A stretch of DNA of 63,799 nt, filler included. It is 11 parts of 11 records of this genome, joined end to end, with 100 filler letters (N's around TTAATTAATTAA, not from the genome) between each part and the next. Parts side by side here need not be neighbours in the genome. Positions count along the whole stretch, not along the records: positions 12,430 to 19,148 come from SRR15195285_3229; 10 more parts are not named here. The stretch is one strand, 5' to 3'. A program made the position numbers and the translations under genes. The notes under the pieces are model-generated. The model made no database searches and was not told the origin of the DNA. It worked only from the letters and a program-made list of their open reading frames with translations. This document shows positions 1 through 63,799 of the stretch, in pieces (the stretch's first letter is position 1; each line of letters opens with the position of its first letter).

Positions 1-932
1 AGCTGTGCGTCAGGTGCACTGCTGCAGTAGCAGTGCGCAGAACGCATCGCCAGCGCAGCCATCGTGTCTTGTCTGGTCTTGGTGTGGGTAAAATCGGAGC
101 AGATGGACAGGTTCGGGTAGCACCCGACGACGCGCGACACGAAGTTGGACGGGTGGACTGGTGTCTTGAACACCTCCTTGTCGTCATTCTTCCCCTCGCT
201 TCCCATCCCCGAACTGCCACAGAATCTGAACTCCTTTCTGAAGCTAGTGGTCGTATCTTTGGTCTGATCAGGGCGTGGCCTGCACAGACCTGCTCCGTCG
301 AGCAGATGGTGGGCACGGAGCCTCTAACCACCATGCTGGTCCCACCAGAGACCTCCGCGCCACCTGCACCAGCAATACCGTCCACGCCCAGTGGTTTCAA
401 CCGAGCTGAGCTGGCTTCCTGCGATCAAGGACGAGCTGACAGGAGTGCAGGATTTGGCTGACCTGGCCGAGGTGGGCGCGCTGCTGATTCGCTAGCACCG
501 ACGGCAACCATGTTCGGATCAAGTCATCAACAAATGTGGTGGGTTGTGTCACCTTGCAGTACTCAGACGGCGACGTGCACCCGGCTGTCGCCACGCAGCG
601 CTCGTCTGTGTGCCAGGTGCCACCGATAGCGACAGAGATGGCCTGCTACACCTGAATCAGGGAACCACAATCTAGGGACTGTCAATGTACGGGGACAAAC
701 TGCAGTCGTGTTCAACACCAGTCGTGTGCAATCTCGCTATGGCTTGGGCGAGCAGGTCTCAGTAGTGGAGGGCAGGCATACGGACTGGAGCAAGAGTTCA
801 TCTCTGGCCTCGTGCGATGAGGACTGTGCGAGCTACCACATGTGCTGTTGAGACGGAAGTGCAAGTCAGGCTGCCTAACTTCCCTCATGTAGAATGGTAG
901 GCGCCTGAGAAAAGACGGCGACGCCTGTGCTC

Positions 933-2018
933 TTAAGCCTCACGCGGCTCTCGGGCCGTGCCAATACCTTGGGATGGATCAGCAGCCAAGTACTCCTCCG
1001 CGCTGTAATCTAGACTCTCCGGCTGTGTGCCACCGATTGATCGATCGATCTGATCCAGGGGTACGTATTCCTGGAGGGCATCCAGCCGCTCCTTGCTCTG
1101 TAGAGGTCCACTAATCCATACGACCTTGGACTTCGTCACTTCGTCTATAAACGGCGACGCTGCTTTCCACGCCCCCCAGAAAAGAGTAGGGGCATCGACC
1201 ATCATCGCAACGTGAAGTCGTTCCGGGTAGAAGTCTTGGACAATTTTGATTGTCCACTTCGTGGTTTCGAAGGGCGGAGCGTTGAATAGAGAGTAGCCAT
1301 TGAAGTCGAGCAAAATCGTCCACTTGTCGTCTGGCACACTGCCCCGGCGTGCTTCGATCGCTGCAACAGCCCGCTCAATGTTGTACACGAGGTTAACCAG
1401 GTTGCCACACTTCTTGCCCTTGTTATCAAAAGTCTTCTCGCTGGCGTTCCGCAGCACGATGATAGGTCTGCCGTCGTTGTCAAACCCAGCCACGAACACT
1501 TTGCCGTCCGCTGCCTCAGTCTGTATTGTTGACCAGCAATCTCTCGTTAGTGTATCAACACCAAACTCGGCCCGCCACTGCAACGTGTCTTGCAGTAGCT
1601 GCGCAGCTGCTGCGATGTCGCCTTTCCGCGCCGTGAGATATCTGGCAAGGCAAGCATCATCCAGGAGCGAGAACGAAGTCAATGCCGTTGTGGCGACAGC
1701 ATCAACTCCGAGCACCTCAACGAGGCGCTGGCGCAAGATGTCAATGGGTCGATCAGCCACGGTCTCAGCATCGCTGAGCGCGGCCAAACGACGGGCTCGG
1801 TTCCCATCCGCCACAGCGGCCGCCACCGGTCCATCACCATCGGTCTTCCTGCTGGTGGCCGTGCCGATGCTGCTCCCCAGTACAGTCTTACTCCCCTCGT
1901 CCAGAGAAGCAAGCTCGGCGAGAATGGCCGCCTCCTCCGCCTTGAGCTGTACCAGCTTGTCCGCACTCCTGAGCCGCCCTTCGGCTGGGCTCTGCTGCGG
2001 CTCGGGCTCGGGCTCCAT
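933..2018 (-). CDS. CRAL-TRIO (Sec14-like) lipid-binding protein
   Basis: Intronless ORF from ATG 2018 (MEPEPEP). CRAL-TRIO_N motif DDACLARYLTARKGDIAAAAQLLQDTLQWR, then DNDGRPII, ILLDFNG, QDFYPERL, APTLFWGAWKAASPFIDEVTKSKV and IGG. Confidence 0.92.
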   Translation of the reverse strand: MEPEPEPQQSPAEGRLRSADKLVQLKAEEAAILAELASLDEGSKTVLGSSIGTATSRKTDGDGPVAAAVADGNRARRLAALSDAETVADRPIDILRQRLVEVLGVDAVATTALTSFSLLDDACLARYLTARKGDIAAAAQLLQDTLQWRAEFGVDTLTRDCWSTIQTEAADGKVFVAGFDNDGRPIIVLRNASEKTFDNKGKKCGNLVNLVYNIERAVAAIEARRGSVPDDKWTILLDFNGYSLFNAPPFETTKWTIKIVQDFYPERLHVAMMVDAPTLFWGAWKAASPFIDEVTKSKVVWISGPLQSKERLDALQEYVPLDQIDRSIGGTQPESLDYSAEEYLAADPSQGIGTAREPREA

Positions 2019-2250
2019 CGCAACGCAACTTAGCTTACGTACGTACACGAATCTCGAATGTGTAACCACGCGCGCACCGTGACACAACTAGAGTATACGG
2101 TACCGTATACGTGACTACGTACGCCTGCACGCGACTCGCCGCGTCGCGCGGCGGCGCCGCACTCTTTTTGAATCATTAGTCTCAACTCTTATGTGAGTCC
2201 CCAGTCATGACTCATGTCCATGAAATCTTCCGGCAAGTGTGAGTTCTGGG

Positions 2251-2266
2251 CTCAACCTGGGTACTG
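2251..2266 (+). promoter_or_regulatory. Conserved promoter-region motif copy (CTCAACCTGGGTACTG)
   Basis: Lies between divergent genes (ATG 2018 on minus, ATG 2486 on plus). One mismatch to the AACCTGGGCAC core seen exactly at four other intergenic sites. Confidence 0.6.
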
Positions 2267-2485
2267 CGGATGGCACGAAAACCTCGTTGAAAATGGATGG
2301 AGGAGTTAGTCGGAATTATGTACACAGTATGGAAAAGTCAAACATACACAGGCAACAACTACGAGTTGCGCGTGCATGCAATAATCGGAATCACAAATCA
2401 CGTGCATCCGCTATATCGAAATGCATATGATATATATCGCCGTTTACGATTACGCACGCTCGCCACGCCGCGCAAGGGCAGCGCG

Positions 2486-4509
2486 ATGAGGTTTCCTCTG
2501 CGATGGCTGCTGATGCTTGGGTTGAGGCACTCCGCTGCGCAGGCACCAACCGGTCTGACACAAGCACAAGCAATGGTGCGCAGCGTCTGACGTCCAAATG
2601 CATATGAGTGCAAGAACATCAAGTCACGGGACAACGAAATCCGTCTGTCCGGACTTCGTGTGGTTCTCAGGTTTCGTCCGTCCTTGTTCTGTGTGCGCTG
2701 CAGCTGCTTGATCGGTGGCGGCCCATCGCAGCAGCGCGGCATGTAGCTGCTACACCGCAGCTACTGCGAGAGTTGGACAGTCCTGCATTCCGCAGCAACT
2801 TCAGTGCACTCCTGCCACTGGGATCCTCCGACGTAGCTCTGCCTGCACGGCAGCTGCTTGCACGCGCTGAGGCTCAGTGGAACGTGGCCGAGATTGTGCA
2901 CAACTTTGACCCTCGCCCAGAACCCACTTCGATGAGCTGTGTGAACTGCGTCGATCCAGATCTCGCGATCGCCAGAAACACGACGTTCTGGGTCAATGAC
3001 TGGGAAATGCTGTTGCTGGCCAACACCTCCGATCCGCCGTCGCACCGTGAGCTCCCTACTCGAGACGGATGGCCTACGTTCGCCGCCGATATCGTCTCCG
3101 GCTGGCTAGGTGGTGCGTCTATTGCCGAGGCATGGGGTGGCTATCCTGCGTTCACGGGGCCATCATTCGAAGCCGGATTTGACGGCTGGCCTGCAACGCT
3201 ATCAGAAGCTGCAGAACGGCCGATCTACACGGTGGTCAATCAACGCCGTTCCGCGGCTGGTGCAACATACTTTGGCCCGGTCGGCATCGTTTTCAACCGC
3301 ACGTGGGCACGGCAGAGAACGTTGGTTGCTGCGTTGGACACGGGAGAGATGGAAGGGCGCTGCAACACAACCTGGCAAGAAGCTATGTGTGGTGCTCCAG
3401 CTGCCCAATTCAACAGCACTGTGTGCCATGAACGGACATGGTTCTGCGGTTGGGATGCCACAGCAAGACGTTGTGGCGTTGGAGCAGCCAAGCAGCCCGT
3501 CGCTCCTCTGTGCACGGCGGCGGAAGATGCGGGGATGGGTGAGCTGCGAGAGCAATTGCGGTTCAAATGGATTTTGTTGTCAGACAGGTCAGACCTAATC
3601 ACATGGCCTTCGTGCGTGTGCGCATAGGGCTGGTTGGTGCGTGGAATCATCTGGTTCTTCCCAACGCAATGATGTTCGACGGAATGAATGTTGCTAGGTC
3701 TCTTGTAAGTGACTCAACGTGTCGACTGGTCGCGCCGCGTCTTGTTGCTCCGTACTAGCATTATCGGATTGCATAAATCTATCAAACACACTGCTAACTG
3801 GTTAAGCGATTTCCACTGCACAACAGGCGGTACTGTTTGCTCGGAGTCTTGGGCATCCTGTCAACGTGCGCTCTACACGTGTTGTGTGATCTACCGTTCA
3901 CGGTAGTACGCTCTTGTCACTGCGCTGTGAAGCTATGTGGAGGGAACCGAATCATCAATGACCCAGTCTGACTAGAATGCTCATTGGATTGTTGCGTTCC
4001 AGGTGACTACATTTGATCTGTTTCACTACTGGGAGGGCCAGGTGATGGGTAGCACTGCAGGCCGCGCTTACAGCTCGGATGCCATCAGCTTCCTCATTGT
4101 TGGCTTTGAGCTGTTTGGCACCAGTCTTGGCGAAGAGACACGATCATGGGCACTGCAATTTGGCTGGCCTGTGTTGTGGTGCGAGCCGCTGCCTTCAGAG
4201 GGGCATCAGTGGGCGCGGAATGAACTAGGCGCGATCGACGGCCGCGTGCTCGACTTGCCGTCCATGCACACGGTGAACCGCACTGCGACACCGCACGAGC
4301 TCGCATCATTTGACAAGCTATGGAAAGAAGTGGGAAGTGTTGCAGGAACTCTGAGTGACAGTCAACTTAGAGCGTTCTGGAAGCAGCTGGAGGGCATTGT
4401 AGGGCTGGAAAAGCGTGTGGAAAGTTTGCGCGCAGGGCGATGTGAGGCGCATGAAGGGTGCCTAGGCATCTCAGCAGACGGCGATTGTGTGTGCAAGCGC
4501 TACATGTGA
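2486..4509 (+). CDS. Secreted protein with DUF3626-like domain (5 exons)
   Basis: Exons 2486-2575, 2704-3538, 3628-3704, 3827-3865 and 4003-4509 join in frame via GT-AG introns. Signal-peptide-like N-terminus MRFPLRWLLMLGLRHSAA. Motifs IVHNFDP, AERPIYTVVN..AGATYFG..IVF..RT..DTG and YWEGQVMG. Confidence 0.65.
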
Positions 4510-4650
4510 AGAATGGGGCACTGGCGACCGTTGTATGTAAAATCTTGAAATGCAGACTTTGATGCAAAAATATTTCACACAGACATCCATCCACCTACAA
4601 CGCTGCGCCCACCACTGGCAGCGCAATGATTGTCTAGTCATTGAAGTAAG

Positions 4651-5899
4651 TCAGTCACCCCATGGCGCGTGCGTGGCTGCCTCCGGTCCTGGGCTCCCTT
4701 CTGTATCGCTTGAGTAAAACCAGCTTGAGTCGAAGACAAAATCTAGCTCGCCATTCTTTCCACCGTGCCCGGCGGCCAAGTGCAGGCTGCAAAAGTCTGC
4801 GTGGCCACCTGGGGCAGCCTCGTCAGCCCTGCCCCCGGGCTTGTGGAACATTTCATAGCTGGGCCACAGATGGCGGCTTTTAGAGTGCTGGCAATACGAA
4901 ATGTCAGTGAAGTATCGCGGCTGGCTGCCCTCACCACCAGGCATCGCACGGCGCCCATGCACCAGCGCGGAGTTCACAATAACCACGCTGCCTGGCGGAA
5001 GTGGAATTTCAGAGCCAAAGCTCAACGAACCCGGCAATGGTTTTTGCTGGAAGAGGTCGCCCATTAAATTCTTATCCATCACTGTCTTGTGCGAACCTGG
5101 CAGCAGAATCAGGTCGCCGATCTCACCTGTCAAGCCGTGCAGGTATACAAAAGCGTGGCACATGAGCAGCCTCCTCTCAACCTGCGGGTATGCCTCATAA
5201 TCATGGTGCCTGGGACACAGCATGCATGGGGCGAGCGTCAGTGGTGATACTGGCAGCTGCGCGCGGATGTCTGCGACTGCAATGCAATATGTGAAGGTTG
5301 GTAGGGTATTACCAATTCGAACCCGTATCGCCTGGCAAAGACCGTAGCGCGTGCTGGTGATGTAGCGAGAACGTAGGTAGCGCGTCCGGGTTCACATTAC
5401 AGTTGGCTTCCATCAACGCAGCTATGTGTGCAACCAGCGGCGGGTAGGTCGAGAGTGCGCCAAGTACGGGCGACTCCGTCGGCTGGGATAGGCGTGCGGT
5501 CGAGCTTGCCTCGAACTCCCCGGTCTCTGACCCATGCCACTCGGAGAAGCCAGCCTGCTGAATGTAGTCGTTGAAATCCCGCTCAAGCGCGGCGATGTGT
5601 TCGCCCGATAGCAGTGCGGGACAAACCGTATATCCTTCCTCGTGGAACGCTGCAACCGCTTGCACGCGGTCTAAGTCGGCAGTTCTGTCTCCTTCCGCAC
5701 TGCTAGTGGCTGCTGCTCCACATGCACTCATGCCACCTTCCACGCTGCTAGTGGCTGCTGCTCCACATGCAGCACGCACGGAGGATCGCGGACCTGCTGG
5801 CACCCGCGGCTGAGATGACTCGATGTACACATCTCTCAGGGCAGTGGAGCAACACCTCAAACGGCGGGCCGCTGATCTGCCTATCGGCGTGTGCGACAT
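4651..5899 (-). CDS. Phytanoyl-CoA dioxygenase (PhyH)-family Fe(II)/2OG oxygenase
   Basis: Intron 5210-5312 joins W|HHD to give the HxD motif. Also F.EEGY.V, LILLPGSHK, PGSVVIVNSALVHGR and a distal R. N-terminus resembles a transit peptide. Confidence 0.85.
5690..5771. repeat. Short tandem duplication (45-nt period) within PhyH coding sequence
   Basis: tgctagtggctgctgctccacatgca occurs twice and encodes ACGAAATSS twice. Confidence 0.8.
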
Positions 5900-6096
5900 G
5901 AGCCTGGACCCTGCCGCCTCCGGTGGTCGCCAGCGTGGCTCAAAGGCGCCGCGCGCGCGGCGCATTCGTCATTATTTTTGTCTCCGCCGTGTATCCCCTA
6001 CCGTACTATATATACCTTTACCTACGCGATACGACATACGAGTTTCTCATACATCCAGTGTCGACCTGTACCTTTGAAGGTCCTTAGAAGACCATC

Positions 6097-6112
6097 CTGT
6101 GCCCAGGTTGAG
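6097..6112 (-). promoter_or_regulatory. Conserved promoter-region motif copy (CTCAACCTGGGCACAG)
   Basis: Reverse complement of ctgtgcccaggttgag. Lies between divergent PhyH (ATG 5899) and GH28 (ATG 6333). Confidence 0.65.
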
Positions 6113-6332
6113 GGAACACGGCGCGGCGTTCAACACGCGCGCACGCGCGCCGCGGGCGGAGCGCGGGAGATCAACATCTCTATCATCTACCGCTCCATAT
6201 CATAAGGTACAGTAGAGCGCGCGCGATCGCGAGGCGCGCGCCCGCGCGGCGCCGCGCCGCGTGGCGGGCGCGCGCTGGACTGAACCACGCCTCCTCGCTC
6301 GCCGTACGCAGTCGGTCCGTGGTCTCTGCCAT

Positions 6333-8004
6333 ATGCTCGCACACTCACTTACGCTGTTCGTCGCGGTCGCTGGGTGGCGTGCCCATCCGTCGTATGGCGC
6401 ATTACCACCTGGGCCTGGACCGTTCGGCTCCGATGTCATGCCCCAGCCCGTTCCAGGGGCAGCGCGCGCTCTGAGCGAAAATGGGTGGAAAGAGGGGAAG
6501 CTCTGTGATGTGACCAAGCCCCCGTACAGATTCCGATGAAGTGTCTTGGAATTTTGTGCGAATGCTTAGGGTGCTGCTCATGCTTTTTGTTCACTGACGG
6601 CGCAGGTACTCGGTGGTGAGTGGCAAGAACTCGACCGCAATCCTGCAGCGCGCCATCGACGATTGCGGTGACCTTCCCGGGGGAGGGACTGTGCTCGTAC
6701 CGTCCGGCCTCACGCTGCTCACAGGCAGTGTATTCATGCGGTCCAACCTCACGTTACGGGTGGAGATCGGCGCCACGCTGCTGGGAACTGCCACCGGAGA
6801 CACGAAAACGCCGGAGTCGATTGACGACGCCCCTATGGTATACGCTCGACGCAACTGCTACATGACTGACACCCACGCAGGGTTTATCAATGGGGCGAAG
6901 TGCTTGCGCAAGAAGTCGCCTTTGGTCGGCTGGGACGACTGTGCTGAGTGGGGGAAGTTGCACAACGTGGTTATTGAGGGTGGTGGCACACTCGATGCGC
7001 AAGCCAGCGACTGGTACGAAGTATGGGGCAAAAAGTACCCCAAACTTCAGAATCTGGGCCGGCCAATGATGTTGGACCTAATGTGGGTGAATGGCCTGAC
7101 CATCCGCGACATGATCATTCGTAGGCCAGGGTACTGGACTGTCCACCCAACGTTCTCCAACAACGTCCGGGTTACTGGCAACGACATCCTGACGACGGGC
7201 TCAAATACGGACGGATGCGACCCCGATAGCTCGTGGAACGTCTACATTGCGAACAACACGTTCAGCACAGGTGATGACTGTATTGCGATCAAGTCAGGCA
7301 AGGATTGGTCCGGCCGTATGGTGAATATTAGCACGACAAACGTGTTGGCCGAGCAGAACTATTTCCTCAAAGGTCATGGGGTTTCGATCGGTAATCATTC
7401 ACTAATCGTTAGCAGCATCTACGGCGCGTTAATGCAAGTCTAACAATAGCTGTGGCGCGCCAATGAAACAGGCTCAGAAACATCAGGATGGATTCGAAAT
7501 GTCACGATCCGCGATTCGAAGCTTCACGGTACAAACTTGGCGGTTCGCATCAAGACAATGCGGGGCAGGGGCGGTGGCGTCGAAGACGTGCTGTATGAGA
7601 ACCTGGAGGGCTCTGTGATTGCAGGGATACAGCTGACCGAGAACTACGCAAAGGGGACCAAACCAACGAACGCTTCTGCGACCCCAGGTGTGTAGTGCAA
7701 CGAAGGCCTTCCAAGGAGAGCTTTTAAACGTGATTGTTCTTGCTATGCTGTGCGATGGTGGTCAGCGTTGCGTCGGATTACATTGCGGAATATCGCGGTC
7801 ACTACCACCAAGGGCGAAATTTCGGAGACCGGTCAAGCCAGGGAGGACGGCGGAAGCCTGTGGTTGCAGTGCGACGGCATTCCAGAAAGTTTGATTACTG
7901 GTATCACTTTCGAGAACGTGACAGTACACGGCTCCAGCAAGCAGGAGTGTACAGCGTGCAAGATAGATGCAGACGCTACGTCTAAGCCGCAGCCAAAATG
8001 TTAA
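6333..8004 (+). CDS. Glycoside hydrolase family 28 (polygalacturonase-like), secreted
   Basis: Exons 6333-6523, 6606-7390, 7472-7687 and 7766-8004. GH28 catalytic motifs NTDG, GDDCIAIKSG, GHGVSIG|SE and VRIK(T). Signal peptide present. Confidence 0.93.
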
Positions 8005-8118
8005 GCGAATTCGGACGCGCCCCACAAGCTCTCGCCCACCGTGTATCAGACTAGCAGAGAGTGTGGCGAACACTGTAGATGAGTATGGCGACGTGTGAAT
8101 AGCATTGCAACACATTCA

Positions 8119-11063
8119 TTACCGGCCGCCTCCGCCCACGGCGCGCACATTTGGACCGTTTCGAGTGCGTCCACCGACCGCAAATCCAGCCGGTCGTGGT
8201 CTTGGCGCAGCATAGCCTCCCGCACTACCACTCGGCGGTGGACGGGGGGGAGGTGGCGATGGCTTCTTCTCCTCTCCATACTGATTATCGGCATCATCGT
8301 AATGAACGGTCAAAGAGTTGGCGTCGTCTGACTCGCTGTCGTTTGCATCGTCTGCATCTACTCCCTCGCTGCCCGGCGCTGGCGGCATGGGCGTCAGCAG
8401 CCGCATCATAGATCTGATAACTGGTAGTGCCTGTTGCCCCGAAGATACATCATTAAGACGTCAGCATGTGTGGCACAGAGGCCAGGCGTGGAGTGTTCAA
8501 TACATAGTGGTGCTCTAACAAACGCAGAAAAGCAAGGTGCTGCGCGCACAAGATGGGCAGGGAGCTCGTCTGAGTCAAAGATGTCCACTGCGGCACCGCC
8601 TAGGCGCAATCTCGCTGCTTCGTCTTGTGCTGCTTCTGCTTGCCACTCATCTGCACCTGAGCCTTCCGCACCAAGCTGTATATCTACTTGCTTGGGAATC
8701 AGCACATAGTGTGGAAACCCTGCGCCGGGAACCCCCTGCCACGACGACAAACGGTTGTACACGTAAGCTCCTCCTAGCGGAAAGCAAACAGTCGCATATT
8801 CAGGGTACTCACCGAGGGTCCGAGCTCACGGCAGAGCTCTCCCATCACAGCATCGGTACAGTCCACGATGCCGACGCGCATTCCCCCGCCTGCAGGAGCA
8901 CTCGCATCCCAAGGTGCTTCTATGGCCGCTAAATCCCCAGCAAGCCGAAGAATATTTGGTTTCGCGGCGTTGCAGCTACAGCACGACAGATGGTTCAAAA
9001 TACACCTGGAAACAACGCTGGCTTTTGAATCGCACCTCTGGCAGCGCGCAGCGTCATGCCCTGCTACGCAAAGCAGAAGCCAGGATCCAGGCCAGGAGAT
9101 AAGCTGGTCACGTCCGCTGAGCACGCCCTCTTGCGCTGCTGCTGCCGCCACCGATCCACCTCCAAGCATATGCGCAAATCCAGGTGCAAAAGGAGGTAGC
9201 ACGTCACGAACCCACTCCACAATATCCTCGCCCATGGCATCTTTCGGCTTCCCGAGCTCCTTGAGCCGGTCCTTTGGGTACTCCTCTGACCACTCGTAAC
9301 GGGGCGAGTAAAGCAGGAACTTCGGAAAAGACTTGATGCCTTGTGCACTGCAAAGCTCATGCGCCTTGTCACAGTTGACCGCGCCAAACTCCACAACGCC
9401 ATCTAATGCAACAGCCGCACTGATCGGCACACACAGCTTGTCAATGCTTTACCTTTCGGGCTGCATCAGTGTATCAAGCAATCAACAAAGAATAGACGGC
9501 CGCGTCATCGGTCTCACCGCTTGAACTGCGGGACGGACCGCATGCAATGAGAACACCACGGAGCGTAGAACTCCACCATCCAAAGTGCCTCCTCAGATGC
9601 TGTACCCCTGTCATCATGACAGTAGGTAAATATCACATGTAATCACGGCACTGATGTGCGTATGGGATGCACGGCAGACAACGGACCGGCTGACGCCGCG
9701 CTTGTTCCATAGCGTGCTGTCCAGATTTGTCACGTACTCCTCGCCACTGTAGAAATCCTTTGTTGCTTGCTTCCCAGACATCTTGTACTCGTGCCTGTTC
9801 CCAGTTGTGTGTCAAAAGATTTGTGAGAGAAGGAGGATCTGTCCTCTCTGGCTGGGTGGCTGGCTCGCTGCATTTGTCTTCCAACTAGGCATGAATGCTT
9901 TGGATACCAGCTGTCGAAGCCAGCACCCGCAGCCTCATCCGCCATGTCACCTTGGACTCCAAAATCGTCAAATGCCGCTCGCCGGTCTGGATTCCCGATG
10001 ATCTCATAAGCGGCGGCCACTTCGACGAACTGTCAGGCAAATGTTGCTTTTTGAGTACAAGAGACAAATCTTTTTGGCGGCACGCCGTACCTTTTCAGAC
10101 GCGCTCTGGTCGCCAACGTTCTTGTCAGGATGGTGCTGCAGCGATAGGGCACGGAAGGCCTTTCGAATCGCTCCAGATGTGGCATCCTTGGGGACTCCCA
10201 GCACCGCATATGGATTAGTCTGGCTGGATCCAGTTGCTTCAGTTCGTGGCGGTGGCGGTGGCGGCGGCGCACGAGGAGGAAGAGGAGGAGAAGGAGGAGG
10301 TGATGGCGGGGGCGGAGGTGGCGGCGGCGGCGAAGGAGGTGGTGGCGGCGATGGTGGCGGAATCTGGGAATAATGTGTCCGCTGCGCCGGTGGAACATCG
10401 GATGTTGATGGCGATTGATTGGCAGCATTTGATGCTCCACCACCATCGGGTGGCAGTGCTGCAACACGCATTTGGTACCATTCGGTCAGCATCAGCTTCG
10501 CGCCAACAACATCATCTTTAAGCAGCTCAGGTATCTTCAAGCACTCGGCCACCGCCCGATACAGAGCACTGGGATTCCGCTCGCTCCTGCAGCAGTGACA
10601 GGAACCAGCGACAAGAAGGCGGCGTACGCGGTGAGCACGCACGCAGACGGATTCGCGGACGAGCAGCAGATTTGCGGCTGCGCACGTACACGATTCGGAT
10701 GCCGTCCAGGCTCAGGCTGCTCCACCACTGCTTCCTGTTGGGGTATGCGCAATCCATTGTGTCTACGTCGACACTGCCGTACCGTTCCACCGCCCTTTGC
10801 AGCCGCGGGCGCAACGATGGCACATCGCGCTCCGTCAGCCGCCCCGCTGCGTCCGGTGCACCGACCTCAAGCGCCGTACAGAGTAGCACGTACACTTTAA
10901 ATATACCAAGGATGCAGTTCAGGCAGAAGCTCGCGCGCCTCCGTACCCCGCAGCCACTTGTGTGCGGCCGGTCGAACATGGCCGCTCGTGCAGCGTAGAC
11001 TTGATTGCTACATCCACTGCTGGAACTTCTACGTGGTCGAGCAGCGGCGCTGAGGCGATTCAT
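8119..11063 (-). CDS. DnaJ-domain plus thioredoxin-fold protein (ERdj5/DNAJC16-like), multi-exon
   Basis: J-domain NPYAVLGV...HHPDKN (~10120-10220) continued by AAAYEIIGNPDRRAAFD. Trx domain WMVEFYAPWCSHC (~9540-9590) and GAVNC..LC...GIKSFP. A second Trx-like segment VGIVDC..LC follows. Start codon and some exon boundaries are uncertain. Confidence 0.82.
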
Positions 11064-11382
11064 TTCGTCATACTCAGTGAAATAGCAAAACTATCCAATG
11101 TAATGAACCCGCGCGCAGCAGCTGCAGGGGTCCGACTTCGACGCTGAGCACGGCACTGCCGCGTCAACGAACGAACGCACGCACGCCGGCGCGCTGTTCG
11201 TTCCGCGCCATCTCTAGCTATATAGTAAGGGCCCGCCGGCGTGCGGCGATAGATCGATGCGCGACCACATATATAAATATATGCGCAGGCACGCGTGCAT
11301 GTATTGAATATCATACCTGTACACGAACCTACTAGTACAGCTGTACCGGTACGTGTAGGATCCTACGGCGCTCTCGTCATCG

Positions 11383-11398
11383 CTCGAGCTGGGTACTC
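11383..11398 (+). promoter_or_regulatory. Degenerate promoter-region motif copy (CTCGAGCTGGGTACTC)
   Basis: Lies between divergent genes. Several mismatches to consensus, so it may be a chance match. Confidence 0.3.
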
Positions 11399-11873
11399 CG
11401 GGCCTGGAGTAACCAATCTGATTTATATATAATCTCGAAATCTACTGAGCATTTGTTCGAATTCATTGACATATCTTTGTATCAGAACAAATGCGAATCA
11501 TCATTCTAGCAAGTACGAAATTCACTGTCTGGTTGTCCGTTCGTCTCGACTGCCGGAAACTGGTAATCGACGAATGGGAAAATCCGTTGCAGAATGTGCA
11601 CAATCTTCAGTTTGCAAATGCAGAAAAAATACTCTCGCAGAGTGTGTACACACAGCATTTGGTACAGGCACGCGTGTACACCTGCCTGTACGAAATGTAG
11701 ATATGTATAGGTAATATATAGCGCACGCGCGTGGGACTCCCGGCGACGACGCGCGCGTGCCGGCCGCACGCGTGGCGCGACGGACGGGACGGAGACGCAG
11801 GAGGTGTACGGTGCTTCTGTCCGCTAGCCGGGTGAGTGACGGAGAGATGTACTGCGGTACACCGCCGACCAGG

Positions 11874-12329
11874 ATGCCCACCGTGCTGCTGCTGCTGATG
11901 CTGATGCTGCACACGATGCACATGCACACGTGTGCCGACGCTGTGCCGTCCCTGAACACATCTCAGCACCTGCAGCAGCCCAGCCGCCGCCCAGATTGGG
12001 AAGCCACCACCGAAGCTGTGATCGTCTGCGCCGATCCTGAGTCGCCCAATCCTTTGGAGTGCACATTTACAGCACCGGCCGATGGGTCGTACTCCTTCAT
12101 ATGGGCAGAACAGCCCACTGCTGGCGGATTCGACCTGATCAAGCTCGGCCTGGAGCCCGTCACTGCCATTTACGTCGGCGATCGGTTCGGTCGATTTTTC
12201 ACAGACTGCTGCGACGGAGGGCCATGTGAGTTCCTCGACACCAACCTGGTCCGGTACGATGGTGGGGCATGCACTGGGGCTGCGTCTGCGCCGATTCCCG
12301 GCGACCCGCCACCCCCGCCGCCGCCGGAC
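11874..12329 (+). CDS. Putative secreted protein, 3'-truncated at contig end
   Basis: Hydrophobic N-terminus MPTVLLLLMLML, Cys-containing body and a poly-Pro run that reaches the contig break. Confidence 0.5.
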
Positions 12330-12429
12330 NNNNNNNNNNNNNNNNNNNNNNNNNNNNNNNNNNNNNNNNNNNNTTAATTAATTAANNNNNNNNNNNNNNN
12401 NNNNNNNNNNNNNNNNNNNNNNNNNNNNN
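12330..12429. other. Artificial contig linker
   Basis: N44-TTAATTAATTAA-N44, which places stops in all six frames. Confidence 0.98.
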
Positions 12430-12513
12430 CTCTGCTGACCGTTGAGGCGGCGCGGCGTGCGGCGTTGAGGCGGCACGTTCCCCCGCTGTCCAACCAGGCG
12501 TGCAGCTCTGGTG

Positions 12514-15459
12514 ATGCCGACGGATGACCACGTGAAGGTCGGGGTGCGCATCAAGCCGTGCGACGGGCCCTCGAGTTGCGAGGGGGACACGCTGCACAAT
12601 AAGGTGGTGCTGGCGCGCTCGGCGCACGGAGCCGCGCGGCGCTACACGTTCGACCATGTGTTCGACGAGCAGGCGACGAATGCGGAGCTGTATGAGTCCG
12701 TCGGCGCCCCACTGCTCCGCTCGGCATTGGACGGCTACAATGCAACGCTGCTCGCTTACGGCCAGACTGGCGCGGGTAAGACCCACACGATCATGGGCCA
12801 GGGCCGAGAAGACCCTGGTGTCGTGATGCGCCTGGTCTCGCAGTTGTTTCACGCCGCCGACAAGCAAGGCAAGCACATTCAGTTCTCGATGCTAGAGATA
12901 TACAACGAGCGCATACGCGACCTCTTCAGCGTCCGCCGCACAAGTACTGAGAGCCTCAGAATCCGCGAGGACCCGGCGACAGGCCCTTTCGTTGAGAATC
13001 TTTCGTGGTTCGTCGCGGAGGACCGGGAGGCGATGCAAGAGCTGCTGAGCATCGGCGCGGAGGCGAGGACCGTGCGCTCCACGCACAACAATCAGCATAG
13101 CTCACGCGCTCACACTGTCGTGCAGATTGCGATTACAACACTTCAATCTAGTGAGCAGTCCAATAGCACTGGGAGCAGCATGATTTGTGTTGTGGACCTG
13201 GCCGGAAGCGAGCGTCACGACGCGTCCGGCACGGTGGCTTCTGTGGGCCCCAAAACGCTGCGCGAAGGCTGCTCGATCAACAAATCGCTCACAAACCTCG
13301 GCCTCTGCATTTCAGCTTTAGTTGCTGCAGGCCCTGGTGGTGCCGGGCGTGGAGGAAACCAGTCTCCTCGACGCTTGGCTGCCCTCGGCCTGTCGCCAAG
13401 TGCGCTCCGAACAGGCGGCCAGCGCTCGGGGAAGAGCCACATTCCCTATAGGAACTCAGCCCTGACATGGCTGCTCCGCGAGTCGATTGGTGGAAACTCA
13501 AAGACGGCCATTTTGGCGTGTGTCAACCCGGAACCTCGCCATCGCGAGGAATCGCTGTCGACGCTGCGTTTTGCTGACCGTGCTAAGCAGCTCACTACGC
13601 GCGTTGACCGCAACGTAAACATGAAGGCAAGCGTATCAAGGGCAGCACGTAGGGACCGCATCCTGCGAGAGCACGGGGTGTTTGCTGTCGGCAGTGACGC
13701 GCAGGCTACTATAGATGCCCTGCGAGAGGAAGTTCGCCGGTTAGAGTCAACACTCCAGGCACACGGTGCCGACAGTGGGCAAGGACCTCCATGCCTGGTC
13801 CCAGGGGGATTGATAACCACCGTAAATGGCCGCAGAGTCGAAGGTTCGGCCGACAGACCGGTTGCGTTCAAACACGGCGATCGCGTGACTGTGTGGGATC
13901 CAGCATCGCAACAGGAGCACGCGTTCCTTCATCTAAACTCGACCGAAGCACCAAAGGAACGGCTTGCCGATGGACGCACACCACAACCGGTAGTTGCTGC
14001 AGCCAGCGAAGAAGAACAGAACCAAGAGACAGCACATGCTGAGGCTGAGCATGCAGCAGCCACGCTCGGTTTGGACAGTTCTATGGTGTCCTTCCTTGAA
14101 GCAGAAGAAATGGCTTATGAATCTCGGTCACGGCGCCTTTCATTAGACTCTTCGCTGCCGACGGTGCTCGATAGGCCTCCTCTTGACCAGGCTGGGCAGC
14201 GATCCAGCCCAGAAGTCTCGGAGCAGGGGGGGTCGACCTCTCAACCAGGCTTGGGAGAACGGAACAATTACATGGACTCACTGCATCGTCACAAGAAGAG
14301 ACAACGCCGACGGAGCCGTATGGCACTCAAAACCTCCGCAGTCGCTTGTGGTGGCAGAAGCATCCCATCACGGGTACCGGGAGAAGAGCGGGGCCCGGCA
14401 TCACGCTATGATGCACTGATCAAATGCAGCTCTAGCTGGGCACCGTGTGCTGTCTTCATATTGGGCTGTGCTGCCGCTGCCTTTTTTCCGTCGACTGTCC
14501 AAAATGAAGAGCCACGGCTAGCTAAAGGCGAGTTTAGCGTCGACGCTACGGGAACAGGTTCGCAGATGCAGCAGCCTATGTCTCCAATGCAACCTACTAC
14601 CAGCAGCACCATATTTGACTGGGCCCCGAGTGTTATAGGTGTTCTCGGATGGACGATGCTAGTTTACATGATCTTAGGGCGATGGCGCCGGTGGCTCGCA
14701 TCACAGACGCCGCAGTTGGACAAGCGTCCTCGGCAGAGAAGTGCAACGAAATTGAGGGAGCCGTACACAGAGAAAAAGTTTGTCGGCAACTCAGAGAAGA
14801 TGCAGAAGCGTAGCCATCAACGGCGGTGCGATGCGGGCAGAGCTTCGACAGACAGACATACTGACGATACAGAACGACACTTGCGCCGCCGGCAGAGGCA
14901 TCAGCGTGAGCTCAATGAGCGTGACAGAGCAACGACCTCCATCGACCAGGACCGACGACAAGATAGGAGACGACAGAAAGAGCCTGCGTACCGTAGTTCT
15001 GAGTCAGGTGCACGGACGACTGATCACAGGCAGCAACGGCAGCTCAATGGAGAAGTGGTCGCTAGCCATGTCGGCAAAGATCAGAGGCGCGGCCAATACG
15101 GTCGCAACTATTCTACAGCTGGCGGAAAGGCGTTGCAGGACAAGACTAACACGGCAACTCGAGATCATGGGGACACTATACCACCGGTGGTATACCGGCC
15201 AGGAAATGCACACTGCGATGAAGAAAAGGATCGTTGCGGACAGCGGCGAAGGGAGCATGTGGGCGGCAAACATCAGCACGGACAGCGACTCGATGAGCCA
15301 CTGCGGGACTCACAACAGAGGCAGCGTGGGCTATCCGAGCCCCACAGATCTCAGCCACACCGCCACCAAGCGATGGCACACAATCATGATAAGCCAGCAA
15401 AGCCACCTCGAAGTGCTGAGGCATGGCAAGAGCAATGCTGTGACGCGCTTGCTGTGTGA
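12514..15459 (+). CDS. Kinesin motor protein (kinesin-3-like) with partial FHA-like segment and two C-terminal hydrophobic segments
   Basis: VKVGVRIKP, YTFDHVF, P-loop AYGQTGAGKT, EIYNE.IRDL, NQHSSRAH, VDLAGSER, INKSL and HIPYRNSALTWLLRESIGGNSKT. TTVNGRRV...KHGDRV resembles the C-terminal half of an FHA domain. Confidence 0.93.
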   Translation: MPTDDHVKVGVRIKPCDGPSSCEGDTLHNKVVLARSAHGAARRYTFDHVFDEQATNAELYESVGAPLLRSALDGYNATLLAYGQTGAGKTHTIMGQGREDPGVVMRLVSQLFHAADKQGKHIQFSMLEIYNERIRDLFSVRRTSTESLRIREDPATGPFVENLSWFVAEDREAMQELLSIGAEARTVRSTHNNQHSSRAHTVVQIAITTLQSSEQSNSTGSSMICVVDLAGSERHDASGTVASVGPKTLREGCSINKSLTNLGLCISALVAAGPGGAGRGGNQSPRRLAALGLSPSALRTGGQRSGKSHIPYRNSALTWLLRESIGGNSKTAILACVNPEPRHREESLSTLRFADRAKQLTTRVDRNVNMKASVSRAARRDRILREHGVFAVGSDAQATIDALREEVRRLESTLQAHGADSGQGPPCLVPGGLITTVNGRRVEGSADRPVAFKHGDRVTVWDPASQQEHAFLHLNSTEAPKERLADGRTPQPVVAAASEEEQNQETAHAEAEHAAATLGLDSSMVSFLEAEEMAYESRSRRLSLDSSLPTVLDRPPLDQAGQRSSPEVSEQGGSTSQPGLGERNNYMDSLHRHKKRQRRRSRMALKTSAVACGGRSIPSRVPGEERGPASRYDALIKCSSSWAPCAVFILGCAAAAFFPSTVQNEEPRLAKGEFSVDATGTGSQMQQPMSPMQPTTSSTIFDWAPSVIGVLGWTMLVYMILGRWRRWLASQTPQLDKRPRQRSATKLREPYTEKKFVGNSEKMQKRSHQRRCDAGRASTDRHTDDTERHLRRRQRHQRELNERDRATTSIDQDRRQDRRRQKEPAYRSSESGARTTDHRQQRQLNGEVVASHVGKDQRRGQYGRNYSTAGGKALQDKTNTATRDHGDTIPPVVYRPGNAHCDEEKDRCGQRRREHVGGKHQHGQRLDEPLRDSQQRQRGLSEPHRSQPHRHQAMAHNHDKPAKPPRSAEAWQEQCCDALAV

Positions 15460-15623
15460 TGGCGACCCACACAATAGAGCACTGCATGCTCGTAATTCAT
15501 AGCAGTTGCGTTCCCTGTCTGATCTCGTCTTCGTGTCCCCTCAAACCTTGCCCTCTAAAGGTCTGCTACATACAGCTTCAATCCATCTGCCCATTGCAGT
15601 TCCTAGTTGCCATCCAGCACATG

Positions 15624-18600
15624 CTACCGCAAAGACCAAGGCTGCGGTACTGCACGACCCCATACTCCGTGTTTAGGGTGTATCCGCTTTTTCTTGGCCC
15701 ATTGAGCGTACCAGCGCGCCATCTTTGCGTTTGCATCACCCACTGCTGCATCATGTGCAGCTTCATCGTCCGTTGACAGCGACGCTGTAGACGCGCCTGG
15801 ATACCATCCAGCTACTTGCACAGCAGTAGACACCTCGTCAATGCATGCAGCTAACACTACCGGCCGCGGAGCAAGTGCCCCCACACCAGCAATTCGGCGG
15901 CGCTCTCTTTCTTGTAGCTCGAGGTGCAGATCTGCTCGCGCTGCATCCATTCTCGCATCTAAGTTATCACGTGTGACGTCGTACATAGCCCCATCGGCAG
16001 AACTCCATTCTCGTATTCCCACTGCATCATCCAACTGGCTCCATGTTCGCTTGGTCGGCTGCCGCGCACCACCACCAGCATCGACACCAGTGTTGCCTGC
16101 TCTTTGGGCGCCTGTGACTCGGTTGCTGTGATCATCTGTCGCATGTGACTTAGCAGGGTTGAGCTCACCTGATCTGAGGTGGCCGTCCCGCGCCAGCTGT
16201 AGTCGAATATCAATGTATGGGAAGTCTTGATCGACCAGTCGCTCGCGGATCAGCTTCATACTACTGATGTCGCCGCCATCCGCTTGCACACTGTCCACTG
16301 CGGCACGGACAGCTTTTACATCCTCGGACCGCAGACGCGGTAGCCGGTCGAACTCTAGAGGCCACCCATTCATGTACACATCGAGTAGGTAGCCGATAAC
16401 GGTGTCAGTCTTGACCGTCTTTGCACTGGCAACCTCATCAACCGAAAGCCCAGCTTCTGTGAACATTCGGTACGCCTCTTGCTTCGTGGGCCCGATCTTC
16501 GGCAGTGTTCGAGCAACAGTCTTTGGTTCTGGGGGCGCCAGATTGCGATCGTGCAATCCTCGCCTAGCACAAAACGACTCTATGACGTCGAACAGCTGCT
16601 GTCCATACTTAGCCAGTCTCTCCTCGCCTACTCCATCAATCTCACCTAGCTTTTCAACCGTAGACGGACGATATTTCGCAAATCTATGCAAGGTCTCCTC
16701 ACCACATACAATGTAAGGAGCAATCTCCGCCGCTTTCGCAAGGTCATCGCGCTCCAGCTTCAACTCCTTGAAAAGGGCATCCTCGTGCCTTGCCCTTGCG
16801 TTCGATACCCTTGCTGTCTGCACACGATCTGAGAATCCCTTTGTGCCACCAATCGCTGTGTTTGCACGAGGGTTCGACCAGCCGTACAGGTGCTTGTCCA
16901 ATGCCGCTGCAACATCTGCCGGTAGACCTGACATCGCAGTGCCTGGTAGCTTCATCGCCGGGTCTTTAAGCAGCTGCTCGCCCTTTAGCCCAATCGCATA
17001 TGTGACAAATGGTCTAATGTTGGACCCATACCCAACTCCTGCCATTGACGCGTTCCGCTTTAGTACGTTGTCTCCTACGAGGACCTGGGCTAAGCCTTTC
17101 CAAAACACTGCTGGGAGTTCTTTGCCCTTGCCAAATATTGGAAATTTGGTCAGCTTTGCCATGCCGAACCGGTCCACGAGTCCCGTGGCGCGTGAACCTC
17201 GCAGAACGTCCACTGGAACGTTCAGTCCGTATCTCTGTCCAGTCTGTTGAATTGCGGCCAAGAGTTGTCGCACATACGGCGTCAAATCAATCAGCTCTGA
17301 AGCTGCGCCCGTCTCGGTGCACACACGACGACAGCAGTTGTCACAACGTGAGCCACACGGTGTCACGTGGGCTTCCCCGAAATGCTCACACAGTAACCCG
17401 TGGCGACATGAAGCAGAGTTGTTGAGGTAAGATTCCAGCTGTTGACGGGAAATCATGAATTGCTGTTTTGTACTTTCCTCGGACATATCTCGCAAGTAGA
17501 AGTCAAACAAAGCCAAGTCCGCACGTGACCAGAACAAGGTACAGCTTGCTAAGCCACCATCACGGCCCGCTCGACCGCTTTCTTGGTAGTATGCTTCGAG
17601 CGTCTTCGGCGGACCGTAGTGGATGATCTGCCGTACGTCCGGCTTGTCGATCCCCAGGCCATAGGCAACTGTGGCGACGACGACTGGAGATTGATCGCGC
17701 ATGAAAGCAGCATGTGCCTTTTCCCGCGCAGAGTTGCGCATGGAACCATTGTAACCGACAGCATTGACTTTGCGAAGGAGCAAGAACTTCAGAACCTTAT
17801 CGGCAAGTTTCACTGTTGGCACATAGATGATCGTGGCGCCTTCGTTGCAACCAGCACCTGTGAGCAGCGGGAGCAGGTCGGTTTCCATTTGATCTTTCAT
17901 TTGAACCGAATACGATAGATTTGGCCGCGCAAAGGAGGTTAGCGTAACCTCGGCGGAGCTCATTGCGAGCTGCCTACAGATGTCCGCACGCACGTCACAT
18001 GTCGCCGTCGCTGTTAGTGCCATGCGAGGAACGTTCGCGAGGTGTGTGGACAAAGTTGGGCCGATCTGTCTGTACGCTGGACGGAAGTCGTGACCCCATT
18101 CCGACACACAGTGCGCCTCATCCACCGCTACGAGAACAATATGTGATGTCCCACCCCGACGATGCAGTCGTGCCAGCCGCTCCGCGAAGGATATCAACTT
18201 TTCTGGGGTGAGATAGACAAGCTCATACTCTCCAGCTGCGACACGGTCGTCGACTGTGGTATCGGTCTGCGCGGAGCCGAGAAAGCAGGCCCGAACACCC
18301 ATCGCACGCATCTTTTCCACCTGATCGTGCATGAGCGAGATGAGCGGCGACACGATGATTGCACAGCCGAGCCCGAGCAGTCCCGGTAATTGGTAGCAAA
18401 TGCTCTTGCCTGCACCCGTGGCCATCACCACCAGATGGTCGCGCCCCTCGAGCACTCCACGAACCACACGCTCCTGCTCAGGACGGAAGTGGCGATAGCC
18501 GAGACGCCGCTGCATCACCGCAAGCACATCCTCTTTTGTTGCAGCGAGCGGCGAGCGCCGCGCTGTTTGGCAAGGGCCGCACGGGTTTCCCGCGGCAGAG

Positions 18601-18973
18601 TCCCGGTACGCAGTGATTGCGGAGCGCAGCGCATCGTTCGGACGGAGGGCTTTAGACGCGAGCGGCACACGCGTGGTCGGGCTGACCGTGTCGGAAAGCA
18701 TCCATCGCTGCGCCGAACGTGCATGGAACACCGAATCGTAGAGCCACGGCACACACACACGCACAGCGTGTGAGCGAGCAGGCGAGTCGCGCACTGCAGC
18801 ACCAAAGAGGCGTGCGAGCGGAGAGGGGCTCGGGGCGTCACCTCGATAGCAGCACGCTCGTAGTTGACGCCGTCGCTTGCCAACACGGGGTCAGCCATCA
18901 GCGTCTTCCCGATCGGGCAGAGGAACACCGCGGGCGGTGCTTGCCCAACGACACCTGCTGGCTCGCCAGGCAT
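15624..18973 (-). CDS. U-box fused RecQ-family DNA helicase (RQC, HRDC, HTH)
   Basis: Intron 18708-18841 joins the U-box FLCPIGKTLMADPVLASDGVNYERAAIE|RWMLSDTVSPTTRVPL..LRPNDALRSAI. RecQ motifs ATGAGKS, VDEAHCVSEWGHDFRPAY, TATA and YYQESGRAGRDG. Also a Zn CR..C..CDNC motif, an HRDC domain and a C-terminal HTH. True start is uncertain. Confidence 0.92.
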
Positions 18974-19148
18974 CGCCCACCACGGTACGCTGAAGCCCGC
19001 ACGCCGCACGCACTGCCAGCACGGGCGCAGCAGCTAGCCCGGCGGCCCCTCGCGCATCACTGAGGCGGTCAAGCAGTACGACCTGCTAGTCCACTGGACA
19101 GCTCCAGCGCCCGCTGCGGCTCCAGCTCCAGCTCCAGCTCCAGCTCCA

Positions 19149-19248
19149 NNNNNNNNNNNNNNNNNNNNNNNNNNNNNNNNNNNNNNNNNNNNTTAATTAA
19201 TTAANNNNNNNNNNNNNNNNNNNNNNNNNNNNNNNNNNNNNNNNNNNN
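19149..19248. other. Artificial contig linker
   Basis: N44-TTAATTAATTAA-N44. Confidence 0.98.
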
Positions 19249-22200
19249 GCTGCTGCTGCTGCTGCTGCTGCTGAGTCGCAGGAGCGGCGGGCCGCGAAAC
19301 TTCAGAGCGTCGAGCGGACGCACGCGGCGACGGTGGGCAGGCTGGAGGAGCTCGAAGCGTCCGCGTTCCCATCGTCGCTCGCGCAGGGCCGCGCGCTTGC
19401 AGTGGCGCGGCTCTGCAAAGATGCGGCGCTCAAGGACGGCGGCATCATTGGGGAGGGCGGCAATCCGGTGGCCTACGAGGAGGTGGTGGCAGCAGCGCAG
19501 CAGTTGGTTGTGGATTTCCCGGAATGGGATGAGGCGCACCACCAGCTTGGCTGCACTCTCGTCGGCGCGCATAGGTGGGACGAGGCGGTGGAGGCGCACA
19601 CATCCGCTGTCAAGATCAACCCAGAGCATCAGGGGGCACGTGCCGCGCTCGCCGCGAAGGAGGAGCTCGATCGCAGGCTGCGGATCGAGGAGATGCAGGA
19701 GCGGCGGCAGCTCTCGCTGGAGCGGGTACATTCTGCGCTTACGCGCCTGCCCGGGCCGGGAGGCTACGCCCGCGGGCAGATGCTGCGTATCTCTAGCCTA
19801 AAGGGCGCTCCGCAACATAACGGCAAGACCGGCCGGTGCCTCTCGTTCAACAGTGCGAAGGGCCGCTGGAACGTGGAGCTGGAGAGTGGCGAGCGCCTCG
19901 CACTCAAGCCAGGCAATGTGTCGTTGGAGCACGACAGCGATGCACCGGCCTCGATATGTGACAACGGGCACGAGATGGACAGAGACGAGCTGGCGTGCGC
20001 AGACACTCCGGAGCGCAGGGCCGCTATCGCAGCCGAGCAGAAAGTTGCCGGCAACGGTGCGTACGGCACAGAAGACTGGGATCGAGCCCTTGAGTGCTAC
20101 GCGAACTCCGTGGCAATGTCAGACAGCAACTGCAAGATCTCTGCCAAGACGTACAGCAATTTGGCTGCGACACTCTGCAAGCTCTCATTGTACGAAGATG
20201 CCCAGGAGTGTGCCGCGCGTAGTACTGACGTAGACCCGTCCTGGGCGAAAGGCTGGTGGCGCCGCGGTGTGGTCGCAACGCTGCTGCGACAAGAAATGCA
20301 AGCAAGTGCTTACTACCGGAAAGCAGTGGAGCTTGATCCAGATTCAGAGGTGTTTCGATCGGCGTTAAAGAAGTGCATGTCGATGGTCCGTTCAGATGTG
20401 CGCTTCATTGACGAGACTGAGGATCCATCGGTTTCAACTGCTGGTGGTGCAGTGAACCCAGGGCGCGGTGTTCACATTCAGGATTCTTATCCGACGACGG
20501 GCCCACCGGCTGCTTGGCGCAATGTTGTGCAGATGGGCTGGAATGCGTGGCATTTGACAAATCAGATCGAGGGCGTCACGCCTATGGATATGCACAGATT
20601 CGATCCGGAGGGCGCCGATTCTTTATCGGTTCAGATTCGTGACTCTGTGACGTCGAACATGTTCTTGATACTCGGATTAAGAGATTTTGCGGAAGGAATG
20701 AAAGGAGGACTTGCCTCGCTCGTGCTGTCGGTCGGCGCATCGTCCACAGCGCCTCAGCCCTGTCGCGAAGCAGTGCAGCAATTTCGAATGATGGAAAGCT
20801 CCGGGCAGCTCGACGACAACCAGCTCAAGGTAGCCGCTAACGAATTGTTGGGAGGGGATCCATACGGCGCTTACGATACCCTCTTTGCCGGCGTCGTGCA
20901 CTTGTGTGGCCAGCACATTTGGATTCAACACCATACAGTCACAGAAACAGATTCAGGGCCGGCACCTGAAAACTGTCTTGCTCCTCCAAACGCATTGTTA
21001 TGTAACATGCCAGGGCAGCAGCCACTTGCATTGTGCTTGCTGGTAGCAAATCGGCACCAGGACTGCAAAAGGACGTTTGGTAGCAAGATGTTGGAGCCGT
21101 GAGCCTTCTGCGTTCCACGTTTGTTTGATTAATTCTCGCTGATACTTGTCCTGAAACCAATGCCCAGACAGACATTGCATTCGAAGCTGATACCACGACG
21201 TGCTGATTTGGCACACGTACAGGGAAGCGATCCAGGCAGCAGTGGAGACGTATATGACGAACGCGGGTGGGCACCGGCAGAAATCTGCGTTCTCAGCGAA
21301 GAAAGTGACGGTCGCTGCAGCTCTGAAATACATCAAGAAGGTGCTCAAATCGGGAATCTCATGGGATGCGGGCGTACGGAAGCTTGTGTCGCTGTACTAC
21401 CGTGGGTCAATCATCTACGCTCTGCTGGTTCGATTTCTTGGCGACGCCAGTGGAGCTTACAAACACATTGCTTGGGCTGTTGAGTTCATCGACGAGGCGG
21501 ACAGGCAGTTCCACGTCACGCGCGACAGCTCTTACGCAGAGAAAGGATCAGCTTTTCAGCCGAGTCTTCGTAGATCGATCATGCTGATGCAGCTTGAGAC
21601 GCACCGGGCCCTCCGTGGTGCCACCTTTGAGCTAGAGCGCGGACCGTTCCCCGTTGTGAGAAACCATGCCCGTTTACTGTCAGTGTGTTGAAAATGTTAG
21701 TTTACCCGGCAAACGTATGTATGCCTCAGGGTAAGGAAGTGGACATCTGTCTGGCCGTTATCAAGTCCACAAGTGAATTTCCACCTCATCGCATGGGTCA
21801 AGCACATGTCATCTCAGATGCAGCATTCCGACGGAAACCACTGGCTACGGCACACTCTTGTCTCGCGTCTCTTTTATCACAGATGCCAGGTCACTTCGTG
21901 GTGCATGGTTCAGCCGGTACAGAGCGGGTGATGATCGGCAATACATTCTTTCATGAGTGGATGTCGGCAAAGGGTTTGTACGAAGACAGCAGAGACTTTC
22001 ACGCAGTCATCACGGAGCATTACCACCGTGCTGCGCATGTGCAGTTGTTGGACGCGGGGGATGCTGCAATCCTCTGGTGGGGATACGGTGGCAACATGGT
22101 TAGATCAAGTGAGCGTGGTGACGGACAACCCGGTGGCTATCGTCTTGGCGAGCTGCGGCATGCGATAGCGATGGCACGAAAGTGTGCAGCACAGCGCGAT

Positions 22201-22703
22201 GCACTTCTGTTTGGCAAGGATGACAGTGTGGGTGGTAGTTTTGAGGCGCAGGCGACAGTGACGGCACAGCATTTTGTGGACAAGGAGAATTCCTTTGTCC
22301 TGCCTGGTTCGCAGCTAATCTCGTCAACTGCGAGACCAGGCGCACTACGAATGGTGATTCAGGGCGAATGCGTGTGTGAGGATATGTCACGGTTTATGTG
22401 AGTGACTACTAGCCATCGCTGCCCAACTTATGTTGTTTTACCATATTGCTGCTTGTTCCATCCACGAGCAGGGAGACGGATGCGCGGCGCAACACAGTGA
22501 GCTCCTCCGATCAGAAGCGTGAGGAGGCCATCGCCACTGTCGAAGCTGAGCACGGTACCACAACTCTCATGCTAGGGCCACCGAAGTTGGCGCTGCTCTG
22601 CGTCAGGGAGCTGCATCGACAGGGGCATCAATGCGCTGCGGGTGAGGCCAATCCAACTGAAGTAGCGACAAAGTTGATGGCAGTGGGCTTGGGTCATGAT
22701 TAG
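19249..22703 (+). CDS. TPR-repeat protein with SH3-like insert and C-terminal BC-box-like motif (5'-truncated)
   Basis: TPRs such as KVAGNGAY..EDWDRALECY, YSNLAATLCKL and SWAKGWWRRG. Introns 21099-21222, 21656-21729 and 22398-22471 restore frame. C-terminus contains PPKLALLCVREL. Confidence 0.8.
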
Positions 22704-23170
22704 CGTTCCAGTTTTTGGTGCTGTCGGTGATGTAGATACCGTAAACTGATGCGAAGAGAAGTTTTTGAACGCTAGATCATGGCTACCATCCTAGCCTTCG
22801 CTCTCCTCCCCTTGCTAGCGGCGTGTTCCTTTTTGTATATATTACGAACACATACGTGTGGGAGCTAGTTTGACGCAAAATTATCCCCGAAGATTGACTA
22901 TTGTACACGTAGATCTAGATCTAGAATTTTGGGCCAGGATAGCCGGTGACGATAGTAGTAGGAAATCAATTATCAATTATTGGTAGGCGCAGCTCTGTCT
23001 CTCTTTTGATTGCTACTACCGGTATGTCGCTGAAACGCGTCCGACAATACGGTAGGATCCTACAGTCCCAGCGTCTGTCTTTTCATCGTGATCAACACCA
23101 CCCTGTGGATTCAAGCGGTGCATGAAGTGAGTCTGGATGGGTGCCGCGCTCGTCGAGGAATGAAGATGAT

Positions 23171-23270
23171 NNNNNNNNNNNNNNNNNNNNNNNNNNNNNN
23201 NNNNNNNNNNNNNNTTAATTAATTAANNNNNNNNNNNNNNNNNNNNNNNNNNNNNNNNNNNNNNNNNNNN
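23171..23270. other. Artificial contig linker
   Basis: N44-TTAATTAATTAA-N44. Confidence 0.98.
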
Positions 23271-23312
23271 GGAAATAATAGGGTATTTCTAGAGCTACCC
23301 TATACCGTGGCT

Positions 23313-25285
23313 ATGCCTGCTGGTGACCCCCGCATCATAGGCGTGCGCGCCCTGCCACTGAAGGGCTCCACTCCGGACGGCGGATGGTCCCAGGTGCTCA
23401 GTCACTCACTCACGTAAAATTGGACCGCCGCACTGACACTGCGGAGCTCCACCGTTGCGGATGGATTTCCCCATACGCATGCCTGTGGGCGTTTATTCTG
23501 TGCTCACACAGCGCAATTCACTGGGCACGGTGGCGATCTGACTACGGCGAACTTTGCTGGTCGATGCAGGGCTTCGATGAGGAGGAGAACTTGCACACGC
23601 TCATCGAGGTGACTACGGATGTGGGCGTAGGCGGCATCGGCTCCGTCTTCACCTCGTTGCTATTGGTGGAGGGCTCGATCCAGCTGCTCTCGAAGCACCT
23701 GATCGGAGAGTCTGCGCAAGAGCCGATGCGAGTGACCGAGAAGCTTCACCAAGAGACCTTCTGGCAGTGAGCACGTGCTGGTGCACGCAGACTCTCCGCT
23801 GCTTGCCAGTGCCCACCGACTGACACGCCGGGTGCGGCATGGCAGGGGCCGTGGTGGCTCGGTGACCCACACTATCTCGGGTATCGATATCGCATTGTGG
23901 GACATCTTCGGAAAACTCTGTGGCCAGCCGATCTCGCGTCTGCTCGGGGGGCGGTACCGTGAGAAGGTCCGCCCTTATGGCTCTCTTCTAATGGCTGAGC
24001 CGGACGAAATGCGTCGTCGAATCAAAGATGCAATGGACCGCGGCTTTCGCTCGTTCAAAATCGGCTGGGGACCCTTCGGTCGGGTAGATGCTGGTATTTG
24101 CCAGGCTTACCAGTCCTTTGTCATTGCCGATCGTATGTGAGCAGTCGCTGCTGGCTTGCATTTTGTTTGTAGCAATGGACGAGGCGATTGTCTCTGCCGC
24201 GCGTGACCAGGCGGGGCCTGAGTGCGAGATCATGGTAGATGCTGGTGGTTCCGATGCATATTGGCCACACGGCTACAAATGGGCGCTGCGGACTGCCACC
24301 ATGCTTCACAAGTATGACGTCACATGGTTCGAGGAGGCCTTGCGCCCAGACGATATCGAAGGATACGTGAAGCTCACCGAGCACGCACCTCTACCAATTA
24401 GCTCTTGCGAGGTGAGCGTCCACCACCGATCAGTGGTTCTCAACTGAGTAGTTTGTTTATTCTCCACCCACAACGCGTACCTGTACTACTGGTTGACATC
24501 ACATCCCTAGTGGCTCAGAGTTAGCGGAAGATCTTCTGCGGCAAGTGGTTCTCAGCAGTCTTGGTTGTGGTTGCACCGTGTCAGGTGTTCACCCGGCGTC
24601 AGCAATTTGATGAATGGATCGAACGACGTGCAGTCGATTACATTCAGCCAGATGTCACAAAGTGTGGCGGTCTCTCCGAGGAATACAAAATTGCTATGCA
24701 CGCGTGCGTGTCGCAGCAGTTGCCGAGTCATGATTCTGAGGCGCTTGCTTCGTGAGTGCCCTGACAACTGCGTGTCTTGCTATGGTCAGATATGAGCGTG
24801 CAGTTCTCTTTGTGCCACATGGTTGGAACACTGCAGTTGGACTCGCCGCCGACCTCCAGCTCGTGGCAGCAGTGCCAGTGGCACGGTGGGTCGAATACAT
24901 CACTCCCGCACCATATATCGAAGATTTGATGTCTGGTAAGGATTCCACATGCAAGTATTCCCCGTCCCGCCAACGTGCCTTGCTCGTCTGTGCTCGTTTT
25001 GCCTCCTGGCACGGGAGAGAAGCAATACAATCGAGCGCCAACCGTTGGCGTTTCGTATCGCTTGCGTTGCATGCAGGAAACCCCTTTGGGATCGACGAAG
25101 ACGGTCTGATGTCAATTCCGACTGGCCCTGGGCTTGGTATCTCGTGGGATGATGCCGGAATTTTGGAACACACTGGGCTAAAGATCTCCAGCCAGATTAC
25201 AGGAGTGGTCGAGCCTCTGACTCGACAAGTGTTGTCGTGCGGCACCAGTGGCGAGAGCAGCCACAAGCAGCGACAGCGACTTTAA
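23313..25285 (+). CDS. Mandelate racemase/muconate lactonizing enzyme family (enolase superfamily), probable acid-sugar dehydratase
   Basis: Seven exons (introns 23393-23569, 23767-23845, 24094-24172, 24412-24584, 24704-24789, 24936-25076). Motifs ISGIDIALWDIFGK..GQPISRLLGG, GFRSFKIG, IMVDAG, WFEEAL, CE, YIQPDVTKCGG, VPHGW and PTGPGLG. Confidence 0.93.
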
Positions 25286-26201
25286 AGCTCTAGATGCAGC
25301 CACCTAGCAAGGAAGGATATGGTGCGGCCGGCTCAGTGGTAATTATGGCCAATGGTGTAGGATGGAAACGGTCATTTCAAGCATCCGCACCATCTTTACG
25401 ATTTTTCTCAAATCTAAGGCTTCTCACAACGTTCTTTGAAGAGCGCCAGCTCTAGCAACACATAATGTCAACTAAAGACCGCGCTCTAGACGGCTCGCAG
25501 TCGCCTCGCTATGCCCCATTTCATTGGGCCGGAAATTCTGCCTCGGATCAAAGTCATTCCACCACACAGCACGCCGACGACACGCCTTGCATTCACGTTG
25601 TAAGACTAACGATCCACGGCTGTCTATTTTGACTTTCGGCACTGGATGCTTGCAATTAGGATTTGTGCATGGAATCAATCAACGTATGGCATCGAGCTGC
25701 ACCTTCAACGTCTAGTAGACGTGTCATCCGACCGGCCCAGGCCGGTTGCCACAGCTGCCCCCGCACATCGTCCCCACCCCAACATACCCACCCAACAATC
25801 GGAGCTAGAAGGCTATCTCCCCCGCCTTCGTCAGCAGCCCCGCCCTTCCCCTACAGCATCACGCCCATCCCCGCCGCGCGCTTTTTGCAAAATCCGCGCG
25901 CGTGTGAATGCATGGTCCTGCATGGCTGCCGAGCGTGTTTACTAGTGCGCGCGGTAGGTGTGCAATGCAATTGAATTACACGGTAGGTGTGCGCAGAAGC
26001 GCAAGGTTGGTCGGTTGTGGTTTGTGGGTACGCTCTAGCTAGAATGGTAGCGTAGGGGAACGAAGGGGTGGTGTGCCAACATTTTACATGAACTACCACT
26101 ATCTGCAGGAGCCCTGCTCAAATTCCCTGATCAGCATTGACGTAGCCATGCCCATGCGAACCAGGTGCACACAGTAGGCCATCGCCCGATCCTAGTCTAC
26201 T

Positions 26202-28554
26202 TCAATTCCGGCAAGCCTCGCTTGCAGCAGATTGAATTTGTAAGGCGGCGCTGGGGCCGAACGCTCCAGCTACCGCTTGCCAAATTTGGTCGTGCGCCGC
26301 TGAAACAACACACGTAATCTGGCCATTAGCTAGCGTAGAAGCTGAAGCCACAGTGGTTCGAGCAAAGACGAACCCGTTGCAGATATCATTCACTCCAGAG
26401 CGCTCGAGAGCCCGGGCGTAGTTGTCGATTGTTGTTGCCGTGGTGGATGATGAGTCGTACATATGGATCAGCTTGGCGTATCGCTGTGGGGTCCACTTGC
26501 AGCCGCACAACACTGTGGCTTCAAGGCTGCAAGGTCGTATGTCACCATTCTCGTCCCGTCTGCGCTCCAGCGTAGCTCCCATCTCCCACCAGTGTTGCAG
26601 CTTGGCAGGGTACCCGTCCGCATTCGGCAGATTGGCCACGACTGCAAGTATTCCACCGTTTGGGCGCAGCAAACCTCTGCTCTGCGAGACTGCAGCCGCT
26701 GTTAGCTCTTCCCCGGACCAGCCACCGTCACCGAATGTTTCTAGCCCAGCAGCTTGCTCGGGATTCGGGATGTACGGTGGATTGATCAATATTGCATCAA
26801 ACGTACCGGGATTCGAACGTTGAGGCAGGATGGATGCAACATCACAAGCATCGCCACAGTAAGCTGCCACTTGAGTTGAAGCTGCTGTGTCATCATCAGT
26901 AATACCATTAAGCAACGCATTGAAGCGTGCAAACCTCACAGCCCGTGGCGACCGATCGATCATGGTCAGTGATGTTGTCCCAGCGCCGCGGGCCTGGCGG
27001 CACTTGGCAATGGCTAGTGACTGTATCCCACACCCGCAGCAAAGGTCGAGCACTTTAACAGCTGTGGGCAGCTCTGTGCTATCAGAGCAACGTGACATAG
27101 CAGGCGAAACTGATGTCAGCGGCCCGTCAGCAGCTACCAGCGATGCAACCAACCCCAAGGTGTCGGGCCCAACATCTGTTGACGACACAAAAGTTCCGCT
27201 GTGTGAGCAGCCGAAACGAAACATCGGGCACTGTCGGACACAGTACTGATCCACACGGAATATCAGATGGTTGTCTTACACATCACCGGCTCCTCTTGTT
27301 GTCCGCCAAAACGAAGTGTAGCTGATGCGTTTGGCCAGTCTGTAGCAACATGGAAAAAGCACTTGGCATCGGCGTTCGTACCCAACGGTACAGGCACAAG
27401 CTGCACAGCACTTTGCCATGCACTTGTCATTGCGCTGCGGTCGTCTGAATCGCCATCTGATGATTCTGACGATCTCTGGTTCTCAGATGAACAAGGTATT
27501 CCGGCTGGCTGCCACATAATGCCAAGACTGGTGATGACGTGCAGAACCTCCATCCCTCCGACAGCAGCTGCCACGCGGTCAATGCTCTCCATCGACTGAC
27601 CCAGAACGAACAGACGCACAAGATCTAGCAGTTGCAACGGTGGTTGTGCTTGCTCGGATTCAAATTTGTCCAGCCAGGCCAGTGCCTTTGCATTGGCTGC
27701 AGATCCTGGCCCTAGGTCCCAAGCGGGGAGGTACGTGTAAGCAAAACTATCACCACCCACAGTGTTTGACGACGATGGCGACATCTGCTCAACACGCAGC
27801 AGGTCACACACGGTTGCGCAATCAAAGCCAGCTGCACTAAGTGTGTCTCGAAAAGTCTGAATGGCTTCCGAGACTGTCTGGGACGCCCGGTCCGGATGGG
27901 GCAGCAGCACCCGCGTAAGTGCCGCAGCTCTACTCATCGCGTGTGGAAGTCCAGCGCAGGTCGCACGCTCCCACTCGCATATTCGCCGCCTCGGAAAAAA
28001 GATGCTGTACGCGACACCGTCCTCGGGGTTGATAAACGGCACCATCAAGAACGCAGCCGTGTCGGGGTCAGGATGCTCCGCCGATGGTATGGGAGCAAAG
28101 CTTGAGCCGATCTCGTCTAGCACATAGTGCACCAACATCGCACCACCATCGCCGCTGTCGATCGAGTAGCTGCCACTCAGGCCCCAGACTCCACGCATGA
28201 GCCACTCCACGTCGTCGTGCTGCTGCCACTCGGCTCCGTCGTCGACAGCGGCCCCGCCAGCCATGCCCTCGCCACAGCGCCCGAGCAACATCGCTCCGAT
28301 CCGGGCGCGCAGCTGTGGATGCTCTGCAAGCTGCCCGCGGGCCATGTCTGGGCCGCCAAAGCTCCACGCGTGGTCGCACAGGAAGATGTCCTCAGCGGGC
28401 TCCATCGCTCTGGCAGCGACCAGCTGCATGCTCGCCACAGTGGGAGCCGAGGCTGTCGCGTCCTGATCGCGAGACAGACGGTCCAGACGCTGCTGTCGGC
28501 CCTCGCTGGCTTCGTGTACTGCTAGCTCCGGCTCCGGCTGCGGCTGCGGCTGCG
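26202..28554 (-). CDS. TTLL12-type SET-like domain fused to class I SAM-dependent methyltransferase (NPPY type), 5'-truncated
   Basis: Frame is open to the contig edge. IFLCDHAWSF..ARGQL, YVLDEIGS and VPF..GVAYSIFFP match the TTLL12 N-terminal pattern. Intron 27176-27279 gives VMY|VGPDTLGL, followed by VLDLCCGCGIQS, IDRSPRAVRFARFNALLNG and FDAILINPPYIP. Confidence 0.8.
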
Positions 28555-28654
28555 NNNNNNNNNNNNNNNNNNNNNNNNNNNNNNNNNNNNNNNNNNNNTT
28601 AATTAATTAANNNNNNNNNNNNNNNNNNNNNNNNNNNNNNNNNNNNNNNNNNNN
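28555..28654. other. Artificial contig linker
   Basis: N44-TTAATTAATTAA-N44. Confidence 0.98.
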
Positions 28655-28672
28655 CAGGTGACCGGCGGCACC

Positions 28673-29134
28673 ATGGCAGAAGAGCCGCTGCAGGTCGTCG
28701 GGTTGCCGTCTAAGCTGCCACTAGAGCTGGGCGAGCTGCCCGAGGACGCATTGCTGAGAATCTGCAGCTTCCTCGGAGTGCAGGAGCTTCGCCGGCTGGC
28801 GTGCGTCTCCCAGCGGTTCTTTGTGAAGTGCGTTTTGACCCCTGGCAGCAGCAGCAGCCGCCGCCACAGCAGCCGCAGCATCAGCAACCAAGGTGGAGGT
28901 GCAGCACTAGAGATGCTATCAGTCGTGGAAGAGGCGGCGCGCCGATGGGTGGTGGGACGCAGTGAGCAAGAACGTGGCTGGGTGTCTTGGCTTGGATTGA
29001 AGAGCTGGTTGTGCGAAATGCAGCAGGTAGAAATGCTGCGACAGCCGCTCTGCTCTCTGCAGACCCTTGTCCCAAATTTGTGCCGGGGGTACAAAATCCG
29101 TCCCAGAAATGTAGCAAACTCTGTTCCGCAGTAG
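28673..29134 (+). CDS. Short F-box protein (possibly truncated or a pseudogene)
   Basis: F-box LGELPEDALLRICSFLGVQELRRLACVSQRF. No recognisable substrate-binding domain before the stop. Confidence 0.7.
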   Translation: MAEEPLQVVGLPSKLPLELGELPEDALLRICSFLGVQELRRLACVSQRFFVKCVLTPGSSSSRRHSSRSISNQGGGAALEMLSVVEEAARRWVVGRSEQERGWVSWLGLKSWLCEMQQVEMLRQPLCSLQTLVPNLCRGYKIRPRNVANSVPQ

Positions 29135-29647
29135 CTTAGCGTGGGGCGGAGTTTGCTTGGTGCTGCTCGCATGATTGTGCGATGGTCCTATCATGGGCAT
29201 GGACTGGTTAGGGTGCTACAAAGCCTCCGCCAACCAACCGTTGCGTGATCCGTGACTGCGCAACGAATGCCCAAAAGAGGGTGGAACATGACTAGATCTA
29301 CTACCGTACATGCTACGGGAGTGGCGATAGCAACGACAACAACCATTCTAGGAATTTCAGTGGTTGCGAAGCTTTGGCCTCGACTGTTGGTCAACCCGCG
29401 ACGCCTGGGTATCCTCCGGCAATCACGAGAAAGGGTTGTTTAGCAGCCAACTGTTCACCCTAGATAGTACCTGCTACACGATTGTACGCTCGCATGAGTT
29501 GCGGGTTACGCGTACAGCCTGTTTCATTGAATCGGATATGCACTTGAGAGCTTGAGAGATGCCACGCCGTAATGAGGCACAATGGCACAGGGCATGAGGA
29601 TCGTTGCCCTCTATGTCAGCACGTCTTGATCTGTTGGACTGTCGACC

Positions 29648-32065
29648 CTAGCACGAGGACACAGGTAGCTGCGTCTCCACCAAGCAACCTGGTTCGCCAT
29701 AGGCCACGCCACATCCTTCTAGGGAGAGAGGCAAGCACTCCAAGTCGACACGTTGGTGCAGCAGCTCCAACGGCTCAATCACCATCAAGTCTTCCAACAT
29801 TTGCCCGCTCGGGACAGAATTAGGCATAGGCGAACTGGTTAGCCTGCGCATGAGGGGCCACACAAGCCTGAAGAACCACGGACTGCGCACCATACTGACA
29901 CGTGACACAGCAAACCAGGGCACTGCCTCAGCCCAGTCTGAGAACATTTGGCTCGCAGCTGCGTCCATGTTTTGCGACTCGATACATGCGCCGAAGCCAT
30001 CATCAATAACATGGATTCCCACTTCGAGCGCGTCAGGGTAGGTGGCACAGAGGGAACCGTAAACCAGATGCATTGCCTGGAACATTTCCTTGCTCGTGAA
30101 GATTGTGCCAGTCCAGCCTTCCACGCCATCGTGCAACACCTTCATGCCTGAGCGAAAGATGACAATATAACTCCCAGCCTTATTCTTTTGGCCGGTACCT
30201 GCTCAGGGCAACGCACGTGTTTTCAACTAGCGGAACCAGGCTGCGGTCAACTTGCATTTTGCGTGATGATGCGTCCCCGTTTTCCGCATCTAATGTTGAT
30301 CGGACTAGGTACAGTACCACGCCCCAGATTGCAAAATTGCCTGGACGAACCAACCCAGACGGTCAGACTCTTTCACCGAACAAACAAGCAAGAGGGCGGA
30401 TTGGAGTGGCAGGGATACAAGCTGCATGCCTGTGAGAGCGTGACCTGGGCCCACCTGCATGCGTTTCGAGCTCGGCTGCCCCTCCGAAACGATGTCGTAC
30501 TTATCGCGCCACTGCATGTACTTGCCAAGCAGCTCGGCAGCTAGCCCCACGTTACCGCCGCGCGCCGTGAGGCATGAGGCTGCCCACTCCGGCCGGACCG
30601 TCTCGGGCCGCTCTGCCGCTGAATCTTGGAACAACTCCGCGTGCAATTCTAAGCACTCGCGGACTGAGTTACCGGCTGGCAGTGACGACCGACCGGTCGG
30701 GGAGTACGACGTAGGCAAGGCCTGCCCGTGACCGCGGCCCTCGCGCGCCGGCGGCGTCAGATTAAGCTCGCCGACCGGAGATGCTTCTACGCCGATCGAC
30801 AGGTTGCGCATTACTTCGGCGACCGAATCTACAACCCCCTCCACCTCCGCTCGATCGACTGTGGGGTCGTGCAAAGCTACAGACTCCAACGCCTGCCGCG
30901 CCCATACAACCTCCATCCCGTTGTTGTCCCGGGCACTGCCCTCTGGCTGTGGTGGTGTCTGCGCCCTCTCGAGCATCCAGGAAGATCCATCTTCGTCCGC
31001 ATGTAGGCTACCTCCAACGCTCTCCAGCTCCAACAAGTCCCAACTAGTGTCCGAACCCGGATCGAGCGCGTCGAATTCGTCGCCAAATGGGTCGAATGGG
31101 CCAAACTGGACCGCGTTCATTCCACTGTCGTCGGTCTGCCTCGGATCCCAGTCAGTATCGAGCTCCGGATCAGGAGTGTCAGATTCTCCACTCACGGGCC
31201 ACGGTCTAGTCGCATCGACGGTGTTGGCTGGCTCCAGATGCCGCCGCCGCTGCTGCCCCGCGCCCTGACCCTCCGGAGTCGAAGCGGTTGGTGCAGATTC
31301 CTCTGGTAGCCGCCATGGAAAGGAGCGGAGCACGTTTGCATAGAAGCCCTCGCTCGCTCGCATATCGATCGTCTCAATAGCTGTGGGCCGCATGCTCCTC
31401 CCTTCGAACAGCGAGCCACTGTTCACAGGGGTCGCTGCAGGCTGTTCCACTGCTGTGACCGCTCCAGGCGCAACGCCCTTCGGTGGCTTATCCGTGACTC
31501 CCGCGACCACGTATAGGATGACGTCGCGGTTTTCTGCCCACGTTGCGTCTGGCGACGCCCGTTTCAGGAGCGAGAAGCACATGAACTTCAGCGGCTCGCG
31601 CCCTGTGGCATCACCGCCGCGAATCACCATACCATAGCGCTTGCGCACGCCCAGATTATCCCGGTACAAGTGAAATTGACCACCGCGTCGGCCGCCTGAG
31701 AACCGCCACTTGTCGCCGCCAGGGGCGCGGCGGAGCGGTGGCCGCTCGAGGAAGACTTGCATCTTCGCGCTGTCCTCCACCACAACCGGCCGGCACCCCT
31801 CATACTCCCGCGAGTCTGTGCCCATCAGTGCACCAAGCGCAATATCCCACGCCAGGAGCGACTCATCCGGCTCGCCCGTGCTGCGTGTCGTCTCTCCTGC
31901 ATCGCCGTCCGCCCAGGAGGACCGCCCCGCGGACGGCGCTGGCAGCAGCTTCTTCTTCGCTGCAACCTGCTCCCCCTTCTGCTCCTGCTCCTCCTCATCC
32001 TCCTCCTCCTCCTCCGCAGCCACAGCGACTGTTCCAGCCTGAGTGGCCCGCTTCCGCCTCGGCAT
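29648..32065 (-). CDS. Putative CG-1/NAC-like DNA-binding domain plus acidic region plus C-terminal CRAL-TRIO domain
   Basis: C-terminal CRAL-TRIO: CLTARGGNVGLAAELLGKYMQWR, GIHVIDDG, VRSPWFFRLVWPLMR and LPLSLEG. Introns lie in ~30200-30454 with exact junctions uncertain. N-terminal basic MPRRKR and a globular domain at ~31490-31860. Confidence 0.75.
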
Positions 32066-32336
32066 TGCTTTGGGTTGACTGCCGGTACAGAGGGCGCCGC
32101 CCCAGGGGATGAGGCCTACGTTACAGGGGGTGAGGCCGCGTGCGCTGCCTGCTGCATGCTCTGCGCCTCTGCCTGATGCATGCGTCGCAAGCCCGCAAGG
32201 ATGCGTGGGACGCGGATGCGTGGGACGCGTGCCTCGTAGCGTGCGTCATTCGAGTCAGTGCGCGCGAGGGTCGTCGGCGCGGTACTCGGGATGATGGGCT
32301 ACCGTGGTTTTGGCCCTAAGGGCACATCGCATACAG

Positions 32337-32436
32337 NNNNNNNNNNNNNNNNNNNNNNNNNNNNNNNNNNNNNNNNNNNNTTAATTAATTAANNNNNNNN
32401 NNNNNNNNNNNNNNNNNNNNNNNNNNNNNNNNNNNN
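32337..32436. other. Artificial contig linker
   Basis: N44-TTAATTAATTAA-N44. Confidence 0.98.
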
Positions 32437-32445
32437 GCGACCACT

Positions 32446-32461
32446 CAGAACCTGGGCACTC
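32446..32461 (+). promoter_or_regulatory. Conserved promoter-region motif copy (CAGAACCTGGGCACTC)
   Basis: Exact AACCTGGGCAC core, ~222 bp upstream of ATG 32683 and ~10 nt from the contig start. Confidence 0.65.
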
Positions 32462-32682
32462 CTCTCTCTCAAAATCGACTATCCAAAATAAATACGTCGT
32501 CCAGTACCTGGTAGTGAGTAGTCCCGCGGGCCCGCGCGCGCGGCTCCCGCCCGCTGCCACGAGTGCCAGGTGCCCCGCGCAGAATAACGTTCAAAACGTA
32601 CATACGCACGCGTACGCGACACTTGGCCCTCAGAACGACCCCCGCCGGCGCGGCGCCAGAGAGGACGAAAAACTGCTGGCGT

Positions 32683-34033
32683 ATGTCTTCAGTTGCAAAC
32701 GACCGGTTTGCACGGACGCTCGGCCACCTGCTGTCTGATGCTCCTCACCTACTAGTACACCCAGATGATCTGTAAGTGGACTGTGTATTTTTCGCTGCAT
32801 GCTTTAGTCGAGATTACTCTAAACTTGGCCTCGCCTGAACTAGTGAACCACTGTTTAGGTCTGCTCAGCTCACTCACTGTATTAGTGCCAAATCGGGTGG
32901 TTCCAGTGCCATTCGCCCGTACCGTCTCATACACAGTGGTTTGGCGTCTCAGAGACAACGGGACGGATCAACTGGATGATGCACCTGCACATCATCTTGC
33001 TGAAGTTCGTTCGGGGGTGACGGCCGCGAGTGCGCCCACAGGATTCGTGGACCGGGAGCACTTCGAGCGGCATGGCTATTGCATTGTGAGAAATATGCTG
33101 ACGGAGGAGGATCTTACCAAGGTCGAGGATGACTATGATGTGCTCGTAAACCAGCGCGCTCAGCGCTGGCTGGAGTCGGGGTATTTGAGCACAACCCACG
33201 GCGACAAACCATTCGACAAGCGGCTGGCGGCTATCGCTGCCGATTTGCCCCAGGAGATTCAGGAGTCCGAGCTTCGCCCGTTTCTTCACGAAATGGACAC
33301 GATGAGTGCGCGGTGTAAGGGTACCTTCGAGTTCTTCTTCAGCGAAGGGCTGCTGGCTGCCGTAGAACAGCTCGTTGGACCAGAAATTACGCTGAACCCG
33401 ATCCAACACATCCGTCCGTACATTCCACATCGGTTCGCGGGTGGGTATGGAAGCACCACATGGCATCAAGATCAGGCTGTCACGCAAGAAGAGGCAGACG
33501 GTGTAGATATCGTGACCTGTTGGATCCCGTTCACTGCCGCTACACGTGAAAATGGCGCGCTGCGCATTTTGAAAAACGTGGCTGGCGAGAAAAACCTAGT
33601 CATCGGTCATCACGACGACGACGAGACTGCAAACCTCTGGCCTGGCGGGGAGCCGGTTGATTGCCTTTTGAACCGAGGCGATGCGGTCTTCATCTCTGCG
33701 TATGCCCTCCGATGCCAGCTTGCACATGCGAGAGAAAGTGGATAAGTCCCCTCCTTGCTTTCGCCAACACATTGCATGACTGGTGCGCTGTACAGTTACA
33801 CGCCCCATCGCGGGACGCTCAATAGCAGCGATACGGTCCGATGGAGCATGGATCTGCGCTTCCAGCGCACAGGCACACCTACTGGCCGCCCTGCACATCC
33901 CGCATTCGTGCTGCAATCCCGCGATAATCCGAGCAGGGTCCAAGATTCGTTCGACGAATGGTGTCAGCGGTGGGTTGAAGGTATCGAGAATGTACGAAGC
34001 GGCAAGTTTCCACACGGGCACCGAAAGGCCTAG
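32683..34033 (+). CDS. Phytanoyl-CoA dioxygenase (PhyH)-family protein
   Basis: Introns 32772-32952 and 33700-33795. Motifs FERHGYCIVRN, VEQLVGPEI..NPIQHIR, WHQD, TCWIP..ATRENGAL, GDAVF, TPHRG and RWSMDLRFQ..G.PTGRP.HP. Confidence 0.9.
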
Positions 34034-34089
34034 CATAGACAGTGACTCTACAGTGACTGTGACCAAGCTAGCTCAAACGTGAATCCCAT

Positions 34090-36344
34090 TTATTTGCCCA
34101 GCAGTGGCCGCTCAGGTAGATGGCTCGCTGGTACTCGCTTAGTAGCATAAGGCACATTGCTCCGTTCTGCCATCGCCCGCCAATCCCCGCTTGCCCGCTT
34201 TTTGTAAAATTTTCCTGACCTGAGTTCTGAGTAGGCTTGACTGATCTCTGCTTGGGTGCTCATCACTATAGGTCCTCTCCAACTGATGGGCTCTTCGATG
34301 GGCATCCCAGCAAAAATCAAGACGCCGAATCCCTCGGTGGAAGTCGAAACCATCTCAAGTGCTGCTCCTACTACCACAGCCTCTCTGTCCACGATATTTG
34401 CAGCCGTGGACTTGTCGTGCGTTGGTTCTAGTGAGCCGCTGGCTACGGCGGGCACAACATCCATGTGCGCCGTTTGCTTAGGCTTCATCGCCGTGCCCCC
34501 CACTGTCCCAGTTCCTTGATAACAGTAGACAAGAACCCTCTGGGTCGCAACTGCCGGTACTTCGTAGCGGTGCGTCGAGTTCGCTCCCGGGAGCTCGCAG
34601 TCCACGATGACAAAGTCATTCCTGTTCGCACAGCAAAGGACAGCCATTTTTGTTCAAACGTCCAGACCAGGCACGTTCCTAATGCACGGAAGGAGGAGTG
34701 GTTTTGGGTTTAGGGTTTAGGTTTACCGTGGTTCAGGCTCGAACGCTCCACTGCCAATTCCCCCTACGATCCGGCTAATGCCACCACCGCTGCCAAGTTT
34801 CTCGACAATATCCTCCGGCTGGATGGTGCCGTAGGAAGGCTCCGCCATCTTCATCCCGCGCTCGAGGTTGATCCAGATCTGAAATCCCTGCGGTCGCCGA
34901 ATGGTGCGCCGAATTATGAGCCATACGAGCGTGCAGCGCAACTGCGTTGAGACGCTTTACTATATCTGGCGCGATGATCAATGACAGTTTTGGATCAAGT
35001 GGATCGTGGCCTCTGGGTGAAAGAGTGATCAGAATGATGGTGGGTGGATGTTCACACATGAGTGTTCGCATGTTCTGGGTTGCCGCCGCCCTCCGCATGC
35101 TCAATGCCACTGCCGCAACGCAACCACTGAATGCCACCGGGGCGAACAACCGCTTGATTTCCCAGGCTATCTGCGTGAGATCCACGTCCCTCTTTCATGT
35201 AAGTGATGATATCAAATCCACGATGCGGGTGCCACCCGACGATCTTCTCCGCGCGCTCTTGTGGTGGGCCTGGGTCATCCGCAACGAGCGTGTCCAGAAG
35301 CTTGCTCGGCTCACCAAAGTCGTGCATCAACAGAAATGGACTGACGTCGCGCCCATTGGGTGAGTGGTGCCCAGTAAAGGCCTCCATGACCGTGAAATCA
35401 TCGCAATTGCCAGTCGGGCAAGAAGGCTCCGCGTTGGTAAGCTTGGCGACGCGCATGATGGGAACAGCAGATGCAGTGCATAACGTCGCCGCACTGCTGT
35501 CATCTTGGGCTGGGGTCGCAGTACCGGCGATCTCGTCATCAGTCTTCACATTGCTACGTTCACGACTCGCAGAATCGCACTGCTCCTCTCCACTGGTTTG
35601 TGCCTCGCGTTTGTGTCTGATCTCGCGCTGCTGCTCTACCGTCAAGCACGTCCCAAAAAGTCTCTCGAAATACCGGGGGCTGGTGGCACTGCCGCCGCTA
35701 CCCGCTACTCCACGCTGGTCGTCACCACATCGCACACTGAACCAAGGAACACTTCCGCCACCGAGATTGCGACCGCGGAGCGTAAGGGCCACGTTTGCGG
35801 CCGCGCGTTCCTGCGACGCCGTCATCAGCGGCTTCCCACTCCCTTCGACTACCCACGATGGTCGTGGCACTCCGAGGCGCGTCAACGTAGCCGCGATCAA
35901 GACCGAATCGTTCGGATCACGCAGGTGCTCGAAATGTTCTGACAGCATCGTGAGTGCGAATTGCATGGCAGCGTCCTGATCGTGCCGCTGGGCCGTCATC
36001 AGCGCTAAATTGACGCTTTCTGTCTCGACAATCCTGCGCTTCATGCTGAATTCGATTCCCAGTTCCTTGCCCAGCTGGAATGCACGCGGCAGCTTCTCCT
36101 CAAGCAGGTATTTTGCTGTGGCTGGTTCGTACGAGTTGCAGTACTCGGTCCAGTCCATCCCCAACGTGTCGTATGTCCCGGGTGGGTCGAACTCGAAGGG
36201 CACGATCGTAACATTGAACTGCATGTATTCACGATGAGCCTTCATGGCCAGCGACAGAGATTTCATGCCGATGAACGACCACGGGCACATGAAATCGAGG
36301 ACCACGGTGACGTGCACCATACCCAGCATAGCCGCCAACCCCAT
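34090..36344 (-). CDS. DSBA/FrnE-like thioredoxin-fold domain fused to pirin
   Basis: N-terminal DFMCPWSFIG...VPFEFDP...VPWF. Pirin motifs SPFLLMHDF, HPHRGFDIITY, HADSLG, GGIQWLRCGSGIEHAE, GFQIWINL and PIEEPISWRGPIVMS. Introns 34888-35057 and 34622-34726. Confidence 0.88.
34701..34726. repeat. Degenerate TTTAGGG telomere-like repeat at an intron 5' splice site
   Basis: gttttggg tttaggg tttagg tttac, which on the minus strand reads GTAAACCTAAACCCTAAACCCAAAAC. Confidence 0.55.
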
Positions 36345-36520
36345 TGCCCGGGAGTTCGAACTGATACACTAGTAGTGACGCAGCCCCTCGCTGCGTGCAG
36401 TGGCTACAGTATCTCCTGCGGCGGCGCTCGCGTGGCCAGCTACGCTGGGGCGCGCCGCCGGCGCCAGCACCCGCAGCGCTTGTACCGCGCCCATTCATAT
36501 TTGATTTCTCCCGCCGGCGT

Positions 36521-36536
36521 AACAACCTGGGCACTG
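36521..36536 (+). promoter_or_regulatory. Conserved promoter-region motif copy (AACAACCTGGGCACTG)
   Basis: Exact core, between the divergent DsbA-pirin and PH genes. Confidence 0.65.
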
Positions 36537-37028
36537 CACCTTCTGATCGATGCCTTCGAAGTACACTATTGAATAGTAAGTAGTATATTCAGGATCCTCA
36601 TACAAGTCTAACTTACGCGAGTTGGCGGCGCGTGGCGAATTTTGCACGCCGATGCACAAGTAAGTGTGCGTGGTCGACTTCGGACTTGCAGCTAGATACG
36701 CAGAACGCTCTTGCGCGTGAGATACAGATCGATCTAGCAGAGGGCGGCCCCCGCGGACGCGACGAGGGGGGAAGTCTCAGCCGATCGCAGGGGCGCCATG
36801 CTGGGTCGCGGAGCCGGCTCCGCTAGTCGCGGGCGCTGGCTGGATGCAATCCACTCGCGCGGTCGGCCCTGCTACGTACTGTAGGTGTAGCGAGCACTCC
36901 AGTGCAGTCGCCACCAGTGCTCGGTTTGGACCCAATCTTGACTGGCCGGCCCCCTTGCGCCAGCACAGGGCCCGGCCCCTGAGCGCTGGGGGCGGCACGC
37001 GCTGCAGGCGGCAAAGCTCTCTGTTGGG

Positions 37029-38258
<1,230 letters not shown>

Positions 38259-38958
38259 AGCTGAGCCCGATTTGGGATACATTCATTCCTCTTTAAAATG
38301 TGCGACAGAGCATGGCAAACAACAGTGCAACACTATGAAAAACAAGAGTTTCTGCGGTGGAAGCCTGGTGGGCAGTGAAAAAGTTGTCTCACTTTTCGTG
38401 AAACGAGGGCCGGCGTACTACATGCCGGGTGGCTCCACCCGTGTTCCGTCGAGATCGTTTCCGTGAGCGTGCCAGCATACGAAGCCATAGCAGAACCCCG
38501 TCTCGATCGAGTTGCATGGGCCCGTGTCATCAGTAGGTTGGGATCGTTCACCCCAAAAACATGGGTCTGGTTGCCCGAGCACGGCATTTCCAACACTGGC
38601 AATGAGACAGTGGAGATCCTTGTCAGGACAGGACCTCCTAATCCATGGCGTTGTAGATGATTGTCTGGTCAACGCTAACTAAAGCAAACCAATACTATCG
38701 AGAATAGGCGAGATGGGAGCAGGCGTGCGAAAGCGAGCACCAAGTGCGAGCACGGACGCTGTCCATGGCACGACTAGGCACTGCCCAGGTGGTCTTGGCT
38801 TCCGAGTGTGCGAACGGAAAAGTGTTCTTTGCTACACACATCGTCGTGTGCAACTCACTGCATAAGCTATACCTTCATGGACACGTGTGAACTCGCATCC
38901 ACCGTGGAGGGGAAGGGGTCGACATTCGACGCGACACAAAGTACTGCGAGCGAAACAG

Positions 38959-40260
38959 TCAAGATGAGCCACCCTGCGCAATCTGCCACAGCAGCTGGTA
39001 GCGGTCAGCCGCGCCATCTACCTTCGGCCACGTCAGCGGACTGGCCGACAACAACGCGCCTGCCGTCCAGTCTATCACTCCGATTCTTGTAACTGGTGGA
39101 ATGCCTTTCAGGGCTGAGCACACACGCGTGGTTATGGTGAACCTTGTCAACGACCGCACCGACAGTCTGCCACGCACAGGAGTACACAGGGTTCCAGTGT
39201 TGCTTGATCGACACTCACGTGGGTCTAACAGCACAGCATACCAGGTACCAGTTTCCGGGTCATACGAGTGCACATCGCCTTCGTTTCCTCCAAGAACATA
39301 CCTACGACAAGGCCGAAAAGTCATGAGTATATCGAGCTCGTTTCTCAACCCGCAAACAGGTGAGGTTGCTTACTCAGGCGGAGCGTTGAGCTGCCGATTC
39401 GTCCACTTCCCCTGTCCCTTCGGATCCAGCGAGAGCAACTGTATATTGTGCCCATCCTGTATAATGCCAATCAGAGACGCTGTGTCTACGTCCCAACTCA
39501 TATCACTCATCTCATCAATGGGCGGATTTCCTTCGAGCTCCACGCGCACCATCTTCTGCTTCGCCAAATCGACAACAGCTAACGCAAACTGGCCTTTCGA
39601 TGGGACGATTGTTGTGTACAGCGTCTGCGACTCCTCATCGTAGGCAGTAGAATGCAGCATGGGTTCGTTGCCTGCCAGCGGGAACGTGCCAGCCTTCGTG
39701 AACCTTGCGCAGCTAGATGGCTTGGGTCCACCCAAACCACTGGAGTCGCCCAGATTGGCCGTGAGAATCTGATGCGCAACTCCACCGGTGCTGTTCGCGA
39801 CCAAGCCAACCAAGATGAGCCGGTCGCGCTTTTTATCATACTTCAAGCCCTGGCCGATACCCACAAAGCCAATCTCCTTCAGCGGGACGGTGCCGCTGCA
39901 CTGCACCGATCCATCCTCGAGAGACAGGCCGAGAAGCGCCGTCCCCTGGTGAGTGTCGCCCAGGAAGTAGTACAACCCCCGCTTGCTGTCAATCGCGCGG
40001 CAGTCATCGGTCCCTGAGTCAGCGGGAAGCGTCGTCCCTATCAGCGTCACGTTGCCTGTCGCTGGGTCGACCGAGCACATGGAGCCTTTCGACGGGCTGT
40101 TTGCAGTCATCGTCAGACCGAAGAGGGTTTTCCCCCCGCCGCCAGCGGGTGATGGAGGAGCTGTATTCCTAGCTACTGCCACTCCATAGGCTGTGGAAGC
40201 TCCAGCTGCAGCCAGCAGGCCGGACACTGCGAGCGACAAGGGGGCGGTCATGAATCCCAT
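38959..40260 (-). CDS. Secreted protein, probable beta-propeller
   Basis: Signal peptide and repeated beta-blade-like segments (VDPATGNV, IDSKRGLYY, YDKKRDRLI, YDEESQTLY, WDVDTASLI, YDPETGTWY). Introns 39302-39373 and 39114-39218. Confidence 0.7.
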
Positions 40261-40639
40261 CGCTATCAGCGGATGATCGGCACAGCGTCGCTCGCGGCGC
40301 TGCGGTTCGCGTTCTATCTGCCTTCTGCAGCGTACGTACCCGCGGCGCGCGATCAGTGGATCAGCGTGCCGCGCACGCGCGCGTGCCGGCGAATTCCAGT
40401 TTCCACGGCTGTTACATCAGTCTGTACGTGTATATTGATATGTCTTTATGTGACTGTATGTACCGTAGGTTTCTATGAGTTATTCTGATATTGAGTACGA
40501 GTTTATGGGTCAGAATTCAACCTCTCAGGGGGGGTGAGGTCACGAACACCTGCACGAGCGTCCCGGGAGGGTTGTACAGTTTTACGGGTAGGGTCTGAAA
40601 ACTCGAACCAATTTTAGCCAGTAGGGTGGACAATTATGT

Positions 40640-40739
40640 NNNNNNNNNNNNNNNNNNNNNNNNNNNNNNNNNNNNNNNNNNNNTTAATTAATTAANNNNN
40701 NNNNNNNNNNNNNNNNNNNNNNNNNNNNNNNNNNNNNNN
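40640..40739. other. Artificial contig linker
   Basis: N44-TTAATTAATTAA-N44. Confidence 0.98.
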
Positions 40740-41223
40740 AGATGCTTTTGCATAGATTTAGCGCTCTACAGGCGCGCATCATCGACCCAGCACAATACAC
40801 GGAGCAGCGTGCTCGCTCATGCATAACACCCTCGAAAAATTTTGCCGCTCGGCGGCACCCAGCGGCGGAGCCTACGGCCGTTCCACGGTGTTGGGATTGA
40901 CCGCGAAGTCCAAGTCACCACCTTTCGCGGCGATCAGAGGGGTGCACGGTATTGACCAGTGCGTTCTACATGCTCAACACGATTCCAACCAGGCGGTCGC
41001 TACGACAGGCATCGCCACAACAGGGACCCCTACGCTTTGCGTTCCACGTGATCACTGCCATGTGCCAGCCGCATACGGCACAATTTTAGGCCGCGTGGGA
41101 GTGGAGCAAGAAGGACGTTTTTCAAAACGTAACATACATGTATTTTATTCCCCCCCCTTTCGATTCACCATTGATAGCCAAGTTGTTTTGACTCCCAAGA
41201 AATGGAGAAGGGGCACGCGATGT

Positions 41224-44200
41224 TCAAAAACTGATCGAAATGCCGCCCCCGTACTCTTGCATCAGTGTGGACGCATTGTCGGTGTCGCCGCCCAACTGAT
41301 CGCGTATGGAATCAAGAGAGTCACCGATCCCCTGCCCCACCCCCGTGTCATCGTCCAAACTCACGCCACCCAGCTCAAACTGGGCATCCAGGGTGTCTAG
41401 GTGGTCGAAATTGACCTGGTCGAAGCGGTCCCAAGCTTCATTGCTCCTCAGATTTGTCTCCCACACCGAAGTCGCCACGTTGAGTTGGAGCAGCAGGTGG
41501 TGGCGCTTCGCTGCGTCGGCAACGGCGTCCTCCTCGGAGACATCGTCGTCACGGTGCTCGTGGTAATGGATCTCTGCGATCATGCTCAGAATGATCTCGA
41601 CCGCTGCGTTGAAACGTTCCCTCCGACGACTAGTCACCGTGGTGCGCAGCGGTAGCGGCAGTATCGCAGAATTGCCCCAGCAGCAATGGTGTTTCATTGG
41701 CTCCACGCGGCCAGCGTCGCAGTCATTCGTGAGCAGCTGGCGCGCAAATGCGTGGGCGACAATGTTGACTGTTCGGATAGTGTGATGTTGTGCATCTGTT
41801 GCAACCGTCAGCCCCAGGCGGTCGATACCCCTGAGGTTGCCAAGTTTCTGGCCCTTGCCGAAGGCATCCTCGCGCAGACGTGCGATCAGTAGGTCCTGCA
41901 CCGCCACGCTCCCGTACTCGGCCATACGAGCCATCTGGTCAAGACTAGGGTCGTCGTTCAGGCCCTGGATATCTTCAAGTAGCGAACCGTGGATTTCGTC
42001 ACCTGTCTCGGGCACTTCGACTGCTCTGCTGCCAAGCGGCGTGTCTTCGTGATCCAGTCCAGGTTTGTCCATCGCACTCTCCCTCAGACTCTCCTTTGTC
42101 TTCGCGTTGTTGGTCTTCTTCTTCTTCTTCTTGCTGCTGCTGTTGTTGTTGTTCTTCTTCTTTCCGCGAGAACCACCAATGGCGGCTGGGGTTCCGTCAT
42201 CCTCCTTACCCTCATCATCGGGGGCGGCGTTGTCGTCGCCATCGTCTTCGGTCAAATCAAACATAGGATTAACCGTAACTTCGCGCGGACTTGTTTTTCT
42301 TTTCGCCACTACATCCGCTGTTGCGGAGGGAGACTCTTCGTCGCTGTCCTCGTCTGCGAGGTGCATTGGGTTTGCAGAAAATGCACGACTTGCTTTCACT
42401 ACAGTAAAAGCACGCTTGCCTTCTTTGAATTTCGCTTCTGCTTTTGCCTTCTCAATTTCGGCTCTGATTTCTCGCTGCGACCGTGCGCCTTCTAGTTCCG
42501 TATCTTCGTCGATAAAAGTCGACGTCTTCTTTCGACACTGGCAAGTGCAGCAGCGGAAGAGTTTGTCCATTATTGTCGAACTGTAATGAAATACCATTGA
42601 CGTTTCGTCGTCCATGTCGTCCGCTTTCTCCTTCTCCTCCGAAAGCACTCGCACGATTTCAGCCAATTCGGCCGAACGGTTGAAGTGCATAGCGATGGCT
42701 ATTGCATCTTGCCGAGCCTGCACAGTGTTTTCTGTGAGCTTGGCAACGGCCGGATGAGCCATGATCTTCGCGACCAATATTCGCGTCTTGATTACATTCA
42801 GCAGGGCACCACGACACTTGTGTTCAGATTCGAATTTATACAGCATTCGTAGTTGCTGCACATTGCACTGATCAATCTGCTTATTTACGAACTCTCCTGC
42901 ATGCCCTCCTGACCAAGGGCGGTTGCCGTGCTTATTAACAGCCCGGATCCAACATCCCATACAGTCCCGAAGCACGGAATGTGTGTGCAAGGAAACCTGC
43001 GAGTCATCCATGTGATTGTGCATCATCGTGACCAGTGTGTGCAAGCCTTTGGGAATCTGCGCGCGGCACTTGAGCCGAATTCTGCCGCGCCCAAGGTTTG
43101 GGTCTATCGGTTTACCACTGTCGTCGTCCACGGGAGGTTCCAGATCGTACCACTTCGGAACGAACTTCCCCTGCGACCCGGACGATGTTGCCTGCGGGAG
43201 GCTCCCGACAAGAATTGTAACTTCCCCAATCTTTGTGTTTTTGCCCAGAAGGCTGTGGTCGTAGACAGACACTTCTAGCTCCGACTGGTTGTTGATTTCT
43301 GGGCTCCTGAAACTAAAGCTCTCGCCCTGGCCTGTCTGCGGGTCTACAAAACTAGGGTTCTTGCTGACATTCGAAGAATGGGTCTTGTAGGTTTCGTCCA
43401 AGAGCTTGACAACCACGTAAGGGTGATGTCCCTTCTTCGTATACTTGGCTGGGGTATCTTCGGCCTGCATGACCTGGACCTCCACGTTAGCCAGGCCAAC
43501 CTTCTCGATTTGACTCTGCTGCATGAAATCTTCGTGTGCTTCAAAACCTTTTCTAAGGAAGTGGCGCAGCTTCTTACACGCCTGTTTGAATGTTTCTTCA
43601 AAACCTTTAACCTGTTCAGAAGTATACAATTCTGCGTCATTGAAAATTCCATCTTCGCACATTCTGTTCACTGCGCTCCGTTTAATCCTGGCGAGCGCCA
43701 AAATTGGGAGTTTTATCTCTGAGGCTGCAAGGGGATTTTGGTCTGGTGGTGCCAAATGTGCAGCAATGCTATCCTCAAACTGATCCAGCGGGGGGTCGAG
43801 AGATCTCAGCCATTCTGCTAGTCCAAGCCGAAGTGGATTGTTTTTGTTGTTGCTCTGTTTGATACTGTCGTGAAGGAGAGTATTCAGCACATCCACCTGT
43901 TCTTTAAATGCTTCGATCTCGACGTCGCTCATATTAAGATGTTTCCACAAAGCTCGGGCTGATTTGTTGTCCAGGGATGCCATTGTTATAACATCCACGG
44001 AGTCGTGCAACTCGTGCGTGATATAGTGGACCAAGTCGTACTCCAGCCTGCCAAGGTTAATCGAATGCAACCACTCTGACAGAGAGAGTGACAACGGGTT
44101 GCTAGTTCCGAAGTCTGCAGCTAGCTTGCGATATGCAGGTTCGTCAGCTTTGTCTACTTCAAACAGCGTTTCTAGGTCGACGAATGGGTCACCATTCTCA

Positions 44201-45555
44201 TCGACCAGCTTTCTGGCATAGTCCTCAAGCCCAGCCGGCCGCGGACCACACAGAAAACATCGCGCGTTACGTAGCGGCTTGTGCAACAGACTGTCCTTCA
44301 TGAAGTTTCCAGGGTCTCCAGCCGCTCTCTTAACGGCTTCGTACTGCGCAGCCACTCCTAGCGTTGAGGTGATCAATATCAGCCACAGGGAAGCCTGCTC
44401 GAGGAACACAGTGAGAGGCGTAGATTCTGGTCTTGCTGGGTCGCTCTTCAGCATCTGTGTGAATTAGCAGAAGCAGCAAGCGTGATCAGTGATGCCACAC
44501 AATGCCAGAAATTAGTAGAGCCACAGGGGACGTAAGGACAGAGCGTACTTCTTCGTTCATGCTCCACACCATGCCGGCTTGGAATATGATTAGCGTGGAG
44601 AGCAGGCTAATCGTCTCGCACAGGTCAATCAGCTTGTCCTTGTACGGCCGTGCGAACGCCTGAAGCACCAGAGACCCAATAATGATCATACTGCCCATAT
44701 ACCACCCTCTCTCCGGGTGGCTCGTATTGAAAAGGCCGGACATCATGATCATGCCTTTGCGTGCAAGCAATATCAACTCCCACCAGTACCTGTCCAGGTT
44801 CACACGAGGCCGCAATGCACAGCGGCTTAGGAATTGTAGCAGGGACGCGGAGTGAAACTGTGAGCACGCACCAATGATCCTGCATCTTGGCAGACAAGAA
44901 CATGTACCGAAACTTCCCTTCCTCCGTAAACACAAAACCATGGACGAAGTATCCGAAGACGATAGCCCACAAGGTCAGGCCGATAATGGCGAGTCTTCGG
45001 ACGTCGACGTAGTCCGGTAGCTGTTCGATGTATTTACCTGTACCAATCGTCTGGTTGACAACATTGACATCGCACTCAATTGCCGGCTGGATGTCAAGCA
45101 TCCACTTTCCACCTGTCGCAGAGTCTGATCCAATCAAACTGCAGTCAAAACCACCGCACATGCCTTTGATGAAGCTCGGACTGGTGAACACGAAAAACCC
45201 AACAGCCTACACCCCAGCAAAAAGAAAGTACGAATAATGTTAGAATTAAGTTACCAGAATTGAGTAGGCATATCTTTTTCAAAGAAAAATGTACCATCTT
45301 TGACGCAGAGGCTTTCACCGCCGCAAATCGCCGGTCGTACAATGCGCCACTGCTTTGGGCCACCTGTTCATGGATCAAGTACTTGAACAGTCCATACATA
45401 AAAATCAGCGCCAATACAGCAAAAGGCATCAGCAAATAGGTCCACATTTTCTTCTCTGCGTCCCACGCAATGCTACAGTCTGGCCGCACAATCTCGATAT
45501 TGAAATTGATGAATGAAAAATACTTCAACAGCTCTTTGAGCTCAGGAGGCCATGC
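41224..45555 (-). CDS. Multi-pass membrane protein (TRP-like/protist 7TM-type) with cytosolic SAM-like domains and a C2 domain, 5'-truncated
   Basis: Introns 45207-45294, 44790-44871 and 44455-44548. TM-region motifs INFNIEIVRPDC, WYWWELILLARK and ARPYKDKLIDLCE. SAM-like LSEWLHSINL and LAEWLRSL. C2 motifs VEVQVMQAED..PYVVVKL..KT..NP..LEVSVYDH..IGEV..KWYDL. Confidence 0.8.
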
Positions 45556-45655
45556 NNNNNNNNNNNNNNNNNNNNNNNNNNNNNNNNNNNNNNNNNNNNT
45601 TAATTAATTAANNNNNNNNNNNNNNNNNNNNNNNNNNNNNNNNNNNNNNNNNNNN
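45556..45655. other. Artificial contig linker
   Basis: N44-TTAATTAATTAA-N44. Confidence 0.98.
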
Positions 45656-45662
45656 ACTCCCA

Positions 45663-45678
45663 CTCAACCTGGGCACTG
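45663..45678 (+). promoter_or_regulatory. Conserved promoter-region motif copy (CTCAACCTGGGCACTG)
   Basis: Full consensus, ~223 bp upstream of ATG 45901 and 7 nt from the contig start. Confidence 0.65.
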
Positions 45679-45900
45679 ATGCAGTATCATCGACCGACCG
45701 CCGGCACCATATTGACCGCGCGCGTCGTCGTCAGTCCCCAGCGCAGGCAGAGGGGAGCACGCGAGGTTCGTATTCAAGTTCGTTGTTGTACACCGGTATC
45801 GATACCGCGCCTGCGCAGGTACACACGCACGCACTAACTCGCAACTCCAGCTGTGTGTAGAAGACCGCGCGACCGATCGACACGATACAGGACCGGGGCG

Positions 45901-47742
45901 ATGCGCTGGAACAAGCTGAACCAGGAGGAGCTGGTGGCGCTGCTGCTTGGGCTGGGGCTGTCCGCGCAGGGTACGAAGAAAGAACTCGCCCGCCGACTGG
46001 CAGACCATATGCAATCTTTAGGGCCGCCGCCGCCAGAGCTACTCGCCGCAAATGCAGACAGCAACACGAGGCGCAAGGCCGCTGCTGCTGCCGCCGCCGC
46101 TGCTGCTGCCGCCGCTGCTCCTGCAGGTGCGACGGCTGCCAGCGATCAAGGCGAGGATGCTGCACCTACTAGCGACGCCGCTGTCGATGAGCTCCTAAGT
46201 GGCGAGGGAGCGGGCAGCGCTGGGCGCAGTGGTCGGTCAGGTGGGCGACGCAACCGGATCCATCCACGGAATTGGGGCTATACTACCTACCTGGATCGAG
46301 TGTTTGGGATGCGTTGCTTCAACGATTTGGTGCGGATGCGTGTGTTTCCCGACGCAAAGGACATCTCGGAGAGTTACGGCGCTCTGCAAGCCGCCGCTCG
46401 GTATGGTGGAATTTGCGATCCTACTGGCGCCGCACTGGATTCCCGTGGAGCCGAACGGTGCGCGCCCGTCTTACATAACAACCTACTAGTGGGCACCTTA
46501 CATCTCTCCGATGGCAAAACTGCACCCTCCAGCCTGCCTGCTTGCTTGCTTGCTTGCCGGCCTGCCTGCCAGCCTGCCTCCCGGTGCTCTGTGATGACCG
46601 TACATATGGCTTCGGCAGGCAGACTGGAGTTTTGTGCATCAACATCGGTGACGGTGCGACTCCTCGCACTGCTGCGCTGGCAGCATACCTCACGGCATGG
46701 ACTGCCGTTTCGGTCGATCCAGCTATGCGCCCTGAGTGGCAGGGCAAGCACCCTGGGGGAATCGGACGACTCTGGAGCTATGGGATGAAGTTCGAAGACT
46801 GGGCAGCAGATCCCAGTCTAGCAATGAGCGATGTTGGCGCAGAGTGTATCCAAACGTGTGCCATGCGGGAGTGCGGGGACAAGCAGAACGAGGTCGCCGA
46901 TCAGCATGTTGCCTCTGATGAGGCAGCAATCAAGGCAGCTGCTGCTGCTGCCGCTACGGAAGCTGCTGATGCTGAAGCGAAGGCCAGCATCGCTTACATC
47001 AAGGGTAGTCCGATGGTACGCAAGGCGTGGATATCTTGGCTGGAGGAGCAGACGCAGTCTTTGTCCGACACGGACGCCAACGCGGCGGCTGCGGCTTCAT
47101 CTGCAGGCAAAGCGCGCGGAGCAGTGGGATTGGCTGCCATCGGTTTCGATCCTGCCCTCCATTCACAAGACACTCGCGCAGCATTCTGCGCAGAGCATCA
47201 GCGGGAGCTTGCAGTCACAGCAGCTTCTGCAGCTCCCACGACCAGTTTCGATACTGAGCCGAAGCACAACCAAGCAGCAGTGGTACCGGTCGTCGCAGAA
47301 GGTATCAACCACTTGGTCTTGATCTGCGTGCACGCGCATAATCGCTTCACTGGCGTCGCGGCCATGGAACGAATTCGCGGTCACTATGGGTTTCCCCCAA
47401 CGGTATTGGTGTCGCTCCCGTGCTGTCACCAGTTTAACCCGACAAACGATCTCGGTGAGCTCACCACAGAGTCATACAAGCCTTCGAAAACTGTGCTGAC
47501 AACGTGCACTTTCACGGCGCGATCAATGTATTGCAGGGCGTCCTGCGGATGAGGACTTTGAAGACCTAGCGATATTTTCTGCCTGCCGCCGCGTGCTAGT
47601 CTGGCGATGGGCGCGTGGCCCAGTACCAGCGCAACAATTGCTGCCGGTGGACAGCAATCGAGTAGCTGCGAAGCGCGCGAAAAGGCCGCCAGCTGAGACT
47701 GGAACTGACGTAGCGTTTGAGTTTGGGCTGGTGGACGCGTGA
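45901..47742 (+). CDS. SAP-domain protein with methyltransferase-like domain
   Basis: SAP motif WNKLNQEELVALLLGLGLSAQGTKKELARRL. Also FPDAKDISES, CINIGDG.TPRTA, VSVDP, VHAH and SLPCC. Introns 46458-46618 and 47455-47536. Confidence 0.7.
46532..46579. repeat. (GCCT/GCTT)n tetranucleotide microsatellite in intron
   Basis: gcctgcctgcttgcttgcttgcttgccggcctgcctgccagcctgcct. Confidence 0.8.
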
Positions 47743-47844
47743 GAGTGAGCGACCCGGGAAGGTCAGAAATCAGTTGAAGCCATTCCAGTATATTGCGTTA
47801 CTACACCTATCCATCGTTCTCTGCAGATTGGTCACACGGCCCGC

Positions 47845-48804
47845 TCACGGACTCTGATTGACCTTCGTGACGCCGGCCACGGGCACCGCCACCGGCTGCT
47901 GTTCAGGCTGCACAGCGACAGCGACTGCCTGCACAGGAACAGCCACTGCCTGCACTGGAACAGCCATCGCCTCCAGTGGCACCCTTTGGACAGGCATAGT
48001 TTGGATGGGCATGGCTTGACCGGGGTGCCCGCTCTGAGGCCAAGCACTTGCTGTGGGTGGTAATCCTGTCGGATTCTGTGCAGTAATCGTGCCCTCCGCA
48101 ACCTGGTTCCCTAGAGACACAGCGGCGTGAGCGAGCCACAGGTTTAGTCCCAACGCAATCCCAACGTTGAACAACGTCTCGCCTCTCAAGATGCTGAAAA
48201 ACCCGCTGATCACACACATGGTCGCCCACGTAACTCCGAACCTCTTGATCTTTGGACCGTTGAATGCCCGAATAGCCATCAAACCCCAGGCCGCCACACC
48301 AGCGCCGATCAAGTAACCAGCAGCGCCGCCGATCGCGTCACCAAGGCAATGACTCGAGTCGGCTTCAGCTACAAAAGGATTTCCTGCCTGATCAGTCTTG
48401 GGTGTTTCGGCGGTCACACACTTGTAGTTTGGGCAATTATCGTAGGACGTTGGCTGCGTTGTGGGCTCGAAGCCGTCCACGCACGTCGCATACTCCGGGT
48501 CCATCCACTCGTTCCCGCGCGTGTTGGCGCAGCAGTCTTGAGCGCTGTCCGTGCAGAGTTCGTTGGGAGGCAGGCCGCACCAAAACTCGGACACGCCGAA
48601 GTGGACTCCGAGCAGCGCAAAGGCACCGAAGCAGTTGAGCGTCAGCAGCACGATCGTCCACGCCTGTCCAATACCCCGCGCGCATCAACACACCATAGTT
48701 ATTGGCAGGGGTGGGTGGAGTGTTTTGTGTGTACTATACATGTGTACACGCACGAATACACCTTGATAAATCAAGCAGCAGCAGCACTGCTTCGGAGGGC
48801 ACAT
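47845..48804 (-). CDS. Small four-TM membrane protein with N-terminal CCCC and Pro/Val/Gln-rich tail
   Basis: Exon 1 MCPPKQCCCCLIYQGVF joins via intron 48664-48753 (GTGCGT donor) to AWTIVLLTLN. Four hydrophobic segments and a Cys-rich luminal loop. Confidence 0.7.
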
Positions 48805-49051
48805 CTACCGCTCAAGACGTTTGTGTCGGTACCACTACCAGCTGCCACCACGGCACGGCAGCTATAGGGAGCGCCGCGCGAGCACTCTCCACGCGTCCCG
48901 CGCGCTCGATCAACCGGCGCGCCCGGCTACGTGTGTGTACACTGTCGTGTACAGTGTACAGCTGTCGACACGCGCGTGCGTGTGTATCCTTGGAGCCGAC
49001 TTATCCTACGAACGACATTTGTTTGCATTTCCAACCCATGCGCCGGCTATT

Positions 49052-49151
49052 NNNNNNNNNNNNNNNNNNNNNNNNNNNNNNNNNNNNNNNNNNNNTTAAT
49101 TAATTAANNNNNNNNNNNNNNNNNNNNNNNNNNNNNNNNNNNNNNNNNNNN
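49052..49151. other. Artificial contig linker
   Basis: N44-TTAATTAATTAA-N44. Confidence 0.98.
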
Positions 49152-49289
49152 GGGGCTCGATTGCGGCATTCTCACAATACCACAATACACCTCAAGGCAC
49201 TAGAGTACTCGCGATCAAAACGCAACTTGTGTCACGCTCAGTGACTCACTTGCATTCTGCACTGCTGGTGCCGGTTTACAGCGTTGCTG

Positions 49290-49555
49290 GTACAGTACGG
49301 CAGTACTACTAGTAGCTAGAGTACTGTAGGAAGTTCGATTTTGTACATGATCATGTACGAACTGTACAGGCTACAGCTGTACTACTAGTACTATTCATAG
49401 TAGCTAGTATTCTCTTTACCTACTGTAGTACAGTGTGCTGGTACTACGGTACATGTATGTACTATAGATGTAGCATGGTATAGTCGTACTATCTATAGTA
49501 CCGGTACTATTCGAATATGAATAGTACATTACATACTATGAATAGTATGTGAATG
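49290..49555. repeat. AT-rich, GTAC/TAGTA-dense low-complexity region with short inverted repeats
   Basis: Examples: GTACTATTC-gaatat-GAATAGTAC (49504-49527) and ACATACTA-tgaa-TAGTATGT (49531-49550). Confidence 0.7.
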
Positions 49556-49902
49556 AAGTCAACAAAGCAGTAAGCACTGAGACGGCAGTAAGGACCGACG
49601 GGGGTACCACCAGTTTGCGGCGGTAGCAACCCTGGGGCGGCTGGGCATAAGCGAGCTCGTGCGTGGTGGAGCCGAGGGGGAAAGAGAAGGCCACGGTCTT
49701 GCGACCGATACGGGCGCAGGTCTCAGCGTCACTAGAGCACAAGGCCAGCTTAGAAGCTAGGCACGCACCAGAAAGGGATGTATGTGCTGGCGTGTGGAGC
49801 CAGCTTGTACCCCTGTTGAGGCCTCCTGCAGCTGGCGTGTGGCTGGGTGTCGCACCATATTGTGATGTGAGGGCCCTAGGTGGCCTCAGCCTCTCGGCCC
49901 AC

Positions 49903-52900
49903 ATGGATCACCCCACCGCACAGGGTGACACCCCTGCTATCCCTCCCATATATGGCATGGTAGGTAGAGATGGCTTGCAAGCGTTCGCAGGCACCCTTCG
50001 GATGCCCTCGGGCAGGGACAAGGCCAAGGGAAGTGTCGATAGTGAGCGAAGCTGCCACACTCCAGCGAAGGCTGCGCAGCCAGGCGGTGAGCTTGGGGGC
50101 GATCCAATGTTTTCGCAAGAATCTCCAGGCGGCCACATGGCCTCTGTTGTGGCAGGCCGTGCATACGCTCAGGGGCGTACTGGTACTACTGTAAATGCGT
50201 TGGCCACCGCAGGTGGAGCACAGCGGTGGTCCACTTTTGACGTGGAGGATAGTGCTACTACCGCGCGAGACCAGGAGGAAGAGACAAAACGACCGTGCTC
50301 TGCAACCTTCTTGTCGCTCTGCTCGATCAGCTTGATCGCAGCAACCGTAGCGTCGTCGGCTATGGGAATGACGGGTCTACCCTCACTGATTCGCCGAGAT
50401 CAGCAGTACGGAAATGGATTCGGTACGCTTGGGATGCTGGGCGTGAAACATCTAGACTACTGGTCTGGATCGACTTGGCCTGACAACGCTGGCAATTACG
50501 CAGTTTCTGGCTGGATGCCTCCTCCACCACCCCCGCCTCCACTTCCGCCACCGGTGTGTCCGTACGACACAGCATGCTGCGAGTTTACGGGCGGCGTGTG
50601 GACCATCCGTGACTGTGACGGAACGTGCGTATCGCCTGCTTTGTGGGGGGATGGGACTTGCGACTTCCGGTTTGCTTGCAACGAACTGCAGTTGGATCGC
50701 GGTGATTGTCGTTTCGCAGATGCGAACGGGGACTTCCCGCCAGGTCCACCACCGTCGCCACCTCAGAACGCATCTGTACCAACCCCGGCCCCGGTCATTA
50801 ACACTCCATCGACAGCCCAACCGCCCCCGTCCCCATCAACGACAGATACGCCACCGCCGTTACCAACTGTCTGCATTGACCGATATTCGAACTGTGCAGC
50901 GACCGTGGCGGCTTACACGTGCGACATGGATTTGGCGGATCTGGGTGAGAACTCGCACGAACTTCTGTCGTATGCGTGCTGTGGGACGTGCACGGGCAAC
51001 GGATTAATCTTTCAGACACCGGAGCCCGAGCCGGAGCCCGAGCGGCGACCAGAAACAGCTCTCACGGAAACGTGCGGTCAAACATCCGCTAATACACAGT
51101 ACCAAGGAGTTCAGCTTGACACCATTCTGACGTCAGACTTGACAGCGTGCTGTCATCTATGTTTGCTGAACTCAGCTTGTATGGGCTGGACTCAATTAGA
51201 CTCTCAGTGTACGCTGTTTTCATCAGTTGATCGCAGCGTCATGGCTCGACGCAATGCTATTTCCGGCCGGAACAAATGCTGGATTGACATGAACGAGGCG
51301 TACGCACGCTGTTGTGCAGACGTTGGTGTGGACTGCGGGACTGTTTTGCCGACGACGTGCAGCGACGAGTGTGATGATGCTTTAAGAACGTTCTTCCAAA
51401 GTTGCGAGCCGTACTCATACACTCGGCTCCCTAGTATGTTTACGAACCTTGTGGGGATGTGCCAGTCACACGAACACTCATTACCGGGATGCACGGACCC
51501 TCACGCGCTGAATTACAACGCAAGGGCCAGCGTGGACGACGGATCTTGCACAGGGGTGCTGACGCAGCACGCAACTCTTCCACTTGCCCCTCCTCCCCCA
51601 GGTCAGTTTCCTGGCTGCCCCTATGAGTACTGCTGCGGCGGTGCCAGTCTGTCTGGGTGGCTTGTACTAGACTGTCAAGGGAACTGCATACCCATAGCAG
51701 GTGTTTTCAACAACGTATGCGACGATGAGTTCAACTGCGATACATACAATAATGACAGAGGACACTGTGTGCCTCCAGCAGACGCAGTATTACCAGCAGC
51801 TCCTACGAGCAGTTGGGATTATTGCACGGTCGATGACGACCAGGAGGACTACTGTGTTGAGTTCGTTTCACACTGCAACACTCCCGACATTCGCCAGCGA
51901 TGCCCCACGACGTGCTCGTTCGGGAGCTATGCTCCAGAGTGTGCAGATCCATGTCGCTGCACGGTCAATGGCTTGAGCGGATCTGACGCAGTTTCAGGAA
52001 CTGGTTGTGGGTTTTTTAGCCCCGACCTGGATCCGTTTTGCTTCGTTCAGGATCCACAGAACTGCCAGTCGGCTCTTCCATCTAGCTTGCTTAATATGCA
52101 TGTCGATAGCCATGTAGAGTGGCGGTACTGCAGCCCTACTCAGGAAAATGGCTTTTCTGCAACCTGTTTCGACAACTTACAAAATGGAGACGAGACTTGT
52201 ACAGACGGTGGCGGATCGTGTCCACCATGCGCTTGCCCGGTCGGTGATATTGCATGCCTCTGTCACGACGGGATGCTCAGCCCTGGCGAACAGATCGTCG
52301 ACTGCGGAGGGCCGTGCAATCCATGTGCGTGTACATTTCAAGTATTCGGTACCGGTACACCCTCGACCACCGACTCCGCGTTTGCCATTGATGGCGATTA
52401 CACGCAGATCCGCCAGACCAATACGTTCAGTAGCCTTGATGGTACCACCAACGTGACATGGAGCGCTGGGCTATGGGTTATATCTACTGCAAGTGCAGGC
52501 CAAATCTATAGCCGTGCTGGAGCTTCTGGATTGCCTCCTGCCTGCGGCTGGAGAAGACTGCCGTACGATCAAGTTGTACAAAGCGACCTGCCTTCCTTTG
52601 GTCCCTGCGACGGTGATGCACCACAATGTTCTGCGTGCATCGTCAGCAACGGAAATGGAGATCCTGCTTGCGGAGGACCATGTGATCCGTGCCCTAGTTG
52701 CTGGGACGGAGTTCGTAACCAAGAGGAGGTCGGCATTGACTGTGGTGGGCCGTGCGACGCGTGTGCTCCGATGTGCTCGGATGGCCAGATGAATGGGGAT
52801 GAGGAAAGCGTAGACTGTGGTGGCGTTTGTGCAAATTGCCCTACTTGCCACGATGGAATCCAAAACCAAGGTGAGCTCGGGGTGGACTGTGGCGGACCGT

Positions 52901-53715
52901 GCCCATCTACGTGCGGTGCATGTCAGTGCACCACAACCGGCAGATCTGCTGGTGTCGAGGTGGGATATGCTGGTTGTGGCACATGGCAGAATTCAGCGGA
53001 CCCCATCTGCTACGTCGTGGACCCAGTCAACTGTCCTGCGATGACCCCATCTCGTAGCCACCCTGGCACTGGCTGGCGCTACTGTGACCCACACACTGGT
53101 GGGATGGTGAGCTGCTATGACGGGTACCAAGGTGAAGGTGAGGAGGGCGTTGATTGTGGAGGGCCGTGCGAAGCATGTCCAACCTGTGCTGACGGAGTAC
53201 AGAACGGCGATGAAGAAGGCACTGACTGTGGCGGAACCGACTGTCATCCGTGCACCCTTTCTTGCCCAGCCGGTCAACATTTTGCGCGCTCGCAATTGGC
53301 CTGCATTGACAACGATGACTGGTGCACTTTGCAATGGGGTCCCTCGTGGTTCGAGGCCATCCTAAATGTTTGCATTTGCAACAGTGGCTATAGTCCAGGT
53401 AGACGACAGGGACCTTGCGTCCCTACACAGTGCACAGACAATGTGTTTGGACAAGGTGAGGATTCGAAGGACTGCGGTGGGCCCTGCGAGCCTTGTGACC
53501 CGTGCACTTGTTCCAACACGGGCATATCGGGAGGCGTGGAGACTAGCCACATCGGTTGTGCGCACCATGTGCGGGACTACAATTACTGCTACGTTTTGCA
53601 GCCAGATCGCTGCCTGGCAGCCAACCCTATCACGATCGCTGGGGTCGCTGGAGCTGGCTGGAGGAGCTGCATTCCAGCAGTTGAGGCCGATGGAGGACCC
53701 TCACAAGGGCGCTAG
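49903..53715 (+). CDS. Large Cys-rich type II membrane/surface protein (LNR-like, ShK-like, PAN/apple-like, GCTD..A.NY, NGDExGVDCGG repeats)
   Basis: Intronless ORF with one hydrophobic anchor (FLSLCSISLIAATVASSAMGM). LNR-like GDGTCD..FAC..L..DRGDC occurs twice, and about eight (N)G.E..xDCGG.C..C repeats follow. Start codon is uncertain. Confidence 0.82.
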   Translation: MDHPTAQGDTPAIPPIYGMVGRDGLQAFAGTLRMPSGRDKAKGSVDSERSCHTPAKAAQPGGELGGDPMFSQESPGGHMASVVAGRAYAQGRTGTTVNALATAGGAQRWSTFDVEDSATTARDQEEETKRPCSATFLSLCSISLIAATVASSAMGMTGLPSLIRRDQQYGNGFGTLGMLGVKHLDYWSGSTWPDNAGNYAVSGWMPPPPPPPPLPPPVCPYDTACCEFTGGVWTIRDCDGTCVSPALWGDGTCDFRFACNELQLDRGDCRFADANGDFPPGPPPSPPQNASVPTPAPVINTPSTAQPPPSPSTTDTPPPLPTVCIDRYSNCAATVAAYTCDMDLADLGENSHELLSYACCGTCTGNGLIFQTPEPEPEPERRPETALTETCGQTSANTQYQGVQLDTILTSDLTACCHLCLLNSACMGWTQLDSQCTLFSSVDRSVMARRNAISGRNKCWIDMNEAYARCCADVGVDCGTVLPTTCSDECDDALRTFFQSCEPYSYTRLPSMFTNLVGMCQSHEHSLPGCTDPHALNYNARASVDDGSCTGVLTQHATLPLAPPPPGQFPGCPYEYCCGGASLSGWLVLDCQGNCIPIAGVFNNVCDDEFNCDTYNNDRGHCVPPADAVLPAAPTSSWDYCTVDDDQEDYCVEFVSHCNTPDIRQRCPTTCSFGSYAPECADPCRCTVNGLSGSDAVSGTGCGFFSPDLDPFCFVQDPQNCQSALPSSLLNMHVDSHVEWRYCSPTQENGFSATCFDNLQNGDETCTDGGGSCPPCACPVGDIACLCHDGMLSPGEQIVDCGGPCNPCACTFQVFGTGTPSTTDSAFAIDGDYTQIRQTNTFSSLDGTTNVTWSAGLWVISTASAGQIYSRAGASGLPPACGWRRLPYDQVVQSDLPSFGPCDGDAPQCSACIVSNGNGDPACGGPCDPCPSCWDGVRNQEEVGIDCGGPCDACAPMCSDGQMNGDEESVDCGGVCANCPTCHDGIQNQGELGVDCGGPCPSTCGACQCTTTGRSAGVEVGYAGCGTWQNSADPICYVVDPVNCPAMTPSRSHPGTGWRYCDPHTGGMVSCYDGYQGEGEEGVDCGGPCEACPTCADGVQNGDEEGTDCGGTDCHPCTLSCPAGQHFARSQLACIDNDDWCTLQWGPSWFEAILNVCICNSGYSPGRRQGPCVPTQCTDNVFGQGEDSKDCGGPCEPCDPCTCSNTGISGGVETSHIGCAHHVRDYNYCYVLQPDRCLAANPITIAGVAGAGWRSCIPAVEADGGPSQGR

Positions 53716-53977
53716 GGTGTGCATAGCCCTAGCACAGTGCCGCTTGCATAATTATGATGCTTGCAGCAACCTAGGAAGTGTGCACACTCGCATCATCGCC
53801 GGTGCTGGGCAAGTGTTCTGTTCATATCAAATCATCTACACGATTGTACTGCAGCTCTACAGTACCAAGTAGTCCAGGCATCCAATCGTGGTGTAGAGAA
53901 AATAACTCAGTTGTCGCCAGCAGGTAGAGACTGGTGTCATCTGCTCTCCCGTGGCAGCACACTACACCGCGCGCGCC

Positions 53978-55970
53978 TCATCTGACACCTCCACCGCGAT
54001 AACCCATGTGATGACCTCGGCCTCGGCCTCGGCCTCGGCCGCCTCCTCTACCTCTTCCTGTGGCTCCTCGCCCATCATCCTGGTCGTTGTTCACCGGATT
54101 CGAAACACTAGCGTAGTCTGCATGCTGGTGAGCATAGCCGTATTCCCCCGTAGCTCCGGCTGCGACGTTCGCGTAGGGCGCCTGCCCAGCTCTGTGCGTT
54201 TCCTGTCGCTGCTGTGGCTGTGACGCATTGCCGACCGCGCCGGGACCGCTAGCGACATACCTTCCTTCCGTCGCGAAGCCGGCACCAGCCCCAGCTCCGC
54301 CGCTCACAGGCTGTCCAGGAGATGGACCTGTCCGCCGCGGGAACATATCCGGGAAGCGCTTCTGTAGCTTCTGCCGAATGCGTTTCCCGTACACTGTTCG
54401 CATCAGTGCCTCTACCTGCGGCTTGATGCGCTCGCCAATCTTTAGAGCCTCCTCATCACTGCATGACTCAAGAATGCCTTGGACGACGTAGTTGCCGTAC
54501 GGATCGCCGACGAGCGACTCTAGCTGACCGGGCACCATGATCTCAAGCATGGCCACAGCGAGAGCGTCCGAGCCTGCCTTGACTACACACTTCTCGACGA
54601 CGTTTGAACCAAACTTTTCGCGAGCAAGGTCAGCAAAGTGCCCAACCATTTGGTCAACAATTGCGACCGACGATTCCTCGAAGCCAAGCTCCAGCACGTA
54701 TTGAACGATGTAGTTGCCGAATGCATCTTGGATGAGCGGGAGCGCATTCACAGCTACGCGATCTGATACCAGGCGTGCCTGCTCTTCTGTCGCGTAGTCC
54801 AGGCAGCGCTGCAGCATCGAGCAGCCATATTTGTGTCGAGCAATATCCATGATGTCAACAGTGAGTGCTTCGTAAATGAACTGGTTGTCCGCTGGCGTCA
54901 GTGTCTGCAGACAGTACTTAACAACGTGGTTGCCGTTTGGGCACTTGGTGAGCTCCACGACCTGTTCAGTGAGCTTTTGTTTCACAATCGTGATTTGTTC
55001 TTCGCTGTCGAGGCTTTCAACGAGTTTTTGGATGGTCCAGGTGCCAAATCGGCTCTTCGAAACGTCAACCAGCTGGGATGCCACTTCGCGAAGGACCTCA
55101 GTGCGCTCCGCCTCAGTACACAGCTCGACGAGCCTCCGCGTAAGATGCGAGCCGTATTTATTCATCATAACCTGTGAGAGAATGCCTTTCAACTCAAGCA
55201 AGGTCGTCTTGACGTATTCAGGTTTGCATTCGTCCAGTCGCGCCTGGAGTGCGATGCTTCCATGCTGAGTGAACGCTAGTGTCGCGATGCGCCCAACAAG
55301 CTCCTCCCATGGAACGTGCTGGGCGTCGCGCCCAAACGTGAATTGTGCGCCTTCGTCCTGATCAAACTCCTCGTAGTAGCCGTACCCGGCCCCGTACCCT
55401 CCGCGGAAGCCGCCGCGACCTCCTCCATGTCGCCTGTCACGCCGACTGTGGTATCCACGGTTGTACTGGTTGTATTGTGGATACGGAACTCCCGGCATTC
55501 CACCCATGGTGTAAATCCACCCAAACTGAGGGTGGTACGTCGGAATTGGTTGCATTGCCGATTGCTGATCGTCTGGCCCACCCGGCGGCGGTGCCATCCA
55601 TTGTCCAGCTGTGAACACGTGCGCAAAGCGCTGGGTTAACGACAGCCGCGGACCAAGAGCGACACGGGGGGGAGGAGGGGGAGGAGAGACGAATCGTGCG
55701 CTCAGAGCGACGCACTACCTGGAATGAATCCGTCCGGAGTCATCATGCCCATCATGCCCCCGGGCATCACGGGCTGAAAACCCGGTGGGGGCTGACCCTG
55801 CATCTGGTTCCACCCGGGTTGTGCCCCCGCCCCCGCTCCTGCCGCGTTCGCATCCGTACCGGCCGTGGCTCCCGACCCAGCCTGGCTGGAGCGCTCCGGC
55901 GGCCCTGCCTCCTCAGCAGCGCTCGAGGATTCTGCAGTAGCCGCAGCCACAGCCACAGCCACAGCCGCAG
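53978..55970 (-). CDS. Pumilio/PUF RNA-binding protein, 5'-truncated
   Basis: Eight PUF repeats (TQHGSIALQ, NKYGSHLTR, SRFGTWTIQ, CPNGNHVVK, HKYGCSMLQR, DAFGNYIVQY, EKFGSNVVEK, DPYGNYVVQ). RGG tail; intron at ~55609-55715. Confidence 0.93.
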
Positions 55971-56070
55971 NNNNNNNNNNNNNNNNNNNNNNNNNNNNNN
56001 NNNNNNNNNNNNNNTTAATTAATTAANNNNNNNNNNNNNNNNNNNNNNNNNNNNNNNNNNNNNNNNNNNN
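55971..56070. other. Artificial contig linker
   Basis: N44-TTAATTAATTAA-N44. Confidence 0.98.
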
Positions 56071-56220
56071 CGATCCGCACGCTACAACTGTGTAGTTCTG
56101 CAATTACAATTTCGTATACTATACAGTTGTACAGAATGTCTGCAACTACCAATTCAGAATTGATCAAGTACCAAACTGGAGCTGAATTGATCTCAGCATG
56201 ATCTGAGGAACATTTCCTGA

Positions 56221-56236
56221 GACAATCTGGGCACTG
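56221..56236 (+). promoter_or_regulatory. Conserved promoter-region motif copy (GACAATCTGGGCACTG)
   Basis: One mismatch in the core, ~134 bp upstream of ATG 56370. Confidence 0.55.
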
Positions 56237-56369
56237 CATTGAAATTCATGAACCTCCGGGGTCTGAGTTTCAGGAATTGAGTGAGGTGTTGAGTATCATC
56301 TCGATAGCAGCTGCAGGCAGATGGAACTTCCTTCCTGCGGTAGGCTGACCGTCGGCACGCCACTGCGGG

Positions 56370-59300
56370 ATGTCTTGTGGGGGCACCTTCTCCACCGATC
56401 CCGCGCTCACCGGTTGCACGCACGAGCTACGTGAAACACAGGACGACCCGCTGACGGAGCGGTCGAAGCTCACGCCCGAGCTGCTGAAGGCGCTCCCCAA
56501 GGCTCACCTGCACTGTCACCTCGATGGGTGCATGCGCCCGGCGACGCTCATCGAGCTTGCGTCGGAGCTCAACATCACGCATACAGCCGAAGGCCTCGAG
56601 TTACCAACGACCGCACAGACTGCGGAGGCGATCATGCGGGCACCTAAGGAGTGCGACTCGCTTGTCCAGTACCTGAAGGCGTTCGACGTCTCTCTGTCAG
56701 TGATGCAGCACGCCAACGCATTGCGCCGGATCGTGGTTGAGGTGTGTGAGGACGCTGTGGCTGATGGTGTGCGGTATATCGAGCTGAGATTTGCCCCAAT
56801 GCTTCACACGAACGCTGGCTTAACGCTCGGTGAGGTGATGGATGCCGTGCTGGACGGGAAAGCGCACGCCGAGCTGACGCTGCCCGTCGTTGTTGGCATG
56901 ATCGTCTGTGGAATCCGACATTTTGATCCTGCTGTGGTCGAGCAACAGGCATCACTCGCCTGGCGCTACCGAGACCGTGGTGTTGTTGGCTTCGATCTCG
57001 CCGGACCTGAATCTGGGTTCTCCTCTCTCTTGCACGAGCGCGCCTTCGATATGGTGCGAAAGGGCCGGCTGAACTGCACACTGCACTCTGCTGAGGCAGC
57101 AGACTGGCAGTCGGCACACGACTCCGTGCTACAGTGTGGGGCACAGCGCCTCGGGCACGGTGTGCGCATGGATCCAATGTACGGCGGGCCGCTCGCGATG
57201 GTTCAATGGTGTGCTGATCGTCAGATCGCTGTGGAAGTGTGTCTCACATCGAACGTGCAAACGAAGGCGATAACTAGCTTCGACCACCACCCAGTCTCAC
57301 ACTTCCTAGACGTTGGCATCCCCTGCGCCGTGTCCTGCGATAATGTGACGGTGAGCGATACTACGCTATCGAATGAGTATGTCGAGTTCTGCAAGTGGTA
57401 CAAACTCAGCCCACGCCAAATCATCCAGCTCATCGATGACAGCTTCAAAGCCACGTTCGCAAGGCCTGACATTCGGCGGTCAATGCGACGCGGTGCTTTG
57501 CTTGACGCTCTGCACCTTATGCAGAAGGCAGGGATCGATATTCAGCCAGCCATTCTCGCGATGCGTCCATTTCATGCAGATGTACTTTATCGCAGTGTCT
57601 CTGAGAGCAGCAGTGGTGGCAGCGGAGGTGGTGGTGGCAGCAGCAAGCCAGCTTTGCTAACGGCAGAGCTGCTCGCATTGTTGCCAAAAGCTGGTAATCA
57701 ATTCCTTCCATCAGAAATTGTTCGTCCATACTAGGAAAGTAAAGGAATAGCAGGGAGACATGTCGCGTTAGGCAGCTACCGGCAGTGACCGAGGCAACTA
57801 ACTTTTGTGCTGTGTGGCACTTTGCGATACTTTAGATGTCGGTCTGTGTCTAGTCGGCTCGGTGCCATTGCCTGACATGGTCGCTGAGATCGCCCTGCTG
57901 CGCGAGATGGCGTTAACCTGCGGTACTGAAGCAAAGTCGCCAGCGCAAGCACGCGCAAAGGAGCAAGCTGTGGTAATGTTTCAGGCCTTACCTGAGGCGG
58001 TGCGCACGATCGAAAGTGTTGATGACTTACTTGCGATAGAACCATGGTCGATGATTTTTGGTGGTGAGGCAGAAGACTACTCACAGGCTGTGAGAAACGA
58101 AACGCTCTCTAAATTTAGACTACACTCAGAAGAATGATATGTTTGCTAAGTCTCTCGCCAGGCAGGAACAAACACACGACGCAATTTCTTCTGGGACAGG
58201 TGCACGAAGAGTTGCAAAGAGAGGCACATCTAGTTTGCCGAATGTTGCTGCAGACTCCTGATCAGATCAATCGTGGGATAGTGGCGCTTTGCGCACAAGC
58301 GCAGTCAGAGGGTTATGTTCACGTCGAGATAGTTTGTCGGCCCACCGATCACTGCCAAGGTGGCTTGACAGCACTTGAAGCGCTTGATGTGGTGATCGAG
58401 GCAGTGCAGTCGACCACATCCCTTACTACCACCGGCGACATGACTGCTGATCAGACGGAGCTGGGCCTTGATCCCCACCTACTTGGATCTTTTACAGCCG
58501 GACTGGTAATTTCGATTGATGGTCAAACCAGTGATGCCGACGTCAATATGGAGCTAATCCGCAAAGTGATCGAAGTGCGTGGTGGATCTCCTTTCGCAGT
58601 CAAGAACCAGCGCGGGGAGCACGCAGAACCTGATGGTAGCACAACAAATGACGGTGGTGCTATACTTGCTTCGAATAGTGTCCCTAGTGTCCTTGCAGTC
58701 TCACTATCCGGAGGTGTCATCGAGCCGTCGTGGCTGGATGAGCTCAAGCGTTCACTGTGTCCGGTCGTAGTTGCGATCGGACAACAGCAAAAGGTTGAGG
58801 GCAGCGGGGATGGGAACACGCAAATTGCAAAGGTTGTCGATTCAGTGCAACTTGGAGCTGCACGCATCCGAAAGCTCTGTACGACCCTACCAGTGTTGTC
58901 AAGAGCTCTTTAGTGAGCTACGTAGCACTCTCTAGCACTGCGGGTACTAGCCAACGTGGCGTTCTACTTCGTTTCTTAGAAATAAGCTCTTCGTGCTGAA
59001 TATATAAAACCTGCTGTCGTTTTGTGCCACTGCGTTGCGGGTGCAGATACTGCCCACAAAGAACCCGAGATGCTCGATTATCTCGCAAGTCGCAGGGTTC
59101 CACTGCAACTGCAGCTCGACTCTGCATTCATGTTTCAACAAGAAGTGGGCATTGCAGGTATATCTACCGTGGCTTCACAAGACCAGGAACGACGACATGG
59201 ATCAGACCAGAAGGACTGGTGGGAGGGGGCAAGTCCGCTGAACTTTTTATTGAATATGGATGTCGCGCTGACGATAGCTTCGGGCGCAAAGGTGGTTCAT

Positions 59301-59771
59301 CGACTTGAACACCTGAGCGCGCTCTCTCAAGCAATCAGTGCAGCGAAGCGAGATTTGCCACAAAGCCTCATGTTGCTTGCAGCATCTTTTGAGCACAGCT
59401 TCTTGCCTTACCATAGACGGCGCGAGCTGCTGCACAGCTTTTGGGCGCGCGCAACAGGCAAACAGGTCTTTGGCGCGTCCGAAGGACTCACACAGCGGCC
59501 CATCATCGGTGCAACCCGGCTAAAGCACATGTGCAACCTTGCATCTGATCCGGGGCCACCTATAGGACACGAATTTTTCCAGCAGTTGGTTGGCATAGAA
59601 GGTACAGAATCGATATCTCTGTCAACACTACACCGCAAGTTAAGTGACTTGGGGTGTAGCGAGCGCGAGATCGAGTCGCTCTGCCGTTCCCTCGAAATAG
59701 ATCCCGATGGAATGCTGAAGCCTGAGTCGCTTCGAGCAGCTGCACCTGACTTCAACATGCCTGTGAGTTAG
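56370..59771 (+). CDS. Adenosine deaminase with a second, degenerate deaminase domain and EF-hand-like tail
   Basis: Domain 1: LPKAHLHCHLDG, YIELRFAP, GFDLAGPE, TLHSAE, RLGHG, EVCLTSN and SCDN. Domain 2 (introns 57694-57835, 58090-58199, 58879-59046): LPKADVGLCLVG and LGAARIRKLY, lacking the metal-binding His residues. Confidence 0.88.
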
Positions 59772-60215
59772 AGGGAGTTGGCTGAGTAGAGCCGAGTAGG
59801 TAGCTAGGAGCTGTCTAGGTGGAGTACAGCGGAGAGGAGAGCAACAGGAGGAAGAGGATTCGCGTTGAGGGACGTTGCCATCCCTGCTCGTTTAAATTGC
59901 TCTCATTGTTGAATGCAACGCTTCGCGCAACCCTTTGAACTAGCTAGCGACACACCATCACAAACCTTGTTATCACGCAGCAACCGTAGGTAGACCTTGA
60001 CCACTGTCCGAGTCGGCATCTCCTTGAACCCTGCGGCCTCGTAGGTCTTGCGGACCCAAGATTCACATGGAATCTTTGATGCTCTCAGACTCCGCGCCTT
60101 GCGCCGCGATGGTGTTCAGCAACGTAACGCTCTGGGTGGGCCCTCCGATCGTACACTCAATCTGGTGAGGGGTGGTGCTTGGCGTTGTGTGTCTCTTGGC
60201 TCAGTGTATGTGGCA

Positions 60216-60315
60216 NNNNNNNNNNNNNNNNNNNNNNNNNNNNNNNNNNNNNNNNNNNNTTAATTAATTAANNNNNNNNNNNNNNNNNNNNNNNNNNNNN
60301 NNNNNNNNNNNNNNN
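60216..60315. other. Artificial contig linker
   Basis: N44-TTAATTAATTAA-N44. Confidence 0.98.
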
Positions 60316-60444
60316 CAGCAGCAGCAGCAGCAGCAGCAGCACGAGAGCGCCCTCCGCTGCGCCGTCCTGTGCGATGGCGCCCAGCAGAAGGACCGGGACC
60401 GGGGGCGGAACTGACCGGTCGGTACACGTTTGTCTTGCGCGCAG

Positions 60445-62364
60445 TACTCGACGATCCAGGCGGGCGAGATCAAGAAGAAGCTGGACAAGCACGAGGAGCT
60501 GCGGGCGAAGGCCGAGCGCAAAAACAAGGAGGTGGAGCTCGCGCACCAGCAGCTCGTCCTCAAATGCCTGAATGAAGCGGCCGAAAAGCGCATCAAGTTC
60601 GAGGGCAAGCTAGCTAAACGGAGCGGTGTGGACGGCAGCAAATCGCCCAAGCAGCGCATGTTCCTCCTGGTGCTCACACCACCGTTCGACGAAGAGCAGG
60701 GACCGAACTGGGAGCTCGTGCCGAAGATTACTCTCGAATACTATGACTCCAAGTGGGGCGTGCCGAAGGGTATCGTTTACCTGGACGAGCAAGCCACCAT
60801 CACCAGAGGCGACGGCAAAACCGTCCAGTGCAGCAGTGGCGTGAGTCTGCTAACTGCGCAGCTCTTCTGCACAGCCGCCGTCGATCGTGGGGCTTTCCGT
60901 AGTGCATGCATTCATCGCTGTGCGGAAACTCCTTTTGTGTGCGCGCAGGACCGGTTCACGAATTCGAAGACCACTGGCCTTCAGCTCGACATCACCGAAA
61001 CCTCCGCTGCAGCCAACGCCGACGGCGGTGATCGCGCCTACTACCTCAATTGCCCCGACGAGCCCACCCGCGAGGGTTGGTTCAACGCGCTGAGCGAGGT
61101 AATCACAACTGCGAAAAAGATGGCGAAGGCTTCAGCCAAGATCCAGTCTGCCGCTCGGGCCAAGAAGGATCGCGAGGAGTTCAAGGCCAAGCTGGCAGCG
61201 AAGAAGGACGCGGCACTCGGCTACACTGGAGCCGCACTGACTGCCTCGGCAGCCGCTGGCGCGACAATCTACGGGGCTGCGGCGCCAAAAGCCCAAGCAG
61301 CGTACGAGGAGGCCAAGAAACTTGCGGAAGCTTCCCACAAGCAACTTGATGCGGCCGTGGCTGAGAAGTACGCCAACGAAATATTCATGGAGATCGACTT
61401 TGGACAGGCACGGAGTGCGAACGGCATCGCATATGGGCAGCTGGTGCAGTGGTGGGCCGTGACCGGTGGCTGCGAGGTATCGGACGAGGATATCGCGGCG
61501 GGCAAAGCCATCTGGGAGGAAAAGGACACCGATGGAGCGGACGATGGGAAGGGCCTGTTCCTGGACGACTTCGTGTACGTCATAACGAAGATGCAGGACC
61601 AGGGGCTGCTCGACACCGCGTGGGCCGCTGTGGAGAAGAAGGCTGAAGCGGTCGGTGCGCAATGGGGAGAGCGGGCGGCTGCCTCAGTCACAGCGGGCAG
61701 CGCGGCGATGTACGCCGAGGGTGCACCGAAGGTGAAGGGGAAAATGGGTGCCATGAGCAAGAAGGGGAAGGAGCTCGGGGGCGGTTACCTGAACAAGGCT
61801 AAAGGGGCGGCGGCGGGTGTGACAGGAGCTGTGACAGGCTCAGCAATGTATGCTAAGATACAGCCATTAGCCGCGGATGCGTACGACGAGGTTAAGAAGA
61901 AGGCTGAGGCGACACACGCAGACCTGTCGGCAGCGGCCGCGAAAAAATACGCGGACGAAGTCTTCATGGAGATCGACTTCTCCTCTGCGAGAGTGGACGG
62001 AAGAGGTCTGGCATATTCTCAGCTCGTGCAGTGGTGGGCGGAGACTGGCGGTGTGGTGCCCTCGGATGCCGATATTGCCGCCGGGAAGGCAATATGGGAA
62101 ACGAAGGACACGGATGGCGCAGACAAAGGCGACGGTCTTATGATTGAAGACTTTGGCGTTGTCTTCACCGAGATGCAGGCAAAGGGCCTACTCGACACGG
62201 CATGGGGTGCCTTGGAGAAGAAGGCGAAGGTTGTTGGAACGCAATGGGGAGAGCGTGCAGGCTCCACGCTCGCGGCTGGCGCGGCGGCGGCCTACAACTC
62301 AGACACGGCAGAACGGGCAAAGGCGAAGGGCCAAGGGATGGTGGGTGGCGCAAGGTCAAAATGA
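60445..62364 (+). CDS. PH-domain, IQ-motif and duplicated EF-hand-like protein (5' end uncertain)
   Basis: PH motifs FEGKLAKR..KQRMFLL, LEYYD..PKGIVYL and RAYYLNC..REGWFNAL. IQ motif SAKIQSAARAKKDR. In-frame intron 60841-60948 and an internal ~130-aa duplication. Confidence 0.8.
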   Translation, partial: YSTIQAGEIKKKLDKHEELRAKAERKNKEVELAHQQLVLKCLNEAAEKRIKFEGKLAKRSGVDGSKSPKQRMFLLVLTPPFDEEQGPNWELVPKITLEYYDSKWGVPKGIVYLDEQATITRGDGKTVQCSSGVSLLTAQLFCTAAVDRGAFRSACIHRCAETPFVCAQDRFTNSKTTGLQLDITETSAAANADGGDRAYYLNCPDEPTREGWFNALSEVITTAKKMAKASAKIQSAARAKKDREEFKAKLAAKKDAALGYTGAALTASAAAGATIYGAAAPKAQAAYEEAKKLAEASHKQLDAAVAEKYANEIFMEIDFGQARSANGIAYGQLVQWWAVTGGCEVSDEDIAAGKAIWEEKDTDGADDGKGLFLDDFVYVITKMQDQGLLDTAWAAVEKKAEAVGAQWGERAAASVTAGSAAMYAEGAPKVKGKMGAMSKKGKELGGGYLNKAKGAAAGVTGAVTGSAMYAKIQPLAADAYDEVKKKAEATHADLSAAAAKKYADEVFMEIDFSSARVDGRGLAYSQLVQWWAETGGVVPSDADIAAGKAIWETKDTDGADKGDGLMIEDFGVVFTEMQAKGLLDTAWGALEKKAKVVGTQWGERAGSTLAAGAAAAYNSDTAERAKAKGQGMVGGARSK

Positions 62365-62508
62365 GGAATGCTGGAGGAATGAGCATCAGCGTGCACGAGC
62401 ACAGCATAGTACATCTAATGCAGACAGTAATGCAGCAGCTAGATTCTCCTTGCGTAATACAACAGTTGTTCCAACCTCCGCTATACCTGCTGGGGCGTCT
62501 CAGCTGAC

Positions 62509-63487
62509 TCACTCAAGCGAGGCTTTACTGACACCGGATCGCCCTTTGCCTTTCTTCACGGTGACGTCTTTCTTAACCCTCCGCTTGACTTTCTTTTTGC
62601 CGGTCTTCGGATCGATTACGACCACACGCTCCTCCTTGTCAGCCTTCCTCTTCTTCTTCGTATCCCTGCTGGTGCTGCCACTTCGGCGCGACCGGCTGCT
62701 GCGGCTACCGCGCCCCGGAGTTCCTGCTATTGAAGCAGGAACTTGCACTGTGAACGGCTGATTGGGCACAGCGCCAGCAGGAATCTGGACAGTCATCGGC
62801 TGGCCCGTGGATGGGACCACGATTTCGACGGACATGCCCGGTCCGGCAGTCGGCGGGCACATGATCTGCATTGGGCTGTATTCGGGGACCGCAGGAGGCT
62901 GGGCCGGCTGACCGTGGACGACAACACCACCGGGGTACTGCTGGTACGGCATGGCGCCACCCGCCTGGAGCCCCGGCGCCCCTGCCGCCATGCGCGGCAC
63001 CGGCTCGTACATATGGCTGGACTTCTCGACTGTCCCACCCGTCGTGTACACGACGCCGTCCTTGACGAGCCCCCCCAAGGTCTTCCAGAAGTGGGCGTTC
63101 GGCGGAGTGCCACCGTTCGTATACATGCCTCCCAAGATGTAAAGGCCGCACACACCACCGAGAGCTACGCAGAAAAAGGCGCCCCAAGACTCTTGCATCG
63201 CCATCTGGGTGCAGTGCACACCAACGCAGCCGGGGCCACCACCGTCGCCGCCCGGAGCAGGCGCTGGCCCCGGCCCAGGCGCGGGCGCGGGCCCGGGTGC
63301 TGGGTCAGGGCCGGGGGCTGGGGCCGGTGCTCCTTTACCCTGCTCCCCTTGCCATTCCACCCCGCCGGAGTCTCCGTAGTCCTGGCTGTTCCCCGACCAG
63401 CAGTTCGGTGGCGTCATCGGATCATCGGACCATTGCCAGACGTCGCAGTTCGCGTCCGCACAGCAGTTGCTCTTGCATTGGTCCGAG
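62509..63487 (-). CDS. Type I membrane protein: PAN/apple-like ectodomain, Pro-rich stalk, TM and M6PR/ATG27-like cytosolic motif (last exon only)
   Basis: CKSNCCADANCDVWQW..CW.G, then a TM segment FFCVALGGVCGLYILGG and PNAHFWKTLGGLVKDGVVYT. Splice acceptor at 63488; upstream exons lie off-window. Confidence 0.72.
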
Positions 63488-63592
63488 CTGCGGATCCATC
63501 CCAAGCCGCGGTCAGCAAATCACCCCATCTACCGTGTGCGTTACCCACCACCAGGAAAACGAAGGAAGGGCACACACTGCTGGAGGACGCAG

Positions 63593-63650
63593 TGACAGAC
63601 AGCCAGCCAGACAGCCAGCCAGACAGACAGACAGGCAGACAGGCAGACAG
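63593..63650. repeat. (AGAC/AGCC/AGGC)n microsatellite in intron
   Basis: gacagacagccagccagacagccagccagacagacagacaggcagacaggcagacag. Confidence 0.85.
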
Positions 63651-63770
63651 AACGAAACACACACACAAATACCCTCACTCACCCGCTCCGACCCCCCACA
63701 CATAACACACACTGAGGTTGTGCTCCTCTGCGGTGGATAGAGAGACACACCCACACCCACGCTGAGGTGA

Positions 63771-63799
63771 TCCATCCATCCATCCATCCATCCATCCAT
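63771..63799. repeat. (TCCA)n microsatellite at window end
   Basis: tccatccatccatccatccatccatccat. Confidence 0.9.

Follow-up and report, generated by a model that had tools for sequence, protein, structure and literature searches.

Motif Copies and Neighboring Genes

The window, that is, the whole stretch of 63,799 nucleotides that was analyzed, consisted of 11 short eukaryotic contigs from an uncultured marine protist. Six copies of a 16-letter word were spread over four of these contigs (two each on C1 and C6, one each on C8 and C10). The first copy, CTCAACCTGGGTACTG (2251–2266, plus strand, 24.2 bits), was flanked by a CRAL-TRIO gene on the minus strand (ATG at 2018, 232 nt away) and by a plus-strand ORF, the uncertain start of which, at 2486, was 219 nt away. 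The second copy, CTCAACCTGGGCACAG (6097–6112, minus strand, 25.0 bits), had on one side a PhyH-like gene on the minus strand (ATG at 5965, 131 nt) and on the other a GH28 gene; the first exon of the latter, which was signal-peptide-like, began at 6333, 220 nt off with no intervening ATG. The third copy, CAGAACCTGGGCACTC (32446–32461, plus strand, 25.4 bits), was followed 221 nt later by the next ATG at 32683, with none between; this ATG opened a second, unrelated PhyH-like gene, and its first exon terminated at GTAAGT. The fourth copy, AACAACCTGGGCACTG (36521–36536, plus strand, 28.7 bits), lay between two genes, pirin/DSBA on the minus strand (ATG at 36344, 176 nt) and, on the plus strand, one for a PH-domain protein, the first credible ATG of which was at 37029, 492 nt away. 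The exact 16-mer, CTCAACCTGGGCACTG (45663–45678, plus strand, 28.2 bits), was located 222 nt upstream of the ATG at 45901 of a SAP-domain protein. The last copy, GACAATCTGGGCACTG (56221–56236, plus strand, 27.8 bits), was preceded by 150 nt of contig 10 and was located 133 nt upstream of the ATG at 56370 of an adenosine deaminase.

The flanking genes were unrelated, as the sequence-only reading had held. The two PhyH-like proteins had only 26% identity over 43 residues, and their genes are not recent duplicates.

The exact copy at 45663 equaled the consensus, in which the core AACCTGGGCAC was near-invariant and CA 5' and TG 3' of the core were favored. CA stood directly 5' of the core in 5/6 copies, and the sixth (32449) had CAG; according to the site matrix, conserved letters extended beyond the 11-mer. 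The score classes were distinct when the window was scanned with this matrix: the six sites reached 24–29 bits, and the next best match reached 13.9 bits. That match, CTCGAGCTGGGTAC (11383–11399, plus strand), had been described as a weak copy. It was excluded from the element as noise, indistinguishable from the background matches of 13.8 and 12.4 bits in coding DNA. The near-identity of the six sites, without graded weaker copies, would be unusual for a transcription-factor site and would also fit a recent common origin.

Recurrence and Location of the Motif

Exact matches to AACCTGGGCAC were reproduced by the search at 6099–6109 (minus strand) and at 32449, 36524, and 45666 (plus strand). 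The four matches compared with a mean of 0.02, and 0/100 dinucleotide shuffles reached four. When one mismatch at most was permitted, the number of matches was seven against a mean of 1.16, and none of the 100 shuffles reached seven. The one-mismatch copies previously noted at 2254 (GGGTAC) and 56224 (AATC) were recovered together with an additional one that had been missed, AACCAGGGCAC (29913–29923, plus strand). The latter was rejected as part of the element because it sat in a probable coding ORF (minus strand, 29651–30202, positive coding score) and had only 11.4 bits; therefore, it was counted as the approximately one chance match expected.

The post hoc choice of the word was corrected for by considering any non-simple 11-mer with at least four dispersed copies in the 20.4 kb called non-coding. 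Such a word appeared in 1/300 simulations with an order-1 Markov model, 3/300 with order 3, and 20/300 with order 5, the last model being an overfit. Another 11-mer, CCACCGTCGCC, likewise had four copies in the whole window. Hence, the copy number by itself was not unique, and what set AACCTGGGCAC apart was its location.

All six strong sites were found in 5' intergenic regions, which made up 8,589 of 62,799 bases (13.7%). The chance that all six would fall in that fraction was 0.137^6, or approximately 7e-6. Moreover, an unbiased enumeration of 8-mers in 5' intergenic DNA placed AACCTGGG among the top enriched words, with five occurrences in these regions and none in the other 54,330 bases. 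The element was present in 6 of the 17 5' regions that could be delimited, and it was not present in the 3' and convergent intergenic regions visible in the window. Three of the four head-to-head gene pairs wholly within contigs carried a copy between their start codons (2018 and 2486, 5965 and 6333, 36344 and 37029). Of the two clear tandem 5' regions, which precede 44454 and 30145, neither carried one, although these numbers are small. Each copy was oriented towards a downstream gene, and the density was approximately one strong copy per 10 kb (six sites in 63 kb). For the six strong copies, the gene-upstream position on four contigs, three of them between divergent pairs, agreed with the earlier claim. 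The description of a short, strongly conserved, promoter-located word was upheld, and the recurrent 16-letter promoter word was confirmed as a real observation.

Spacing Between the Motif and the Start Codons

Gaps were counted between the 16-mer edge and the ATG. The sense-side gaps were 219 (2486), 131 (5965), 221 (32683), 222 (45901), 133 (56370), and 492 nt (37029), and the antisense-side gaps were 232, 220, and 176 nt, in line with the 177–233 nt previously given for the opposite ATG. The distances to the downstream ATG given in the sequence-only reading also held overall, except that the ~198 nt at 6099 corresponded to a second in-frame ATG at 5899 (197 nt), the first ATG at 5965 being 131 nt away. 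The gaps fell into two tight groups, 131/133 and 219/220/221/222. According to simulations, four close pairs among the six sense-side gaps had p = 0.0002–0.007, depending on the assumed range, and the same simulation with the four best-supported starts gave p = 0.002–0.02, again depending on the range; the distance clusters were spotted post hoc, and 2486 is an uncertain start.

The ATGs lying between the word and the start codons were also counted. Over nine intervals, 26 were observed against approximately 25.5 expected, and no overall depletion was found. On the sense side, eight upstream ATGs followed the copy at 2254 and five followed that at 6099. For 32449, for 45666, and for 6099 on its antisense side, the 220–222 nt up to the start codon held no ATG, or one touching the word.

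Flanking Sequences and Contig Ends

The unit shared across the copies was only ~16–19 bp. No similarity was found among the flanks of the six copies, either by local alignment (best local scores of 9–17 against 8–13 for shuffles, z at most 2.8) or in ungapped register, and neither comparison contained a second conserved block at a fixed distance. The site-matrix scan gave no inverted partner within reach of any of the six copies, and no target duplication was visible at them. A short shared unit with unrelated flanks fits a binding site rather than a repeat. Over the six aligned sites, no consensus pairs were predicted for a shared RNA fold; the window had no Rfam match at the gathering score and no tRNA. 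A structured RNA or a known RNA family was rejected on these results.

In contigs C6 and C8, the 16-mer was preceded by 9 and 7 nt of contig, respectively, as had been pointed out before, and both starts shared CCACTCA 5' of the core. The probability that at least 2 of the 22 contig ends would lie no more than 12 nt upstream of a copy was 0.0003 for random ends and 0.004 for ends confined to 5' regions. Twelve of the 22 contig ends were in 5' regions, indicating that promoters are where the assembly breaks. Contig breaks just upstream of the word are not predicted by a plain binding site. The order of the contigs was also considered as true adjacency (C5–C6, C7–C8, and C9–C10, each a minus-strand 5' region and then a contig opened by the word), which was unsupported; C4–C5 would fuse a gene body to the start of another gene.

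Sequencing Runs, Metagenomes, and Literature

Part of contig 6 was contained in 19 of the 23 listed sequencing runs, four of which were compared with it; the runs are assembled contigs, which cannot show RNA ends. An independent metagenome contig (run X2, 36505–37013) carried the copy at 36521–36536 without letter differences. In X12, a more divergent contig, there was a 76-nt skip upstream as well as indels at 36514, 36517, and 36523, with no change inside the word among the rows listed. The comparison of X2 and X12 may represent a weak footprint of the word across strains. Independent run contigs broke near 36505–36513, at an internal copy with no mobile element present.

The RNA libraries covered 28/30 and 14/30 of the contig 6 bins. 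Intergenic DNA was included in this coverage; hence, the libraries do not reveal which parts are transcribed. Neither transcript starts nor trustworthy joints in 5' regions were found in the four runs compared with contig 6. An RNA-library contig at the gene downstream of 32449 began at 32612, 163 nt past the core, this being the start of an assembled contig. GT-donor-like words occurred 45–60 nt past several copies, and no 5' UTR intron was confirmed.

A metagenome search with the exact 16-mer returned at least 118 loci. Among the 118 listed, 102 had an open frame of at least 101 codons across the match, and 8 were bacterial 16S rRNA genes. Except for one 34-nt low-value match, the listed loci resembled the window neither in DNA nor in translation, and their best flank matches to the motif sites (L092, L037, L056, and L032) scored 39–42, no better than that of a 16S gene. 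The exact copy of the window itself was not among the matches listed, which appear to be at chance level. In viral contigs, 17 single matches were found, about chance by a rough estimate. One of the listed loci, the 1.4-kb marine-type contig L023, carried a pair of copies, inverted relative to each other and separated by 200 nt, and may serve as a lead.

One protein search recovered a protein of identical sequence from environmental data. For the named relatives listed, namely Stereomyxa, a 'Phypoly' transcriptome, and Tritrichomonas, identity was 40–44%, which does not place the organism. Among the literature matches listed, the word and its reverse complement occurred only inside unrelated primers or sequences, and those on bidirectional promoters in protists contained nothing on the word.

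Comparison with Known Systems

The Staf/ZNF143 site (SBS) is an 18-bp word with CCCR at positions 3–6; its position 12 is a highly conserved C (PMC3082894). It occurs in many unrelated vertebrate promoters, is enriched in bidirectional ones, and can drive transcription either way (PMC3082894, PMC3627581). The SBS resembles the protist word in being a long word in the promoters of many unrelated genes, bidirectional ones included. Furthermore, the SBS is associated with CpG-rich DNA, and three of the four internal copies in the window had blocks of 83–97% G+C within 150 nt upstream. However, although the reverse complement of the protist word had CCCA in 6/6 copies, its position 12 was A (three copies) or T (three copies). 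Identity with the SBS was rejected because the required C at position 12 was present in 0/6 copies. Moreover, ZNF143 sites are degenerate, whereas the six copies were nearly identical.

In yeast, the sites of Reb1, Abf1, and Rap1 are short words with an orientation that recur across many unrelated promoters, often between divergent genes, and are thought to keep promoters nucleosome-free. Reb1 and Abf1 were the analogy drawn in the sequence-only reading, whose interpretation was upheld in part. The protist word, as known from its sequence, is likewise an oriented word in unrelated promoters, a copy of which is shared by divergent genes. It differs in being longer, in its letters, and in the unrelated lineage. 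The word is a member of neither the ZNF143 nor the yeast general-factor families.

In Trichomonas, Motif 3 with its binding protein M3BP is a lineage-specific general promoter word of a protist. It is similar in that a single word predominates and is found at a large proportion of promoters, bidirectional ones included, in a compact genome. It differs in having 6–8 letters, very short gaps, and a presence at most genes, whereas the word described here had 16 letters, occurred in 6/17 5' regions, and was typically 130–230 nt from the start codon. The terminal repeats of MITEs are also short near-identical sequences dispersed in non-coding DNA, beside which contigs break. They differ from the six copies, which had no inverted partner, shared internal sequence, or visible target duplication. 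A transposon end (TIR or MITE) was rejected, there being no reverse-oriented site nearby and flank alignments at the shuffle level.

Proposed Function and Alternative Explanations

The word is probably a lineage-specific protein-binding promoter element that acts like ZNF143 or yeast general-factor sites. A candidate abundant sequence-specific DNA-binding protein would recognize the 16-mer; its long footprint could be that of a protein with multiple zinc fingers or of the tandem Myb type. The element lies near the middle of 5' intergenic DNA, with start codons at a typical distance of 130–230 nt to one or both sides, and it would serve unrelated genes. It may be the site at which a general promoter factor opens or positions a promoter, often for two divergent genes, and a role as the switch of a single pathway would not be expected. 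We infer that a protein binds the word, that the word functions in the promoter, and that transcripts start some tens of nt off on either side. The signal is most likely of an ordinary kind, a lineage-specific promoter motif, but new for the organism.

A core-promoter or initiator element was weighed as an unlikely alternative. Transcription would then start at the CA or a few nt from it, and the word would be in the 5' end of the mRNA, where it could act as RNA. The orientation of all six copies towards a downstream gene, the CA just before the core in five of them (CAG at 32449), and the stretches of 220–222 nt with no ATG, or one touching the word, at 32449, 45666, and the antisense side of 6099, which would fit 5' UTRs beginning at the word, are consistent with this explanation. 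Tight gaps would also be natural if the word fixed the start. However, there was no overall depletion of ATGs, which speaks against initiator-type overlap at 2254 and 6099, and a strictly directional initiator does not explain one copy for two divergent genes at three sites. The absence of predicted RNA pairs and of Rfam matches, together with the sole RNA-library contig at the 32449 gene, which starts 163 nt past the core (an assembled contig, whose ends are not those of RNA), also argues against it.

The protein-binding promoter element could take a more specific form, which we consider rather unlikely. A lineage-specific 'ruler' factor would occupy the word and fix the two divergent transcript starts of a promoter, whereby the distance between word and start codon would be quantized at ~132 or ~220 nt on either side, and an extended form of the word with 19–21 letters would be so abundant that short-read assemblies break just upstream of it. 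In the literature searched, no fixed-geometry promoter architecture of this kind was found described for a free-living protist.

It is highly improbable that the word is another chromosomal signal located in promoters, for instance one for origin recognition in replication, a boundary element, or a hotspot of recombination or breakage. A long conserved intergenic word at approximately one copy per 10 kb would suit such a signal, and assembly and strain breakpoints clustered just upstream of the word. However, the word was missing from the visible 3' and convergent intergenic regions, and its fixed orientation to the gene and clustered ATG distances point to transcription.

The conserved end or preferred target of a promoter-landing mobile element, whose copies the contig breaks would mark, had been offered as an alternative in the sequence-only reading and is now very doubtful. 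The starts of C6 and C8, the CCACTCA common to both, and the near-identity of the six copies, which fits common descent, are in its favor. However, the absence of flank similarity, RNA structure, and an inverted partner makes a mobile element unlikely. Moreover, genes and unique intergenic DNA bordered the four internal copies, no more than 16–19 bp was common to the copies, 12/22 contig ends were in 5' regions anyway, and run contigs also broke at an internal copy without an element. The starts of C6 and C8 beside the word may have more ordinary causes. Finally, it is scarcely credible that a GC-rich word recurred by chance or through base composition: the word was selected post hoc, CCACCGTCGCC is as frequent, and the order-5 model gave 20/300, but no shuffle reproduced the counts, low-order models gave 1–3/300, all six copies fell in 13.7% of the DNA, and extra letters were conserved outside the 11-mer.

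To our knowledge, almost nothing is known about transcription initiation in uncultured marine protists. As a promoter element bound by a general factor, the long and easily spotted word would flag the starts of genes, as well as bidirectional promoters, where assemblies are fragmentary and would serve as bait for its binding protein. It also advises caution with assemblies: in this one, 12 of the 22 contig ends fell in promoters, and two breaks adjoined the word. Furthermore, it would aid gene callers in placing first exons; in the window, it led to the GH28 signal-peptide exon at 6333.

Occurrence and Location of the Word

The exact 11-letter core of the recurring 16-letter word, AACCTGGGCAC, occurred in the window at 6099 (minus strand), 32449, 36524 and 45666; shuffled sequences averaged 0.02 matches, compared with these four. 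When one mismatch was allowed, seven matches to AACCTGGGCAC were obtained in the window against 1.16 expected, the additional ones being 2254, 56224 and 29913. The four exact and two one-mismatch copies (2254 and 56224) of the sequence-only reading were recovered by this search; hence, its six strong copies stood, whereas the match at 29913 had been overlooked. A site matrix was derived from the six strong sites, and the whole window was scored. On this matrix, built from the same six sites, their scores were 24.2–28.7 bits, and the next best score in the window was 13.9 bits. The latter was the weak copy claimed near 11383, which was no better than matches within coding DNA. The 29913 match scored 11.4 bits, lay inside a probable coding ORF, and is the one chance match predicted by the shuffle expectation. 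Moreover, the 16-mer CTCAACCTGGGCACTG with up to three mismatches returned the same six copies and one site in a kinesin ORF (0.94 expected in the window).

Because the word was chosen after the fact, non-coding DNA was simulated (300 runs per model) as a control for how often any non-simple 11-mer attains four dispersed copies. Four copies were reached in 1/300 runs (order 1), 3/300 (order 3) and 20/300 (order 5, overfitted). A second 11-mer likewise had four copies in the whole window; therefore, the count alone was not what set the word apart.

The gene map was crude, being based on codon-usage-scored ORFs and Pfam matches. It delimited 17 5' intergenic regions, which covered 8,589 of 62,799 bases (13.7%). 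All six strong copies were inside these regions, and six of the 17 carried one. AACCTGGG occurred five times in the 5' regions and zero times in the remaining 54,330 bases, and an unbiased enumeration placed it among the most enriched 8-mers of the 5' regions, beside CpG-rich words such as CACGCGCG. The map agreed with the earlier claim that three copies lie between divergent gene pairs, with head-to-head placements for CRAL-TRIO and an unknown gene (copy 2254), PhyH-like and GH28 (copy 6099, minus strand), and pirin-DSBA and PH domain (copy 36524). The other three copies were at or close to contig starts, ahead of a PhyH-like gene (32449), a SAP-domain gene (45666) and an adenosine deaminase gene (56224). 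The best identity between the two PhyH-like genes was 26% over 43 residues, so they were not recent duplicates and their word copies were independent.

Other CpG-rich k-mers, namely CGCGTGC, CACGCGCG and CGCGCGTGC, were also strongly enriched in the 5' regions (e.g., 6113–6160, 32570–32620 and 45715–45730). CGCGTGC occurred 17 times in the 8.6 kb of 5' regions versus 15 times in the other 54 kb. A second promoter element or CpG-island-like promoters are possible explanations. As to individual genes, 34093–36344 (minus strand) was apparently one gene in which a DSBA-like thioredoxin domain was joined to the N- and C-terminal cupin domains of pirin, and 15624–18890 (minus strand) was a 1,088-codon ORF whose RecQ helicase domains were complete and whose N-terminus gave a weak U-box match (E = 0.0007).

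Spacing to Start Codons and Transcript Starts

Gaps were measured from the 16-mer edge to the start codon. The sense-side gaps were 219 (2254), 131 (6099), 221 (32449), 492 (36524), 222 (45666) and 133 nt (56224), and the antisense-side gaps in the three divergent pairs were 232 (2254), 220 (6099) and 176 nt (36524). The first ATG across from the 6099 copy, at 6333, opened a signal-peptide-like exon, a 68-codon frame at 6333–6536 (plus strand) beginning with MLAHSLTLFVAVAG. This frame probably supplies the first exon missing from the GH28 polygalacturonase-like gene at 6598–7692, and its signal-peptide-like character fits the secreted enzyme downstream. The gaps fell into two tight groups, 131/133 and 219–222. 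In simulation, the six sense-side gaps contained four close pairs with p = 0.0002 to 0.007, varying with the range allowed, and the four best-supported starts alone gave p = 0.002 to 0.02. The clustering is suggestive only, because it was noticed post hoc and one of the starts, at 2486, is uncertain.

The sequencing runs were assembled contigs rather than reads, and the RNA libraries covered intergenic DNA as well. Upstream ATGs between the word and the start codon numbered 26 against about 25.5 expected, without depletion overall; eight followed the 2254 copy and five the 6099 copy. The three intervals of 220–222 nt held zero ATG or one touching the word. Most of the upstream ATGs present lay no more than about 85 nt from the word, and an ATG-free run of 46–246 bases preceded most start codons. 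These counts speak indirectly against transcript starts that coincide with the word at every site, and are compatible with putative starts some tens of nucleotides away on either side.

Interpretation and Alternative Explanations

Passages of two papers describe the Staf/ZNF143 binding site (SBS) as a long site in vertebrate promoters of many unrelated genes, over-represented where promoters are bidirectional or CpG-rich, and able to act in both directions (PMC3082894, PMC3627581). In its apparent way of working, the word resembles the site so described. However, the defining C at SBS position 12 in those passages was replaced by A or T in six of six copies, so the word is not an SBS family member. 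It also resembles, in this apparent way of working, the sites of yeast general regulatory factors such as Reb1 and Abf1, to which it had been likened. The word is classed as a putative lineage-specific general promoter word. It is likely to be a promoter element in the broad sense, initiator variant included, and a predicted binding site is modestly favoured.

The window of 63,799 bases comprised 11 contigs (3.4–12.3 kb each) with N/TTAATTAATTAA/N spacers. Its DNA was eukaryotic, with about 57% G+C; ORFs were long and short GT..AG introns were few. Many metagenomes from seawater, as well as some metatranscriptomes, contained stretches of contig 6, which identified the window as marine protist DNA from an environmental assembly. 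Two contigs had been said to begin just before the word, and contigs 6 and 8 indeed started 9 and 7 nt ahead of the 16-mer, with CCACTCA before the core in both. Since 12 of 22 contig ends were inside the 5' regions, promoters were where the assembly broke preferentially; despite this, p was about 0.004 for two ends lying no more than 12 nt from a copy. Several other ends were microsatellites such as (GCT)n, (CAG)n, (CTCCAG)n and (CCAT)n.

Three ordinary causes, unranked, are candidates for the two breaks. An extended form of the word (about 20 letters) may be multi-copy and, at small k, create branches in the assembly graph. Strains may be alike from the word onwards and divergent upstream: at copy 36524, the contig of one run had indels at 36514, 36517 and 36523, and nearby a second run's piece ended at 36513 and a third run's started at 36505. 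Coverage may be lost in very GC-rich upstream blocks, given 83–97% G+C within 150 nt upstream at three of four internal copies. A promoter-targeting mobile element is possible but without positive support. The flanks of the six copies lacked similarity when aligned locally (z at most 2.8) and were unrelated in ungapped register (about 25% identity), the matrix scan found no inverted partner, the consensus fold over the six sites had 0 pairs, and no Rfam family or tRNA was found in the window; hence, the word was rejected as a dispersed repeat, as a transposon end with a recognisable body and as a structured RNA. An adaptor artefact was excluded, because four copies lay in the interior of contigs and 36505–37013, word included, was spanned with zero letter differences by an independent metagenome contig.

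Matches Elsewhere

The exact 16-mer matched at least 118 metagenome loci, mostly bacterial coding DNA and eight 16S rRNA genes (L039, L056, L059, L060, L064, L065, L080 and L083); none of the loci listed showed kinship to the window. The 17 matches in viral contigs were all single. Among the papers listed in literature searches, the string was found only within unrelated sequences, and nothing turned up on promoter motifs of this lineage. In some bacterial 16S rRNA genes, the exact 16-mer forms part of a conserved segment (..CCCCGGGCTCAACCTGGGCACTGC..), and copy 2254 (window 2246–2270) matched such a gene at 21/22 letters. This match was taken as coincidence; such matches swamp pattern scans of metagenomes.

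The 1,388-nt metagenome contig L023 carried two inverted copies 200 nt apart and pointing outward, ATCCTGGGCACTG and CTCAACCTGGGCACTG (about 939–965 and 1152–1167 in motif orientation), which could be a relative's bidirectional promoter or a small element's two ends. The 616-nt locus L092, which apart from 23 letters was unrelated to the window, had a repeat unit of about 100–120 nt bounded by inverted CGTCCACTT / AAGTGGACG arms, and three successive units carried the word, intact or degenerate.

Follow-up and report, generated by a model that had tools for sequence, protein, structure and literature searches.

Genome maintenance constantly brings RecQ helicases together with ubiquitin ligases, to our knowledge always as separate proteins or by way of SNF2-RING fusions. 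Such fusions, Rad5, HLTF and SHPRH, have a role in the polyubiquitylation of PCNA. For the human PRP19 complex, a passage of PMC8869861 that cites Zhang et al. 2005 describes an interaction with the Werner helicase and a requirement in interstrand cross-link processing. The locus described here carries a U-box and a RecQ helicase together. In our reading, to which we assign a probability of roughly 0.78, it is a genuine gene from the nucleus of an uncultured marine eukaryote and encodes an N-terminal U-box, a linker, a complete WRN-type RecQ helicase and a C-terminal tail.

Gene structure and domain architecture

The gene lies on the minus strand of a window of 63,799 nt (the whole stretch of DNA that was analyzed). 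Its ATG is at 18973, preceded by an in-frame stop at 19036-19034, and the spliced coding sequence of 3216 nt specifies 1071 amino acids and a stop. The features are as follows.

18842..18973, minus strand: exon 1, 132 nt, 44 codons, phase 0; start codon and first half of the U-box, residues 1-44
18708..18841, minus strand: intron, 134 nt, phase 0, GT..AG, with a short (GT)n run inside
15627..18707, minus strand: exon 2, followed by a TAG stop at 15626-15624
18600..18707, minus strand: second half of the U-box, 36 residues at the start of exon 2; PF04564 profile positions 33-69, 18 bits, E 0.0034 (exon scanned separately)
18528..18599, minus strand: variable linker of about 24-25 residues between U-box and helicase
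17556..18482, minus strand: RecQ motor (Pfam DEAD at 18000-18482, E 1e-25; Helicase_C at 17556-17846, E 2.1e-18)
17331..17519, minus strand: RecQ zinc-binding module, PF16124, E 2.1e-8
17031..17297, minus strand: RQC winged helix, PF09382, E 6.7e-13
16581..16781, minus strand: HRDC, PF00570, E 1e-15
16200..16487, minus strand: HTH_40, PF14493, E 1.9e-10
15624..16199, minus strand: C-terminal tail of about 190 residues, then the stop; no family match

A first-pass annotation of this DNA had proposed a U-box and a complete RecQ helicase in one gene, and every sequence feature that it described is present where it was placed. In particular, the second half of the U-box shares an exon with the RecQ core, RQC, HRDC and HTH, as had been claimed: by Pfam, the single ORF of exon 2 encodes this half and then DEAD, Helicase_C, RecQ_Zn_bind, RQC, HRDC and HTH_40. 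A scaffold gap occupies 19149-19248, 175 nt upstream of the ATG and outside the gene, and the 5′ end of the transcript is consequently out of view.

The linker is the variable part of the protein. It is 62% and 46% identical to the linkers of two independent metagenome proteins, P0004 and P0005, versus 93–94% for the helicase, and its length differs between lineages. In an AF2 model of a further relative, P0136, the 10-residue blocks of the counterpart segment have mean pLDDT values of 57 and 71, falling below 50 at residues 99-103. The C-terminal tail has no Pfam family at E ≤ 0.01, and a PE-family match (E 0.03–0.21) was taken as chance. Identity to P0004 and P0005 reaches 91% and 76% over its conserved last ~97 residues (15627-15917), compared with 73% and 55% over the 94 residues before them; L001 has the tail as well.

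The RecQ helicase and its affinity to WRN

Membership in the RecQ family is indicated by the TIGR00614 (recQ_fam) model, whose cut-off of 219.8 bits is exceeded with a score of 446.7, and Pfam DEAD, Helicase_C, RecQ_Zn_bind and RQC are all above their cut-offs. The bacterial RecQ equivalog TIGR01389 scores 503 bits, below its cut-off of 640.2. By eye, and with motif definitions taken from general knowledge, motif 0, Walker A, the DEAH box, the arginine finger and the four-cysteine zinc module followed by RQC are intact. Because these motor motifs look intact, the RecQ part is predicted, with high likelihood, to unwind DNA in the 3′-5′ direction.

The helicase is WRN-like, both in its best sequence and fold matches and in its set of RQC, HRDC and HTH_40 domains. 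Human WRN is the best match by sequence (374 and 343.5 bits), ahead of bacterial RecQs (300–304 bits), BLM (255), RECQ1 (253), RECQ5 (227) and RECQ4 (181), closeness here being a ranking of scores among solved structures rather than a phylogeny with named references. In a Foldseek search with the model of the relative P0136, the first 25 matches are all WRN. HTH_40 is also among the precomputed domains of a Lingula protein named WRN by NCBI and of streptophyte and bacterial relatives.

The U-box domain

The U-box begins at residue 14 (coordinate 18934). Exon 1, scanned separately from exon 2 rather than as one chain, matches the U-box family PF04564 over profile positions 2-32 (34 bits, E 3.2e-8, cut-off 21.4). 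Since the match in exon 2 covers positions 33-69, the two halves adjoin exactly, with no profile position lost or gained. The unsplit U-boxes of two homologous loci in metagenome DNA, L003 and L004, score 63.3 and 65.4 bits over positions 2-68 of the same profile. P0004 shares 89% and P0005 86% of the residues in the second half of the U-box, which matches the helicase domains in conservation, unlike the linker. The U-box is under purifying selection, with a dN/dS against L004 of 0.26 for the whole domain, 0.24 for the half in exon 1 and 0.26 for the half in exon 2 (dS 0.84).

The fold was read from the relative P0136, whose AF2 model places the strands and the central helix of the U-box in the expected order, the 10-residue blocks over residues 21-80 (most of the U-box) having mean pLDDT values of 90–98. 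Among solved structures, the sequence matches of the U-box are nearest to LubX and plant PUB types, and they include PUB12/13-type U-boxes, AtPUB14, CHIP and UBE4A/B. By eye, a Cys-Pro-Ile/Leu turn, Asp-Pro-Val, a Pro-x-Thr loop and Pro-Asn are kept across lineages, residues that we take to be typical of E2-binding U-boxes; the relatives have Leu in place of the Ile found here in the Cys-Pro-Ile turn. P0129, another metagenome protein, has a 2-residue insertion at this turn and is without the Trp after the central helix, and not every member of the fusion group need be active.

The fusion in other lineages

A single ORF runs from the second half of the U-box through the linker into RecQ in both P0004 (89% identity) and P0005 (80%). 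In L003 and L004 the start codon, the full U-box, the linker and RecQ as far as the Walker A region lie in one exon, which is followed by two short GT-AG introns absent from the gene described here; these introns identify both sequences as genomic DNA rather than cDNA. Three further metagenome proteins, P0127, P0129 and P0136, contain a complete U-box and DEAD in one ORF. The fusion is therefore no artifact of gene prediction, as the first-pass annotation had also held, because five further lineages have the U-box and the start of RecQ in an uninterrupted ORF, although beyond the immediate cluster of this gene these are fragments of 141–378 residues only.

The fusion proteins are monophyletic. 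The five included in the tree form one clade (SH-aLRT 93, and 96 for four of them), apart from a bacterial clade (SH-aLRT 100) and a streptophyte clade (97). A search for longer fused homologs returned 12 matches, three in the same clade as this gene and nine that are U-box proteins with other partners; domain shuffling of the U-box may be frequent among the nearest metagenome proteins. A search of the ESM Atlas with P0136 returned only plain RecQ/DEAD clusters (scores 0.89–0.91). A PUF-repeat ORF has relatives at 74–91% identity in metagenomes only, and its lower matches, at most 44%, are spread among red algae, mosses, fungi and amoebae.

The first-pass annotation knew of no characterized U-box-RecQ protein, and our searches agree: none that is described or even named was found in the literature or among the best 150 of 13,900 matches (to 68.7 bits) in 1.84 billion representative proteins, a depth at which distant independent fusions could have been missed. 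The combination is conserved in several related lineages and apparently not yet described.

The intron

The insert between the halves of the U-box begins with GTGACG and ends with GCGCAG. It is missing from L003, L004, P0127, P0129 and P0136, all of which read through the same point uninterrupted, and in a protein alignment the spliced product and L004 run gap-free through the exon junction. The canonical 134-nt intron of the first-pass annotation thus stands as regards its GT..AG boundaries and the exact fit of both U-box halves, but its removal was not seen in RNA. An introner origin was considered and set aside: the window and L001–L006 contain no second copy, the next-best match being 11–18 nt long. 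A joint from 18128 to 18330, the only one listed, comes from the DNA run and has a shorter side of 26 letters. It falls where the helicase motifs are most conserved and depth rises to 58–92, and was taken as DNA of other organisms.

Proposed function and alternative explanations

By prediction from sequence, the U-box probably binds a charged E2, and the protein would therefore be an E3 ligase. RQC, HRDC and HTH_40 would direct the enzyme to DNA of forked, G4 or Holliday-like structure, where the tethered U-box could deliver E2~ubiquitin to proteins located there or back to its own helicase. In this way unwinding would be coupled to local ubiquitin signaling or turnover, and the targets might conceivably be proteins at stalled forks or G4 structures. 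The fusion could also be read as a “Rosetta stone”, in which a WRN-type helicase and a U-box ligase make up one functional unit, a RecQ-based counterpart of Rad5/HLTF whose ubiquitylation of fork proteins (RPA, PCNA or others) takes place at the very sites, be they stalled forks, cross-links or G4 DNA, at which the helicase is engaged. This more specific proposal is tentative and on balance doubtful; if it were true, U-box ligases that are separate proteins elsewhere, for example PRP19, would act on or with WRN likewise.

These proposals presuppose a real joint and an intact U-box. A chimeric misassembly near 18560-18610, which the first-pass annotation had singled out as fatal to its reading, is excluded by a contig from the DNA run that bridges 18264-18756 and by the ORFs of P0004 and P0005. 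A chimera at the joint of U-box and RecQ is exceedingly improbable: the second half of the U-box and RecQ lie within one ORF, the same joint occurs in P0004, P0005, L003, L004, P0127, P0129 and P0136, all from other assemblies, and nothing was found in its favor, the upstream gap being outside the gene. A plain RecQ translated from an internal Met, with a vestigial half U-box, would be the working protein if the insert were retained in this species and the U-box were split and dead. Left unspliced, the message of the gene described here changes frame and terminates at 18515, so that RecQ would have to begin at the internal Met used by the database gene call P0003; P0004 and P0005 are likewise called from that Met. 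The confirmation from RNA to which the first-pass annotation had looked did not emerge either: the spliced joint 18708/18841 is found in none of the contigs from four runs (three RNA, one DNA), and two RNA-library contigs, X14 (18690-19076) and X15 (18569-18881), cross the intron unspliced. These contigs lend no support to splicing, but RNA libraries may contain DNA, and X14 and X15 may be DNA carry-over or pre-mRNA. The gene callers behind P0003–P0005, for their part, appear to us to be intron-blind, and without intron models they could not have joined the exons. Against a dead U-box there is, moreover, the purifying selection on exon 1, which by itself passes the Pfam threshold, and there are the canonical phase-0 boundaries, which restore profile positions 32|33 exactly. 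The differences in the environmental contigs concentrate in the intron, not in exon 1: all five substitutions of X15 and a 2-nt deletion lie inside it, as do the seven located substitutions of X14 (10 were counted) and the same deletion. Retention of the insert is accordingly unlikely, and the intron is very probably spliced in this species.

It is somewhat more plausible, yet still improbable, that the fusion is real and that the U-box is not directed at substrates, serving instead as a protein-binding or dimerization module or only in auto-ubiquitylation for turnover of the helicase. The points in favor come from general knowledge: some U-boxes dimerize (CHIP, PRP19), the N-termini of RecQ proteins often mediate oligomerization, and in humans RecQ helicases are targets of ubiquitylation. 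Passages of PMC7947261 mention that RECQL4 is ubiquitinated by DDB1-CUL4A. This alternative is countered by the retention, judged by eye, of residues of the presumed E2-binding type across lineages and by the nearest solved U-boxes, which are active E3s, although self-modification is still compatible with these observations. We favor the reading of the protein as a predicted E3 ligase joined to a helicase. Conserved and selected, such a covalent linkage of U-box and WRN-type RecQ would be a compact model for the coupling of ubiquitin signaling to unwinding, would hint, in a testable way, at the U-box proteins with which WRN-like helicases are partnered elsewhere among eukaryotes, and would contribute the domain architecture of a eukaryotic lineage without an annotated genome in the searched collections.

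Comparison with known systems

Plant PUB proteins, CHIP and UBE4 E3s belong to the same PF04564 domain family, but there the partners of the U-box are ARM, TPR, a kinase or the Ufd2 core, and none is paired with a helicase. Plant RECQsim likewise combines RecQ with a ubiquitin-system domain, the matches of Linum RECQsim including UBA (PF00627). UBA, however, binds ubiquitin and is no ligase, the protein described here has no UBA match in Pfam, and RECQsim is the most distant entry in the tree (end branch 3.76).

WRN provides the best solved match to the helicase core, and both proteins have an N-terminal accessory enzymatic domain. In WRN this is a DEDD 3′-5′ exonuclease, whose place is occupied here by the U-box; no exonuclease family is among the Pfam matches of either exon at E ≤ 1. 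The present protein also differs from WRN in its conserved C-terminal tail, which belongs to no family. The Lingula protein named WRN shares the C-terminal set of RQC, HRDC and HTH_40, but the fusion clade is separate from it in the tree. PRP19/Pso4 likewise pairs a U-box ligase with a WRN-type helicase, but in humans they are two proteins bridged by other subunits. Nothing marks the U-box here as a PRP19 orthologue: the present protein is without the WD40 or coiled coil and has its nearest solved U-boxes in LubX and the plant PUB types.

Rad5, HLTF and SHPRH offer a functional analogy, with an SF2 DNA motor and an E2-recruiting RING-class domain in one polypeptide. Neither SNF2 nor RING families are among the Pfam matches of the protein described here. 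In those proteins a zinc RING is inserted into the ATPase of an SNF2-family translocase, whereas here the motor is a RecQ helicase, with a zinc-free U-box at its N-terminal end as the predicted E3 module.

Gene model and domain architecture

The following features define the predicted U-box–RecQ gene:

18973, minus strand: ATG start codon, with an in-frame stop upstream at 19036-19034
18973-18842, minus strand: exon 1, 44 residues
18841-18708, minus strand: intron of 134 nt, with GTGACG at its 5′ end and GCGCAG at its 3′ end
18707-15627, minus strand: exon 2, one open frame of 1027 codons, with the stop codon at 15626-15624

Joining the exons gives a coding sequence of 3216 nt (1071 residues and the stop). 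Exon 1 matches positions 2-32 of the Pfam U-box model (34 bits, E 3.2e-8; cut-off 21.4) and exon 2 supplies positions 33-69 in its first 36 residues (18 bits, E 0.0034), so that the two halves join with no position lost or doubled. The exon 2 ORF also contains the Pfam domains DEAD (E 1e-25), Helicase_C (2.1e-18), RecQ_Zn_bind (2.1e-8), RQC (6.7e-13), HRDC (1e-15), and HTH_40 (1.9e-10). Its product scores 446.7 bits against the NCBIfam RecQ-family model (cut-off 219.8) and 503 bits against the bacterial RecQ equivalog, under the cut-off of 640.2. Four zinc cysteines, motif 0, Walker A, DEAH, and the arginine-finger motif are recognizable by eye in the translation.

The C-terminal ~97 residues (15627-15917) have no family match. 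They are 91% and 76% identical to the corresponding regions of P0004 and P0005, metagenome proteins of the window's own cluster, and are also present in L001, a related metagenome contig locus. This stretch, basic at a KKKR patch and rich in Trp at its end, may be a nuclear-localization or partner-binding module.

The same fusion in other lineages

A scan of metagenome contigs yielded six related loci, two of which, L003 and L004, extend over the N-terminal part. Both encode, in one unbroken frame, a start codon followed by some 13 residues, a full U-box (65.4 and 63.3 bits, respectively, across positions 2-68 of the Pfam profile), a linker, and the start of RecQ; in L004 an in-frame stop lies 5′ of the ATG. 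The last residues of window exon 1 are AAIE and the first of exon 2 are RWML; L004 has AAIERWLL within a single exon, and an alignment of L004 with the spliced window protein has no gap at the exon junction. The 141-residue N-terminus of L003 was also used as the query in an exhaustive HMMER search of 1.84 billion representative proteins, giving 13,900 matches (E <= 0.001) and a listing of the best 150. Comparison of the other 149 with the RecQ core by phmmer found both parts in three unnamed metagenome proteins (P0127, P0129, and P0136), and additionally one 49-residue RecQ scrap. All three contain U-box and DEAD domains according to Pfam, with which 26 of the 150 proteins were scanned. P0004 (89% identity, 9 members) and P0005 (80%, 10 members) belong to the window's own cluster.

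An unsplit U-box is thus predicted in frame with RecQ in five lineages beyond the window's own cluster (L003, L004, P0127, P0129, and P0136). The fusion proposed in the first-pass annotation is supported, and the chimeric misassembly near 18560-18610 that it had raised as a concern is excluded, since independent assemblies agree and a contig from a DNA run covers 18264-18756. No description of the architecture was found in full-text searches of non-subscription literature; it is an apparently undescribed, conserved combination of two familiar domains.

The nearest U-boxes among the best 150 of the 13,900 matches belong to unusual metagenome proteins (P0193, P0217, P0124-P0126, and P0138). P0193 (1176 aa) and P0217 combine a U-box with a dynamin GTPase, and other chains near the L003 query contain 2-7 U-box stretches, with seven matched in P0138. 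U-box shuffling looks frequent in these proteins and may be rampant in the window's or neighboring lineages.

Intron positions and splicing

The frame of L003 and L004 is interrupted past the Walker A glycines by a short GT..AG intron and again before motif III (519-586 and about 965-1053 in L004, similar in L003), indicating that these loci are genomic DNA rather than cDNA. Both introns are absent from the window, and the U-box intron of the window is absent from L003 and L004. The introns have the 3′-end motif GCGCAG in common. Intron positions in the U-box–RecQ group, as read from these gene models, appear to turn over rapidly. A repeated introner was ruled out as the identity of the window intron because no second copy occurs in the window or the metagenome loci.

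The gene stretch occurs in 19 of 23 runs listed (14 studies), each a marine or seawater metagenome. The first-pass annotation had proposed confirmation by RNA-seq or long reads. The splice was not seen: no joint at 18708/18841 occurs in the contigs of the four runs compared with the window (three from RNA, one from DNA), contigs being a form of data in which rare forms get lost. Two contigs run unspliced across the intron, X14 record 16 (18690-19076, depth 13.8) and X15 record 24 (18569-18881, depth 3.65). Both come from RNA libraries that may contain DNA, and they neither prove intron retention nor support splicing. In an unspliced message of the window gene the frame would be shifted, with termination at 18515; a 132-nt form of the intron, if retained, would keep the frame, because both reading frames are open through it. 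All five X15 substitutions lie within the intron, as do seven of the ten counted in X14, where up to three are without location, and both contigs have a 2-nt deletion at 18750 in a (GT)n run (18750-18760). No X14 or X15 differences are listed for exon 1. A non-coding insert flanked by constrained exons would be expected to vary in this way. The 134-nt intron is very probably spliced (we put this at roughly 85%).

Contig depth jumps to 58-92 at 18025-18149 (DEAH and the next motif) in all three deeper runs. This depth is uninformative for the window gene, since it is at the most strongly conserved helicase motifs that contigs from other organisms accumulate.

Relationship to other RecQ helicases

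Among solved structures the best sequence match is human WRN (374 bits over the full chain, matched as two stretches, and 343.5 with the helicase-RQC construct), followed by bacterial RecQ (300-304), BLM (255), RECQ1 (253), RECQ5 (227), and RECQ4 (181). In a Foldseek search with a model of P0136, the first 25 matches were all WRN helicase entries. RQC, HRDC, and HTH_40 are also found together in the streptophytes Chlorokybus and Riccia, a Lingula protein named WRN at NCBI, and many bacterial RecQs, which are the next best matches among those listed, at only 30-43% identity. The U-box family PF04564 occurs in none of the 120 matches listed for the window RecQ. In a quick maximum-likelihood tree of 36 rows picked from database matches, the five fusion rows form one clade (SH-aLRT 93; 96 for four of the five). 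P0129, L003, and L004 were left out, being too short or broken in frame. The fusion clade is separate from the bacterial clade (100), the streptophyte clade (97), and the Lingula pair, without resolution of the deeper branching order. The helicase is WRN-like but by the exonuclease criterion not a WRN orthologue, because no exonuclease family is among the Pfam matches of the window protein. The predicted U-box sits at the N-terminal accessory position.

Conservation and structure of the U-box

Between the window and L004, the U-box codons have a dN/dS of 0.26 at a dS of 0.84 (0.24 in the exon 1 half and 0.26 in the exon 2 half). Identity to P0004 and P0005 is 89% and 86% in the exon 2 half, compared with 94% and 93% for the helicase and 62% and 46% for the linker. 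In the AlphaFold model of P0136 (60-row alignment, mean pLDDT 82.1), the 10-residue blocks of residues 21-80, most of the U-box, have mean pLDDT values of 90-98. The linker blocks average 57 and 71, with values under 50 at residues 99-103. The L003 U-box has 24 matches at E <= 0.001 among sequences of solved structures, including Legionella LubX, plant PUB12/13-type, AtPUB14, CHIP, and UBE4A/B. Alignment by eye suggests that the consensus turns of E2-binding U-boxes are retained in the window and its relatives. A U-box Ile in the window is Leu in the relatives, and the P0129 U-box looks less regular than the others.

Genomic neighborhood and source organism

The gene comes from an uncultured marine eukaryote. 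The G+C content of the window is 50-62%, and a PUF-repeat ORF has relatives at 74-91% identity in metagenomes only, its weaker matches (<= 44%) being scattered over eukaryotes. Features around the gene are as follows:

12469-15459, plus strand: kinesin-like ORF of 996 codons, with motor motifs recognized by eye, converging on the RecQ gene
19149-19248: scaffold gap 175 nt 5′ of the ATG, consisting of 44 N, TTAATTAATTAA, and 44 N
19252-21102, plus strand: divergent TPR-repeat ORF

The stop codons of the kinesin-like and RecQ genes are 164 nt apart, which points to a very compact genome. Runs of a hexanucleotide, (GGAGCT)n, and a trinucleotide, (CAG/GCT)n, border the gap, and the TPR-repeat ORF begins at or inside it, so the promoter region shared with the RecQ gene is incomplete.

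Possible function and known counterparts

Taken at the level of predicted proteins, these comparisons show one conserved chain, under selection, in which a variable tether links a U-box to a complete RecQ that has three accessory DNA-binding modules. The RecQ part would bind and unwind branched or G4 DNA, the U-box would recruit E2~ubiquitin, and the tether could bring the U-box within range of proteins at that DNA site, or of the helicase itself.

Functionally, the nearest analogue is Rad5/HLTF/SHPRH; however, the window protein has neither an SNF2 ATPase nor a RING domain by Pfam, which places it outside that group. Plant RECQsim, with a UBA domain, is another link between RecQ and ubiquitin, although UBA is not a ligase. 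A second link is that the PRP19 U-box ligase complex is reported to interact with WRN in cross-link repair, as stated in the review PMC8869861 and listed among the citations of PMC2190700.
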